Under the pieces are notes generated by a model. It did no database searches, was not told where the DNA came from, and saw only the letters and a list, made by a program, of their open reading frames with translations. The translations under genes and the position numbers were made by a program. A stretch of 64,000 bases of DNA from Octopus sinensis (taxonomy: Eukaryota): positions 18,786,001 through 18,850,000 of the forward strand of contig NC_043017.1 of NCBI RefSeq assembly GCF_006345805.1. Direction: 5' to 3'. Positions 1 to 64,000 of the stretch are shown one piece after another (the stretch's first letter is position 1; every line of letters begins with the position of its first letter).

Positions 1-492
1 TAGAGTCATTCATCCAGATGTGACTGCAATGTCTTGTATTGAATAGTAAAAATTTCCAGGGAATATTACATCTACACAAGTAAATTAGCAATGAAGGTTT
101 TGTCCTTATGTCCATTAATTATAAATTGTTTGTGTTCCTGACATCTGGAAAGTATTACTGGTATATTTCCATCAACAAGACCAAAGTCTTGTTTTGTTAC
201 CAAAGAAGCTACATTAGCTCTCTACCATTTATGGGTGGTGGATAGCATGTTTGGTATTAAGTTACATCCATTTATGTTCTCAGTTCAAATCCCACTACAT
301 TGGTCTTTATCTTTCGTACTACTTTGTTTGTTGTAGATTGAATCCATCCAGAACTTCCCCAAAATGTGTGGCCTTGAGCCAATGTTAGTAATTAATATTT
401 ATTAATTGATGCTGGTCATTTGTAATCCAACAATTTAATAGAAATACTGGGGTTCTGGGTTTAATTGCTAACAGTATGCAGTTTAGTCCATC
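1..492 (-). mobile_element. Degenerate LINE fragment, probably endonuclease (APE) region; second copy at ~30235-30710
   Basis: Minus-strand translation gives ...INY*HWLKATHFGEVLDGFNLQQ, resembling the segment after GDFN in LINE endonucleases. Close direct copy at 30235-30710. Confidence 0.45.
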
Positions 493-1013
493 CGGCAGGT
501 TCCTTTTGCATATGCAAATGGTCATGAATGATAGTTTCCACAGACCCGGTGCTAATCTTGACCTCATGGGCTATTTGGCGTATACTTATGTGTCGATCTT
601 CCAAAATGGCAGCCTCAACTTGACGGACAGATGCCTCATCAATGGCAGAAGGGGGGCGACCAGATCTGGGAGCTGTTTTCACAGAGTTCCGACCACGTTT
701 GAATTCACGATGCCAGCGTTTTACAAGTTCATATGATGGGGCATCATCACCATAAGTTACTTTCATTTCATCAAAAGTCTCCGTTGCTGTGCGTCCTTGC
801 AAATACAAAAATCGGATCACTGCTCGACACTCAACAGGCTCCATTTCACACTTGACTCAGTTCAAACACCTGTAAATCAGAAACCACAATTAGTTCAGAG
901 CTGTAATTTGCCACTTAATCTATAGAGATATAAATAATTGCACATGCAAAGTTTCAGCTAGATCAAACAACTGCAAGTGAGTCAGGGGCATTACTTATTG
1001 AACGTCCCTCGTA
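493..1013 (-). mobile_element. Mariner (Tc1/mariner) transposon, 5' half: TIR plus N-terminal HTH of the transposase (ORF 844 to ~493), truncated
   Basis: ORF has mariner N-terminus (RAVIRFLYLQG, YGDDAPSYELVKRWHREFKRG, PRSGRP). Minus strand reads TA-CGAGGGACGTTCAATAAGTAATGCC from 1013, a mariner-type TIR with TA target site. DDD domain absent. Confidence 0.9.
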
Positions 1014-1105
1014 AGTAGAAGACACTTGCCCAAGGTGTCATGCAGTGGGACTGAACTCAGAACCATGTGGTTGAGAAGCAAACTTCTTACCATACAATCA
1101 AGCAC
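1014..1105 (-). mobile_element. tRNA-derived SINE head fragment (family 1)
   Basis: Reverse complement of the head of the full copy at 14717 (GGTTCTGAGTTCAGTCCCACTGC...CCTTGGGCAAGTGTCTTC). Confidence 0.7.
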
Positions 1106-1119
1106 CTGTGCTTGGGGCA

Positions 1120-1297
1120 CATAAAAACCACCCAGCACACTCTGTAAAGTGGTTGGCATTAGGAAGGGCATCCGGCTGTAGAAACCATGCTAGAACAGAC
1201 AGCTGGAATCTGGACAGCTCCCTGATGGCCAGCGCCGTGTCAAACTGTCCAACCCATGCCAGCATGGAAAGCAGATGTTAAACAATGATGATGATGA
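1120..1297 (+). mobile_element. RTE-tail SINE / RTE 3' end with (GAT)n tail
   Basis: GTGGTTGGCATTAGGAAGGGCATCC...CCAACCCATGCCAGCATGGAAAG...GATGATGATGA; recurs at least 11 times in the window. Confidence 0.8.
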
Positions 1298-1454
1298 CAC
1301 ATAAAAGCACCCAGTATACTTTTGTGAAGTAGTTGGCATCAAGCCATAGTAACCAAGTAAACTGAGACTGGAACCCGGTACAGTTCTCAGGCTTACTGGT
1401 TCCGGTCAATCCGTCTAACGCATACCAGCCTGAAAAATATCACCATGCTAAGTT

Positions 1455-2020
1455 ATCTCACCAATGTTGATATTTTTTATCTTCTTTTTCTATCTTTTGT
1501 TTCAACCATTACACTGCGGCCATGCTAGAGAATCTTTTAGTCAAATTAATTCATCCCAATACTTATCTTCTGTTAAGCACGGTACTTATTCTATCCATCT
1601 CCTTTGTCAAACCACTAAGCTATGGAGATGTAAATACACCGACACCATTATCAAGTGGGGAACAAACAGACATAACTATATATATGTGCCAAGCATGAAA
1701 CTCTTGGACCTTGGGTTACTCTATTGCTTCTGCTAAATATTAATAAAAATATATACTCATATTTTGAGTTCTATTGGTCACCCTAGAGCTGTATTACAAG
1801 ACACTTGCCTAAGATTCCAAGTAGTGGAATCAAACCTGAAACCACGTGGTTACAAAGTGAGCCTCTTGACCACATAGCCATGCCCACGCCTCATAAGATT
1901 AACAAAAAAAAAATTCGGGAGGTGAGTGGATTTGGCAGATGGAAACTGAAAGAAGCCCGTCGTATATATGTATATATATATGTGTATGTGCGTGTTTGAG
2001 TGTCTGTGTTTGTCTGTTTC
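1455..2020. mobile_element. Rearranged pieces of tRNA-derived SINE family 1 (3' part and head on minus strand 1455-1880; middle part on plus 1915-2020)
   Basis: Segments match the 14717-15040 copy. Confidence 0.6.
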
Positions 2021-2024
2021 ACTG

Positions 2025-2290
2025 TTTTTCTTTCCACTAACCATTTCAATTATCGTTATTCCCTCTTATGTGAAGATCAACTCAAAGAGAAAGTATTTCT
2101 TAAGGTCACTTCAATGCATTGTATAATCACAATTTATGTTTATTTCTAGACTTATAAACTTGACGAACTTTTGTCCAACATCGCTAATTTTAAGTGATTT
2201 TGATGTTGCTAGTCAAAGATCAATATTAATTCTCCACTCCATCACAGAATCTAAAACATTAAAAACACAATTGAACAACAGATATATTGG
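2025..2290 (+). repeat. Cluster-specific upstream cassette, part B (isolated copy)
   Basis: Aligns by eye with 5120-5390, 24040-24170, 45990-46200 and 51715-51920. Confidence 0.75.
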
Positions 2291-2699
2291 CATTCTTTCA
2301 ATATAACTCGACAACATCAAAACATTTCACTTTGGGTATTTCAATGGGTTGTGGAGTATAGATATAACGAAATTATGCCAGCAATGTCTCATTTTAAACT
2401 GGAAGGAAAAAAAGACTTGCATATTTGTTCTTACCTGTTTCATGTGTGTATGTAAATTCTGCAAATTTCCAAGCAGAAAACAGAATCGAACTGTCATTTG
2501 CTTCCGCGGAAATACCAGAAGTTTTGATTTTGTCGAGTTATATCGAAAGGATGCTGATATATTTGTGTAAACGTCTATATACAAATATATATTCATGTAT
2601 TGAGTTCTACCAAACACACACACACGCATGCATATAGATAATAGGTGTAGGCTGTATTAGTAGTATATAAGCATGTGGGTTAGTATTCGATATGTCCGA

Positions 2700-2990
2700 C
2701 AGAATTTCTTCTTTACTTCACTCTCTCTCCTTTATATTTGAACACATCAAAACAAACACATGTAGTAGAAAGAGGACACGACCTATACAACGTAGATGTT
2801 GTTTCTATCAATAATACTTACATATTAATACAGAGCCAATGACGAAGATGTCAGACAGGACGATGACAGCTTCAACACAACTTCTATATTTCACAAGAAA
2901 CCTTCATTTAGATTTTCATATCGTCTTAAAGACCGTTGAAGCGATTTCTGTCCACAGTTCATTAGCAACAACCATTTCTATTTAATTGGA
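2700..2990 (-). promoter_or_regulatory. Cluster-specific upstream cassette, part A (CCAAT/GTAAGT core), inverted copy
   Basis: Reverse complement of the GACATCTTCGTCATTGGCTCTGTATTAATATGTAAGTATT core found upstream of most ZNF genes. Regulatory role is inference. Confidence 0.55.
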
Positions 2991-3699
2991 TCCCCTAAAT
3001 GTTAGTTTTAAATTAGATCTGACCCAGTAATAAAGATGTTTATCAAACAACAGATTTAGTTCGTTTTAACAATAAACTGTAAGAACAACTAACTCTTTAT
3101 CTTTTTAAATATATCCTAGTCTGAAATCACCAAGCAGCACGGTGACCTTTTTCTGCAGGAAAATGTACCTCCCTGGCATTGGTGTTTATGAATGTGTGTG
3201 TATCTCTGTACAGATAGACCGCATAATCTGAAATTAATAATAAATACTTTATTTTAAAACTGAAAAACATGTGTCAATTTTACCCAAAATATGAAACCCC
3301 ATTGCTAAATATAATGGAATTCTGAAAATTTTATTTCATATATTAAAAAAAAAAGTACCCGAATATAATTCTGAATTAATTGAATTGGAGACAGAGAATT
3401 TATTCAGTCTGTACATATCTAAAGACTGAAAAGATAAGGGATATAATATAGGGCAGCGTTGTACGCTCCGTTAATTCCGTGTCGCAATTTTAAATTTTTG
3501 CCTTGAAATTTTTTTTTCTTCTCCAATTTGATACTGGAGTTAGCTCCCCTCACATATTATTTTTATAACGGGGCCTCCTCTGTTAATTTCTAGTAATTGT
3601 TTGATAAATGTGTTAGATCTAGTTAACAATTAACATTAAGGGTGTAGAGTACCCGCGGTGCCTGTTTGGATTGTCTCGGGGCTAAACATAAAAGCCGGC

Positions 3700-3889
3700 T
3701 CTGTCTCTGAGTACAAATGTCTTGTTTTCACAAGTTTTGAATTAAAATCTTCCACCAAACCTTAGTCACAATTTATGTTCTTAACACTACTTGAATGATA
3801 ACTAAGTTATTTTACTAAATTCTTTGTTATATTTAAAGTAATAGAAAGAAGCACAGAGCATCTCAAAATAAATACAGTAACGAAAGGGT
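3700..3889 (+). mobile_element. piggyBac-like MITE, 5'-truncated copy of the 60696-60918 element
   Basis: Near-identical to 60730-60918; ends GTAACGAAAGGGT. Confidence 0.6.
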
Positions 3890-3926
3890 CTGCTATCGCC
3901 CACTCACCACTGGTAAAGAGAAGTGT

Positions 3927-4078
3927 TTAACCTTTTAGCATTCAGATTATTCTGTCAAATGTTATCCCTTATTTATTCACAGTGTTTAGAATTAATCCTG
4001 CATTATCTTGTAGCCTCAAGATTTCGATGATGTGGTTGTTTATTTTGAGACTGACATTGTAGGGTAGGTGTGAGGGGC
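3927..4078 (+). mobile_element. MITE-like repeat, 5' part (TTAACC-TTT start, piggyBac-like)
   Basis: Starts TTAACCTTTTAGCATTCAGATT; interrupted by a microsatellite/SINE. Family assignment is inference. Confidence 0.4.
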
Positions 4079-4079
4079 C

Positions 4080-4089
4080 AGTATGTATG

Positions 4090-4122
<33 letters not shown>

Positions 4123-4310
4123 ATATACATACATATATATATGTATGTATATATATGTGTGTGTGTATCAAATCCACTTTCAAAACTTTGGTCGGTACAG
4201 GACTATGATTGTAGAAAACACTTGCCCCAAAAGTCCCAGGCAGCGGACGAACCTGAACCCATGTGATTTCAAAGTGAGTTTTCTAACCACATATTCAGTC
4301 TATAGCTATT
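4080..4310 (-). mobile_element. SINE family 1 fragment with (TA/TACA)n microsatellite at 4082-4165
   Basis: ATCAAATCCAC...AAAACACTTGCCCCAAAAG...GAACCTGAACCCATGTG is the reverse complement of the family-1 head and body. Confidence 0.6.
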
Positions 4311-4569
4311 TTGGCATCTATAACGTTTTGTTTTATAATTTTAAAAAATGTTTTTTTATCAATGATACTACTTTAATAATTTAAACAATCGATGTCTTTG
4401 AGAAATGCAAGTGAAAATTTGACGGATTACTATAAATAACATACTTTTAAGTGTTTACTCATTCGTTTCGGTCGTTGGTAATTGCCGGGTGTATTTTTGT
4501 ACATTCCCCATTAATGTTGGTTCAAGTTTAAATGTCTCAATTCGATGTTCAGCTGCGAAAACTTCGCCG

Positions 4570-5390
4570 ACGAATGTTGTGAAATGTAGAAGTTGTGCTG
4601 AAGCTGTCATTGTCCAGTCTGAGTTGTGACTACTTGAATTTATCTTGACATCTTCGTCATTGGCTCTGTATTATTATGTAAGTATTATTGATAGAAACAA
4701 CATCTACGTTGTATAGGTCGTGTTCTCTTTCTACTACATGTGTTTGTTTTGCTGGTAGAATCGTTAGCACGCCGGGCGAAGTGCTTAGTAGTATTTCGTC
4801 TGCGGTTACGTTCTGAGTTCAAATTTCGCCGAGGTCGACTTTGCCTTTCATCCTTTCGGGATCGATTAAATAAGTACCAGTTACGCACTGGTGTCGATAT
4901 GATTGACTTAATCCGTTTGTCCCCTCTGTGTTTAGCCCCTTGTGGGTAGTAAAAGAAATAGTATTCTAATATAAAAAAAAGAAAGTAAAGAAAAAACTTT
5001 TTTTTACTGAAGTAACGATTTCTTAATCCCCATACGGGTCGGATGTTACATATGTAATAGAAGTGAGTTGAAAAACTTGCTTTACCTAACATTAACTATT
5101 GTTGTCTTAATACTTCCACTGTTCTTCTTTCCAATTAGCTTTTCAGTTATCGGTATTCCCCTATATCTTAACCTCAACTCAAAGAGAAAGTTTATATTTT
5201 TTAAGGTCAATTGTTTAGTCATCTTTACCTTTCTTTGTAGCATAAAAACTTGACAATTTTTGACCAACATCGTTAATTATAAATGATTTTGATGTGGTTA
5301 ATCAGAGATCGACATTAATTCTCTGCACCATCACAGAATCTGAAATAAATGATTAACAATATTTAAACAACAAATAAAAGTATCTGTGTA
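4570..5390 (+). promoter_or_regulatory. Upstream cassette (A+B) of ZNF-A, split by a SINE at 4749-4962
   Basis: Contains CTTCGTCATTGGCTCTGTATTATTATGTAAGT; the cassette sequence resumes after the SINE as in uninterrupted copies. Confidence 0.6.
4749..4962 (+). mobile_element. tRNA-derived SINE (family 2)
   Basis: B-box-like GTTCTGAGTTCAAATT followed by GAGGTCGACTTTGCCTTTCATCC; other copies at 62545 (+), 60270 (-) and 38640 (-). Confidence 0.75.
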
Positions 5391-5940
5391 GCAGTAGACA
5401 AATACTGCGCGCGCGCCAGGTGGTGGGGCAAAATGAGTAATTTTTCAATTTTATTCGTTTTTTTTTGTTTGTTTGAAATTATTACATAGTGAGTATTGTA
5501 TCGTTGTTTTGTGCTTTCACTTCATCTTTAGGAGTCGAGATTGATCAGCATAGTTGTCGAAGTTGAGAGAGTTTGAAACGGGTAACAGATACTTTTTTTT
5601 TCTAAGAAATTTAGGTAAGATTGTTCAAAAAGAGTCACTGAATGTCTCCTAAATTCTAAAGTATGGTGTTTTATTGTATACAGTGTACTGTATAAAACTG
5701 TAATTAGCTCAGTTTATTTAGTCTTATGTAAAATAAGGACTTTGTTAATTAGGTGAATTTAATTTCATTTCTGTGATTATGTATACATCCAATACACACA
5801 GACAGAGGCTGATATCGATGAGAAATAAAAGTCAACTGAAGCCTGAAACAGCTTGTCAATAAAGAAGAAATGTAGTAAAACGTCCACTGTTGAATGTCTA
5901 CTTCTTAAATATCCTCTCTATTTTATATTTTTTCTCTTTT

Positions 5941-5970
5941 CTTTCAGAATATCAGATGACATTGGTGTAA
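5941..5970 (+). promoter_or_regulatory. Splice acceptor of the ZNF-A coding exon (AG at 5946-5947) and micro-uORF ATG ACA TTG GTG TAA (5956-5970)
   Basis: Polypyrimidine tract plus TTTCAG|AATATCAGATGACATTGG, conserved about 350-570 nt before the ATG of all 8 genes. Confidence 0.75.
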
Positions 5971-6293
5971 CGGAATTATTTACTTCAGATCCATCAATAT
6001 CTTTAATCTTTTAAAAACCAAAGGAAGATTCTTTGATAAAGTTGTTTGGAAATATTTGCTCTGAACTGAAATTATTTGCAAAATTTCTCTATGTCACCGT
6101 CTAAAATATGTGTGAACTTATTTTATATTCTGATAAAAAGTTGGATTATGAAGGAATATGCAGCATCTTCAAGTATCAACAAAGATTACAGTTGAATGAA
6201 AATGAAATATAGTGGAAGAATATGTGTTAGGAATAAAAAGATACTAATAAACAGAAGGAAAATATTTGAATATTGTAGTGACAGAGAAAAATA

Positions 6294-7817
6294 ATGGATG
6301 TTAAATTAGATGAGAAACAGGACCTGTGTGACACTCTCACTCAAAGTATTTGTGTCCCTGATGATAGAATGAAAAAGAAAGAAAAAGGGTTCTACCAATG
6401 TGATTTCTGTAAGAAGGCATTTGCTCAGAAGTGTTACCTAACTATTCACAAACGTATTCATACTGGAGAGAAACCATACCAATGTGATGTCTGCAGTAAA
6501 TCATTTCCTAGAAGAGATAACCTAACAATTCACAAACGAATTCATACAGGAGAGAAGCCATATCAGTGTGATATCTGCGGTAAATCATTCTCAGTAAATG
6601 GTTCTTTAATCAATCACAAACGAATTCATACAGGAGAGAAGCCATATCACTGTGATATCTGTGGGAAATTATTTTCTCAAAATGGTGACTTAACTCAGCA
6701 TAAACGCATTCATACAGGAGAGAAACGATATCACTGTGAGATATGTGGTAAATCATTCTATGAGAAGAGTGATGTAACTAAACATAAAGTTATTCATACA
6801 GGGGAGAAACGCTATCACTGTAATATCTGTGGGAAAGCATTTTCTGCAAGCAGTGGCTTAACTACTCACAAACGTATTCATACTGGAGATAAACCATACC
6901 ACTGTGATATTTGTGGTAAAGCATTCTCTAGAAGTGGTAACATTAATATTCACAAACGTATTCATACTGGAGAGAAGCCATATCGTTGTGATATCTGTGG
7001 TAAATCATTTTCTGTAAATTGTCAATTAACTAATCACAAACGTGTTCATACAGGTGAAAAACCTTATCACTGTGATGTCTGTGGTAAATCATTCTCTCAA
7101 CAAGGAGACTTAACTAAACATAAACGTATTCATACAGGAGAGAAACCCTATCAGTGTGATATCTGTGGTAAATCATTCTCTCAAAATGGTGACTTGACTA
7201 AGCACAAACGTATTCATACAGGGGAGAGGCCATATGACTGTGATGTCTGTAGAAAATCATTCTCTACAATTGGTGATTTGATTGCTCACAAACGTACTCA
7301 TACAGGAGAGAAGCCATATCACTGTGATATCTGTGGCAAAGCATTTTGTCAGCGTGGTGACTTAAATTCTCACAAACGTATTCATACAGGAGAGAAACCA
7401 TACCGATGTGATATCTGTGGCAAATCCTTTTGTGTAATTAGTCAATTAATTACCCACAAACGTATTCACACCGGAGAGAAACCATATTCCTGTGATATCT
7501 GCGGTAAATCCTTCTCTAAGAATGATACCTTAACTAAACATAAACACACTCATTCAGGAGAGAAACCATATCACTGTGATATCTGTGGTAAATCATTCTC
7601 TTTCAGTAGTAACTTAACTGTACACAATCATGTGCACACAGGAGAGAAGCCCTATTCCTGTGATATATGTGGGAATTCCTTTTCTAGAAATGATACTTTA
7701 ACTGTGCACAGACACACTCATACAGGAGAGAAGCCACACCACTGTGACATCTGTGGTAAATCCTTCTCCCAAAGAAGTCACTTATCCACACATAGAACTG
7801 TTCATATAAAACAGTGA
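6294..7817 (+). CDS. C2H2 zinc-finger protein ZNF-A, 507 aa, 17 fingers, no KRAB/SCAN/BTB domain
   Basis: 17 C-x2-C-x12-H-x3-H repeats with TGEKP linkers; intact ORF. Confidence 0.95.
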   Translation: MDVKLDEKQDLCDTLTQSICVPDDRMKKKEKGFYQCDFCKKAFAQKCYLTIHKRIHTGEKPYQCDVCSKSFPRRDNLTIHKRIHTGEKPYQCDICGKSFSVNGSLINHKRIHTGEKPYHCDICGKLFSQNGDLTQHKRIHTGEKRYHCEICGKSFYEKSDVTKHKVIHTGEKRYHCNICGKAFSASSGLTTHKRIHTGDKPYHCDICGKAFSRSGNINIHKRIHTGEKPYRCDICGKSFSVNCQLTNHKRVHTGEKPYHCDVCGKSFSQQGDLTKHKRIHTGEKPYQCDICGKSFSQNGDLTKHKRIHTGERPYDCDVCRKSFSTIGDLIAHKRTHTGEKPYHCDICGKAFCQRGDLNSHKRIHTGEKPYRCDICGKSFCVISQLITHKRIHTGEKPYSCDICGKSFSKNDTLTKHKHTHSGEKPYHCDICGKSFSFSSNLTVHNHVHTGEKPYSCDICGNSFSRNDTLTVHRHTHTGEKPHHCDICGKSFSQRSHLSTHRTVHIKQ

Positions 7818-7821
7818 CAGT

Positions 7822-7915
7822 ATCATCATCATCATTGTTTAACATCCGTTTTCCATGCTGGCATGGGTTGGACAGTTTGACTGGGGACTGGCATGCCAGG
7901 AGGCTGCACCAAAAT
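7822..7915 (-). mobile_element. RTE-tail SINE 3' end, a few nt after the ZNF-A stop
   Basis: ATCATCATCATCATTGTTTAACATCCGTTTTCCATGCTGGCATGGGTTGGAC. Confidence 0.8.
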
Positions 7916-7967
7916 CTGGGTTCCATTAACTCTTTAGCTTTCACATTCTATCAAAAAAGAAAAGGGT

Positions 7968-8098
7968 AAAGATCTCCTTCAATCATGAATGACCATGGGA
8001 TTACACCTAGAAAGTTGTCTGGGGCACAAGTCTTAGCAAGGTTGTTTATGGAAGACCAGTAGTTGCCCATGCATACCAGCTTCCACTCTCCATGCCAG
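7968..8098 (-). mobile_element. SINE family 3 fragment
   Basis: Reverse complement of 31090-31222. Confidence 0.6.
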
Positions 8099-8099
8099 C

Positions 8100-8290
8100 A
8101 ATATTGAAATTGCCGAAATGCAAGAAAATAAACAAGAAATAGCTTACAAACTACAGAATTTTCTCAAGAAAACCAAGAGAAAAAGATGTTTTATAAACAC
8201 ATTCTACCAGTATACGAAGTTTAAAAGTGTTTAGTTATAAAGAAATTATTTTTAAAATCTGCCGGTCAAAGCGAAAAGATCCATATTGGG
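8100..8290 (+). repeat. Interspersed repeat (copy at 39890-40035), class undetermined
   Basis: TTGAAATTGCCGAAATGCAAGAAA...GTTTAAAAGTGTTTAGTTA near-identical at both sites. Confidence 0.7.
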
Positions 8291-8729
8291 TTTTTTTCCC
8301 TCATTCATAAATGTCTTTAATCAAGATTATTTTTCTCTCATTTGTAAATACAATATTTTTATGCATATAAGTGCTTTACAATATTCATAGAATTACTATT
8401 GAAGCTTAGGATGAAAACAGTTGGAAGGATCTTAAAAATTGCATGCATAGTCATGGTTGGAATACCTTTAAAACAAATGGGATGGTCATGACTGGAACGG
8501 CAGTGAAAAACTAATTTCTTGACACAATGTCATTTGAGCATATAACATCCAGAATAAATGAATTGGGTGCTTTGCTTGTATTTTGAAAATTTTCCATTTC
8601 AGACACTAAAGTACAACTATATACTCATCTTTTATCATATCAGCCGTCACATGTATCCTTCTTTTGAAAGTATGCTGCTAGTTGAAGGACACTTTGCTGC
8701 TCTTTCTAGCTGCTAATGGATCACATAGG

Positions 8730-8955
8730 GCAGTGGTTCTCAACCAGGGTCCACATGGTGCTTGGGGGTCTCTATAAGATTTCATTGTTAAAATTTATGT
8801 GCAATAAATTGGTTGTATTTCTTCAATGTACAAAATTTTAATTTTTTTATACAATTCCAATATTTAATTGTAAAAAATATGATTTTTTAAAACCTCAAAT
8901 GGCTCCGAGGGTCCATCTGAGTTAAAGAGGAATCAGAGAAGGTCCATAGATTTAG
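8730..8955 (+). mobile_element. hAT-like MITE remnant
   Basis: Starts CAGTGGTTCTCAACC, typical of hAT/Charlie-type termini; 3' terminus not clearly found. Confidence 0.45.
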
Positions 8956-9242
8956 AGGCATCAGTGTTCCTGCCACTTACCTGCTTGGTGATTAACCATT
9001 ACTACAAAGAAATATTTACCAGGGTTTCTTCTTTCAACACCAATAAACACCCAGTGTGTCACTCTTCCCTGACCACAGTGATAATTGTGGTAAAAGGACT
9101 TGCTTTCTTTTATTTCAATACAAAAAGCTCCATTTTATTCATCAAATGGAAATAATTATAACTCATCAGTGTGAAGGGAAGAATTTACATATCATATTTT
9201 GAGGCAAGTGAAATCGAAATCGATCAAAATCAATGGAAATTG

Positions 9243-9487
9243 TAGTTGTGATACCAGTGCCGGTGGCACATAAGAGAACCATCCGATCGTGGCCGTTGCC
9301 AGCCTTGTCTGGCATGTAAAATGCGCCCACTACACTCACAGAGTGGTTGGCGTTAGGAAGGGCATCCAGCTGTAGAAACACTGCCAGATCAGACTGAGCC
9401 TGGTGCAGCCTTCTGGCTTCCAAGATCCTGGTTGAACCGTCCAACCCATGCTAGCATGGAAAGCGAACGTTAAACGATGATGATGAT
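9243..9487 (+). mobile_element. RTE-tail SINE
   Basis: Same consensus as 1120-1297, with (GAT)n tail. Confidence 0.8.
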
Positions 9488-10204
9488 CTTCTATTGCTCT
9501 CAACAGTGTAAAAATGCATCCTACACATTGGTAAGTTTCATTATTTCCATATAGCAAGACTCTTGAGGGAAATTGTGTGTATGTATAGATTGTAGACATG
9601 TTTTTCTGACTTCTTTCTATTGAAACATCAAAATAATTTATTGTCGGGTGGGAAATATCAATGAACAACTATTAAACAGTGACATATATTGTCCAAAGAA
9701 GACTTTACTTTCACCACATCACATAGAAATGTGTTGACACCAAATGATTGGAATTTCAATATTAATTCAATGTAGTTGCTATTGGTTGATTGGGTTTTTT
9801 TGTTTTGTCTTTAAGCTTCCAGATTAATGCCGAGAGTATTGTTTATGTTTCTTCTCACAGTGTCTAAAGGTCAAAAGATGGTTGTTATATCTAGACCTGC
9901 CACTGATCCTATATAATGCTTGATCTCTGTTTAACTGTTGTCAGAGTCAGCTGATATTCATACTTCATAAACAATTGCATTACTGCTCTAGAAGACATTT
10001 AGATTTCTTTTGGTGTGTGCTTCCAGGGCAGGTGTGAGTTGTTAGTTGTTTACTGATATAGGTCTTCACTTTAGGTGTGGTGAAGAAAAAGTAATTTTCA
10101 TTGTGTGCTTGTTAAAAATCTTTCTGTATCTATGGGTGCTAGGGAAGCTAATATCTACTAAGTGCAAGGATCTTGTATCTATATTTATCCGATTGTGTTT
10201 AAGA

Positions 10205-11907
10205 ACCTAGTAAAGTGTGTCAGAGGATTTTGAATCTCCTCTGATAAAGAGATTTTTGATGCTGCAGTCAGCATGTTTAAGAACTACATCTTTATGCCAG
10301 GACCTAACACCTGCAAAAGGAAGAGCCACCGGGACGAAGTCAAACGTGTTATTCAAGGCCTCGATGTCAACAAGGGTCACGGCCCTGACGACATACACCC
10401 ACGGGTTATCAAAGCGTTGGCTCCAGTCATCTGCGAGCCCTTAACACGTCTATTCAATATGTCATTGGCAACGGGTGTTATACCTGCAGACTGGAGAACA
10501 GCGATAATCTGCCCAATTTTCAAGAAAGGGAGCCGCGAAGACCCGCTTAACTACCGACCGGTTTGCCTTACATCAATAATCAGCAAGATGTTCGAAACCA
10601 TCCTTAAGAAAAGTATGATGCTCCACCTCCAAAACACAGCCTCTATCTCTGATTCCCAACACGGCTTCATGCCGAAGAGATCATGCTTGACCAACTTACT
10701 GGTAATGGAAGAATTGGTGACGCGCATCCTCGATGATAGTGATGCTGTTGACATCGTTTTATTGGACTTTGCCAAAGCTTTTGACTTGGTAAACCACTGC
10801 CTATTACTTGTCAAGCTTCAAGCATACAGTTTCCATCCGGATATTGTACGATGGGTTGGTGCCTTCCTCTCAGATCGCTCCTTCCAAGTCCAAGTTAATG
10901 GTTCGCAGTCCGACGTCTCAAGTGTGAGCAGTGGTGTGCCTCAAGGTTCAGTGCTTGGGCCCTTGTTGTTCTTAGTCTTCATAAATGACTTGCCCGACGA
11001 CCTCACGCAACATACCCTTCTATTTGCCGACGATATCAAACTGGTCGCTCCTCGCGGTGATATAGAGGATCTTCGTCGATGCCTCCACCAAATTTGGAAG
11101 TGGTCTAACGAATGGGACCTGTGTCTGAACGTGTCAAAGTGCTGTCATCTGCCTCTTGGCTCTCCTCTTGCAACTCAACTTGATTTCGAGCCGGGTCGTC
11201 TGCTGCTGGAGAGGACCGATCAGGTAAAGGACCTGGGTAACTTGGTGGATTCCTCCTTTTCGCCTTCGGCCCAGTGCGTCCATGCTGCCAACAAAGCACG
11301 CGGAATTCTGTTCTTGATTCGACGGTCATTCGGAATGCTCACAGCAACCATATTCCTACCACTCTATGTCACGCTGGTGAGACCCATATTGGAGTACGGG
11401 ATTCAAGCCTCTTCTCCTTATCTCCTCAAAGACATACAGCATCTTGAAAGAGTCCAGAAGCTGGCTACCTGCATGGTTCATGGTCTCAAAAATTTATCCT
11501 ATGAAGAAAGGCTGAGGACGCTCGACCTTTATTCTCTTGAAAAACGCCGCCGCCATGGTGATCTCATTCTCACCCACAACATCATAAGCGGAAAGTGTAA
11601 CCTCTTGAAAGAGCTGTTCTTCACTCCTGCTCCAGAGAGTCAGCTGCGGGGTCATTCCGAAAAGCTCTACCTGCGACGATTTCATCTCAATCGAAGGAGA
11701 GGGGCTTTCTCCGTCCGGGTTGCGGATTCGTGGAACAAGCTGCCAGACGAGATGGTGAAGATGCCGACGACCGCTTTGTTCAAAGCCTCCCTTGACCTCA
11801 AGTGGCCTGAACTCTTTACATGAACACCACCCTGTACTTAACTCCATGTCCCCCTACATGGCCTTGCTATTTGCTTTTGAGCCAAATTAACTAACTAACT
11901 AACTAAT
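10205..11907 (+). mobile_element. CR1/L2-like LINE, 5'-truncated; intact 516-aa RT ORF (10273-11823) and (TAAC)n tail
   Basis: NYRPVCLTS, QHGFMPKRSCLTNL, LDFAKAFD, SGVPQGSVLGP, FADD, VRPILEY motifs; no endonuclease domain; TAACTAACTAACTAAC near 11888-11905. Confidence 0.93.
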
Positions 11908-12089
11908 ATAAAGTCATTTGATTTGCCCCACCCTTCTCACTTAGTGTCAATATGTGCATGGGAAGGATATTTCTCAGATTAGTGGACAAGCACTTCATGC
12001 AGTTGATAGATACAATTTAAGGATCTCTTTCAATTGTGAACCCAAGTTAAAAAGATTTTAGTGAACACCCCTAAACCCTACACAGATGT

Positions 12090-12600
12090 ATGTTGCTTGT
12101 GTAAAGTTAACTGTGAGGGGCCAATGCAATTCCAAGGCCGTGGTCTATGAGGCTGAAGTGGTGTCTGGCAGTAATGATAACAGCAGCAGCACCAACAACA
12201 CATCTGTTGGTAACACAGCAACAATGGCAATGATTGCAGTACCAGCAACACGTCTGGCAGTAACAGTAGCAGCAGCTGCACTAATAACGCAAGGATACGA
12301 ACATGGAGATATTTTGGGGCAACAGAGGGCCCCATCTAGCAACGTCTAAAGAAACACAGGTCCTCTTTCAGGATCCCAGAGAGACACAATATTATGTATG
12401 GCATTTAAAAGAAGAGCGTATGTCATACAGTATTAAATGGAAGCTCCTGGAACAACCTGGACCATACCTTAATAGTAGCAAGCAATGCAAAGATCCTAAA
12501 GAATTTGTTTGATATGTGTGTTGGTGGTGGTGGGGGGGTTCTTAAACTCCAAAAGTGAAATATTATCAGAAGAAATTCATGTTAGAAACATGAAATTTCC
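12090..12600 (+). mobile_element. Penelope-like element, degenerate GIY-YIG endonuclease fragment
   Basis: Pieces translate as GQCNSKAVVYEAEV, RYFGATEGPI*QRLKKHRSSFR, YVWHLKEERMSYSIKWKLLEQPGPY and LNSKSE; stops and frameshifts present. Confidence 0.75.
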
Positions 12601-12831
12601 CACTCACCAACCAGCAAACTGAATTCGTGCATACACTGACCCCCCCCCCCCACTTAGGTTCAACTGGTAGTGGTCGAAGGGAAGTAACTCCATTTTGTTT
12701 CAGGGTTTTTATCATAACCCTGAATGATCAAGAATCTATTTCTATCTCTAGTAGTAGAGGTTATAGTCCTCAGACCAGTGGGTCTGATGAATCATGGAAG
12801 AATTACTGTGAAATAGTAATTTAGTACTTAA

Positions 12832-13180
12832 TTACCTCCACCAAGGAAGGAGGTTATATTTTCATCGGCGTTGCTTTGTCCGTCTGTGTGCAAAATAACC
12901 CAAGTTGTGGACGGTATTTGATGAAACTTGCAGGAAAAGTTGGTAATGAAACAAGGAACAGATGATGAAATTTTGGAAGTGATTCATGAATTTTTATGGA
13001 TTCTTGAAGGATTTATCATTTTTTATATTTACTTTACATGAAGTATTACAATGTTACGTTCTTTGATTATCTCCCTTAACCTGTGGTGGTGTTGCTGTTC
13101 CTAAAGTTTATTTTCGTTTCTTTGTTAGTAATTTTACTCGCGTATCTATCTTAAAATGAGCTGCTTGGCGGAGATCTGTG
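12832..13180 (+). mobile_element. Helentron-associated non-autonomous element (HINE/DINE-like)
   Basis: ATTACCTCCACCAAGGAAGGAGGTTATATTTT start and CTTGGCGGAG subterminal inverted repeat. Confidence 0.6.
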
Positions 13181-13312
13181 GAGGATGACATGACAAGCCT
13201 TGACTATTGGGATCAACACCGCTGTGAAACTAGCTTGCTGTTGTCACTGATGTATTATAACTGCTTCAGATGATTCCTGTTTTTAAAAATCACATGGCTG
13301 TATTATTTTTTT

Positions 13313-13443
13313 TTAACCCCACCAAGGAGGTTATGTTTTTTACCAGCGTTGGTTTGGGAAATATGGCGATTTTCAGCATGTGTGTATACGGGTGGAAATC
13401 AGCTACTTGGCGGAGGTTTGCACTCTCCGAGTGTTTTTCTAGT
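13313..13443 (+). mobile_element. Second HINE/DINE-like element
   Basis: CCCACCAAGGAGGTTATGTTTT ... CTTGGCGGAGGTTTGCACTCTCCGAGTG...CTAGTT end. Confidence 0.65.
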
Positions 13444-13496
13444 TCAAAATCATATTTCTATGTATTTTTATCTATTTACTATTATAGATAAGAATA

Positions 13497-13645
13497 ACGG
13501 AGTGGTTGGCGTTAGGAAGGGCATCCAGCTGTAGAAACACTGCCAGATCAGACGGCCTGGCGCAGCCTTCTGGCTTCCCAGATCCCAGTTGAACCGTCCA
13601 ACCCATGCTAGCATGGAAAATGGACGTTAAACGATGATGATGATA
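13497..13645 (+). mobile_element. RTE-tail SINE
   Basis: Consensus match with (GAT)n tail. Confidence 0.8.
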
Positions 13646-14716
13646 TCTTTACTACTTCTGAAGAGATTCATCTTATAATGATTTTAATTTTATAATTTTT
13701 ATCAAGAGAGTATTATAGTCCATAACACTTCCAACGGCCAGATGGAATCTGTTGAGGCTGCAGATTTTCTACTGCTGTGTGTTCCTGTTGCTAAACCTCA
13801 ACGCTTTCTAAGCAACTTAATATTTTCTTGTAGCCCTTCAATATTTTCAAGGGGAACGGAAACAAACAACATTGCTTGTGTGATAGTGGTGTTCACCTTC
13901 GTAGTGTCAGGAACAGTACACATACATGCACACTTACCATACATCTATATCATTGTATCAAGCAGAAAATTGGGTGTTGTTATACCACTGGTCACTATGT
14001 TTCCCTTGTTGTAGCATTCAGTTTGATGCTGTCCTGCTGCTGCTGGGCAGGTGCACAGGCTGACATTCCCACTGAATAATGTTGATAGTCTGTCACAGCA
14101 TTTCTCATTTGTAGTTGAATGAACTGGAGCAATATAAAATGAAGTTTTTGTTGAAGAACACAAAGCACTATCAGTCTCGGAATTGAAACCATGAGCTTGC
14201 TATTGTGAGTGGAACACCCTAACCACTAAGCCATGCAACTTCACATATATATTTATAGCAGGCTTCTTTCAGTTTCTGTCTACCAAATCTACTCCTAAGG
14301 ATTTTGTGAGCCTAAGATGTCACTCAGACTAAATCTGAGACCATGTGATTGGGAAGTAAGCCTCTTAAGCACACAACTATGTGTGATAGTATAATCTTGC
14401 ATGTGAGCTTCGCTTTATTTTAAGCCCCAATAAATGGTACCATGTTGCATGTGGATCAGCTCTTTAGCATTCATTTGAGAACTGACACAATATTCAATAG
14501 AAGGAATGCTGTTAGGCTTTAAACTTCCTTTCAGTCCATTATTTTATAAGAAGTATCAATATGGTTACCATCCTATGTTCTGAAATTGGTGTATTTGTTT
14601 TGGTCATAAATTTTGTTGATCAAATTCATTGTTTTACTTGCTTATTCTGAGTGAATTATATTGATATTATGAATGTCGTTGGTTTATAATATTTGTAAAA
14701 TTTATATATACACGTA

Positions 14717-15040
14717 GGAGTTGCTGTGTGGTAAGTAGCTTGCTTATGCACCACATGGTTCTGGGTTCAGTCCCACTGCGTAGCACCTTGGGCAAGTATC
14801 TTCTACTATAGCCTCAGGCCAACCAAAGCCTGTGAGTGGATTTGGTAGACGGAAACTAAAAGAAGCCCATCGTATATATGTATATGTTTGTCCCCCCAAC
14901 ATCTCTTGACAACCGATGCTGGTGTGTTTACGTCCCCGTAACCTAGCGGTTCGGCAAAAGAGACCAATGGAATAAGTACTAGGCTTACAAAGAATAAGTC
15001 CTGGGGTCGATTTGCTCGACTAAAGGTGGTGCTCCCTATT
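14717..15040 (+). mobile_element. tRNA-derived SINE family 1, near full length
   Basis: GGAGTTGCTGTGTGGTAAGTAGC (A-box-like) and GGTTCTGGGTTCAGTCCC (B-box-like) head, then internal TA repeat and body. Confidence 0.8.
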
Positions 15041-15612
15041 TATTACAGAATAAATGACATTTTAACCCCTTTTTTTCGTATTGTTGTTGATATCCCATAA
15101 TCATCACAATTTAATGTAATTTTTCTCTTTGTCAATCTTCACAACACCGATCCTCATCCCTGCCTTGCAGTGAACCAATTCAGAATAAGCTGGAGCTCAC
15201 CTTCTGATGAGCCAGGTATGTCAATAAATATCTGCCAACTGATCCGCCACCCACCGATTGCAATACTGCTCCCACGATAGTTGCACACCATGGATTTCTA
15301 GCTCTGAGATCAGGGAATCTCTCCAAGTTGAGTCACTACTTCTCTGCATTCAGAGGTCATGCTTTCTATACTATGGACGTGATTAGACTGTTGCAAGAAA
15401 GAATCACTAGACAGATTCTTCAAGCTAACTTTATCTTTCCCTCTTCCACCAATCCACTCTCTCTCTGTTGTAAAGAAGATATTCCACCTGATAGTTTATT
15501 GTAGACTTACTGCCATTGGTGAAAGTTCATTGTAAGTTCTTTCAGACAGATAGGGCAGTGACCTTGTCAGTTACAAACCTTTCAATAGTGACAAGAACCA
15601 CACAGACAAAAT

Positions 15613-15830
15613 TCACATTACATGTACTTCAAGAACCCTAATCATGGATATATTTTCAGAAAGTTGGATTCCAAATTGAGAGAAGACAACCAGTACCCAG
15701 ATATTGGTGTGGTACTCCATCATAGGGCTAATTTGAGCTTTGTTGAAGTTCAGTGACTGATCAAAGTTGATACGTTTTCCGGCCCTAAAGAGGAAGGTTA
15801 GGCCCCGAGATATCATTTCAGCTATGTTAT
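15613..15830 (-). mobile_element. Degenerate LINE RT C-terminal fragment (CR1/Jockey group)
   Basis: SRGLTFLFRAGKRINFDQSLNFNKAQISPMMEYHTNIW resembles the LGFLFR...LYKAQIRP.MEY..HIW motif. Confidence 0.55.
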
Positions 15831-17226
15831 AGATGTAGGCTCACCAGGAAATGGTCTCGTTTGAACATGGATACAGATTGTAACATAACGAAATACCACA
15901 AGACATTATGCTGATGCTCCACCGATTCTGCTAAGTTACCAACTTTAATAATATTTAAAAACTTACTTCTTTGTTACCCTTATTGCTGCTGAGATACGTT
16001 TTTATTCCAATTCCATTTTTTTAATGAAGAACTTAGTAAAATAACTGTTATTGAGCTAGCATTTGGGACATAACAGAAAACTTTGATGGAAGATTTAAAT
16101 ATTGTATCGCAGAAACAGCCTCCAGCTCATTGTCATGTAAAAAGGCTAAATTTATGTAATTTTTGTACTTTTAACAAGTTTATAAAAGCTGAAATAAGAA
16201 ACTCAGTTATCTCCCCTTGAAAGCAAGATTATTTCAGACGTTCACTTAGAAACTAATTGGAAAAGAGAGTTTAATATGATGGTTTCTTTATTTTCTCTTT
16301 GTTTTACTTTTAATAGCATTAAATGGGATGTTTTTTTTATCTGGGGGAACATGTTTTGGTAAAACAAGTGTTCGTTTGATGCTAAAGGACTGTGGGGATC
16401 CATTTATAGTAACCAATGTTTGCTCCTCTTGACTGTCATGCGACTGGACTGCAACAACAGGGAAGAGAGAGAGACCCCTTCGTCTTAGTAGGGGTTAACT
16501 AATGTGGATTCCCAGCAAGACAATCAATAAACTCCTTGCTATTGAGATGCGCTATTAATCACCTGAGACAAAACTAAATCATAATAGGATAACTACTCAA
16601 GAACATCTTTAGCAATTCTAAAAAAATATTGAAAGTACATCAGAGTGAAAGTTAAAGACGTGAAAAACCTCAGAAGTAAGAAGCGGCTGTCTGATTCATG
16701 TTACAAAATGATACCAAATACATATGGAATATCAAAGACTATAGAACCAATGTCAATGGAATAATCCAGATATCAAGTGAGGTATAAAAAAAATTTTTTT
16801 GACACCATTTTATTATCTCTAACAAACTCTACAATGTAATGAGAACACACTTCTCAGTTTTTACCCACAAATGTCATATTAATCAATTGTATCTTTATTC
16901 TGGGAATAAAATTACACACACACATATATATTAAAGAATGGTTTTATTAAAAACATCACAGTTCTAAGTTAACTGACTAACATAGAAATAGTTGTGATTA
17001 TATATAGTGATTCTATAAATATTGTAAAATATATAAAATGAATAGATTCCCAATTGAGAATAAAAGGGAAAATGAATTCAATCAAGAGATACTGATATTA
17101 CAATATTACAAAATAAATCCCTGGGAAAATATAAATACTCAAAATTATTAGCTATACAGACAAGAATAAGGAAAACAAAATTAAATAAAAATTAAGTATA
17201 GCTAAAGAAATAGGATATGAGTTGAT

Positions 17227-18582
17227 TTACACTTCTATATGAATGCATACATGTGTAGTTAAGAAACGTTTCTGAGAGAATGATTTACCACAGATTTCAC
17301 AGCGATATGGCTTTTCTCTTTTATGAATGCGTTTGTGTTTAGTTAGGTCACAATTTTGAGAAAATGATTTATCACATATATCACAATGATACGGTTTCTC
17401 TCCTGTATGAATACGTTTGTGAGAAATTAATTCACCACTCTGACAAAATGACTTACCACATATATCACAATGATATGGTTTCTCTCCTGTATGAATACGT
17501 TTGTGTTTTGTTAAATCACCAGTTCTAGAGAATGATTTACCACAGATATCACACTGATATGGCCTCTCTCCTGTATGAATGCGTATGTGTTTAGTTAAGT
17601 CACTACTGCCGCAGAATGATTTACCACAGATATCACAATGATATGGCCTCTCGCCTGTATGAATGCGTTTGTGTTTAGTCAAGTCACCACTTCCAGAGAA
17701 TGATTTACCACAGACATCACAGTGATATGGTTTCTCTCCTGTATGAATACGTTTGTGCTTTGTCAAGTTAACACTTCCAGAGAATGATTTACCACAGATG
17801 TCACAGCAGAATGGCTTCTCTCCTGTATGAATGTATTTGTGTTTAGTTAAGTTACTACTCACACAGAATGATTTACCACAGATATCACAATGATATAGCT
17901 TCTCATTTGTATGAATACGTTTGTGTTTAGTTAAGTAACTTCCATCAGAAAATGATTTATCACAGATGTCACAGTGATGTGGCTTCTCCCCTGTATGAAT
18001 GCGCTTGTGTGTAGACAAGTGGTCGTTTCGAGAGAATGATTTTCCACAGATATCACAGTGATATGGCCTTTCACCTGTGTGAATATGTTTGTGTTTAGTT
18101 AAGTCATAATTTTGACAGAATGATTTCCCACAGATGTCACAGTGATATGGTTTCTCTCCTGTATGAATACGTCTGTGAGTAGTTAAGGCCCCATTTTCAG
18201 AGAATGATTTGCCACACATATCACAGTAATATGGCTTCTCTCCTGTATGAATGCGCTTATGTTTAGTTACAGCACTGGTCCCATAAGAGAATGATTTCCC
18301 ACAGATATCACAATGATATGGCTTCTCTCCTGTATGAGTGTACTTGTGTCTTGTTAAGTGACTGCTAGCATAAAATGACTGGCCACAGATGTTACAATGA
18401 TAGGATTTCTCTCCAGTATGAATACGTTTGTGAATATTTAGGTTATCTTTACGAGGAAACGACTTTTTACAGACATCACAGAGATATGGTTTTTTACCCT
18501 CCTTTTTTACGTCATCAGAAAAATCAATACTTTCAGACTCCGTTTCACATTTAACCTTGTTATCATATAATTCATTTTCCAT
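17227..18582 (-). CDS. C2H2 zinc-finger protein ZNF-B, 451 aa from first ATG (18582), 15 fingers
   Basis: 15 fingers (finger 3 has a 13-residue C-H spacer). ORF-track start at 18600 is GTG. Confidence 0.95.
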
Positions 18583-19135
18583 AATGTTTTCGTCTTTCAC
18601 TGTAGTATATACTTCAGGTCAATAAGATTACCCAAAAGTTCTGAGTTCAATCCCCACTAAATGCAGCAATTCAAAATCAACAGGGGGACACTTGACAGTC
18701 ATGATCTACACGGGCTGGATCCCTTCCAGTAACAAGAACCAATGGAACAAAATGCTTGATGGAAATTCTTCCTCTGAAGATGTCTACTGAAGCCTGCTCA
18801 TCCATTAATAAAATTCCACTTGCTATAGATGGTTTTCTTTAAATTGTTAGATTTCACTCCAAATAAATATTTCTTCTGCTATAATTCCATCAACTGTGAT
18901 CTTTGTTGATATTTGAAGATATTGCAAAGTCCTTTGTTATCCAATTTTAATTACAATATAAATTCATCTTCCACTCATTTCAGACAGTGAAACAGGGAAA
19001 TTTCACTGTTAATCTCAGTTCACAGCAAATATTTCACAGTAATTCTACAACAGAATTATATAAACAGGATTAAGTCTGTTCTGCATAATTTATTTTTGGT
19101 CTCCAAGTAACGAACTCAAGTAACTAATAATTCTT

Positions 19136-19175
19136 TTATGCCAATGTCATCTGATGTTCTGAAATAAAAGAGAAT
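19136..19175 (-). promoter_or_regulatory. Splice acceptor and micro-uORF (ATG ACA TTG GCA TAA, 19150 to 19136) of ZNF-B
   Basis: Minus strand CTTTTATTTCAG|AACATCAGATGACATTGGCATAA. Confidence 0.7.
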
Positions 19176-19879
19176 GAAATATAAAGAAACAGAGGATACA
19201 TAAAATTAAGATTACTACATTTTTTTTTATATTGATAAACGGTAGATGGAAATGTTTACCTGAAGAATGGAACTCGTCTAATATAGCCATTCCTTTTTAA
19301 GAGCAAAAGTTTACATACATACATAAATACATACACATATATACACACACGTACCCATTTTCTGAAGATACGATCAAGTAAGGCGAGGAGTTTTGTTTTT
19401 TTAATGCAAATTAGATGCGTTTCAGAATGTAATGACAAAACATAGCAAAAAAAATCATATTATTGGCGATTGTTTGTCAATAGACATGATGGGAGGAGGG
19501 GAGACGTTTGAAATACAAAATAAACCAGAACAAAAAAAAAAATGGAAAGATAGGCAAAATCTCGACCAAAACAGAGCCAGCAACGCCGAAAGTCCGTCCA
19601 AAAACTACGGAGTGAGACATGAGGGAGATATGGGGTTAAAAGACGAGATGGTGAGGGTTGGATCGCTTTCAAAAACAAACTGGGTGGGCATGATTGGAAC
19701 GTTTTAAAATGACATGATGGTCGTGTTTGGAAAGCTTCGAAAGACAGAAGGAGGACACAACACCTTTACAAAAGCGTGTTTCCGAACGTCCGCTAGCACA
19801 CATGTATGTGCACAAGCTTCATCAAATGCAAATCAGACCGATTATTTCCGAAGACTACACCTTTGAGTAATTATTCTGT

Positions 19880-20260
19880 GTAATTCTTGGAATATTCTTA
19901 AAAAACAATATGAAATGTCAGTGAAAGCAAGTTTTTTAACTCACTATATTACATATGATAAAAGCAACTTTAGTAAAATGTCTTCTCTTCTTCATTTTCT
20001 TTCCTTTGTCTTTGAACACATCAAAACAAATAGATGAAGCAGAAAAAGGACACATTATAAATGTTGATACTATTAATGATACTTACATATAGAATCAATG
20101 GCGAAGATGTCACAACTTGGACAACGACAGCTTCAACACTTCTACATTTTACAACAAACTTTCGTTTAGATTTTTACATAAAGAATGTTGTAGCTATTTC
20201 TTTCCACAGTTAATTAGCAATCATCTCTAATTTACTGGATTACCTAAATACAAATAATAA
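19880..20260 (-). promoter_or_regulatory. Upstream cassette part A of ZNF-B
   Basis: Reverse complement of the cassette core (ATACTTACATAT...CAATGGCGAAGATGTCAC). Confidence 0.55.
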
Positions 20261-20687
20261 ACTACATCTCACCCAGAAATAACAAGAAAATCTCGATCAA
20301 TTCTCCAAGTTGTTGGTAAAATTTAAATTAGAGTCACTCTTACTACTTCCGGTTATCAGAAGTATGGAAATCCATACGTATCCGCGCTAATTAATACTTG
20401 CAACCTCGTTCATCACTGACTCATTCAACACTCATCCTGGATAACACGGCACGCTTAATTGTAAACCATGTTATGTTTATCAAGGACTGATATGTGAAAA
20501 TACAGGTCAGGGATCAGTCGAAGATTCTGCTTGCACCGCAAAAAAATAATAAAATAAACCAACCTTCCCCTCCAGCAACCATCCCGCTGATGCTCAGCTA
20601 CCCAGAATGCACTGATTATCACTTGTGTTTACATGACCGTGTTGTGAGGCTGTGTATTTTTTAATACGGATTTATATACAGGAACCT

Positions 20688-22580
20688 ATGAACATGGGAC
20701 CAACGAAGAGAAACAATACGAAAGCACCCGATCTGAACAAACGACGTAGACGAGTGTATTCTTTACAGGAAAAAGTGGAGATGATCAAGAAAATATATGA
20801 CGGGGCAAGCTTCGCTGGTGTGGGCCGCGAGTTTGGTGTTAATGAATCCACCATTCGTTCCATTTACAAAGTGCGTGGAGATATAATGAATGCATTCACG
20901 GATGCTGCCCCTAGATCAGTGAATCGAATAGTCAGAGTACATAAAGATGCTTTTATTCAGCCCATGGAAAAGGGGGTTTATTTGTGGATGCAGGACTGTT
21001 ACAGTAAGCGGCTTCCTGTGTCAACAAAACGTATCCAGAATCGTGCTAAGCAAATATATAAGAGCTTGGTTGAGCTTAGTGATGTTGTTGATAAGGACAA
21101 ATATACTTTTCAGGGTAGCCGTGGGTGGGTACAGAAATTCATTAAACGATATAATTTAGCCAGCAAACTTGTTTCAGGTGATGCAACATCAGATGATACA
21201 GAGACAACTCGGCGTTATATTGAAGAAATTTATAAAATGATGAATGAGGGTGGATATTTACCGTGTCAAGTTTTTAATGCAGTTGAAACAGCCCTTTATT
21301 GGAAAAAGATGCCTGAAAAAAGTTACGTAGCGAAAGAAGAGGCCATGACGACGGGTTTTAAAGACGCTAAAGACCGTGTGTCTCTGTTGTTCTGTTGTAA
21401 CGGTTCTGGTGATTTTAAAGCTAAACCACTGCTTATACATCGTTCTGCCCGGCCTCGTCCTTTCCAGAACATTAGCATGTTAACTCTCCCTGTGCACTGG
21501 CGTGCTAATAAAAATGGGTGGATGACTAAAGGGGTTTTTGAAGAGTGGTTCATGACCCACTTCCGCGCTGAAGTGAAAGAATACTGTGCCACGAAGAATA
21601 TTTCTTTTAAAGCAATTCTTGTGTTAGACAATTGTCCTGGCTATTCTACAAACTTAAATGACATTCAGAATGAAATCAAAGTGATTTATTTACCGCCTAA
21701 CACTCAGTCATTGCTGCAACCTATGAACCAAGAAGTGATGGCCACATTTAAGCTTTTCTATCTTGACCATACCTTTGAGGATATACACAAGGCACTGGTG
21801 GACGATGAGGAACTGACTGTACGGCAATACTGGAAACGATTCAACATTCTACACGGTGTTCGCTTCATTGGCAAGGCTTGGCAAGCTGTAACTCAAGGAT
21901 GTCTTTTGAATGGATGGCGCAACTTATTGCCTGACACAACTCCAGACTTCGTTGGGTTTGAAGAGGATAACATGACTCGAGTTCTAAACATGGCAAAAGC
22001 ATTACCTGGGGATGGTTTTCAAGACCTCAATGAAAATGACATCTGGAATATGATGGAATCTCCTGAGCGAGAATTAAATGACACAGAGGTGTTGGAATTA
22101 GTCGACAAAAAACAAAATGACATAGGCACAGAGGACGATGACGGCGACTGTGTAGAATCTAGTCCAACATTAACCATGTCAAACCTAAAAAAAATAATGT
22201 CCTACTATGAGCAGTTGACTCAACTCATACAGGAAGCAGATCCAAGTTTTGAGAGAAAAGAATCTGTAACTGCCATTCTAGATCGTGGCATTGCACCCTA
22301 CAAAGAAATTTATAGGGAACGACAGGCATTAAATAAGCAGTCGATGATAACTCCTCTCTTTGGCAGTTTTTCTGGTTCTCCAGCACCGCAGAAAGAAGAG
22401 CCGGTATCCAGCCGTTATGGAGCTCTCACTATTAGGTCTTCTACACCTCGTATCCAAGTCAATAACATTGACCCTGACTCTAAACCAGACTTCTCAGGCA
22501 TTCTCTCTCTACCACAATCAGCTCCAACAAATAACGATGACAACACAGAAGATGAAGATGACGATCCCAACCTCGTCTAA
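20688..22580 (+). CDS. Tigger/pogo (TIGD-like) transposase-derived ORF, 630 aa: CENP-B-type HTH plus DDE domain with altered catalytic residues
   Basis: YSLQEKVEMI, FGVNESTIRSI, FQGSRGWVQKFIKRY, VFNAVETALYWKKMP, FKDAKDRVSLLFCCN, LVLDNCPGY, PPNTQSLLQPMNQ. No stops or frameshifts. First ATG 20688 follows TATACAG; track start is GTG. Confidence 0.9.
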   Translation: MNMGPTKRNNTKAPDLNKRRRRVYSLQEKVEMIKKIYDGASFAGVGREFGVNESTIRSIYKVRGDIMNAFTDAAPRSVNRIVRVHKDAFIQPMEKGVYLWMQDCYSKRLPVSTKRIQNRAKQIYKSLVELSDVVDKDKYTFQGSRGWVQKFIKRYNLASKLVSGDATSDDTETTRRYIEEIYKMMNEGGYLPCQVFNAVETALYWKKMPEKSYVAKEEAMTTGFKDAKDRVSLLFCCNGSGDFKAKPLLIHRSARPRPFQNISMLTLPVHWRANKNGWMTKGVFEEWFMTHFRAEVKEYCATKNISFKAILVLDNCPGYSTNLNDIQNEIKVIYLPPNTQSLLQPMNQEVMATFKLFYLDHTFEDIHKALVDDEELTVRQYWKRFNILHGVRFIGKAWQAVTQGCLLNGWRNLLPDTTPDFVGFEEDNMTRVLNMAKALPGDGFQDLNENDIWNMMESPERELNDTEVLELVDKKQNDIGTEDDDGDCVESSPTLTMSNLKKIMSYYEQLTQLIQEADPSFERKESVTAILDRGIAPYKEIYRERQALNKQSMITPLFGSFSGSPAPQKEEPVSSRYGALTIRSSTPRIQVNNIDPDSKPDFSGILSLPQSAPTNNDDNTEDEDDDPNLV

Positions 22581-22969
22581 CTCCAGCACACCTTCCTACA
22601 TTACACTAACTCAGTGGAATCCGTAAGTGTTATATTTTTCACGGTTACATTTTTTCTTTTGTACTGATCGTATGTAATTAAATTTTATTATTTTATTCCA
22701 ACCATTAAACAAAATTATTATGTATGTTTAAAGACTGTTTGGGTGTGTTGGAGTCTCTGAACGAAAAACTATTTTCCCGATGTATTCTATTATTCATTTG
22801 TCATCGATTCATTCAACACGTTTATATTCATCTTTTTTTCTACGGCCACCCGTGATCAACAAAGATCAATGTAGTTACATTACAGTCTTCCTTCCAAGAA
22901 AAGAATGTTGAAAATAATTGTTGAAATATAATCACCAATGTCAGGGAAAAGCATGTTTCGAGGCAGCCA

Positions 22970-24170
22970 TAATAAAAGATTACCCTGTTTGGCGATGAGG
23001 ACGGTAATAACAAGGAGGAAGAGTTACTAAATCTACGTCCTTTAGAAGATAAAATATATGAAAGAGACCAGGATATATTTAAAGACTTACATTGAATCTA
23101 GAGAGAGTTAGTTATTCTGAGAGTTTATTATTATATATAATTCTGTTGATTCCCTCTTACTGTTTTATAAACACCTTTATCACAGGGTCAGAAGGTGATT
23201 GAATTAGAGATGATTGTTGCTAATTAACTGTGGAAAGAAATAGCTACAACATTCTTGATTATGTTAATGTGAAAGTACGAGTTAGTAGTCCTGTAAATTT
23301 TTAAACTATTGGCTCTTTCTCCTTACTAAAACTTTTTCAAAGCCTCTGATTCCGCGTAATATCAGGGCTGAGTAATTTAGTTCCGGGTACTATTTTGACA
23401 CAAGGAACTATATTACTATTGCACGCACTATAAGTAACTATTTAATGATGACACCGCTTTATCTTCATTAATGACACAAATCTTCGGATCAGGATTTCCT
23501 CCAAACTCTGGTTATTATTGTTGTGATTGTGGGGTAAATCATTTTAAAGTTAATACTTTAATAAGAAACAAACCTTAAAAAAAAAATTTGTACAGATACA
23601 TCTCTCACCCCTTATTTCTCTATTTCTGATAGAAATTGTCCACATTAACCCCAGTAGTTTTACCGTCCCTTGGGGGAAATATTGATATAAATGAAGGTTT
23701 ATTGTAAAATATAGAAGTTGTGTTAAAGCTGTCATTGTCCAGTCTGAGTTGTGACTATTTGAATCTATCGTGACATCTTCGTCATTGGCTCTATATTAAT
23801 ATGTAAGTTTTTTTTTTTTTAATAGAACATCTACATTATATAGGTCGTGTCTTTCTACTTCATCTGTTTGTTTTAATGTGTCCAAAGATAAAGGAAGGAA
23901 AGTGAAGAAGAGAAAGAATTTTCTTCAAGTAACGATGCTGTCTTAATCCCCATACGGGTTGGCTGTCACATATGTAATATAGTGAACTGAAAAACTTGCT
24001 TTAACTGACATTACCTATTGTTGTCTGAATACTTTGTTTTCCTTTCCACTCTGCATTCCAATTATCGTTATTCCCCCAATATCTTAATGTTAACTCAAAG
24101 AGAAAGTATTTCTTAAGGTGAATACACTGTTTAGTCACCATTTACCTTTATTTATAACATCGGGCCTACT
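22970..24170 (+). promoter_or_regulatory. Upstream cassette (extended A0 + A + B) of ZNF-C
   Basis: 22970-23280 aligns with 39150-39490; 23690-24170 aligns with the cassette core and part B. Confidence 0.55.
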
Positions 24171-24290
24171 TTCTTCTGTACAAGCCCCTTGTTGACACGG
24201 TATTGTAGATCAATGGCTTCGGTTTAAACGTTGACATTTTCTGTTTTTCGTTTATTTCCACAATATTTTTAAATAATTTATACTATTTCT

Positions 24291-24320
24291 CTTGTTTCAG
24301 AATATCGTATGACATGGCGA
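24291..24320 (+). promoter_or_regulatory. Splice acceptor of ZNF-C (AG ends 24300); uATG at 24309
   Basis: CTTGTTTCAG|AATATCGTATGACATGG. Confidence 0.65.
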
Positions 24321-24649
24321 CGAAAAGCGCACCACCACCACTCAAGCATCTATATCATCTTTTAACGACAAATTGAAATTGTGATGAAGAACAGATATAA
24401 GCCTCTTTTTTATTACTGGAGTAAGTAATTACTAATAACAGATTATCTGTAAGATTTTCCTACTTTACCGTACAAGATGATTTATATATTTTGATTAAAC
24501 TTACACTACATAGGAGTTTGTGGTAACTTCAAATCTCAACAAGGGTCACAGTTGAGTGAAATAATAGCAGAAGAAATATTTGTTAAGAATAAAATATAAA
24601 ACCAAAACTAACAGAACCATTTGAACATTGTGGTGAGGATCAGAAAATT

Positions 24650-25660
24650 ATGGAAAGGAAATTATATGAGAACAAGTCTGAAACCCAATCTAAACAGATT
24701 AGTTTCCCTGGTGACATAAATGAAGAGAGAGAAAAAACATATCAATGTGATATCTGTAAGAAGACATTCTCTGTAAAATATAACCTAACTAGTCACAAAC
24801 GTATTCATACAGGAGAAAAACCGCACAAGTGTGACATCTGTGGTATATCATTCTGTAGGAGTAATGATTTAACCAAACACATACGTATTCATACAGGGGA
24901 GAAGCCATATCACTGTGATATCTGTGGTAAATCATTCTCTAGGAGTGATCAGTTAACAACTCACAAACATATTCATTCAGGAAACAAACCATATCAGTGC
25001 AGCATCTGTGGTAAATCATTCTCCTTAAGTGGTCACTTAAATCTTCACATACGGATTCATACAGGAGAGAAGCCATACCATTGTGATGTCTGTGGTAAAT
25101 CATTCTCTAGGAATGATCAATTAACTATTCACAAACGTAATCATACTGGAAACAAACCATATCACTGCAGTATCTGTGGTAAATCATTCATTATAAGTAG
25201 TCACTTAAATCAACACATACTTATTCATACAGAAGAGAAACCGTATCATTGTGAAATTTGTGGTAAATCATTCTCTGATAGAAGACATTTAACAGTGCAC
25301 AAACGTTTTCACACAGGAGAGAAACCATATCACTGTGATATCTGTGATAAATCATTCTATGTAAATAGTGCCTTAACTGCACACAGGCGTATTCATACAG
25401 GAGAGAAACCATATCACTGTGAGATCTGTGGTAAATCATTCTCTGTAAATAGTGCCTTAACTACTCACAAACGTATTCATACTGGAGAGAAGCCATATCA
25501 GTGCAGTATCTGTGGTAAATCATTCTCTGATGGAAGACATTTAAGAGTACATACACGTGTTCATACAGGAGAGAAGCCATATCACTGCAATGTCTGTGGT
25601 AAATCATTCTCTCAAAAATCGAACTTAACCACTCATACCATTACTCATGCCAAACAGTAA
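24650..25660 (+). CDS. C2H2 zinc-finger protein ZNF-C, 336 aa, 11 fingers
   Basis: 11 canonical fingers; intact ORF. Confidence 0.95.
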
Positions 25661-25961
25661 CTGTATCAATGTCAGAATTCACATTTTGTTAAATAAAGTA
25701 CAGTGTGGATATTAATTTTTGTTGATCAGTTATATTTTTTTTTCTTTTCTCTTATTTGTGTAATTACTAATCTTATTGAACTTTCACAATATGCGCAAAG
25801 TGTCGCTCACATGGTAAATATCAATATTTATAAATTTTTGGTGAGGATGCTTTCTCTTGTGGCTGGTAAAAGGCACAATTCAGTGTTTGTCATAAATTTT
25901 GTTTATAAATTTCAGTTTTTGTTATTCACAATATTTGAAAAATTATTAGGTACAGCAACAA

Positions 25962-26170
25962 TCATCATCATTTAATGTCTATTGTCCATGCTGGCATGGG
26001 CTGGACGGCTTAACCAGAGCTGAGGGGCTGCATCAGACTCCAGTCTGACTTGGCATGGTTTCTGCAGCTGGGTGCCCTTCCTAATGCCAACCACTCCGAG
26101 AGCATAATAGGTGCTTTTACGTGTCACTGGGACAGGTGCCAGTTTTGTAACACCGGTTTCTGCTATGACT
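25962..26170 (-). mobile_element. RTE-tail SINE
   Basis: ATCATCATCATTTAATGTCTATTGTCCATGCTGGCATGGG... is the reverse complement of the consensus. Confidence 0.75.
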
Positions 26171-26344
26171 AGAAAGATGAAATGTTTTCTACAAAGATGA
26201 AATGTTTTTACCAAGAACATCAAAATTCTGTGTATGAAGATGAGACACAACCCTAAATGTATTCCAGACATCAAAGATGTAACTGTGTAATAAGAATTTT
26301 GCAACACCATATTTTTAGCTACACTGATGTTGCTTCCAGTATTG

Positions 26345-26635
26345 TTTTTAGTGAAGTGGTGAGTTGGACAGAGCTGCTCTTCTTTGTGTCTCCTGCTGTA
26401 ATGTGAGTTCATCTGGTATCTCAAATTGAAACCTGTCCAGACATTCCTTGGAAACATCGACATCAACACCATGTAGATCTCTAAGGTTGCCTGGCGGGAT
26501 GTTGAACAATTGCAGGCCCTTGAAACCCAGACTACTGCAGTACTGTGTCCTTATTTTAGATGGCGAAGATGGGATCTTTGGTATGATGCAATGCTGTCCA
26601 GTTCGAGGATTGGCTTAGCTCCCAATTTTGGAATT
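26345..26635 (-). mobile_element. CR1/Crack-like LINE 3' end fragment
   Basis: Minus frame NPRTGQHCIIPKIP...GFKGLQLFNIPPGNLRDLHGVDVDVSKECLDRF...IPDE...RAALSNS. Confidence 0.65.
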
Positions 26636-26639
26636 GGGA

Positions 26640-27860
26640 GTTAAACCCTCCCAGGCTATTCGTATTCTAGTGATGACATTCTCTGAGCATCCACCTCCAC
26701 TACTAACTTGGTCACTTAGGTAGCAGAAACTATCAACTACTTCTAGTTTCTCCCCCTGGAGTGTGATGGAATCTGTTTTCTGAGTATCTGTGGTGTCTAT
26801 TGCCCCTGTGCATCTGCTGCACATGAAAGCTATCTTCTCAGTTAATTTTCCTTTAATGTTGCTGCACCTCTTATGCATCCATAGCTTACACTGGGTACAT
26901 CTTATGGAGTTTCTACCTACACCTTTTCTACAGATCGAGCAGGGCCACCTGCCCGAGGGTGTGTGTGATGAGTTCACCTTTCTGCTTACTGTAACTTTGG
27001 TCTTTGCTACATTTGATCCTAAACCTAGCTTCAACACCCGAAATTTCTTTTCTAGTTCTGCTATGAGGGCCAGGTCATCAGCATAGAGGAGCTCCCAGGG
27101 GCAACCTGTCTTGAATTCCTCTGTTATTGCCTGGAGGACTACGATGAATAGAAGGGGACTAAGGGCTGAACCTTGGCGGACCTGGAATTCTTCACTATAC
27201 TCGTTGCCAATCCTAACCTTACTAACGGCCTCTCTGTATAGGGCCTGTACAACCCTTATCAACCATTCGTCAATCTCCAGTTTCCACGTTGCCCACCAGA
27301 TAAGGGGTCGGGGAACCCTGTCAAAGGCTTTCTCCAGGTCCACAAAAGCTAAGTAGAGGGGTTTATCTTTAGCTAGGTATTTCTCCTGCAGTTGTTGAAC
27401 CAGGAATATGGCATCAGTGGTGCTTCTACCCGGAACAAAACCAAACTGCATCTCATCTAAGCAGACTCTCTCCCTAATTAGATGGACTATGACCCTCTCT
27501 GACCTTCATCACCTGATCCAGCAGTTTAATACCCCTGTAGTTATTCCTATCTAGAGCATCACCTTTACCTTTGTAGCAGTTAACTATGGTGCTGCTATGC
27601 CAGTCATTGGGTATGACTCTGTTATGTAGTACCTGGTTTACAATGCGGGTGACTAAGCCATAGCCCACACCACCAGATGCTTTAAGCATCTCAGCAGTGA
27701 TTCCTGATGGGCCAGGGGCTTTTCCTGCCTTCATACCCTTAATTGCTTTAACTACTAGGGAGCTGTCTATTTGGATAGCTGATCCCTCTACTGGGTCAAC
27801 ATTTGGAAGGCTCTCCTCCTCCCGTTCATTCTTCACATTCAGCAGTCTTTCATAATGGCT
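26640..27860 (-). mobile_element. RTE-clade LINE RT fragment (pseudogenised)
   Basis: GKAPGPSG, NYRGIKLL, QFGFVPGRSTTDAIF, AFVDLEKAFDRVPR, QGSALSPLLF, LLYADD; broken into two ORFs. Confidence 0.9.
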
Positions 27861-27960
27861 TCTCCAAGCCTCTTTCTTTTCTCTCTGTGTATATATATGT
27901 GTGTGTGTGTGTGTGTATATCGATGAATAAATAAATGGAGATGTTATTCAAATTCTTTTA

Positions 27961-28046
27961 CTTCTGACATGTTTCGAAGACAACATTGGTATTATTCCAG
28001 AAGGTATAAAATGGTATAAAACAATGCAATCTTCCCATCAGGGAAA
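27961..28046 (-). ncRNA. Putative minimal type I hammerhead ribozyme (one core substitution) in the terminal repeat of a Penelope-like element
   Basis: Minus strand: CTGATGG-GAAGA..CATTG(loop)CAATG..TCTTC-GAAAC-AT-GTC-AGAAG. Stem II closed by G-C; palindromic ACATGT at helix III. Confidence 0.6.
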
Positions 28047-28049
28047 GAA

Positions 28050-29010
28050 AGAATCCAAATGCACCAATAAGACATTCTAAGAGAATATGTTGATTGCATA
28101 TATGATGAAGGGAACACTATCAAGTTTTTTTTTAAAAACTGTTAGTAGATACCATGTCAAAGGTAGTTTATAGAAAGAGGAGGAGGAGAAAGAAAGAAAG
28201 AAATTAGCAGAAAACTAAATAGTGGAGAGAGATATAGAGCGATAGGTGAATTAGAATAAAGCTTAAAGGCATGGAAGTAGATATATTTAGTGGAAGTGAA
28301 ATGTAAGAAGACAGTCAAAGGTCGAAATCACTTCTAGAAACTACAGATATGCTTCTGCCAATATTTGCATCGATAAATGTGTTTACAAGGGGATTCTCTG
28401 AGAATAGGATGAAAAACATTTCACTACTACAAAGCAAGCAAAAAGGATTAACTTTTTTCATACGGTAAAGAAATAAAGAGAATATTCCATTCCAAATCAA
28501 ATTGTTTATTATGATCTTTTAGATACGAGATTAATTTACTCAGCTCAGTATTATTACGTTTATTGGTATGTCTAAATGTAGAGTAATGATTAGACATTTT
28601 GTTGGACAACTGAGATGAAGAACTACCTATATTAAAAAAAAATAATAATAACATCAGAACCGGAAGTAATTGTACATTGATAAATAGAGTTTCTTGTCTT
28701 AGAATTACTGCTATGAAAACGAATGCGATTGGAGTTGACTTCAGAAACAATAACCCCGCTGTTAATATTATTTAAAGAATGGTTAGTGTTAAAAAAATTA
28801 ATGTTAGTATTGTCATTAAGTGGATTTGTATTTAACAACTTATTATTATGCAAAGAGATGATTTGTGAAAGATTTTTTGTTAGAAAATCCTATCCTAAAT
28901 CGGCGTGAGTTTATAATCGAATAGTATCTTGAATTTCTTGGGAAATCCTTTTCTATAACTTCACAAAACTGATGAGGGAGGTTGAATTTGATCTGCTAAC
29001 CATATGGAAT
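28050..29010 (-). mobile_element. Penelope-like element, degenerate linker/GIY-YIG region
   Basis: Pieces: EKDFPRNSR...FRIGFS, HNNKLLN, RNSIYQCTITS, NIGSSSS...NHYSTFRHTNKRNNTELSKLISYLKD...EWNIL, CLLCSSEMFFIL. Confidence 0.75.
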
Positions 29011-29274
29011 TATTAATCAAACAGTTTTGCTAGGACATATCTTGTTATTAGGGTAATTATCTTTAAAAGTCATCGATGTACCTTTATAATGAAAATAAAA
29101 AAGGATCTTAACGGTTATCTCCCTTACACTGCAGAAATACATTACTCGATTTGGTATTGTTATTCGAAATAAAATTACAATTGTTAATATCGTTTCAACT
29201 TGATTTCATGTCCTGATTAATAGAGGTAGAATTAATGTCAATAGGGTTAATAAAGGTAATTAACAAAAATATAT

Positions 29275-29397
29275 ATAAAAATGTTAGCAGTGGAGGAAGA
29301 TGGTCTGATAAGCATAGTTGCTAGAATAAGAACAGGCTGGATAAAAATCAGGGAGCTGCTCCCTTTGACGGTAAGAAAGGGCCTTTCCCTCAGAGTG
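29275..29397 (+). mobile_element. RTE RT C-terminal fragment
   Basis: SIVARIRTGWIKIRELLPL...KGLSLRV. Confidence 0.6.
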
Positions 29398-29680
29398 CTG
29401 GCATGGGTTGGACAGTTTGACTGGGCTGGCACGCTGGGTGGTTGCACCAGACTCCGGTCTGATTTGGAATGGTCTTCTATGGCCGGATGCCCTTCCTAAC
29501 ACCAACAACTCCGAGAATGTAATGGGTGATTTTACGTGCCACTGGCACAGGTGCCAATTATAATGACATCGGTATCTGCCAAGACTGTGACTTTGCTTGG
29601 CTTGATGGGTCTTCTCAAACACAACGTAATGCCAAACATCTTGGTCGTTGACTCTGTGTGGTTCAACACTTGAGAGGAAC
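29398..29680 (-). mobile_element. RTE-tail SINE
   Basis: Reverse complement of the consensus (GGATGCCCTTCCTAACACCAAC). Confidence 0.7.
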
Positions 29681-30234
29681 TCAGCCGTTTTGCCTGTGGG
29701 GTCCAACATTCAAAAGATGTTCTTTATGTACCACCAGGGGTGCACTTGGCTTGATGAATGGAACCTGTGGAAGAGAGAGTCCAAGATAGACATAGGACGA
29801 AGGAACAAAGATTGATCTCAAGAAGGTGAACCTTACAAAGGATTGTGACATGTGGTGACATACTGTGCAGAAGATGAGCAACAAGTGATGTAGTATAGTA
29901 AGATCAGTGATGCTGACGTGACTGGAATATCTGGCAGTAAATAATAAGACTTGCGGAGAATATACTCAACATTCCACTTACATCAACTGAATTAGCAGCA
30001 GTGAAGATGTCCTTATGTCCATTAATTATAAACAGTTTGTATTTCTGACGTCTGGAAAGTATTAGCGGTATATTTAGAACAACATGACCAGAGTGAAACT
30101 TCATTACAAACTCAAACACTATTCTTAAGTGAAGGAGAACAGAGCTGCCATTAAGTTTGAAGAATATGGAAGGGAGACTTTATAATACCAACTGGTCTAT
30201 CACTGAGACTGTCTTCATATCTAACATAACAGTA

Positions 30235-30710
30235 GAGAGTCATTCATCCAGATGTGATTGCAATGTCTTGTATTAAATAGTAAGAATTTCCTGAGAATGT
30301 TACATCTACACAAGTAAATTAGCAGTAAAGTTTTTGTCCTTATGTCCATTAATTATAAATTGTGTTCCTGACATCTGGAAAGTATTACTGGTATATTTCC
30401 ATCAACAAGACCAAAGTCTTGTTTTGTTACCAAAGAAGCTACATTAACACTGCTCTCTACCATTTATGGGTGGTGGATAGCATATTTGGTATTAAGTTAC
30501 ATCCATATATGTTCTCGGTTCAAATCCCACTACATTGGTCTTTATCTTTGTTGTAGATTGAATCCATCCAGAACTTCCCCAAAATGTGTGGCCTTGAGCG
30601 AATGTTAGTAATTAATATTTATTAATTAATGCTTGTCATTTGTAATCCAACGATTTGCTAGAAATACTGGAATTCTTGATTTAATTGTTGGCATTATTTA
30701 GTTTTGTCCA
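30235..30710 (-). repeat. Copy of window positions 1-492 (degenerate LINE fragment)
   Basis: Collinear near-identity with 1-492. A third partial copy of one segment lies at ~30005-30075. Confidence 0.85.
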
Positions 30711-30959
30711 TCTACTTTGTGATTTCGATTCCTACCAGGGCCTGCTGATCCTTTTATTTACTTTGGAGTTAATGAAGTACCGGTAATGCCGTGGTTCGCT
30801 ATAATTATTTTCTTTAGACTGCCTCTCGCTTGGCTACCATCAACCTATTGGTTACATCACATCTTTACTACATAACCACCATCGTTAGCATTTAATGTAT
30901 AAAGTTATCTTATCATTCATCTCTCATTCACTTCATCATAACCTATAATATCTAATTGT

Positions 30960-31222
30960 TGTGTTCTTGAGCAAGGCACTTTATTTTCACGTTGCTCCAG
31001 TTCACTCAACTGTAGAAATGAGTTGCGACGTCACAGGTGCCAAGCTGTATCAGCCTTTGTCTTTCCCTTGGATAACACTGGTGGCGTGGAGAGGGGAGGC
31101 TGGTATGCATGGGCGACTGCTGGTCTTCCATAAACAACCTTGCCCGGACTTGTGTCTAGGAGGGTAACTTTCTAGGTGCAATCCCATGGTCATTCATGAC
31201 CGAAGGGGGTCTTTACCCCCTT
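30960..31222 (+). mobile_element. SINE family 3
   Basis: CTTGAGCAAGGCACTTTATTTTCACGTTGCTCCAGTTCACTCAACTG core; reverse fragments at 7968 and ~14090-14165. Confidence 0.6.
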
Positions 31223-32302
31223 TACTATCAAATAATGTCAACAAATTATATAAATACAAAGTAAGCATCTTTGAAGATCAGTTTGGAAAATGTGTAACTT
31301 TTATCAGACATTGATCAAGTCTGTGAATTCTGTAGTTTATGGTTGTGTCAGGACAAGTTTTGGTTAAATGTTCTACATTTAGAATAACAGGAGAATAATT
31401 GAAGAGCAACACCACATTTATTTCAATTTCAGGTAATTAAGAATATTTACAAAGAATGTCTTGTGTAACAGACATATCAAACCCATACCATCATGTAGAA
31501 TGGACAATAAAACACTGATGACTATGATGATGATTCACAAATTACGTCATTCATTTTGCATTTATATCAAGTTTAAGGTTACATTCATACTTGCAAATAA
31601 ACATTCAGTTTAACCCTCAAGTCATGAAGGAATCATACTAGAAATAAAAGAAATGATAAAACTGTAGAAATCAAAACCAACATCAGAATTGGTCCCTTGG
31701 TGGGATATATCCATAATAACATTTAAACCAGGATATATGTAAGATACATGAAACAATGTATAGAAGATGCAGAATACATAACATAGGGAGAGAAATGTCC
31801 AGAAGCTAAAGCTATCAGATTGTGAACCACACGGTTGGTAACATACAGAGCTAGAGAAGATACATGCATGGATGCTAGGAGGGCAAAATGGATGTTAATC
31901 TGTTGCCAGACATGGAGACTATGCTGTATATCTGTATTTTGGAATTTTGTTAAGTGTCCATTTACTGTCCCAGGTCACTGTGTAAAGTGATTGGTGTTAG
32001 AATGAATTGCCATCCATGATTACAGTGTCTAAATAAATGAGCAAGAAGGATCCTTGAAACATCTTCAGAGACTGTAAAATCAAATGTAGAAACAGTTGGA
32101 GTTTCAAAGAGTGCAGAATCCAAGGTAGCTTGGAAATGAGATATCAAATGATGATGATGGTGATGATGACACCAGTCTATGATTTCTAACATTTTAAGTG
32201 ATGTTATAACAAGATTGAAGAGAATATGTGTCTCAGTAATTTACTCATAATGTCAAATAAATAAAGTGTGTGCTTTCTCTCTTCTGGAAATAAATCAAAT
32301 GA

Positions 32303-32435
32303 GGAAGGGCATCCAGCTGTAGAAACACTGCCAGATCAGACTGGGCCTTGTGCAGCCTTCTGGCTTCCCAGACCCCACCCGAACCGTCCAACCTATGCTA
32401 GCATGGAAAGCGGACGTTAAACGATGATGATGATA
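32303..32435 (+). mobile_element. RTE-tail SINE 3' part
   Basis: Consensus match with (GAT)n tail. Confidence 0.8.
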
Positions 32436-32826
32436 TATATATGTATATCTGGAGAAAGAAAGCTTTATTAAACATATCACAGAGGAAAGTTACCTCACAC
32501 TAAAGATATATTTATGTAACTATACAAAATATAATGTGATAGCTTCTTGGAAAGGAGAATATATTTTTGGTTGTATCATGCGTAATTTTTTATTCAGTGA
32601 ATTTCGATGGTTTTGATAAACACAATGCAGTAAATGTGTTGTTTCCAAGTTTTGATGAGTAAATTTGTCTTTTCTTGTTTGTTTCTACAGTAAGTTTTCT
32701 GAATATTAGGAAGTCTTCAGAAAATTATTCACTGAAGAAACTGAAAAAGTGGGAAAAATTCATTTGATCATCATGAAAAAATATTCTACGGCATTTATCA
32801 CAAACTCTATTCTGATAATGAGCTTG

Positions 32827-34011
32827 TTACTGTGGTGTGTGAATACCTAAGTGTTTAGTTAAACAGCCTTTTTGAAAGAATGATTTTCCACATATGTCAC
32901 AGAGATATGGCTTCTCTCCTGTATGAGAAAGTTTATGAATAGTTAATTCACTATTTTGAAGAAATGATTTACTGCAGATATCACACTGAAATGGTTTCTC
33001 TCCTGTATGAATATGTTTGTGAGCAGTTAAGTGACTGTTTTGAGCAAAGAATTTTCCACAGACATCACAGTGATGTGGTTTATCTCCAGTATGAATACGT
33101 GTATGTGTAGTTAAGTGATGCTTCACAGAAAATGACTTACTACACACATCGCACTCATATGGTTTCTCTCCTGTGTGAATACGTTTATGTATAGTTAAGA
33201 AGCTAGGTGCAGGGAATGATTTACTACAGATATCACAGTGATACAACTTCTCTCTTGTATGAGAACGTCTGTGTCTATTTAAAATTGTTGGTGCAGGAAA
33301 CGATTTTCCACAGATGTCACAATGATATGGCCTCTCCTTTGTATGAATATGTTTGTGTGTAGCTAAGACAGAACAATCAGAAAATAATCTACCACAGATA
33401 TTACAGTGATATGGTTTTTCTCCCGTATGAATACGTTTGTGCCTGCTTAAATCATCATTTTTAGCAAATGGTTTATCACAGATGTCGCACTGATATGGTT
33501 TCTCACCCGTATGAATGCGTTTGTGATTAGCTAGGCTACTTTTTTGAGAGAATGATTTACCACAGATATCACAGTGATACGGCTTTTCTCCTGTATGAAT
33601 GTGTTTGTGAGCAGTTAAGTCACAATTCCGACGAAATGATTTACCACAGATATCACACTGATATGGTTTCTCTCCTGTATGAATGAGTTTGTGACTTATT
33701 AGATCGCCTTTTCGACAAAATGATTTATCACAGATATCACATTGATATGGTTTCTCTCCTGTATGAATGCGTATGTGAATAGTTAAGTTCTGATTTTGAT
33801 TAAATGATTTACCACAGATATCACACTGATATTTTTTCTCTCCTGTGTGAATGCGTCTGTGTGTAGTTAATGTATGTTTATGAGAGAATAATTTATTACA
33901 GATATCACAGTGGTATGTTTTTCCTTTCTTTTTCTGTATATCCTCAGGGAAATCAATAACTTGAGACTCTGTTTCACATTTAATCTTTTTCTCACACAAT
34001 TTGTCTTCCAT
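32827..34011 (-). CDS. C2H2 zinc-finger protein ZNF-D, 394 aa from first ATG (34011), 13 fingers
   Basis: 13 fingers. Track start 34137 is TTG; acceptor and uORF MTLP* at 34371 to 34357. Confidence 0.93.
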
Positions 34012-35193
34012 TCTTGTTTCTCTCTCGCCACAATAAATATAAAAGTTCTTCTTCACTTTATTTTTATATTTTATTCCAATTTCTTCGGATATATTTCTAT
34101 CAACTGTGATTTTTGTCAATATTCGAAGATGCTGCAAATTCCTTTGTAATTCAGCTTCAATTTCAATATCAGATCATTATAATACAAATTCCAGTCTGTG
34201 AATTTGAGAGCATTTTGTATTAAAATTCTGTTCAGAGCCAATATTTCACAGTAATTCTACCACAGATTTAGATAATAAATGGTTATATCTGTTCTGTATG
34301 ATCTGTTTGGCTTTAAAAGATGATAAATATTGATGGATCTCCGGTAAATATTTCTTTTATGGCAGTGTCATCTGATATTCTGAAACAAAAGAGAACCAAA
34401 TATAAAATATCAAGGATACTTAAACGAAAGACATTTTATTACATTCCTTCTAAATTGATAAACTGTAGATAGAAACTTTTACCAGGATAATGGAAGTCAT
34501 CCACCTGTTTTTTTTTTCTGCTAACAAAATATGCATCAATATCTTTAAACCAACATTCTATATTTAAACCAACATTCTATATTTTACCAACATTGAACAT
34601 CTCTAAAATGCTCTGTTGTCCAACACAGCAGTAAAACTGTTCTGACAAATACCGAGTGAGGACTTGATAATAACTCCTCTGAGATAAATATGAATACAAA
34701 AAGAGTTTATGATGGGTGTGGGTTAATGCATGCTTCTGTACATGCATATGTGTGTATATATATCATCACCATCATCACTTAACAGCTCTCTTTCATAGAA
34801 GCATGGTTTGGATGTCTTGACAGCAATTGGCGAATTGAACACGAACACCAAGATATAAATACACACATATAGGTGTGTATGTGTGGAGTGCATTGCACAA
34901 TGCATAAAGAATAACTAATGGGTGATTCCAACCAAGGACAAAAAAAGAATTTTGAAACCCACCATCTCAGATTTTCACACAATATAGTAAATGTGTAGTT
35001 TTCAATTTTTTGATGAGTGAATTTGTCTTTTCTTGTTTGTTTCTACACTAAGTTTTCTGAATATTAGGAAGTATTCAGAAAATTATTCACTGAAGAAACT
35101 GGAAAAGTGGGAAAAATTCATTTGATCATCATGAAAAAATAATCAACATCATGCACTGCATTTATCACCAACTCCATTCAGATAATGAGCTTG

Positions 35194-36126
35194 TTACTGT
35201 TGTTTATGAATACCCAAGTGTTTAGTTAAGTAACCTTTTTGAGAGAATGATTTTCCACATATGTCACAGAGATATGGCTTCTCTCCTGTATGAGTACGTT
35301 TATGACGAGTTAATTCACTACTTTCAAGGAATGATTTACTGCAGATATCACATCGAAATGGTTTCTCTCCTGTATGAATACGTTTGTGAGCAGTTAAGTG
35401 ACTGTTTTGGGAGAAGAATTTTCCACAGACATCACAGCGATGTGGTTTATACCCAGTGTGAATACGTACATGAATCATTAAATGATGCTTCACAGAAAAT
35501 GATTTACCACAGATATTGCACTCGTATGGTTTCTCTCCTGTGTGAACACGTTTGTGTTTAGCTAAGATACTTGGTGAGGGGAATGATTTACAACAGATAT
35601 CACAGTGATATGGTTTCTCTCCTGTATGAACACGTTTGTGAATAGTTAAGATTCTTGGTGCAGGGAATGATTTACCACAGATATCACAATGATATGGCCT
35701 CTCACGTGTATGAATATGTTTGTGTCTGGATAAGCTAGAACTGTCTGAGAATGATTTACCACATATATCACAGTGATATGGTTTTTCTCCTGTATGAATA
35801 CGTTTGTGTTTAGTTAGGTTGCCATTTTCAGAGAATGATTTATCACAGATATCACAGTGGTATGGTTTATCCTTTGTATGAATGTGTTTGTGACTAATGA
35901 GGCTGCTTTTATGAGAGAGTGATTTGCCAGAGACGTCAGAATTACATGGTTTCCCTCTTGTATGAATGAGTTTGTGAGTTAAGCCACACTTTTGAGACAA
36001 TGATTTATTACAGATATCACAGTGGTATAACATTTTTCCTTTCTCTTTCTGTATATCCTCAGGGAAATCAATAACTTGAGACTCTGTTTCACATTTAATC
36101 TTTTTCTCACACAATTTGTCTTCCAT
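35194..36126 (-). CDS. C2H2 zinc-finger protein ZNF-E, 310 aa from first ATG (36126), 8 canonical plus 2 degenerate fingers; tandem paralogue of ZNF-D
   Basis: Finger 1 is one residue short; finger 2 has lost both Cys (CNSDVSGKS). Acceptor and uORF MTLA* at 36486 to 36472. Confidence 0.9.
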   Translation of the reverse strand: MEDKLCEKKIKCETESQVIDFPEDIQKEKGKMLYHCDICNKSLSQKCGLTHKLIHTRGKPCNSDVSGKSLSHKSSLISHKHIHTKDKPYHCDICDKSFSENGNLTKHKRIHTGEKPYHCDICGKSFSDSSSLSRHKHIHTRERPYHCDICGKSFPAPRILTIHKRVHTGEKPYHCDICCKSFPSPSILAKHKRVHTGEKPYECNICGKSFSVKHHLMIHVRIHTGYKPHRCDVCGKFFSQNSHLTAHKRIHTGEKPFRCDICSKSFLESSELTRHKRTHTGEKPYLCDICGKSFSQKGYLTKHLGIHKQQ

Positions 36127-36789
36127 TCTTGTTTCTCTCTTGCCACAATAAATATAAAAGTTCTCCTTCACTTTATTTTTATATTTTATTCCAATTTCTT
36201 CGGATATATTTCTATCAACTGTGATTTTTGTCAATATTCGAAGATGCTGCAAATTCCTTTGTAATTCAGCTTCAATTTCAATATCAAATCATTATAATAC
36301 AAATTCCAGTCTGTGAATTTGACAGCATTTTGTATTAAAATTCTGTTCAGAGCCAATATTTCACAGTAATTCTACCACAGATTTAGATAATGAATGGTTA
36401 TATCTGTTCTGTATGATCTGTTTGGCTTTAAAAGATGATAAATATTGATGGATCTCAGGTAAATATTTCATTTATGCCAATGTCATCTCATATTCTGAAA
36501 CAAAAGAGAGCCAAATATAAAATATCGAGGATACTTAAATGAAAGACATTCAACGATGGACATTTTACAACATTTCTTCTATAGTGAGAAATTGTTGACA
36601 TAAACCTTTACCAGGACAATGGACCTTATCCATCAATTTTTTCTTGCTAACAAAACATGCATCAATATCTTTGAGCTGGTGGAAATGCTAACTGTTTATA
36701 TTTTACCAAATTTCAACATCTCCACAGTCTCCTGTTGTCCAACACAACAGTAACACTGTTCTGTTAGGCACTGTGTGAGGAAGCAGGGG

Positions 36790-37312
36790 AGAGAGAGGGA
36801 CAAGCACTTACAAAGACCAAGACTTCCATATCACATAGGCAATGCAACCCGTTTGCGGGACATTGGAGAGAGTCTGAAATTGACTAAGCATTCGAGGTTC
36901 TCAAAGATTAGGTTGTCGAAGCATTGGAGGCATGATGGGAATCGGTAAGATGAGCTGACCCTGAGTAAATATTGAAGCTTAGGGATTAAGAGGTAATTCC
37001 TAAGTATGAAATAACCTTGATGGGGTTCGATTGCTTCAATTTTTTTCAGCAATTGCTCAAAGGTAGCCAGTGATTGGGGCTCCTAGAGAGCATCAAGCTG
37101 ATGGGGAGGAGCTGAAATGGAAGGGAAGGACTCTACAAAAAGGTCAATAATTGGTTGATGTTGAGAAGCTGGGTGGTTGAGGATCCAGAACTCACATTTG
37201 GAGCTGTTTACTTGGAAACACCAGCGACCAAGCACCCCAACAATCATGTTTGCAATAACATGAACTCTGTCTGGAGGTCCCCACAAATAAGCATTGTCGA
37301 AATGCCAGACGT
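36790..37312 (-). mobile_element. Non-LTR retrotransposon fragment of the RLE group (CRE/R2/NeSL-like), RT 3' half
   Basis: WHFDNAYLWGPP (degenerate WYLDD...GP), FQVNSSKCEF, ILRNYLLIPKLQYLLRVS, FDNLIFENLECLVNFRL...VALPM. Confidence 0.7.
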
Positions 37313-37319
37313 ATTAAAA

Positions 37320-38060
37320 AAACAACAATAAGTAATGTCAGCTAAAGCAAGTTTTTCAACTCACTTCTATTACATATATGACAGCCGACACGTATGGGGA
37401 TTAAGACAACATCGTTACTTTAGGAAAATTTCTTCACTTTCTTTGAACACATCAAAACAAACAGGTGCAGTAGGAAAATGACAGAATTTATACAATGTAG
37501 GTGTTGTTTCTATTAATAATACTTACATATTAATACAGAGCCAATGACGGAGATGTCACAATATATTCAAGTTGTCGCAACTCAGACTGGACAGCACATT
37601 TACATTTTACAATAAACCTTTCTTTATATTTCCACACCAGCATAATAAAGATTGCTGTAGCTGTTTCTTTCCGCAGTTAATTAGCAATCATCCAGTAATT
37701 AACCTCTATATTTAATTAATTTGTTCAGTTGATGGAATCTCCGCAATATTACTTCCGTCTCTTCAAATCCAAAAAACATCAGTTTTGTCTTTCTTTCTGA
37801 ATAGATAAAATCGAGTTCCAGTAAAGTGCCGGAGTCGATATGAAGGAATAATGACATTCCCTAATATTTCAGGTTTTGCGTTTTTAACAGAAATGATACT
37901 AACACTGGCCACTGTGTGGAAGGTACCTATTATTTCTTTACACCGCTTAAATAATTAGTACCATCCTTGCATTGGTGTGTTGTAATTATGTTCATTTGAC
38001 GTAAAAACGATTATGGTAATTAAGACGATCTTCAATTTTAGATAGATCATTTAGATACGT
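37320..38060 (-). promoter_or_regulatory. Upstream cassette A plus flank for ZNF-E; inverted copy of 45170-45975
   Basis: Near-identical reverse complement of 45170-45975 and of 51120-51700. Confidence 0.65.
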
Positions 38061-39149
38061 ACACATACATATATATATATATATATAACATGGAGTCATA
38101 ATTGAACCCGTGTCCTCTTGATTTTGTATTGATTCTTTCTCGGAAGCGTTTGTAATTGGAGATATCTTCCAATCTGTTACCTCCTGTTTTGATACATACA
38201 TACAGTTTACAAATAGGGCGAGGATGGGTGTGGAGGAAGACGAATTAAGAGAAATTTTAGGGTACAAATGGTAAGGAAAGATAAAAATAGATATAAACAA
38301 GAAATAAGGAGTTATAAAGAATATTTTGGTGGTTAAAGATTTAGTGGTTGTGAAGGTAAACAAGAGGGAATGTCTATGAAGGCAGGGGGGGAGTTATTCA
38401 TATTTTGAGAATAGGTTGCGTAATCTGTGTCTAGTTTTTACATGCTGACACGAACACAGAGTCGCAATGAATGGGATAAAATATTAAAAAAATATGTGGA
38501 TGCAAAAAATATATTGTTTGCTTGAAATACCGAAACGAAAACGAACTTAGTAAATCCATATTGTTTGTTGACACACGTCTTTGTATCTCATTAATTTACA
38601 CTTTAAATCTTGTAATTAAGTGAATAGGGAGATTTCTTCTTTGAACTCAGAACGTAAATATAAACAAAATGCCACTAAGCATTTCACTCGGAGGCTATAG
38701 TTTCTGCCAGCTTGCCGCCTTAGAGTTTATCTCAATTGTCATTAAAAGTTTTTTAAATGAATGTATCGCTAGCGTTGTACATATTAAAATCAGTGTATAT
38801 ATGTTGTTCCTTTACTAATGTTTCTAATTAAATAATAATTAATCGTTTAAATGTTTCTTTTCTCTCATTGCAAAACACATGCTTTTATAACGAAAGTACT
38901 TTTTTTCATTGAAGTAATCAAAAAAAAAAAATTATAAAATTCGTTTCAGTATTTCAAGTAAACCATGGTGTTTCTATATATTCCCAATTCTACCAAATTC
39001 TGTCGTCATACCCGCCATTTACTGATATTCTGCTATTGATTGTTCCATGCCTTTCTTTCTTATACATATTTAAAGTGGAAAGAAATTATATAAGAGAAAT
39101 TATAAGCAGCATCGCAGGTGAGATACATTATTTTGACGCAGCTGAAGTA

Positions 39150-39735
39150 AAAGATTACCTTGTTTGTATAAAGCGGAATAAGATATAAAGTAACCAAAGG
39201 TATTTAATAGAGAAGATGAAGAATGATCAATTCTACGTCTTTTAGATGGAAAATATAAAGTAGATCAGGATATATATATAAAGACTTGTGTCGAAGCTAG
39301 AGATGAGATAGTTGTTATGACAGTTTATTGTTAGAAATTGCGAAATAATTCTGTTGGTTCTCTGCTATTGTTGGATAAACATCTTTATTACTGGATCTGA
39401 TCTAGTTTACAACAGGCAATTACGTGATACAATTAATTAGAAATGATTGCTAATTAATTGTGAGAAGAAATAGCTACAGCAATATTTATTATGTCGAAGT
39501 GAAAAATCTAAATGAAATTTTGTTGTAAAATATAGAAGTTGCGTTAAAGCTGTCGTTGTCCAGTATGAGTTTGAATCTATGGTGACATCTTCGTCATTGG
39601 CTCTATATCAATATGTAAGTATTGATAGAAGCAACATCAACATTGTATAGGTCGTGTCCTCTTTCTACTACATCTGTTTGTTTGGATGTGTTCAAAGATT
39701 ATAGAAAGAAAGTGAAGAAGAGAAGAAATTTTGGT
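39150..39735 (+). promoter_or_regulatory. Upstream cassette A0 + A of ZNF-F, cut by a repeat insertion at ~39735
   Basis: Core GACATCTTCGTCATTGGCTCTATATCAATATGTAAGT at ~39585-39622. Confidence 0.55.
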
Positions 39736-40035
39736 TGTTTACTTTATTACCCAGTCATAACCAGGGTATGGTTATGGTTAGGGTGGGGGAAGGGTATCTT
39801 TTTTCTCATAAATAACTGACAAACTGATATGACACCGCATTGACAAACAACCGCAGAAATTGTATTCACCTCAATAGACGTCATTGATTGGTTGAAATTG
39901 CCGAAATGCAAGAAATTTAACAAGAAATAGCTTACAAACTACAGAATTTTCTCAAGAAAGCCAAGAGAAAAAGATGTTTTATGTAACACACTACCAGTAT
40001 ACGAAGTTTAAAAGTGTTTAGTTACAAAGAAATTT
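39735..40035 (+). repeat. Interspersed repeat (same family as 8100-8290)
   Basis: Shares ~140 bp with 8100-8250. Confidence 0.6.
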
Positions 40036-40781
40036 GTGATGATATATATACACACATATGCATGTACAGAAGCATGCATTAACCCACACCCATCATAAAC
40101 TCTTGTTGTATTTATATTTATCTCAGAGGAGTCGCTATCAAGTCGTCACTCGGTGTTTGTCAGAACAGTTTTACTGTTGTGTTGGACAACGGAGCATTTT
40201 AGAGATGTTCAATGTTGGTAAAATATAGAATGTTGTTGCTTCCACTGGTTTAAAGATATTGATGCATATTTTGTTAGCAGAAAAAAACAGGTGGATGAGT
40301 TCCATTGTCCTAGTAAACTTTTCTATCTACAGTTTATCAATTTAGAAGGAATGTAATAAAATGTCCATCATTGAATGTCTTTCGTTTAAGTATCCTCGAT
40401 ATTTTATATTTGGTTCTCTTTTGTTTCAGAATATCAGATGACATTGGCGTCAAAGAATTATTTACCTGAGATCCATCAATATTTACCATTTTTAAAAACA
40501 AACGAATGATGTCATACAGAACAGATATAAACTCACATTATATAAATCAATGGTAGAATTACTGTGAAATATTGGCTCTGAACAGAATTTTTATGCAAAA
40601 TGCTCTCAAATTCACAGACTGAAATTTGTATTATAATGATTTGATATTGAAATTGAAGCTGAATAACAAAGGAATTTGCAGCATCTTCGAATATTGACAA
40701 AAATTACTGTTGATAGAAATATAGCCACAGACATAGGAATAAAAGAACATTTATATTTATTGTGTCGAGAGAGAAACAAAG

Positions 40782-41897
40782 ATGGAAGACGAATTGTGTG
40801 AGAGAAAGATTAAATGTGAAGCAGAGTCTCAAGTTATAGATTTCCCTGACGATATACAGAAAGAGAAAGGAAAAACATTATATCAGTGTGATATCTGTAA
40901 GAAGTCATTCTCTCTAAAGTGTAACTTAACTACTCACAAACGCATTCATACAGGAGAGAAACCATATCACTGTGATATCTGTGATAAATCATTTTGCCAG
41001 AAAGCCCACCTAATTGGTCACAAACACATTCATACAAAAGATAAGCCATATCAGTGTGATATCTGTGGTAAATCGTTTCCTCAGAGTTGTAACTTAACTA
41101 CTCACATACGTACTCATACAGGGGAGAAGCCATATCAATGTGATATCTGTGGTAAATCATTCGCTCATAAAGGCAGCCTAGTTACTCACAAACACATTCA
41201 TACAAAAGATAAGCCATATCAGTGTGATATCTGTGATAAATCATTTCCTCGGAGTTGTGACTTAACTACTCACATACGCATTCACACAGGAGAGAAACCA
41301 TATCATTGTGATATCTGTGGTAAATCATTCTCTGAAGATAGTAACCTAACTAAGCACAAACGTATTCATACAGGTGAAAAGCCATATCACTGTGATATCT
41401 GTGGTAAATCATTCTCTGAGAGTTCTAGCTTATCCAGACACAAACATATTCATACGGGCGAGAGGCCATATCATTGTGACGTCTGTGGTAAGTCGTTTCC
41501 TGCAACAAGAATCCTAAATATACACAAACGTGTTCATACAGGAGAGAAGCCGTATCACTGTGATATTTGTGGTAAATCATTCCCTGCACCTAGTGTCTTG
41601 ACTATACATAAACGTGTTCATACAGGAGAGAAACCATACGAGTGCGATATCTGTGGGAAATCGTTTTCTGTGAAGCATCACTTAATGATTCACAAGCGTA
41701 TTCATACTGCAGATAAACCATATCACTGTGATGTTTGTGGAGCATTCTTCTCTCAAAACAGCCGCTTAACTGCTCACAAGTATATTCATACAGGAGAGAA
41801 ACCATTTCAGTGTGATGCCTGCAGTAAATCATTCTTTGAAAGTAGTGAATTAAGTCGTCATAAACGTACTCATACTAGAGAAAAGCCATATCACTGA
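40782..41897 (+). CDS. C2H2 zinc-finger protein ZNF-F, 371 aa, 12 fingers; 13th finger lost by deletion
   Basis: 12 fingers ending KPYH*. Acceptor AG at 40428-40429; uATG at 40438. Confidence 0.93.
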
Positions 41898-43034
41898 CTT
41901 CTCAAAAAAACTACCCAACTAAACATCTAGGTATTCATGCATAACAAAAAGCAGCTCATTATCAACATTGAAGCAGAATATGACGTGTGTTGTTTTTTTC
42001 TGATGCTCAAATGAATTTTCTCTATGTTGTGAATTTCTTCATCTAATAATTTTCTAAATACTTCCTAATTGAGAAACCAACCTGAGAATGTCAGTTTACT
42101 CATCCAAAAGGCCGTCAACATGCAAGGTCCATGTCTGGCTACCATGTAGCATCACATCTTAGACAAGCACTATATAATGTGCCCTTCAATCTGATAGAGA
42201 AATCCTTTGTTAACAGCCGAAATTGTTGCCCTTTGAACATTTTTCACTGCCTTCTTAACCTGTCTGCTATGCTTTCAGAACTCCCTACCCTCACAGCTAA
42301 TTAAGTTGCCTAGTCAATAAAGCTGTCTATTAAAAATAACTGATAGCTTTAGCTTCTGGACATTTCTCTCCATATGTTATGTATTCTGCATCTTCTATAC
42401 ATTGTTTCATGTATCTTACATATATCCTGGTTTAAATGTTATTATGGATATATCCCACCAAGGGACCAATTCTGATGTTGGTTTTGATTTCTACAGTTTT
42501 ATCATTTCTTTTATTTCTAGTATGATTTCTTCATGACTTGAGGGTTAAACTGAATGTTTATTTGCAAGTATGAATGTAACCTTAAACTTGATATAAATGC
42601 AAAATGTCATCAGTGTTTTAATGTCCATTGTACATGCTGGTATGGGTTTGATATGTCTGTTACACAAGATATCAGTGCATTTTCTCAATTGTGAGGCCCA
42701 GGATCTTGAATTCTGACCTCATCATTCTTTGTAAATATTCTTAATTACCTGAAATTGAAATAAATGTGGTTTTGCTCTTCAATTATTCTCCTGTTATTCT
42801 AAATGTAGAACATTTAACCAAAACTTGTCCTGACACAACCATAAACTACAGAATTCACAGACTTGATCGTCTTAAGATATTGTTCACGCATATCCTTAAC
42901 CGCTACATATTCATTTATTCAAGTTTATCACACAGTCACTTATTTCTCTAATTTTGTTATAGATTGGCTGACCGAAAACCCCAAGATTTTTTCTTGTCTA
43001 TTTTACTATTATCGACATTCGCTGTGGAGAGGAG

Positions 43035-44975
43035 GTTCTGCTAGGTTCCTCACAGGTACAAGATTTTCTGGGCAGGGAACACTGACGGAGTCGGGGGTGT
43101 GGATATACTTCTTGTGGAGAAATGGGTTGATAAGGTAATCGAGGTAGAGTATGTGACAGAATACTAAGATTAGATTAGTGCTTCATCATGGGTTAGCAAC
43201 CATTATCTTGGCCTATACCCATCAACCAGGGCTATCCGATGGACAGAAAGACTGATTTTATGACACACCCTTGCAGAATACCTCGTTGATGAATGACAAG
43301 AACCTTCTCTTTGTGGCTGGTGACTTCAATGGACATGTTGGACAACATACAGGGTCTTCCATGGAGGCCACGGTTTTGGTTCCCGCAATGAGGAGGGAAC
43401 CAGGCTGCTGGAGTTCTGTGATACGAATGATGTTATAGTTTGCAATACTAACTTCAGTCACCTAGCCACCTACCGTTCTGGCAGACACACTAGCCAAATT
43501 GTCTACATCTTTGCCAAAAAAGGGAAAGATGGCTGCTTATAAATGCCAAAGCCTTCCCAGACGAAGAATGTAACCCACAACATAGACTGGTAGTTAGCGA
43601 CTTCAGGATCAGGGCTAAATGGATGCCCAGAAGACGACCAGCATGGAGAAGAAGGGTCTGGAAGCTTAAAGATCCTGGAAATGAACAGAGATTTAGAGAC
43701 ATATTACTCAAAGCCTTTGACAAAATAGAAGTGGATATAGCTTCACATGATGTGGAAGACAACTGGAGATTTCTACGGGACAATCTGCTGAGGGCCACTG
43801 ACCATATCTGTGGATGGTGCAAAGTTCCCTCTTGACCCAAAATAATGTGGTGGTGAAACGATGTTATTCACAGGGCTATTAGAGAAAAGAAGCAGGTTTG
43901 GAAGAACGGTAGTTGTAGGGAATTGTATCAGACTGCCAGAAGGGAAACTAGGAGACAGGTTTATTTAGCCAGAGGGGAAGCAGATAAGAAAAAATTTGTT
44001 TATGTTCTGCGCCGTGAGGACCAAAGACTTGAAGCATTTTGTGTTGTAAGACAGTGTGTGAAAGAGAATCGTGATGTAGGAGAGAAATGTGTCTGCATGG
44101 ATGATGATTCTCTTGCACTAAACGAGACTGCAAAAAGAGAGGTCTGGAGACTCCATTATGAAAGGTTGCTCAATAAAGAGAATGAATGGGAGAAAGAGAG
44201 TCTGCCGAATGCCGACCCAACAGAGGGACCAGCTATCTGAATTAAGAGTATGAAGACAGGAAAAGCCCCCAGCCCATCAGGAATCACCGCAGAGATGCTC
44301 AAAATATCTGGTGGTGTTGGCTATAGCCTAGTCACCCGTATAGTTAACCACGAAGGAGTCATACCCAGTGACTGGTGTAGCAGCACTATTCAACTGCTAC
44401 AAAGGTAAAAGTGATGCTTTAGATACAAATAATTACAGAGGTATTAAGTTATTGGATCAGGTAATGAAGGTCATGGAGAGGGTCATAGCCCAACTAATTA
44501 GGGAGAGAGTCAGTTTAGATGAGATGCTATATTTTTGGTAAGACAGCTGCAGGAGAAATACCTAGCCAAAGATAAACCTCTGTACCTGGCTTTCATTGAC
44601 ATGGAGAGAGCCTTTGATAGTCCCCCGATCCCTTATCAATGAGGAAACTAGGGATAGATGAATGGTTAGTGAAAGCTGTGCAAGTCATGTACAGGGACAC
44701 TGTCAGTAAGGTGAGGGTTGGCAATGAGTACAGTGAAGAATTCCGAGTGGAGGTAGGGGTCCACCAAGGTTCAGTCCTCAGCCCCCTCCTATTTATCATA
44801 GTTCTCAAGGCAATAACAGAGGTATTCAATACAGAATGCCCCTGGGAGCTTCTCTCGAATAATGACCTTGCTCTAATTTCTGAGTTATTATCAGAACTAG
44901 AGGAGAAATTTCAGGTGTAGAAGTAAGGATTAGAATCGAAGGGCCTTAGAGTCAATCTAGCTAAAACCAAAGGAA
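43035..44975 (+). mobile_element. RTE-clade LINE, endonuclease plus partial RT, heavily disrupted
   Basis: WRGGSARF, VAGDFNGHVG, HRLVVSDF, GKAP, NYRGIKLL, GVHQGSVLSPLLF in shifting frames. Confidence 0.88.
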
Positions 44976-45109
44976 TTACCTTGGATCTGTATTCTACTTG
45001 CATTTATTAGTGTCCATTTGTTGGATATAATTTACCAAATTTGTTTAAAAATGGGTGATTTATTGATATCAACCTGGATATTTTAATCCCTTTTTGTCTG
45101 TCTGTATGT

Positions 45110-45165
45110 ATGCATGTATGTACGTACGTACGTACGTTTGTATGTATGTGTATGTATGTATATGA
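45110..45165. repeat. (TATG/TACG)n microsatellite
   Basis: Direct reading. Confidence 0.85.
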
Positions 45166-45169
45166 TCTA

Positions 45170-46500
45170 TCGGCGATCTTACGGTCGATCTATCTAAAAC
45201 TGAACATCGTTTTAATTACCATAATCGTTTTTACGTCAAATGGAAATAATTATAAGCATACCAATGCAAGGATGGTACTAATTATTTAAGCGGTGTAAAG
45301 AAATAACAGGTACCTTCCTCACGGTGGTCAGTGTTATTATTCCTAATAAAAACGCAAACCTGAAATATTAGGGAAGGTCATTGTTGGATCATATCGACTC
45401 CAGCTTAACCCTAACCCTCCATATATAAAAAAAACAACACTTTCTTGAAATGTATCCGGTATTTATTCAGAAAGGAAGAAAGACAAAACTGATGTTGTTT
45501 GGATTTGAAGAGACGGAAGTAATATTGCGGAGAATTTTCTTCGCTGCTCAACGATTCTGCCAACTGAACAAATTTATTAAATATAGAGGTTAATTACTGG
45601 ATGATTGCTAATTAACTGCGGTAAGAAACAGCTACAGCAATCTTTATTATGTTGGTGTGGAAATATAAAGGAAGGTTTATTGTAAAATGTAAATGTGCCG
45701 TCCAGTCTGAATTGCGACAACTTGAATATATTGTGACATCTCCGTCATTGGCTCTGTATTAATATGTAAGTATTATTAATAGAAACAACACCTACATTGT
45801 ATAAATTCTGTCATTTTCCTACTGCACCTGTTTGTTTTGATGTGTTCAAAGAAAGTGAAGAAATTTTCCTAAAGTAACGATGTTGTCTTAATCCCCATAC
45901 GTGTCGGCTGTCATATATGTAATAGAAGTGAGTTGAAAAACTTGCTTTAGCTGACATTACTTATTGTTGTCTTAATACTTACAGTTTTCCTTTCCACTCT
46001 GCATTCCAATCATCGTTATTTCCCCATATCTTAATATTAATAAGAAAGAGAAAGTTTGTATTTTTTAGGTCACTTCTATACATTGTTTAGTCACCGTTTA
46101 CCTTTTTCTTAAGAAATAAACTTGACAACTTTTATTCTCAAATTTAAAGTGATTTTGATGTTGATTCTCAAAAATCGATGATAATTATCGATAGTCTAGC
46201 TAATAATTACAGCGGATAAAATTGATTCCCAATTAAAATGAAAGAAGAAGAAAAAAACAGACGTATTAAAAGTGTTAATAAAACTTTTCCAAAACTTTCA
46301 TTTAAAGAGCTAAATATATTTTTGTGCCTTATTCACAAACAGCAAATCTTGTAATCTCTATGAGATAGTTGTAGATTCCTCATGGATAAATACACAATCT
46401 ACTATGATATATGAGAAACAAGCAACAGAAATGTTATGTCAAACACTAACAAATGACTAAACATCAACTTTTTACTTTGATTCTTGTTTTTATTTGTGAT
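45170..46500 (+). promoter_or_regulatory. Upstream cassette (flank + A + B) of ZNF-G
   Basis: Most complete cassette copy; direct duplicate at 51120-52260. Confidence 0.65.
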
Positions 46501-46779
46501 TTCGTATTTGTTTTCTCATCCGTTAATATTATATTTAGTTTGTGTTACGTTGATTTCCTTTTGAGGAAATGAAGGATGTTTTAGCAACTTGGGTATTGAA
46601 CACGATTATCTTCATTCTCCTCTGTATAGTCTGACACAGCAAAGAAAAATCGGTGTTACTATAGTATGATATCCACCTTGCTTTTTGTGCCTACCGTAAG
46701 GCACTTTACCAAACAACCCACTTATGGCCTTCAGCACTTAATTCCATCCCATTTAGTTGTTCACAGTAGGACCATGCTA

Positions 46780-47440
46780 GCCAGAGACTTTTACAAAATA
46801 ATTTGAAGTGAAGATGAAGCAGTGTTCTGTTTGAGAGAGCACAGTCTTATTGACCCGGTAGAAAATGTACCTCTTTGTCATAAATGCAGAACACGAATGG
46901 AAGAAAAAAGAAAGATGGATAGAACAGGAGAATTCTGGCCAATATTGGGATGTCCGAAAAAAAGGTGCCAAGCATATCGCACAGTTCTGGAAGGAAATCA
47001 GTTTTTCCACTAATCCAATTTAAATGAGAATATTAATAGCAGATTGAGTGTGTGTGAAATTTCAGAACTAGTGTTCTATTTTATTCACGAAATTCCGAGG
47101 AGTACCACAGTAAACTTTACTGGAAAGTCGCCCAATACTATTACAGACTGATTTAATATGTGTCATGAAGTTTGTAGCACGATAATATTACACCAGACAA
47201 GGGGTCAAATGATTGGCACACAGGAAAATTCTATACAGGTTGTCTAAGGTCAGTTTGCTGGTCATCGTTGATTGTTGACTGGTGATCAACCTCCGAACTC
47301 AGAGGATTCTGATGCAGAACTTATAAATAAGAAGAACTATGGGGCATGCATAGATGGCCCCTGGGTTTATAGTCTGAAAAATGGGCTTGATTGTCTGTAC
47401 TTTTATATTCAATGAAGAGATGGGGACACACTCATGATAA
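46780..47440 (+). mobile_element. Merlin / IS1595(ISXO2)-like DNA transposase remnant
   Basis: CHKCRTRM...CPKKRC...VLEGNQFF; CHEVCS...RGQMIGTQENSIQV; KNYGACIDGPWVYSL...RDGDTLM. Stops and frameshifts present. Confidence 0.65.
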
Positions 47441-47920
47441 ACAATGACCTGTTCACTGCTTTTTTAAATGATATCAGATCAGTTTACTAACATTCAAATC
47501 AATATTTGAAGATTTTTTTATTTTGCATAATAAGATGTTAATGAGTTTTAATAAATTTTACACTACAGACTGTTTATTATGCTCCTTTCCTTTTGTAGAA
47601 TAAATGTTTAATGATTTTTAATATATTTCATACTACCAACAGTTGGTAGACATCCTACTATAGTAGAAAATGGGTGGTAGATATCATAGATTAGTAGCAC
47701 AATTTGGTAAAATATAAAGAGTTGGCATTTCCACCAGCTCAAAGATATTGATGCATGTTTTGTCAGCAGAAAAGAAAAACAAAAAGAACAGGTGGATGAG
47801 GTCCATTGACCTGGTAAAGGTTTCTATCTACAATTTCTCACTTTAGAAGAAATGTAAAATGTCCACTGTGGAATGTCTTTCATTTAAGTATCCTCGATAT
47901 TTTATATTTGGTTCTCTTTT

Positions 47921-47950
47921 ATTTCAGAATATCAGATGACATTGGCATAA
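47921..47950 (+). promoter_or_regulatory. Splice acceptor (AG 47926-47927) and micro-uORF MTLA* (47936-47950) of ZNF-G
   Basis: ATTTCAG|AATATCAGATGACATTGGCATAA. Confidence 0.75.
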
Positions 47951-48299
47951 AATGATATTATTTACCTGAGATCCATCAATATTTATCAACTTTTAAAAAC
48001 AAAAAGATGTCATACACAACAAATATGAACCCTCATCATATAAATCTATGGTAGAATTACTGTGGAATATTGGCTCTGAACAGAATTTTTATACAAAATG
48101 CTCTCAAATTCACAGACTGGAATTTGTATTATAATGATTTGATATTGAAATTGAAGCTGAATTACAAAGGAATTTGCAGCATCTTCGAATATTGACAAAA
48201 ATCACAGTTGATAGAAATATAGCCAAAGAAATAGGAATAAAATATATAAATAAAGTGTGGAAGAACTTTTATATTTATTGCGGCGAGAGAGAAACAAGA

Positions 48300-49400
48300 A
48301 TGGAAGACGAATTGTATGAGAAAAAGATTAAATGTGAAGCAGAGTCTCAAATTATCGATTTCCCTGAGGATATAAAGGAAGAGAAAGGAAAGACATTCTA
48401 TCAGTGTGATATATGCAAGAAATCATTCTCTCAAAAATGTAACTTAACTACTCACAAACGCATTCATACTGGAGAGAAACCATATCAGTGTGATATCTGT
48501 AGTAAATCATTTTCTCTAAAGCATCACTTAACTACACACAAACTTTTTCATACTGGAGAGAAACCATTTCACTGTGAAATCTGTGGTAAATCATTCTCTC
48601 AGAAAGGTAACTTAGCTAGACATACACGCTTTCACACAGGAGAGAGACCATATCAATGTGATGTCTGTGGTAAATCATTCTCTCTAAATAATCTCTTGGC
48701 TACACACAAGCAAATTCACACTGGAGAAAAACCATTTCACTGTGTTATTTGTGGCAAGTCATTTTCTCAAAGTGGTAACTTAACTACCCACATACGTACT
48801 CATACGGGAGAAAAGCCATATCACTGTGAAATTTGTGGTGAATCATTTTCTCAAAATGGCAACCTAATTACTCACAAACACATTCATACGAGAGATAAAA
48901 TCTATAATTGTGATATTTGTGGTAAACTATTTTCTGGACATGGCGAGTTAATAGAGCACAAGCATATCCATAGAGGAGAGAAACCATTTCATTGTGATAT
49001 CTGTAGTAAATCATTCTCTCTGAAGCATCACTTAGTTGCACACAAACTCTATCACACAGGAGAGAAGCCACATCACTGTGATATCTGTGATAAATCATTC
49101 TCTCAAAAAGGTTACCTCACTAGACACAGACGCTTTCATACAGGACAGAAGCCATTTCACTGTGATGTCTGTGGTAAATCCTTCTCTGCAAATCATCACT
49201 TAAGTACACACAAACAAATTCATACAGGAGAAAAACCTTATCTGTGTGAAATCTGTGGTAAACCATTTCCTCAAAATGTTAACTTAACAATTCACATACG
49301 CACTCATACGGGAAAGAAGCCATATCACTGTGATATCTGTGGTAAATCATTTGTTCAGCAAAGCAACTTGATTACTCACAAACAATCACACAAGAGATAA
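48300..49400 (+). CDS. C2H2 zinc-finger protein ZNF-G, 366 aa from first ATG (48300), 12 fingers
   Basis: 12 fingers. Track start 48174 is TTG. Confidence 0.94.
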
Positions 49401-50020
49401 ACCACATCACTGTGTCTGTGGTAAATCCTTCTCTCAGGCACGAAAGTCCCTTAACTAGTCACAAACGCATTCATGATTGATGCAAGCTAAATCTGTGTGA
49501 TACCTGTGGAAAATTATTTTCTCAAAACAGTCACTCAACTGTCATAAACATGTTCGTACAGGAGTAAGTTAATTGCACACAAACTCTTCCACCATCATCA
49601 TTGTTTAACATCCACCTTCCAGGCTGGCATTGGTTGGACAATTTGACAGGAACTCATAAATCAGAGGACTGCATGAAGCTTATGTAGGCTCAAAAGTCTT
49701 CATACTAGAGCAAAACGATATTTCTGCAATGGCATTAAATTATCTTTTACCTACATACAAACTCTTTCACAAAAGATAAAAATCATATCAGTGTGATATC
49801 TCTTGTGGATCATTTTCTCAAAGTTGAGGCTTCATTACTCACATATGCACCCATTAGTGAGAAGCCAAATCACCGATATCTGGGAAATATCATTTCTTGG
49901 AGCTGATAGTGTAACTCAACACAAACGTATTTATACAGGATAGAAACCATATCACTATGATATTTGCAGTAAACTATTCTCCAAGAGTTCTAGCTTACCT
50001 GGACACAAGCATATTAAGCC
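49401..50020 (+). pseudogene. Decayed zinc-finger repeats downstream of the ZNF-G stop, interrupted by an RTE-tail SINE (49592-49680, minus)
   Basis: CCACATCACTGTG-TCTGTGGTAAATCCTTCTCTCAG, TGTGATACCTGTGGAAAATTATTTTC, CACAAACGTATTTATACAGGATAGAAACCATATCAC and similar, with indels and stops. Confidence 0.8.
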
Positions 50021-50940
50021 TCGTTCCTCAAAAGCGATTTTGTTGAAAAAAAACAATGAAATTCTAAGGATCCTGTATCTTAAAAATGATGTGAATCTAA
50101 TGAGTGGATGTCATATTTGGATTCTATGAGTTGAAAAATGCCAGTTCTGAATTAAAATATCTTGACAAAAGAAGCAAAAATATATTTTTTTGGCCTGTGC
50201 ATCCTTCCTTTCAAAATTGTGATGTGACTTGACATGTGTGCCTTCTGTCAACTTTGTTTCCTCATGATCATCAGGAAAATGTCTTTTAATTAAATCTTCT
50301 ACAAAAACTTATCTGAATACGATTATTTTGGCATGTACGCAAAAAAAAAAAGAAAGAAAAATGGTGGGCTCACACACATCCATATATAAATGTCACAAAG
50401 TTTTTTAAATTACAAGTTTCATATCTATTTATCTATCTACTTAGAAGTCATGTATGTCGGTAGAAACGTGTATGCCCAACAGTTGGGGGTATTTTCCTCA
50501 CATTAAATTGCAATATAATTGTAACCCACACTATCTGAAAGGTATCTGTAGAAAATTTCATTGAAAAATAACCATTCTTCTGAATGATATGAGGAAACAA
50601 AGTCAGCGAGGAGACATATTTGTATAAGTACTGTGTGCCTAAGCTTTTAACGGAAGCTAATTCCTAATGGTTCACAGAAGTATAGCACTAGGATGATTTT
50701 ATTTGTTGGCTTTTCGTTGTTACTTTATAGTAAATTTGTCATTGAAGTTTAAATAAAGTATTGAGGTTAAAGTGTAAAGTGTTTTAATAAAAACAAATAA
50801 AACACTAATGGGTTATTAAACAGATTATTTAAAGTGATTTTTCAATATTTACATCTTCATCCTGCTTCCTTGTCCTAACCCAGTCTTTTATATTTCCCTT
50901 TACATTATTTCTATTTCCTAATGAGTCCCAGGCGATCTGT

Positions 50941-51079
50941 GTATATATATATATATATACACACACATAAATATATATACACATATATATATATATATAT
51001 ATACACACACATATATATATACATATATATATAATATACATATACATATATATATACATATATACATACATATATATAC

Positions 51080-51114
<35 letters not shown>

Positions 51115-51118
51115 CACA
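50941..51118. repeat. Long (TA)n/(CA)n compound microsatellite
   Basis: Direct reading. Confidence 0.95.
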
Positions 51119-51119
51119 A

Positions 51120-52260
51120 ATTTGAAGATCGTCTTAATACTATGATTGTTTTTACGTCAAATGAACATAATTACAACACACCAATGCAAGGATGGTATTA
51201 ATTATTTAAGCGGTGTAAAGAAATAACAGGTACCTTCCTCACGGTGGTCAGCGTTATCTCTCTATATATAAATGGCAAAATGTCTGCGTGTGTGTCCTTC
51301 ATACAAATCCACAATTAATAGATGATTGCTAATTAACGGCAGAAAGAAACAGCGACAGCAATCTTTATTATGCTGGTGCGGAAATATAAAGAAAGGTTTA
51401 TTGTAAAATGTAAATGTGCTGTCCAGTCCGAGTTGCGACAACTTGAATATATTGTGACATCTCCGTCATTGGCTCTGTATTAATATGTAAGTATTATTAA
51501 TAGAAACAACATCTACATTGTATAAATTCTGTCATTTTCCTACTGCACCTGTTTGTTTTGATGTGTTCAAAGAAAGAAGAAAGAGAGTGAAGAAATTTCC
51601 TAAAGTAACAATGTTGTCTTAATCCCCTGTCACATATGTAATAGAAGTGAGTTGAAAAACTTGCTTTAGCTGACATTACTTATTGTTGTTTTAATACGGA
51701 AAGATACTTCCACTGTTTTCCTTTCCACACTCCTTTTCAGTTATCGCTATTCCCCCATATCTTAATATCAATGCAAAGAGAAAGTGTATTTCTTAAGTCA
51801 CTGTAACACATTGTTTAGCCACCATTTACCTTTATTTCTAAGAAATAAACTTGACTACTTTTGTCCAACATTGCTAATTGAAAATGATATTAATGTTGAT
51901 AGTCAAAGGTCAATGATAATTATCGATAGTCCAGCTGATAATTACAACGAACAAAACTGATGTCCAATGAAAATAAGCAAAATAGGTATTAAAGCTGCTG
52001 ATAAAACTTCCCAAAAACTTTTGTTTAAAGAGGTAAGCTGATCCAGTCTAATATATTTTATTTGTATTTAGAAACAGCAAATCCTGTAATCTCTATGAGA
52101 CAGTTGTAGATTCCTCATGGATAAAGATACAAGCTACTATGATATATTAGAAACAAGCAACAGAAATGTTATGTCAAACACCTACAAATAAGTAAGCATC
52201 AACTTTTTATATTGTGGCCTGTTTTTATTTGTGATTTCGTATTTGTTTTCTCACTTGTTA
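51120..52260 (+). repeat. Orphan copy of the upstream cassette (no ZNF exon downstream)
   Basis: Collinear with 45190-46520; followed by an RTE LINE instead of intron and acceptor. Confidence 0.8.
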
Positions 52261-52309
52261 ATATGATTGTGTTGAGCACACTTTTGTTTAATGTTTTGTT
52301 GACAATGCC

Positions 52310-53670
52310 ATAAAGAATAGAAGAGATGGATCTGGAAAGAATGGAAAAGTGTGGGTGGCAGCAAAGATTCATGTCAGAAGGCTAAAAGTGAGGCTAGACG
52401 TCAAGTGTATCTAGCTAGGATAGAAGCTGAAAAGAATAGGTTTGCCAAGATCAGACTTGAAGTGTTCCTGATTGTTAGACTGTGTCAGTGAGGATCGAGA
52501 TGTTGTGGGAGATAAGTGTGTGCAGATGGATAATGGTATGCTTGCACTTAGTGATGTGGACAAGAAAGAGGTGTGGAAAAGTTTCTATGCAAGACTGTTG
52601 AGTGTAGAGAATGAATGGGATAAAGGGAGTCTCTCTCATGTAATTAGGAGAAGAATTAGGCTAGCTGAAATGAGGTTTGACTTTGTCCAGGGAAGAAGCA
52701 CTATTTTTATATTCAGGCAATGGCAAAAGAAATACTTAGCTAAGAATAAACCATTATACTTCGCATTTGTTGATCAAGAGAAAGCCTTCGATAGAGTGCC
52801 CACTGTGTGATATGGTGGTCACTGAGGAGGCTAAGGATAGAAGAGTGGCTGGTGAAAGTTGTATAGGCCATGTACAAAGACACTGTCAGTAGTGTGAGAG
52901 TTAACCACGAGTACAGTGAAGAATCTGGTGTAGAGGTAGGGGTTCATCAAGGCCTAATCCTTAGTCCCCTCCTTTTCATCATTGTCCTCCAGGCCATAAC
53001 AGAAGAATTCAAGACCAAAAGCTTCTTGGGATTGCCATATACTGATGATCCTGCCCTCATAGTGGATTCTGTATCAGAGCTACATGAGAAATTCCAGGTG
53101 TGGAAGCAAAACTTCTAATCTAAGGGCCTTTAGGTTAACTTAGCAAAGACTAAGGTCTTGGTAAGTAAGAAAACTGACAGGACTCTATCCACCTTAGTTA
53201 GGAGGCCATGTTCGATTTGTAGGAAAAGTGTAGGTAGGAACTCCGTAGAGTGTACCCAGTGTAAGCTATGGACACAAGAGGTGCAGTGAATTAATAGGAA
53301 GGTTATCAGAGAAGATAGTTTGTGTACGTGGAAGATGCACAGGATCCATAAAAGCGTAGAGACTCAGGAAATTGATTCTCTCAAATGCCCTAATGACTCA
53401 TTAGAGGTAGGAGATAATTTCTACTACCGAGGGGACCATATTAGTAGTGTGGGAGGATGCACAGAGAACATGATAGCTAGAATAAGAATAGGATAGAGGA
53501 AATTCAGAGGGCTGTTACCTTTGTTTGCAATAAAAGGTTTCTCTGTCTGAGTGAAAGGAAGCTTGTCTGAGGCATGTATATAGACAGCAATTCTACAAGG
53601 CAGTGAAATGTGGGCCCTGAATGCAGAGGACATGCAAAGGTTAGAGAGGAAGGAGGCTAGCATACTCCAG
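52310..53670 (+). mobile_element. RTE-clade LINE RT fragment, degenerate
   Basis: AFVDQEKAFDRVP, GVHQGLILSPLLF, PYTDD, CTQCKLW, RIRIG.RKFRGLLPL. Confidence 0.85.
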
Positions 53671-53711
53671 TACTGTTCTTAAACTTCGTTTTTCTCTTGT
53701 AGACATTGATT

Positions 53712-53965
53712 GTGATCATCGTTGTTTAATGTCTGCTTTCCAAGCTGGCATGGGTTGGACGGTTTTGACTGAGAGCTGCACTGGGCTCCAATCCAATCTG
53801 ACAATGTTTCTACAGCTGGATGCCCTTCATAATGCCAACCACTCCGAGAGTGTAGTGAGTGCTTTTTACGTACCACCAGCATGAGGGCCAGTCAGGCGGT
53901 ACTGTCCCGGCCACACTTCAGTGGTGCTTTTTACATGTCACCAGCACGGGACCAGTCAGGTGGCA
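53712..53965 (-). mobile_element. RTE-tail SINE
   Basis: Reverse complement of the consensus. Confidence 0.75.
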
Positions 53966-54704
53966 TGCATTTATCAATGTACTTCGAAGTTCCAATCCCA
54001 CAGGAATAAAATAATGTCCCATGCAAGTATTATTTATACGTGGTTTGTGTGAGGGGGGCTGCCTTATAATGGCAGAGAGAGTAAATGGATGAGTGAGCGT
54101 TCGAGAGAATCACGAGTATGCTTTCTGTTTTTTAATTTTCAGTTGATCAGCTCTAGGCAGAAGTGGAAAATGAAGAGAGTATACTTGTTTTTTCATGCAA
54201 TTTATTTCCTATTAATAGAATAGTTGTGTATCGTTCCATACTGCCTTCGTTAGGGTTCATCAGCCCAACTTGACTGAACATTGTAATCAACAGTTAGTCC
54301 ATCTATAGTCATTTAAAACTTAAAATTTAAGAGGATCAGTCTTTTTTCTTTCTATGGAATGAGAATCATAAGTATTGTTTCCTACCCTTCACCTATGTAT
54401 AAAAAGAACAGCTGTTGTAGCTTAAATAGGAACAGGCTTGTTTGCTATGCTGTGCTGTGAAAACATTTGTAGAATCAATTTCCATTTTGCAAGATGTTAC
54501 ACGAAGACAGATAATAATAACATAAATGAAATTTATTAATACTCTCACATACATGATATGAAACTTCATTTAACTTGAATCCTTAGTTATTTCAAAAACA
54601 TACAAACTTAAATCATAAAATATATAATCAGGCAAATAATCCCCACTCCTTAAAATTACTGGCCTTGTGCCAAGATTTGAAACTGATATTGATAATTACA
54701 AATA

Positions 54705-55016
54705 CCACGGCACGTAAAAAGCACCATCCGAATGTGGCCGATACCAGCGCCGCCTAGACTGGCTTCTATGCCGGTGGCACGTAAAAAGCACCAATCCGAT
54801 CGTGGCCGTTGCCAGCCTCGCCTGGCACCTGTGCTGGTGGCATGTGAATAGCACCCACTACACTCACTGAGTGGTTGGCGTTAGGAAGGGCATCCAGCTG
54901 TAGAAACACTGCCAGATCAGACTGGAGCCTAGTGCAGCCTTCTGGCTTCCTAGATCCCCGGTCGAACCGTCCAACCCATGCTAGCATGGAGAACGGACAT
55001 TAAATGATGATGATGA
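54705..55016 (+). mobile_element. RTE-tail SINE, long copy with internally repeated GCACGTAAAAAGCACC unit
   Basis: Consensus match with (GAT)n tail; 5' unit occurs 2-3 times. Confidence 0.8.
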
Positions 55017-55954
55017 AATACCACAATATAATTTAGTGTGGTATTATTATCAGTTCTGTAAGTGTGACACAGATGGTAATGTACTGAGCAGTAATTAATT
55101 TTATTGATTAATGAGGAACTTCAAATCCTACCAGTCAACCTCAACGTTGCATTTCATTTCACTATTGATCTATAGGAAATGTTTACTATGGACTACTGTT
55201 GCCCCAACACATTTGTATATGTATAGGTACAAATGATATGCAACAGAAATTTATGCGGGATTAAAAAAGGTCTCCAACTGACCTAGTTACACTAAAACCC
55301 AAGAAATGTAAGGGGCAGAGATGACAACATCCAAAATTTTCATTTGGTGAATTGAGCAAAACAACAAAGATATACACAGATAATGCCAAAACAAATTCAG
55401 AGGTGATGGCCTTTGTCTATGTGGGGTAAATGCCTTACCTATGAGTATCACACCCACTTCCAAAAACAAAAACGCTGATGAGAAATGTTCAGAGTATTTA
55501 TCAGTTCAACCTGAATCAGTTGCAATGCTAAGCCTCACCCTAGTTTTGTGTTTGTGCTTTAGGTGTTGGGGGTGATGTCATATAAACGTGCTGAATACAA
55601 GTTTAAACAGACACAAACACACATAGTTATAAGAAATAGGCATCAGTTATGTCTAGAATTTTCTCGATAAAATGGATTAAGCTAAAGACACTGATTATAT
55701 TTCTAGTTCTTCAACCAGTCACATAGTCTATTTGAACAGGAAACAGATTCAATGTGGTGACCACAATTTGTCTTAGTCACTCAGATAGCAAAATCAAATC
55801 TAGAATATTTCCTAAGATCTGTTGCAATAGTTCACTATTGTGCCTTTGCACCACATAAAAGGAAATGTCTAGATGATTTTTATGTTCATAACACATACTA
55901 TTAAAATAGCAATGGTATGAGTAAATATTGAATAAAAATTTTGAATTATACGCA

Positions 55955-56770
55955 TTAAAAAATTATTAGTTTCTTAAAAGGAATGCATGCTATGGGGAAA
56001 ATGAAGGCAGTTTTCAAATCAGCATGAAAAATATATTTTGATCCACCCAAACACAATTCTTTGACAGAAAAATTCCTTGATGAATAGAATGAACATTTTT
56101 TACAAAGTAAAAAACAAAAAGATTTCATTAATTAGCTTTATTTCTATTATTTAAATCACAAATCATTCTATTATTGAATATAGAATAAATAAAAAAAAGA
56201 ATTAAGAGAAGACCGATTCTACACATGTCAAACATTATCTTTGAAAGAACCTGTTTGTTGAAGACTCATTATTTTCATTAATTTGCTGGAGTATATACAT
56301 GAATGAATGTATAAAAGAGAAAGTGTATAAGACATCATACTTATAGCCCTATGTGGTATGATGAAATAATTTCTTTTATCATTTGCAATTTGTATTTCTA
56401 ACGTAGTAATTGTACAGTGATGTTGTCCCTAAATTATGAGAATAAATTTCTCAGTTATTTACCCATAATGTTCAATAAATTCATTATATCCTGTTTTCCC
56501 TCAGGAAATATGTTAGGTCCAATAAATATGAGCACTTTCTGAATTAATACTTTATTACACTTACCAGAATGGTACGTTATCTCATGAATATAGATATAGG
56601 TTGTGGTTATATAAAATATAGTTTTCAAAGACAGTTCTGTGTATCATCCTCTACTAACACATTTACAGTGAGGTATTTTTCACACCATATCTTCAAATAC
56701 TGACACAGTTACTATTCCAGTATGATTAAACAGATGTGTAGATAAGTGACATTTCTGAGTAAATCACTTA
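55955..56770. repeat. Downstream (3') region of ZNF-H, duplicated at ~62860-64000
   Basis: Collinear alignment by eye (ATTATTAGTTTCTTAAAA...GCTATGGGGAAAATGAAG...; AAACAGATGTG.AGATAAGTGACATTTCTGAG). Confidence 0.85.
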
Positions 56771-56878
56771 CCACTTATACCACAATCAAATGGCTTCCCT
56801 ACTGTGTGAATATGTTTGTTTTTAGTTAAGCTCCTTCTTAAAATGAATGATATACCACAGATATCAGTGATATGGATT
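56700..56878 (-). pseudogene. Two decayed fingers after the ZNF-H stop
   Basis: Minus: PYH*..DICGISF..LTKNKHIHTVGKPFDCGISGK*FTQKCHLSTHLFNHTG. Confidence 0.75.
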
Positions 56879-58264
56879 CTATGCTGTATGACTGCGTTTG
56901 TGTATAGTTAACTTATTTGATACTGTGAATGTTTTACCACAGATATTACAACTATATGGCTTCTTTCCTGTATGAATGTATTTGTGTCTAGTTAAATCAC
57001 TACTTTGAGAGAATGATTTACCACATATCTCACAGTGATATGGCTTCTCTCCTGTATGAGTCCGAATGTGAGTAGTTAACTCACGACGCTGAGAGAATGA
57101 TTTACCACAGATATCACAGTGATACGGCTTCTCACCTGTATGAGTATGAATGTGCACTGTTAATGCATCTCTACGTGAAAATGATTTACCACAGATATCA
57201 CAGTCATATGGCTTCTCACCTGTGTGAATGCGTTTGTGAGCAGTTAAATCACCACTGTGAGAGAATGGTCTACCACAAATGTCACAAAGATATGGTTTCT
57301 CACCTGTATGAATACGTTTGTGACTAGTTAAGTTACCTGGATCAGACAATGTTTTGCCACAGATATCACAGTGGTATGGCTTTTCTCCTGTATGAATACG
57401 CTTGTGAGTAATTAACTTACTTCTAACAGCAAATGATTTACCACAGATGTTACAGGGATATGGCTTTACTCCTGTATGAATATATTTGTGAGCAGTTAAG
57501 TGACTACTAATAGAGAATGATTTACCACAGACATCACACTGAAATGGCTTCTCCCCAGTATGAAAGCGTTTGTGTACTGTTAATTTACTAATCGAAGACA
57601 TTGATTTACCACAGATGTCACAGTGATATGGCTGTCCTCCTGTATGAATATATTTGTGTATATTCAAGTGACCACTTCGAGAGAATGATTTACCACAGAT
57701 ATCACAGTGATATGGCTTCTCTCCTGTATGAGAGCGTACATGATTAGTTAAGATGCAACTTTTAGAAAACGATTTTCCACAGATATCACACTCATATGGT
57801 TTCTTACCTGTATGAGTGCACTTATGTCGAATTAAGGGACCTTTCTGACTAAATGATTTACCACACGTATCACACTGATATGGTTTCTCTCTTGTATGAA
57901 TACGTTTGTGCCGAGTCAACACACTATTTCTCGAAAAAGATTTATCACAAACATCACAGTTAAATGGCTTTTCCCCAGTATGTATGCGTTTGTGTATAGT
58001 CAGTGCATTTTTGTTAGAGAGTGCTTTGCCACAGATATCACAATGATGTGCCTTGTCTCCTTTATGGATACTACTCTGAGCAGTTATGGGACTTTTTTCA
58101 TCGATTGACACATCAAACATATCACTGTGTGTAGATGTTCCTCCTTTGTCTTGCAGCATATTTTTAGGATAATCAAAGTCCTCAGACTCTGTTTTTATAT
58201 GAATCGGTTTCTCACATAACTCCCTTTTAATCACAACTTGTGTCTCATGTAATTCACGTTCCAT
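56879..58264 (-). CDS. C2H2 zinc-finger protein ZNF-H, 461 aa from first ATG (58264), 14 fingers plus one degenerate N-terminal finger
   Basis: 14 canonical fingers. Track start 58279 is GTG; acceptor and uATG near 58572-58590. Confidence 0.94.
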
Positions 58265-59279
58265 AATTATTCTTACCACTTTTAATTCCTATTTTCTACT
58301 TCTATACTTCCATCAACTGTGATCTTTGTTGATATCTGAATAAAATGAAACTCCTCTGTAAATTTTTCCAGGTTTATGTAGAATTCCAATCATTTTTTAA
58401 CATTACAGACAGAGATGTAGTAAAATTGTTATGATAATTTCAGTTCAAAAAAATTTTTCACAGAAATTCCACCACAGATTATAGACGTCGGGTTGTATCT
58501 GTTCAGTATAACATCTTCCTTCATTTTTTTCAAAGACGATAAATAAAAAAGATTCTTTTGTGCCAATGTCATCTGATATTTCTGAAATAATAGAGAAACA
58601 ATAAGACATATTGGTGATACTTAAAACAGAGATTCAACAGTAAAAAACAGTGATGAATAGCAAATATAACTATTTAGCTCAACAGCTTCACTTTTTAATC
58701 TGCTACCTTAAATCATAATGAATACACAAAACCTACTTGATCTGCACATATATCACAGACTATAGTGGTATTAAGCTACCTTGAGCTTTCTCTCAGGTTA
58801 TATTATTATAGTATATTCTCTATTTAGTTTTGTTACAGTAATGTAATGCTATTTATTGTTTTTTATTGGGAAATAGATTATTTTATTTGGCTTTTTTGAG
58901 TAAGGGTGAATATAATGATTAAAACGTCACTTATAACTTAAGTGTTATCATTATACACAAATCCGAACTACAGTATATAACGCCATAGAGAAATATACTT
59001 ATGGAACGCTATGAATATTAACGACATGTATGTATAATATTTTCTTCGTGTTCATTTAACCGCTATAAGAAAATATAATTTAATGATTACAGAAATGCAT
59101 ATTTATTTATACTCAGTTGAATAAAAACGTGAAGAGAAACATTTTCTTAATTAGTTTAAGAAAAATGACATTGCTCATCAAAATTAATAACATCCTTCAT
59201 TGATCCAAAATATGCATTTGAATAAATAGTCATATTTCACCAAGTTTGTGACCCACTGTCCAATGACTAATACTCTTAG

Positions 59280-59615
59280 TGTTTCACAACCTATTTTCCA
59301 CCACGCCCCACAATGACTTTCCAGGAAAATGTATGCCCCACTGGTGGCATACGTAAAAAGATTGATAATTTATCAACTTCTAATAATTATATACTTTCCT
59401 GAAAGAATTATCCACACTAGCGCTATACTATAGCATACAAGAGTTCACATGATAATACTTGGCTGGATGTATTGATTTGGCTAGGCTGAATATTTGTGTA
59501 ATATGTTTGCTGTGAAAAAGAGAAGATTTTCACAATTTCATGTCCCACTAAAAGAAAAAATTTGGTCCCCACGCCCCCACAGGTGGGACATATGCCCAAT
59601 GTTGGAAATCACTGT
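59280..59615 (+). mobile_element. hAT-like MITE
   Basis: Imperfect termini TAGTGTTTCACAAC ... GTTGGAAATCACTG; no clear 8-bp TSD. Confidence 0.45.
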
Positions 59616-60269
59616 CCTAAATTGTTTGTAGAGGCACAAAGGTTGACAACTCCTGACATAGAAACTCATATTCAGGTAATATATTATTTTTAAAACTCAA
59701 ACTGGAAGATAATTAACACGATCAACAACACAAAACATAAATGTTGACAGTATTAAAAATATCCCCTAATTATAAACAAGGTGGACACTGTATAGTGTCG
59801 AAACAACAAAAACATGCAAGTGACGTATTAAATACAAAAAATCACAAAATATTGATAGAAGGAAAGACGGCAACATGAAGAAAAATAATACCTCGTATAA
59901 ATCACTAGCCTACTCAGCTAGCCAGTGGGATGGCATTATTCCAAAGCTAAAACAGTGGAAAGCGCATTACGATCAGCGATCGAATTGTCTGATCGATATT
60001 GTGATGAATCACAACTACCGATAAGTCAGTCTTGTTATGTGTGTTGATCGACGGCGAAGTCTTTACTGCTACATGTATACATACACATAAATATGAATGT
60101 AGGTAGTAAATATGATTCTATTTTTCAAGCTAAATAAATTTTCCTTTCACAAGATTCAAAAGTGTTTAACTAGAAATACTTGTCAATGGCAGTGTAAAAT
60201 CCATATCCGCTTGAGCATGCGTAGTAAATCATGTAATAAAACTTCTACGTCGTGTCGTCTCAAATATTG

Positions 60270-60410
60270 ATTTTAAATTTTGGCACAAAACCAGCGATAT
60301 TGCGGGAAGGGTAAATCGATTACATCGACTCTAAAAGGATGAAAGGCAGAGTCGGTCTCGACGGAATTTAAACTCAGAGCTAACGATTTTGCCGACTCGC
60401 CAATGGTAGT
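60270..60410 (-). mobile_element. SINE family 2 fragment
   Basis: AAAGGATGAAAGGCAGAGTCG...GGAATTTAAACTCAGAGC is the reverse complement of the family-2 core. Confidence 0.6.
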
Positions 60411-60695
60411 TAGGGTTGGATGAGTAGGTTAGAATGAGTAATATTTACTGTATTGTTGACTTTGGGAAAAAAGAAATTTTTACAAATGTTTATTACCTAA
60501 CAAAAACTATATCAGCTAAGCAAATGACCTCTAAATGTATTAAAAACACTATGGCATATTCAGAACACTGTTTCAAAAAGTTATCTCCCATCTCTTAGAT
60601 ATCTAAAAGACGAATTTAGGCGGGGCAAAATTAGTAGGACAGGATAGCATAGATTTACATCTTCAGTTGTCCAGAATTACATTTCAAAAATACTC

Positions 60696-60918
60696 ACCCT
60701 TTCGTTACCAACCCGGCTGAAACCGGCTCTGGTTCTGAGTACAAATGTCCTGTTTTCAAAAGTTTTGAATTAAAAATCTTCCACCAAACCTCAGTCACAA
60801 TTTATGTTCATAACACTAGCTGAATGATAACTAAGTTATTTTACTAAATTCTTTGTTATATTTAAAGTAATTGAAAGAAACACAGAACATCTCAAAATAA
60901 ATACAGTAACGAAAGGGT
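60696..60918. mobile_element. piggyBac-like MITE with perfect 13-bp terminal inverted repeat
   Basis: ACCCTTTCGTTAC (60696-60708) / GTAACGAAAGGGT (60906-60918). CCCTTT termini are piggyBac-like; TTAA target site is degenerate. Confidence 0.7.
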
Positions 60919-62544
60919 TATCCATCCTTAGATATCAGGAAGATCATAAATGCACCAAAAGCTTTAAATAGCCGGGTCAAATAAAAGAGGATCATGGATA
61001 AATGACACATGATATGAAATTAATGAGACTCAACATGATATATTCTCTATAGCTTCTTTACGAACTGCAGGAGTGGTTCTCTTCATGATATAATTATTGG
61101 AATTAGTGATTGTGAAATCAGAAAATTATCAAATTACACATTAGTGTGGAATACAACAGAGAAAAGACGGATTTAATCTTTCTCATTTGCAAATTGAGCC
61201 CCTCCCCACCTAATTTTGCTCAGATTGCTTTCAATTTTGGTGTATAAATGCAACTCTGAATTTTTATTACGACCAACCAATTACTTTATCTCGTAAATTT
61301 AAGAATCTGATGTTATTTGGAATTAAAGTTGGGAAATTTGGGTAATTTTGGCCAACGAACAGACAATGTGGTATTAGCAGCTTGTTACCATGACAACTGC
61401 ACAATGTGTTGTGGTTTGCTGTTGTCTGTGTATATTTTTCACACTTAGTATTTTTACAGATTTTTTCATTTCATATATTTTGGGGACTCATTGACTCAGA
61501 TAGCTGGATTTATGATTTCACTATTCATAAGAAATTAAATTAGGGGTATTTCTTAAACCATTAGCTTCACATTTCAACAGCTTAACTGAAATTTAGCCCA
61601 CATAACAGGAACCGAGAGGGATATTGTGGAACACAGTAACTGTGGGTGATACAGATAATTTGACATTATTGTTGATTTCTGCATGCATAAACATATAAGA
61701 TACTGGTATTCTTTTCCTTGGGACAAATTCGTTGTTGATCAGTGTTATTCTTATTGTAATTTAGAAATCCAAGCATGAAAATGTTATTCAATTTTGGAGT
61801 TTTGAAGACAGACACCCCATTTTCACAGACACACACATGCACTTATATATTATACATAAATATATGACAGGTATATACATAACACTGAATTATGCATTAA
61901 GTAAACACATGCAAATAAATATATTAAAGAACAAAGTTTTAAAAGTGATAAAACCATACAATCAATGAAGAGACAAAAGAAACAGTGAGATGATCCATGT
62001 TGATTTTATTAAGTATTTCTGTTTATTTAGAAACCTACAATGAACAGGTAAGACACTAAACTATAAATTTCACAGGATACAACCTTAAAGTTGACACTGC
62101 TCTACTAAAGGCAGAAAATTTCTGTCTTGCTATTGGATAAAGATACCCCGTTGATTTTTAAACCTCTATAACTTTTTCCCCACATCACACCTTCAAAGCA
62201 ATGAGACTGGAAGGCTACATTATTATAGCCAATTTTCAGATTTTTTATTTCCTTTTTAAAAATTGCATATTTTGCATATGAAAAAGACTAGATCTGAAAA
62301 TAATATTGATTGCAAAACACTAAAAATTATCCACATATTTTATTAGCAACCTCAATTACAATCGTGTCAAAGTTGCATCTTGAAATAATAACAATATGTT
62401 GTCTAATTTTAACACCCAAATATGGTGGAATAGCACATAATGAGGATACAGTACTTGCAATGTAATAGATTCAAAGAAGTAGGGGGAAGTAAGGAAAAAT
62501 TAGAAATTACTCATTGTACCTACACCCCAGCACTTGTGCTGACT

Positions 62545-62730
62545 TTGTTGGCATTATTTACGTCTAAATTAAGGCGGCTATGTTCTGAGTTCAAATTCTG
62601 CAGAGGTCGACTTTGCCTTTCATCCTTTTGGGGTCAATAAATTAAGTACCAGTGAAACACTGGGTCGATGTAATCGACTAGTCCCCATCCCCCAAATTTC
62701 AGGCCTTGTGCCTATAGTAGAAAGGATTAT
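62545..62730 (+). mobile_element. SINE family 2
   Basis: GTTCTGAGTTCAAATTCTGCAGAGGTCGACTTTGCCTTTCATCC. Confidence 0.7.
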
Positions 62731-63689
62731 TTGTATCTAAGTTGTTCATCTCATCTTTCCAGGTTCGCTCATCAACCACAGCTTATCCAGGTTCATCCTG
62801 GATATCTGCCTTAGAATTCGGAGCTTCTTCCAGCTAGTTTAAAAGTTCAACATTTTAAAACATTATTAGTTTCTTAAAAAGAATACATGCTATGGGGAAA
62901 ATGAAGACAGTTTTCAAATCAGCATGAAAAATATATTTTGATCCACACAAACACAAATCTTTGACAGAAATTCCTTGATGAATAGAATGAACATTTTTTA
63001 CAAAGTAAAAACCAAAAAGATTTCATTAATTAGCTTTATTTTATTGTTTAAATCACAAATCTTTCCATTGTTAAATACATAAAATTTAACACGGAATATA
63101 GAATAGATACAAATATGAATGAAGAGAAGATCGATTTTATACAAACACCAAAAATTATCTTTGATAGAAAATGTTTGTTGAAGACTCATTATTTTCATTA
63201 ATTTGCTGGAGTATATACACGAATGAATGTATAAAAGAGAAAGTATATAAGACATCATACTTATAGCCCAATGTGGTATGATGAAATAATTTTTATCGTT
63301 TGCAATTTGTGCTTCAAACACAACTGTACAATGATGTTATCCATGAATTATGAGACTATATTTCTCAGTTATTTACCCATAATGTTCAATAAATTTATTA
63401 TATCCTGCTTTCCCACAGGAAATATATTAGCTACAATTTATATATTTTTTCTGAAACAATATTTTTCTTAAAACTATCAAAGTGCTAAGTTATGTGAATG
63501 TAGATATTAGTTGTGGTTATGTAAAATATAGCTTTTGGAGATAGTTCTGTGTACCTTCCTTTGTCAATCATTTATAGCTAGGTAGTTTTTCAGACTGCTG
63601 TGGTGCATTGCTGTTACAAGAAGACCCATTCACAACAATAGGAACGATATCCTACAACCAAAGTGCCGAACACAAAGTATTGGTGTTGG

Positions 63690-63912
63690 TGCCATGTAAT
63701 AAGCACTGGTGTTGGTTCTTGTACAAAACACAAGTGATAGTGTCACATACAAGAACATAGCACACTCTGTAAAGTCATTAGCATTAGGTCATCCAGCAGC
63801 AGAAAGCATACCAAAATAGACTAGGAAACCTGGTATGGCCTTGGCTCTGCAGTTCCTGTCTAGCCATCCGACCCATGCCCGCCTGGAAAGCAGATGTTAA
63901 TGATAATGATGC
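63690..63912 (+). mobile_element. RTE-tail SINE, degenerate
   Basis: CACACTCTGTAAAG...CCCATGCCCGCCTGGAAAGCAGATGTTAATGATAATGATG. Confidence 0.6.
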
Positions 63913-63936
63913 TAATATCCTCATACAGTGATACAA

Positions 63937-63999
63937 TTATTTTTCTGTGTGAATAAACAGATGTGCAGATAAGTGACATTTCTGAGGAAATGACTTACC
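63937..63999 (-). CDS. C-terminal end of a ninth C2H2 ZNF gene (ZNF-I), continuing beyond the window
   Basis: Minus frame GKSFPQKCHLSAHLFIHTEK* (TAA at 63939-63937). Whether the upstream ORF is intact cannot be seen. Confidence 0.65.
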   Translation of the reverse strand, partial: GKSFPQKCHLSAHLFIHTEK

Positions 64000-64000
64000 G

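What the first reader, a model, noticed from the sequence alone, without database searches (positions are those of the whole stretch)
6294..58264. Conserved ~33-aa N-terminal peptide with a SUMO-acceptor motif next to a SIM-like motif: candidate KRAB-independent effector module
Seen: the only non-finger part of these proteins is a short conserved peptide. [28 protein letters not shown]; D and [25 protein letters not shown]; [25 protein letters not shown]; [25 protein letters not shown]; H carries VIKRE and [12 protein letters not shown] (half-motif duplicated). C (NKSE...QISFP) and A (VKLD...SICVPDD) are more divergent. Established: psi-K-x-E with downstream acidic residues is the SUMO conjugation consensus; V/I-I-D-L with acidic flanks is the PIAS-type SUMO-interacting motif; SUMO-dependent SETDB1 recruitment silences transposons in Drosophila (Su(var)2-10 pathway) and in the vertebrate KRAB/KAP1 system. 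Inference: this may be the missing effector of the cephalopod ZNF expansion, letting a KRAB-less family recruit silencing machinery via SUMO.
Basis: partly seen in the sequence, partly recalled or inferred. Interest (0 to 1): 0.8.

Follow-up and report, generated by a model that had tools for sequence, protein, structure and literature searches.

The report
Octopus zinc-finger N-terminal acidic peptide
Eight clustered Octopus sinensis zinc-finger genes begin with a short acidic peptide shared by one Octopus gene subfamily, but its best-conserved residues are not the proposed SUMO-attachment or SUMO-binding residues, so it is a real motif of unknown partner, not a demonstrated SUMO module.

Summary
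All eight C2H2 zinc-finger ORFs in the window (Octopus sinensis, CM016879.1) start with the quoted 30-44 aa peptide, and nothing else lies outside the fingers. A profile of the peptide finds only Octopus zinc-finger proteins among 1.84 billion representatives, always at the N-terminus. Pfam and PDB give no match, and AlphaFold2 predicts disorder.

Across 18 independent lineages the acceptor Lys is present in 10. Position +2 is Lys in 9 and Glu in 6. The first "SIM" hydrophobic position is among the least conserved columns. The conserved skeleton is M1, L5, C/Y6, V/I10, C12, I19, F21, P22.

A strict psi-K-x-E occurs in 7 of 18 lineages against 3.0 expected. This includes six of the eight window genes, so SUMOylation of that clade stays plausible but untested. 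A canonical V/I/L SIM occurs in 1 of 23 peptides.

The peptide-coding DNA is no better conserved than the roughly 350-nt non-coding leader upstream (dN/dS about 0.2-0.6). Another Octopus zinc-finger subfamily lacks the peptide.

Best reading: a lineage-specific, weakly constrained, disordered docking motif, analogous to fish FiNZ, with unknown partner.

The parts
6294..6392 (+). Gene A N-terminal peptide MDVKLDEKQDLCDTLTQSICVPDDRMKKKEKGF. It is a decayed version with no psi-K-x-E and Val in place of Phe21.
   Evidence: The O. bimaculoides relative P0128 differs at 4 of these 33 residues but at only 1 of the next 31.
18487..18582 (-). Gene B N-terminal peptide [36 protein letters not shown] lies at 18544-18555 and SIDF at 18520-18531.
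24650..24739 (+). Gene C N-terminal peptide [31 protein letters not shown] 2-aa deletion removes the psi residue, and Ser replaces Asp20.
33916..34011 (-). Gene D N-terminal peptide [36 protein letters not shown] lies at 33973-33984 and VIDF at 33949-33960.
36028..36126 (-). Gene E N-terminal peptide, with its first 27 residues identical to D. IKCE lies at 36088-36099 and VIDF at 36064-36075. The first two fingers downstream are decayed.
40782..40880 (+). Gene F N-terminal peptide [37 protein letters not shown] lies at 40809-40820 and VIDF at 40833-40844.
48300..48398 (+). Gene G N-terminal peptide [37 protein letters not shown] lies at 48327-48338, IIDF at 48351-48362, and a second IKEE at 48372-48383.
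   Evidence: AlphaFold2 gives pLDDT 40-49 for residues 1-30.
58133..58264 (-). Gene H N-terminal peptide [44 protein letters not shown], with an 11-aa internal duplication. IKRE lies at 58220-58231 and IKTE at 58187-58198.
47928..48299 (+). Example of the conserved non-coding leader, here in gene G. A splice-acceptor-like TTTCAG is followed by AATATCAGATGACATTGGCATAA and about 350 nt up to the ATG. The same module starts at 5948 (A, +), 24301 (C, +), 40430 (F, +), 34379 (D, -), 36494 (E, -), 58580 (H, -) and about 19159 (B, -).

Best explanation
The peptide is a lineage-specific short linear motif at the N-terminus of one subfamily of Octopus C2H2 zinc-finger proteins. It sits in the same exon as the finger array, directly after a conserved non-coding leader of about 350 nt. 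It is acidic and intrinsically disordered.

Its selectively retained part is a hydrophobic skeleton in an acidic background: M-E-x-E-L-[C/Y]-E-x-x-[V/I]-x-C-x-[T/S]-x-S-x-x-[I/V/T]-D-F-P-[D/E]-[D/E].

Inferred, not shown: this skeleton docks a nuclear co-regulator. A co-repressor is the more likely partner, by analogy with KRAB and FiNZ. Binding would go through L5/C6 and I19/F21/P22 by strand addition or hydrophobic insertion, with the acidic residues steering.

In one clade, which includes six of the eight genes here, Lys11 happens to lie in a psi-K-x-E context and may additionally be SUMOylated. That is a clade-level add-on, not the conserved function.

Constraint on the peptide is weak, and members such as A, and L007 in O. 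vulgaris, have let it decay.
For: - The peptide is present in all 8 ORFs.
- 23 peptides from three Octopus species and one unnamed sample align almost without gaps: one 2-aa deletion in C, one 4-aa deletion in P0130, and an 11-aa duplication in H.
- The profile hits are confined to Octopus zinc-finger N-termini.
- Conservation is position-specific. The top columns are M1, L5, F21, V/I10, C12, P22 and C/Y6, while columns 3, 9, 17 and 18 are free. Uniform drift would not give this pattern.
- dN/dS is below 1 between distant paralogs: 0.2-0.4 for B against D-G, and 0.3-0.55 for C.
- There is no Pfam or PDB match.
- AlphaFold2 gives pLDDT 40-49 with no secondary structure for residues 1-30, against 86-92 for the fingers.
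- FiNZ is a published precedent for a 28-aa Glu-rich N-terminal zinc-finger-associated sequence with an unknown partner (PMC10547256).
Against: - No functional data exist.
- The peptide-coding DNA is no better conserved than the non-coding leader: 60-72% against 68-75% for old paralogs, and 90-97% for both among D-G.
- Codon positions 1, 2 and 3 show 0.61, 0.70 and 0.60 mean pairwise identity, so protein-level constraint is modest.
- Its dN (0.24-0.54) exceeds that of fingers 1-2 (0.12-0.27).
- A and L007 keep long finger ORFs with a decayed peptide.
- The sample is small, 18 lineages, and was gathered through searches that used the peptide itself.
- Low pLDDT with a 9-sequence alignment is weak evidence.
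- No partner motif could be named.
Confidence: 0.5

Rival explanations
1. Lys11 in psi-K-x-E is SUMOylated and the adjacent V/I-I-D-F plus acidic tail binds SUMO. Together they form a SUMO-dependent silencing module that replaces KRAB.
For: - Strict psi-K-x-E followed by acidic residues is present in B, D, E, F, G and H.
- It occurs in 7 of 18 lineages against 3.0 expected from within-peptide shuffles (nominal P = 0.02, not corrected for phylogeny).
- Short psi-K-x-E tiles are necessary in 149 of 166 human repression domains that carry them, and a 10-aa IKEE tile is sufficient (10.1101/2022.08.26.505496).
- Sp3 IKEE SUMOylation silences genes in vivo (PMC2978682).
- SIMs are loosely defined and are often disordered with acidic flanks (PMC12751080).
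Against: - The Lys11 column is Lys in 10 of 18 lineages and ranks 28th of 33.
- Column 13 is Lys in 9 and Glu in 6, and ranks 31st.
- Column 18 is Arg, Ser, Gln and others, and ranks 25th.
- Only 5 of 18 lineages have the motif at the homologous register.
- A canonical V/I/L SIM core occurs in 1 of 23 peptides against 3.9 expected. With Phe allowed it is 7 of 23 against 5.2.
- psi-K-x-E is also found in 12.3% of inactive human tiles (10.1101/2022.08.26.505496).
- The peptide is missing from other Octopus zinc-finger subfamilies.
Confidence: 0.2
2. The peptide has no function of its own. It is carried along with the conserved leader and start-codon region, which are kept similar by nucleotide-level constraint or by gene conversion of the 5' module. 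It stays in frame only because a frameshift would destroy the finger array.
For: - The leader and the peptide DNA are equally conserved.
- Among D-G the 5' module is 90-97% identical, while fingers 1-2 show dS of 0.38-0.66.
- Third codon positions are as conserved as first positions.
- The leader blocks are conserved across chromosomes and species.
- The peptide has decayed in A and L007, which keep intact finger ORFs.
Against: - The column-specific pattern, with L5 in 17 of 18, F21 in 14 of 18 and C12 in 12 of 18 next to free columns, is hard to get from nucleotide-level constraint.
- dN/dS is 0.2-0.55 for B and C against D-G.
- Conservative replacements occur at the key columns (V/I at 10; C/Y/W/F at 6; D/E at 23-24).
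Confidence: 0.2
3. The peptide is a minimal acidic activation domain, with bulky hydrophobic residues set among Asp and Glu, that contacts a co-activator instead of a silencer.
For: - In G the composition is 11 acidic and 6 basic residues, with L, Y, I and F interspersed.
- Residues 1-30 are predicted disordered.
Against: - The peptide is also Lys-rich.
- KRAB and FiNZ are Glu-rich too, and are repressive or repression-linked (PMC10547256).
- No predictor or assay was available here.
Confidence: 0.1

Closest known systems
[quoted passage not shown]
   Same: Both are short (28 aa against about 25-33 aa), Glu-rich and lineage-restricted. Both sit at the extreme N-terminus of a large, tandemly amplified, KRAB-less C2H2 family, match no known domain, and have an unknown partner.
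   Different: FiNZ lies on its own exon upstream of the finger exon. The Octopus peptide is in the finger exon, behind a non-coding leader. Sequence similarity to FiNZ could not be tested, because no FiNZ model or sequence is held in the tools. The two are in different phyla, so any likeness would be convergent.
SUMO-consensus repression motifs (psi-K-x-E, e.g. Sp3 and MGA IKEE; synergy-control type)
   Same: B, D-G and H carry I/V-K-x-E in an acidic, disordered context, at a size that is sufficient for repression in human tethering screens (10.1101/2022.08.26.505496; PMC2978682).
   Different: In known cases the Lys and Glu are the essential residues. Here they are among the least conserved columns of the family.
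SUMO-interacting motif (PIAS-type V-I-D-L-T with acidic tail)
   Same: D-G have V/I-I-D-F followed by P-E/D-D, which is two aliphatic residues plus an acidic flank.
   Different: The fourth core residue is Phe, not V/I/L. The first core position is polar or charged in most lineages. The family-wide core is x-[I/V/T]-D-F-P, with only two hydrophobic residues (definition in PMC12751080).
KRAB domain of tetrapod KZFPs
   Same: Both are N-terminal, acidic and attached to rapidly diversifying finger arrays in clusters that are interleaved with transposons.
   Different: KRAB is a domain of about 40-75 aa on separate exons that binds TRIM28. The peptide gives no hmmscan match to PF01352 or to any other Pfam model at E<=1, and no fold is predicted for it.

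Membership tests
SUMO acceptor consensus (psi-K-x-E, acidic-downstream type) | A large hydrophobic residue, then Lys, then any residue, then Glu | tested here: met
   Met in B (VKCE), D-G (IKCE) and H (IKRE, IKTE). Not met in A or C.
SUMO acceptor consensus (psi-K-x-E, acidic-downstream type) | If the site is the conserved function, its Lys and Glu should be retained across the family at least as well as neighbouring residues | tested here: not met
   Lys11 is present in 10 of 18 lineages (rank 28 of 33). Column 13 is Lys in 9 and Glu in 6 (rank 31 of 33). The motif sits at the homologous register in 5 of 18 lineages.
SUMO acceptor consensus (psi-K-x-E, acidic-downstream type) | UBC9-dependent covalent modification of the Lys | not testable with these tools
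   This needs in vitro or in-cell SUMOylation assays.
SUMO-interacting motif | A four-residue core with at least three hydrophobic residues, typically V, I or L (PMC12751080) | tested here: not met
   A V/I/L-only core occurs in 1 of 23 peptides, in H's duplicated segment, against 3.9 expected. With Phe allowed it is 7 of 23 against 5.2, of which five are D-G plus P0122.
SUMO-interacting motif | An acidic or phosphorylatable flank next to the core | tested here: met
   Columns 23-24 are Asp or Glu in 14 and 13 of 18 lineages.
SUMO-interacting motif | Non-covalent binding to the SUMO groove | not testable with these tools
   This needs a pull-down or NMR. Only single-chain structure prediction was available.
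KRAB / SCAN / ZAD / BTB zinc-finger-associated domains | A match to the Pfam model | tested here: not met
   hmmscan of the N-terminal peptides of G, B and H at E<=1 returned 0 families. Full-length G hit almost only zinc-finger models and no KRAB, SCAN, ZAD or BTB model.
FiNZ | A short Glu-rich sequence at the extreme N-terminus of a KRAB-less, amplified ZNF family | tested here: met
   compared with the description in PMC10547256.
FiNZ | Encoded on its own exon upstream of the finger exon | tested here: not met
   The peptide and the fingers form one ORF, and the nearest acceptor-like site is about 350 nt upstream of the ATG.
FiNZ | Sequence similarity to the FiNZ consensus, and restriction to cyprinids | not testable with these tools
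   No FiNZ sequence or model was available. The taxon differs, so homology is not expected.
CtBP-binding PxDLS motif | Pro (or Gly) at position 1 and Leu at position 4 (refined as PL[DN]Lx in 10.1101/2022.08.26.505496) | tested here: not met
   The position equivalent to Pro (column 18) is never Pro in any of the 23 peptides. Position 4 is Phe in 14 of 18 lineages. One partial relative, P0023, reads RIDLSDD.

The most novel reading that the evidence does not exclude
The Octopus ME-x-EL-C-E...C...IDFP[D/E][D/E] peptide is an independently evolved effector motif of a KRAB-less zinc-finger subfamily, a molluscan counterpart of KRAB and FiNZ. It would recruit chromatin-silencing machinery through its hydrophobic skeleton, and a clade that includes this cluster would have layered a SUMO-acceptor site on top. 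The equally conserved leader with its mini upstream ORF would be a shared post-transcriptional control of the whole subfamily.
Probability: 0.25. Interest if true: 0.7.

Novelty: new variant of a known kind. Interest (0 to 1): 0.45.

Why it matters
Octopus genomes hold one of the largest C2H2 zinc-finger expansions known, and how these KRAB-less proteins act on chromatin is an open question. The two papers I could read on the subject (PMC10547256, PMC12513265) describe no effector or N-terminal motif for them.

A defined 25-33 aa motif with a clear conserved skeleton gives a concrete handle for tethering assays, point mutants and partner pull-downs. It also marks out one subfamily for evolutionary analysis.

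Showing that the SUMO and SIM residues are not the conserved ones redirects mutagenesis to L5/C6, V10/C12 and I19/F21/P22. It also warns against reading psi-K-x-E in Lys/Glu-rich peptides as functional by default.

Tried and rejected
**Searches that gave little**
- The first homolog search, with a 43-aa profile, returned only 22 candidates. In both completed searches no listed hit was longer than about 1.75 times the query, so candidates appear to be filtered by length.
- A search with 18 peptide variants joined into one 599-aa query returned only P0122, probably because of composition correction.
- The search with an 89-aa profile was dominated by finger similarity. About 10 of its 120 listed proteins carry the peptide.
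- The profile search of PDB sequences gave no match at E<=10.
- Rfam and tRNA scans of the window found nothing.
- No paper in the library mentions run SRR11869394, so the species of L009 stays unknown.

**Ideas rejected**
- A hidden upstream coding exon supplying a real domain. All three frames close within about 40 nt of the acceptor-like site. The in-frame extension seen in D, E and G is broken in F and L009, and stops lie just upstream in A, B, C, F and H.
- A vestigial KRAB A-box (VTFxDV against IDFPED). There is no hmmscan signal.
- A CtBP PxDLS motif. There is no Pro at position 1.
- A zinc-binding role for C6 and C12. Position 6 is C, Y, W, F, R or D, and position 12 is C, S, Y or I.


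Full report
**Source and anatomy**

The window is from Octopus sinensis assembly GCA_006345805.1, chromosome record CM016879.1, at about 18.8 Mb. Protein F is encoded there exactly, and proteins on the same assembly are named O. sinensis.

Eight C2H2 zinc-finger ORFs lie on both strands. Their start codons are:

| Gene | ATG | Strand |
|---|---|---|
| A | 6294 | + |
| B | 18582 | - |
| C | 24650 | + |
| D | 34011 | - |
| E | 36126 | - |
| F | 40782 | + |
| G | 48300 | + |
| H | 58264 | - |

They carry 8-17 regular fingers, and the first finger begins 30-36 residues after the Met. H has an 11-aa internal duplication (20 of 33 nt identical) and one decayed finger. E has two decayed fingers.

Transposon ORFs lie between the genes:
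- a reverse transcriptase at 10273-11823;
- a pogo/Tc5-type DDE transposase at 20652-22580;
- a reverse transcriptase plus PHD fragment at 26615-27451.

**Gene structure**

All eight genes share a 5' module. A polypyrimidine tract and TTTCAG are followed by AA(T/C)ATCAGATGACATTGG... and a leader of about 316-372 nt up to the ATG. In B the leader is about 577 nt because of a roughly 230-nt insertion.

All three frames close soon after the acceptor-like site. The in-frame upstream extension seen in D, E and G is interrupted in F and in the relative L009. In-frame stops lie within a few codons of the ATG in A, B, C, F and H. RefSeq proteins of relatives begin at the homologous Met.

The peptide is therefore the real N-terminus. 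It is encoded in the finger exon, and no hidden upstream domain exists.

**Is it a family feature?**

A profile of 11 peptides (33 positions) was scored against 1.84 billion representative proteins. It gave 15 hits at E<=1e-3. One is an unrelated repeat protein (P0127). The other 14 are zinc-finger proteins or fragments matched within 8 residues of their start.

All named hits are O. sinensis, O. bimaculoides or O. vulgaris. One hit comes from an unnamed sequencing run (L009) and carries a homologous leader. No squid, cuttlefish or Nautilus protein appeared. Clustering of the library at 50% identity limits this negative result.

Loci fetched around other Octopus zinc-finger proteins gave mixed results:
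- Further members appear on other chromosomes and in O. vulgaris (L002, L003, L004, L005, L006, L007).
- Loci L008, L010 and L011 carry another subfamily. L010 and L011 start MN[K/H]LT... and L008 shows a similar MNNL[S/T]... segment. They have neither the peptide nor the leader.

The peptide therefore marks one Octopus subfamily, not the whole cephalopod expansion.

**Which residues are conserved?**

Twenty-three peptides align almost without gaps. Close copies were collapsed to 18 lineage representatives, and columns were scored against the family's own composition.
- The best-conserved columns are M1, L5 (17 of 18), F21 (14 of 18), V/I10 (16 of 18), C12 (12 of 18), P22 (11 of 18) and C/Y6.
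- The proposed acceptor Lys11 is Lys in 10 of 18 and ranks 28th of 33.
- The +2 position is Lys in 9 and Glu in 6, and ranks 31st.
- The first residue of 'VIDF' is Arg, Ser, Gln and others, and ranks 25th.

Motif counts were compared with within-peptide shuffles:

| Motif | Observed | Expected from shuffles |
|---|---|---|
| Strict psi-K-x-E, anywhere in the peptide | 7 of 18 lineages | 3.0 (nominal P = 0.02, no phylogenetic correction) |
| Strict psi-K-x-E, at the homologous register | 5 of 18 lineages | not computed |
| V/I/L-type SIM core (definition from PMC12751080) | 1 of 23 peptides | 3.9 |
| SIM core with Phe allowed | 7 of 23 peptides (five are D-G plus P0122) | 5.2 |

The conserved signature is M-E-x-E-L-[C/Y]-E-x-x-[V/I]-x-C-x-[T/S]-x-S-x-x-[I/V/T]-D-F-P-[D/E]-[D/E].

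**How strong is the constraint?**

| Comparison | Leader identity | Peptide-coding identity | First three fingers |
|---|---|---|---|
| Among D-G | 90-97% | 90-97% | 76-81% |
| A, C, H against the others | 68-75% | 60-72% | 69-81% |

- Nei-Gojobori dN/dS of the peptide is 0.2-0.4 for B against D-G, 0.3-0.55 for C and 0.5-1.4 for A. Only about 16 synonymous sites are available.
- Mean pairwise identity at codon positions 1, 2 and 3 is 0.61, 0.70 and 0.60.
- For fingers 1-2 of old paralogs, dS is 0.65-1.3 and dN is 0.12-0.27. The peptide's dN is 0.24-0.54.

The peptide therefore evolves more slowly than synonymous sites. It evolves at least as fast as the non-coding leader, and faster than the fingers at the protein level. 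Constraint is real but weak, and it is concentrated in a few columns. A has let the motif decay, and so has L007, whose original ATG now reads ATA.

**Structure and known families**

hmmscan of the peptides against Pfam at E<=1 gives nothing, and the profile finds no PDB sequence at E<=10. AlphaFold2 on G residues 1-89 with a 9-sequence alignment gives pLDDT 40-49 and no secondary structure for residues 1-30, against 86-92 for the fingers. This fits a disordered linear motif. The alignment is shallow, so the evidence is weak.

**Literature**

- Wells et al. 2023 (PMC10547256) describe FiNZ, a 28-aa Glu-rich N-terminal sequence of cyprinid zinc-finger genes with an unknown mechanism. They treat octopus zinc-finger genes only as ORFs predicted to bind transposons.
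- The 2025 paper on cephalopod C2H2 expansions (PMC12513265) contains no mention of N-terminal, motif, effector or SUMO.
- No paper in the library links octopus zinc fingers to SUMO.
- Short SUMO-site repression domains are well established in human factors (10.1101/2022.08.26.505496). psi-K-x-E is needed in 149 of 166 repression domains that carry it, a 10-aa IKEE tile is sufficient, and 12.3% of inactive tiles also carry the motif.
- Sp3 IKEE SUMOylation silences genes in vivo (PMC2978682, abstract).

What is unproven is that it applies here.

**Conclusion**

Shown:
- The N-terminal peptide is real and restricted, as far as sampled, to Octopus.
- It has a defined conserved skeleton.
- It is predicted to be disordered.
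- It is encoded with the fingers, behind a conserved leader.

Inferred:
- It is a docking motif for a nuclear co-regulator (confidence about 0.5).
- SUMOylation of Lys11 is possible in the clade that includes B, D-G and H (about 0.2).
- Hitch-hiking with the conserved 5' module (about 0.2) and an acidic activation role (about 0.1) remain open.

The claim that this is the missing effector of the cephalopod expansion is not supported.

Noticed in passing
window 5948, 24301, 40430, 47928 (+); 34379, 36494, 58580, ~19159 (-); also L002, L006 ~9688, L007 ~3697 (-), L009 ~390: Every gene of this subfamily has a splice-acceptor-like TTTCAG followed by a nearly invariant AATATCAGATGACATTGGCATAA and a leader of about 350 nt with further conserved blocks. 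These blocks are kept across chromosomes and species at least as well as the peptide-coding DNA. The first ATG opens a 4-codon mini-ORF (MTLA*) whose stop is lost in C, F, H and L009. The leaders hold 3-8 upstream ATGs.
   Followed up: partly
window about 18625-18850 (-), in the leader of gene B: An insertion of about 230 nt, absent from the other seven leaders, lengthens B's leader to about 577 nt. ARAGORN and Rfam found nothing there, and the element was not identified.
   Followed up: partly
genes D, E, F, G (window 32827-49400): The leader plus peptide are 90-97% identical among these four genes, but fingers 1-2 show dS of 0.38-0.66 and fingers 1-3 only 76-81% identity. This suggests gene conversion of the 5' module, or turnover and shuffling of fingers.
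   Followed up: partly
L008, L010, L011 (O. sinensis CM016886, CM016873, CM016885): A second Octopus zinc-finger subfamily has a different short N-terminus (MNKLTEAKNDD..., MNHLTKRKNPD..., with a similar MNNL[S/T] segment in L008). It lacks both the ME-x-EL...IDFP peptide and the conserved leader. L011 holds a run of long, partly frameshifted finger arrays.
   Followed up: no
L007 (O. vulgaris OX597834) about 3300-3700 (-): A relative whose original start codon reads ATA (ATAGAAAATGAATTATGTAAG). The 11-finger ORF then starts downstream and keeps only the second half of the motif (QSKRIEFSDE).
   Followed up: no
window 20652-22580 (+); 10273-11823 (+); 26615-27451 (-): There is an apparently intact 642-aa pogo/Tc5-type transposase (CENP-B N, HTH_Tnp_Tc5 and DDE_1 domains). 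Two reverse-transcriptase ORFs, one with a PHD finger, also lie between the zinc-finger genes.
   Followed up: partly
P0045 (Cyprinodon variegatus protein): A fish KRAB-less zinc-finger protein in the hit list has an acidic N-terminal region with VKEE and IKEE. psi-K-x-E in acidic zinc-finger N-termini may therefore recur in unrelated lineages.
   Followed up: no
window 40782-41897 (+), gene F: F's ORF ends right after a linker (...REKPYH*). The assembly also carries a 394-aa gene call from the same ATG that runs on beyond the locus, so an alternative spliced 3' end is possible.
   Followed up: no

Follow-up and report, generated by a model that had tools for sequence, protein, structure and literature searches.

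A probably domesticated, catalytically disarmed Tigger transposase gene within a zinc-finger cluster of Octopus

Vertebrates, yeasts and insects provide well-documented cases of pogo/Tigger transposase domestication; in molluscs, to our knowledge, the phenomenon has scarcely been studied gene by gene. The vertebrate genes JRK, JRKL, TIGD2, TIGD5 and TIGD7 descend from the Tigger family and encode CENP-B_N, HTH_Tnp_Tc5 and DDE_1 domains (PMC7386202, Gao et al. 2020). Such Tigger-derived genes are stationary and single-exon-like, evolve with Ka/Ks of 0.06-0.21, and in some of them the catalytic triad is partly lost, as in TIGD2 with DD34S (PMC7386202). CENP-B and its independent analogues in mammals, fission yeast (Abp1/Cbh1/Cbh2) and Lepidoptera are likewise pogo-like transposases turned into DNA-binding proteins that keep an inactive DDE domain (PMC4231638), CENP-B itself descending from the pogoR branch and not from Tigger (PMC7386202).

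Here we describe an Octopus sinensis gene that has parent family and domain architecture in common with the vertebrate Tigger-derived genes, and its D2-D3 spacing with JRK (32; PMC7386202), and whose dN/dS (0.14-0.27) lies, like theirs, well below 1. It is, however, an independent cephalopod event, sharing only 30-39% identity with any Tigger protein of vertebrates. Two of its three Asp are lost, it is far more recent and more narrowly distributed, and it sits in a cluster of zinc-finger (ZNF) genes with which it has been duplicated. The O. bimaculoides orthologue (XP_014768235 / LOC106867769) was already catalogued in 2023, uncharacterised, as a transposon-derived factor of class 'HTH-PSQ' in a supplementary table of Mukherjee & Moroz (PMC10027918). 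Theirs is a catalogue spanning phyla, with Ka/Ks given at family level; the word 'catalytic' is absent from its main text, and for this gene it contains no octopus interspecies synteny, paralogue history or end analysis.

The gene lies on chromosome CM016879.1, and no other ORF in the window, by which we mean the whole 64-kb stretch of DNA analysed, exceeds its 630-codon frame in length (Table 1). The frame is uninterrupted from the first ATG, as the original prediction had claimed, and the NCBI annotation in GCA_006345805.1 holds an exactly matching 630-aa product. Membership by descent in the Tigger family of the pogo superfamily is indicated by the Pfam matches (CENP-B_N, E 8.5e-9; HTH_Tnp_Tc5, E 6.6e-12; DDE_1, E 5.7e-43, with the model matched full-length) and by the best database relatives, all of which are Tigger-type proteins. 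The CENP-B_N domain matches the fold of the CENP-B-DNA complex (1hlv), and the likeness to CENP-B is limited to this N-terminal fold and the domain architecture, the octopus C-terminus being different. AlphaFold places the strands and helices of the transposase core where expected (pLDDT 80-96), the best fold matches of the core being the catalytic domains of Mos1, Metnase/SETMAR and Sleeping Beauty, and the C-terminal helices are modelled as H497-517 and H521-558 (pLDDT about 90). A fold search returned Tc1/mariner-type transposases, as expected, with whole-chain TM scores that were low because the domains are flexibly linked, and a sequence search of the PDB gave nothing beyond a weak HTH match to a fly CENP-B-type domain (2elh).

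Table 1. Features of the Tigger-derived gene and its surroundings (window positions; aa, residues of the 630-aa protein).
Feature	Position	Strand	Evidence and remarks
C2H2 zinc-finger array exon, left neighbour, oriented away from Tigger gene	17227..18600	-	Pfam zf-C2H2, 13 stretches
Left arm of inverted pair, upstream part of ZNF gene unit	18601..20232	-	ZNF-upstream block and repeat R, truncated at 20232
Upstream flank, single-copy	20233..20687	+	Unique within window; probably promoter and 5'UTR; no TIR detected
Complete Tigger-derived ORF	20688..22580	+	ORF scan; copies compared across lineages
First HTH DNA-binding domain, CENP-B_N / psq type, aa 18-66	20739..20885	+	Pfam; basic KRRRR stretch before domain
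Second DNA-binding domain, HTH_Tnp_Tc5, aa 93-160	20964..21167	+	Pfam; dN/dS 0.08-0.26
RNase-H-like transposase core, aa about 190-410	21255..21917	+	Pfam DDE_1 (aa 228-410), alignment, AlphaFold model
C-terminal pair of long helices, aa 497-558, DP..ER motif	22176..22361	+	Conserved; common to other Tigger transposases and lobster relative
Predicted disordered Ser/Pro-rich acidic tail, aa 559-630	22362..22577	+	pLDDT <50; dN/dS 0.10-0.35
Downstream flank, single-copy	22581..23014	+	Unique within window; no TIR detected
Right arm of inverted pair, upstream part of neighbouring ZNF gene unit	23015..24649	+	Sequence comparison within window
C2H2 zinc-finger array exon, right neighbour	24650..25660	+	Pfam zf-C2H2, 11 stretches; annotated 336-aa product

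The columns of the catalytic triad were fixed by a 30-sequence alignment, in which the triad reads D-D-D in 19 of the 26 non-octopus relatives. The predicted loss of the first and third Asp, with the middle one kept, is confirmed both by these columns and by the codons: GTT at 21282-21284 (V199, context QVFNAVET), GAC at 21627-21629 (D314, LVLDNCPGY) and AAC at 21726-21728 (N347, LQPMNQEV). Either change indeed needs only one base substitution in an Asp codon (GAY to GTT, GAY to AAC), and the D2-D3 spacing of 32 (positions 314 and 347) falls inside the Tigger range of DD29-36D (PMC7386202). All octopod copies read V-D-N, and none has the intact D-D-D of an autonomous Tigger. In DDE/DDD enzymes every carboxylate is required for holding the two metal ions, and because of this the V-D-N protein would be unable to cut or join DNA.

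The setting of the ORF in a ZNF cluster was correctly recognised, zf-C2H2 array exons being present on both sides, and so was the absence of clean terminal inverted repeats (TIRs). Local alignment of 20100-20700 with the reverse complement of 22561-23300, scored against shuffles, gave no TIRs above chance, the best inverted match outside the neighbouring repeat scoring 27, which equals the 95th percentile of the shuffles; the TIR with TA target duplication of an autonomous Tigger was thus not found. Two candidates were rejected: 60-nt arms at 20173-20232 and 23202-23267, identified by BLAST as the ends of repeat R, which precedes each of the window's ZNF exons, and a 26-nt direct repeat at 20406 and 22794 (77%), which is at the level of chance pairs. 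The window holds no second copy of the gene family within its 64 kb by tblastn and no dispersed copies with common ends, the sole paralogue seen having host flanks in common with the gene, and neither in the window nor in about 100 kb of sister loci was a related active element or MITE found.

The gene is stationary and is intact in every copy examined. In O. vulgaris (L005) the locus is collinear, with flanks 97.5-99.4% identical over >20 kb and an identical protein; in O. bimaculoides (L004), located via a newer gene model (P0042), window positions 18859-24902 correspond to 8098-14445 and the ORF is 95% identical. The orthologous position is hence collinear through gene and flanks in the three species, as is expected of a stationary host gene, and the synteny check proposed with the original prediction came out in its favour. 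An apparent frameshift in O. bimaculoides is an assembly N-gap and not a mutation, the older model (P0001) being intact. A second O. vulgaris copy (L006, the B copy; 94.8%, intact) has flanks matching window 18852-26310 and 30013-31458, about 12 kb or more of host sequence with ZNF genes included; because these host flanks are common to both copies, it arose by segmental duplication and not by transposition, and this event, which carried flanking ZNF genes along, is the only increase in copy number seen. A further intact copy (87%) comes from an octopod in Logan, on two contigs treated as probably genomic DNA because they are collinear with the genome, lack poly(A) and end in repeat-like sequence. 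The five copies from four lineages thus all have an intact ORF with V-D-N, and among the sequences searched the distribution is narrow, being confined to octopods (the three named Octopus species and the Logan octopod).

The protein is under purifying selection, strongest on both HTH domains. Over modest divergences (dS 0.08-0.27), pairwise dN/dS (NG86) is 0.14-0.27, not near 1, with every bootstrap upper limit <=0.46; by region, it is lowest in the CENP-B_N domain (0.03-0.13), the most constrained part, and reaches 0.15-0.25 between species in the transposase core. The replacement to silent ratios per branch (4:10 for the window lineage itself, then 15:11, 12:9, 9:23 and 50:51) fall short of the neutral expectation of about 3.7:1 on every branch (all p<0.03). 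The B paralogue is more relaxed (its branch is the one with 15 replacements against 11 silent changes), with a DDE_1 dN/dS of 0.60 against copy A. ORF identity is 0.953 and 0.969 compared with 0.90-0.94 in the flanks, and ORF indels are all multiples of three, the flanks having about 10% gap columns. Between O. sinensis and O. vulgaris the ORF differs by 1 substitution in 1893 nt, whereas the 5 kb bordering it on the two sides differ by 0.96% and 1.5%. Random placement of the observed substitutions left an uninterrupted frame in 0/2000 trials in one comparison and in 4% and 8% of them in the other two.

In the Logan octopod the first ATG (20688) is replaced by ATC. The third-codon ATG (20694), with A at -3 and G at +4, is kept in all copies and is probably the conserved start. 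The upstream flank, with an ETS-like motif (ACTTCCGG) at about 20350, has 1 substitution in 455 nt relative to O. vulgaris, 91-93% identity to O. bimaculoides and the O. vulgaris B copy, and 82% to the Logan octopod. The candidate splice acceptor proposed just upstream, TATACAG ending at 20681, is present in the sequence, but it is not conserved as a splice site: the AG is confined to the O. sinensis / O. vulgaris-A copy, and the position reads TC, TT and TC in the remaining three lineages. A spliced 5' exon joined at 20682 was therefore rejected, the AG at 20680-20681 being unconserved and the Logan contigs running collinear across the site. At the other end, the O. vulgaris and O. bimaculoides gene models disagree on where the gene stops.

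Close relatives number only a handful among about 15 billion proteins. The nearest outside octopods is a single gene of the lobster Homarus americanus (P0003, 'tigger transposable element-derived protein 1-like'; 62%), followed by a metagenome protein (P0004, from a marine or metagenomic source; 47%, D-D-D intact), all others being <=39% identical; in the same collection there was no protein at 62-87% identity and no close D-D-D relative from any cephalopod, and a profile search with the octopus, lobster and metagenome sequences added no close relatives. The lobster protein resembles ours over 99% of the length, C-terminal helices included, and is likewise an intact ORF (642 aa) that has lost the first catalytic Asp and occupies a single locus in the annotation. 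It differs in its triad, which is S-D-D with TCC at the first position and the third Asp kept, and in its flanks, which are unrelated to those of the octopus. Silent sites between the two genes are almost saturated (pS 0.68), and neither the lobster locus nor the 2.2-kb metagenome contig showed convincing TIRs or nucleotide similarity to the octopus flanks.

These data bear differently on the alternatives to domestication. That the ORF is a young transposon copy in neutral decay which has not yet acquired a stop codon would accord with the single-base nature of both catalytic changes and with the many animal 'TIGD1-like' annotations that are such copies (PMC7386202). We regard it as very improbable, because the same two substitutions and the open frame are common to copies at dS 0.08-0.27, the dN/dS values are low, random placement leaves the frame open in 0-8% of trials per comparison, every indel in the ORF preserves the frame and the three species have the gene at an orthologous position; the same observations support domestication, as do the five intact V-D-N copies, the lack of TIRs, the isolation of the lineage with its handful of close relatives, and the purely segmental duplication. 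There is similarly little to be said for a still-mobile, non-autonomous Tigger moved in trans by an active relative, with its frame selected at the level of the transposon. A D-D-D relative does exist in the metagenome protein, but no close one from a cephalopod was found in the protein collection, the gene has no TIRs and sits at the same site in three species, its paralogues have about 12 kb or more of host flank in common, and a trans-mobilised element has no reason to maintain purifying selection on its own protein.

Two further readings, each unlikely yet carrying some weight, concern what the retained gene makes or does. The ORF might not stand alone as a gene but serve as the large 5' exon in a transcript that reads through into, or is fused with, the ZNF unit downstream, yielding a transposase-ZNF chimera in the manner of POGZ/POGK. 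A RefSeq model of O. bimaculoides (P0042) and a model of O. vulgaris (P0043) both exit the ORF at GT 22404, the former running on into a zinc-finger exon and the latter ending in an exon at window 24302-24373, within the upstream region of the right-hand ZNF; moreover, a GTAAGT at 22625, 44 nt 3' of the stop codon, is also kept in the Logan octopod. However, the O. bimaculoides splice may be forced, since an assembly N-gap lies just beyond its donor, a few codons on; every copy keeps the reading frame of the tail that both models skip (aa 573-630; dN/dS 0.10-0.35), and only one exon is present in the NCBI model for O. sinensis and in the older one for O. bimaculoides. The dead transposase might alternatively be kept as a repressor of related Tiggers, occupying their ends or poisoning active multimers, and not as a regulator of host genes. 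The KP protein acts in this way on P elements, and fission-yeast CENP-B homologues restrain retrotransposons; the octopus protein retains both DNA-binding domains and the core that transposases use for pairing. The present-day target of such a repressor is nevertheless not evident, because neither a related active element or MITE (window and about 100 kb of sister loci) nor a close cephalopod relative (protein collections) was found.

We thus consider it quite probable that the gene is a Tigger-derived, catalytically disarmed, immobile host gene with a role in chromatin or transcription. A Tigger transposon of the pogo superfamily would have inserted between two head-to-head C2H2 ZNF units in an Octopus ancestor, lost its terminal repeats and had two of its three metal-binding Asp replaced (D199V, D347N), to be inherited thereafter as an ordinary immobile gene. 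Judged from its sequence, the protein would enter the nucleus via its basic N-terminus and bind specific DNA through its bipartite HTH region without cutting or joining it, and the RNase-H-like core with the C-terminal helices may act as a scaffold on which it dimerises or binds partners. From nuclear entry, DNA binding, lost catalysis and such a scaffold, and by analogy with CENP-B, JRK and the TIGD proteins, would follow a function as a chromatin or transcription factor. More speculatively, and with a low probability in our estimation, the octopus and lobster genes may be two remnants of a single ancient marine Tigger lineage that passed between phyla, each separately disarmed at the first Asp and kept by its host, the octopus gene now residing in a ZNF duplication unit and possibly being co-transcribed or spliced with a ZNF gene, a cephalopod parallel to vertebrate POGZ/POGK.

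As a case of domestication the gene is solid but unsurprising and overturns no expectation, the usual marks (a fixed locus, missing terminal repeats, a disabled catalytic site and purifying selection) being cleanly present. It provides a dated example of a transposase retained after its catalysis was lost. C2H2-ZNF expansion is a hallmark of octopus genomes, and the gene lies within such an expansion and has been copied together with ZNF genes; it lends itself to the study of what part DNA-binding proteins specific to one lineage play in cephalopod gene regulation.

The original prediction had described an open Tigger frame of 630 codons, and direct reading indeed yields an uninterrupted pogo/Tigger-derived ORF of that length at 20688-22580 on the + strand, the longest in the 64-kb window. 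The three catalytic codons also read as predicted, with two of the three aspartates lost: when the catalytic columns were placed by alignment to 11, then 29 relatives (motifs QVFNADET, LDNAPGH and LQPMDQG), they held D-D-D in 19 of the 26 non-octopus relatives and V-D-N in the octopus ORF. The last two catalytic positions are spaced by 32, inside the Tigger-defining range DD29-36D (PMC7386202). In an AlphaFold model (mean pLDDT 74, core 80-96), V199 lies in strand 1 of the RNase-H-like sheet, D314 ends a later strand and N347 starts a long helix; the top fold matches were the catalytic domains of Mos1, Metnase/SETMAR and Sleeping Beauty, and the CENP-B-DNA complex. The exact protein is annotated on chromosome CM016879.1 of the O. 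sinensis assembly GCA_006345805.1, where a larger gene model on the minus strand spans it.

Domains, catalytic codons, neighbouring zinc-finger (ZNF) exons, copies of repeat R and octopod copies of the Tigger gene
Feature	Position	Strand	Basis or relation
CENP-B_N helix-turn-helix	aa 18-66 of Tigger ORF		Pfam
HTH_Tnp_Tc5	aa 93-160 of Tigger ORF		Pfam
DDE_1 transposase core, full-length	aa 228-410 of Tigger ORF		Pfam, E = 5.7e-43
V199	GTT 21282-21284	+	codon read
D314	GAC 21627-21629	+	codon read
N347	AAC 21726-21728	+	codon read
Left ZNF exon, pointing away from Tigger ORF	17227-18600	-	Tigger ORF neighbour
Right ZNF exon, pointing away from Tigger ORF	24650-25660	+	Tigger ORF neighbour
Repeat R copies	2703-3096, 4575-5243, 19898-20232, 23015-24157, 37320-37692, 39215-39732, 45600-46105, 51320-51841		window
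O. vulgaris copy A	OX597834.1, 23.0 Mb		collinear with window over >20 kb, 97.5-99.4% identity
O. bimaculoides copy	CM046621.1, 37.8 Mb		collinear from window 18859 to at least 24902
O. vulgaris copy B (paralogue)	OX597834.1, 3.29 Mb (same chromosome as copy A)		intact, 627 aa, 94.8% identical

A 90%-identity protein cluster has five members (the window product plus two models each from O. bimaculoides and O. vulgaris), and a further 87%-identical protein is encoded on two Logan contigs of one octopod, which look genomic. The proposed check of synteny in other octopuses placed the ORF at a collinear site in both O. vulgaris and O. bimaculoides. The protein of O. vulgaris copy A equals that of the window, with one silent difference in the ORF; the O. 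bimaculoides ORF is 95% identical and broken only by assembly Ns, the older model XP_014768235 (624 aa) being intact; and the Logan octopod copy is intact from the equivalent of the ATG at 20694. Every octopod copy carries V-D-N. Homology of copy B to the window spans 18852-26310 and restarts at 30013-31458, and because it runs through both flanking ZNF units, copy B is a segmental duplication and not a transposition. By silent divergence this duplication (dS 0.08) is later than the O. bimaculoides split (dS 0.15). The duplicated unit, ZNF(-), Tigger gene(+) and ZNF(+) with more, measures at least ~12 kb, and its copies lie 20 Mb apart on one O. vulgaris chromosome.

Pairwise dN/dS (Nei-Gojobori, with bootstrap limits) of O. 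sinensis against O. bimaculoides, the Logan octopod and the paralogue was 0.14, 0.24 and 0.25, respectively, with other pairs at 0.19-0.27 and all upper limits at 0.46 or less; a decaying copy should have given values near 1, and the range of 0.14-0.27 instead indicates constraint. With substitutions assigned to branches by parsimony, replacement:silent counts were 4:10 for the post-duplication lineage of the window itself, 15:11 for the paralogue, 12:9 for the branch that connects the A+B pair with the O. bimaculoides/Logan pair, 9:23 for O. bimaculoides and 50:51 for the Logan octopod; ~3.7:1 is expected without constraint, and replacements were significantly depleted on all branches. Copy B is intact yet evolving faster. 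Constraint was strongest on both DNA-binding domains (dN/dS 0.03-0.26), and the dead catalytic core was still clearly constrained (0.15-0.25 between species). When the differences were scattered at random, the frame stayed open in 0/2000, 4% and 8% of trials in three comparisons. Identity was 0.953 and 0.969 in the ORF versus 0.90-0.94 in the flanks, and ORF indels were all multiples of three, with gaps in about one in ten flank columns. O. sinensis and O. vulgaris differ by one substitution in the 1893 nt of the ORF, and by 0.96% and 1.5% in the neighbouring 5 kb on each side. In this pair the silent sites of the ORF, with 1 difference, show unusual conservation as well, and a 3.6-kb stretch (19108-22707 against the copy A locus), including 1.5 kb upstream of the ORF, holds only 5 substitutions, adjacent sequence being 1-3% different.

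As orthologous, immobile copies were compared, the constraint is due to selection at the level of the host and not to selection among competing transposon copies, and a young decaying copy is ruled out by an ORF that stays intact and constrained in such copies. What looks like a large inverted repeat around the ORF (arms ~18531-20232 and 23202-24683) was rejected as a transposon feature, its arms being the upstream halves of both ZNF gene units: each combines a block adjoining every ZNF exon of the window with repeat R, which lies 1-2 kb upstream of every such exon, and the 'inverted repeat' arises because R lies upstream of both units. The 60-nt, 93%-matching inner arms (20173-20232 and 23202-23267) were rejected as transposon termini, as they are ends of R. 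R arms aside, a flank-versus-flank search gave no inverted match above shuffled-sequence level, in keeping with the original prediction, which had found no clean terminal inverted repeats. The single-copy stretch holding the gene (20233-23014, ~2.8 kb) has the size of a Tigger element, its termini no longer recognisable.

The surroundings were correctly read as a C2H2 zinc-finger cluster: ZNF arrays account for seven of the nine ORFs tested, out of 12 of at least 150 aa in the window. R and the second conserved exon-adjacent block apparently belong to the duplication unit of the ZNF genes, as promoter, 5' exon or intron. Elsewhere in the window, a non-LTR retrotransposon fragment of 1.58 kb, truncated at its 5' end, occupies 10331-11907; it carries a reverse-transcriptase ORF (10273-11823) and a terminal (TAAC)n tail. 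The orthologous O. vulgaris site is empty (gaagagccacc/ataaagtc), which makes the insertion younger than the O. sinensis / O. vulgaris split and shows recent activity of its family.

At the 5' end, the predicted acceptor TATACAG ending at 20681 fared poorly, as the O. sinensis / O. vulgaris-A copy alone has its AG. The first ATG of the ORF is ATC in the Logan octopod; translation probably starts at 20694, because the ATG there is universal and has good Kozak context. An ETS-type motif, ACTTCCGG, is conserved upstream of the ORF (~20340-20360) and doubled in O. bimaculoides and O. vulgaris B; the two Logan contigs start 60-70 nt further downstream, at 20418 and 20430, and the region is a possible core promoter. 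Gene models disagree at the 3' end, two leaving the ORF at GT 22404: the O. bimaculoides RefSeq model XP_052831396 runs from aa 572 across an assembly gap into a zinc-finger exon ~8 kb away, and the O. vulgaris model has a 94-nt intron, then GTAAGT at 22625 and a final exon at 24302-24373. These may reflect a read-through or fusion isoform, although the tail omitted by both models is itself maintained in frame, or an annotation artefact, which the gap-bridging splice of XP_052831396 probably is. The O. bimaculoides locus (L004) has an N gap in the ORF tail at ~11726-11737 (CM046621.1), with duplicated sequence on either side. The consensus splice donor GTAAGT at 22625-22630, 44 nt past the stop, is kept in the Logan octopod.

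When 1.84 billion representatives were scanned exhaustively with HMMER, 13,008 relatives were returned, the best after the octopod cluster, among those listed, being 35% identical. Word-indexed protein and profile searches recovered a Homarus americanus protein with 62% identity over the whole length and one metagenome protein with 47% identity and an intact D-D-D triad, and nothing else above 39%, other molluscs and other decapods included. The lobster ORF (6001-7929 of its locus in JAHLQT010039062.1; 642 aa) is intact, occurs at one locus in the annotation and has the triad S-D-D, with TCC at the position of the octopus GTT; its flanks are unrelated to those of the octopus, and silent sites are nearly saturated (pS 0.68). 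A GTAAGT consensus donor lies 64 nt past the lobster stop (7993-7998). So scattered an occurrence suggests that this Tigger lineage was transferred between marine invertebrates long ago and inactivated separately thereafter; alternatively, it may have descended vertically and been lost many times.

Taken together, the octopus gene has the features by which the field recognises a domesticated transposase that no longer moves (PMC7386202): its position is fixed, its ends are lost, its sequence is under purifying selection and its copy number is low. Two of its three catalytic carboxylates are gone as well, and the predicted host-domesticated gene is supported. The basic N-terminus and bipartite helix-turn-helix region, the most conserved part, would confer sequence-specific DNA binding in the nucleus. 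By analogy with all DDE/DDD enzymes that have been studied, a protein lacking D199 and D347 should be incapable of metal-dependent cleavage. Because the core and C-terminal helices (aa 497-558) stay under selection, they may serve a structural or partner-binding role, akin to CENP-B, JRK and TIGD proteins. The protein could possibly repress related elements, but none was found in the window, at the sister loci or among cephalopod proteins. Mukherjee & Moroz 2023 (PMC10027918) already include the O. bimaculoides orthologue (XP_014768235 / LOC106867769) in their supplement, classed as an 'HTH-PSQ' transposon-derived factor; their catalogue gives family-level Ka/Ks only and leaves catalytic residues, synteny and duplication unmentioned. 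Among the papers searched, no further one cites XP_014768235. The gene is now a well-supported further case of a known kind, unsurprising in itself and of moderate specialist interest.
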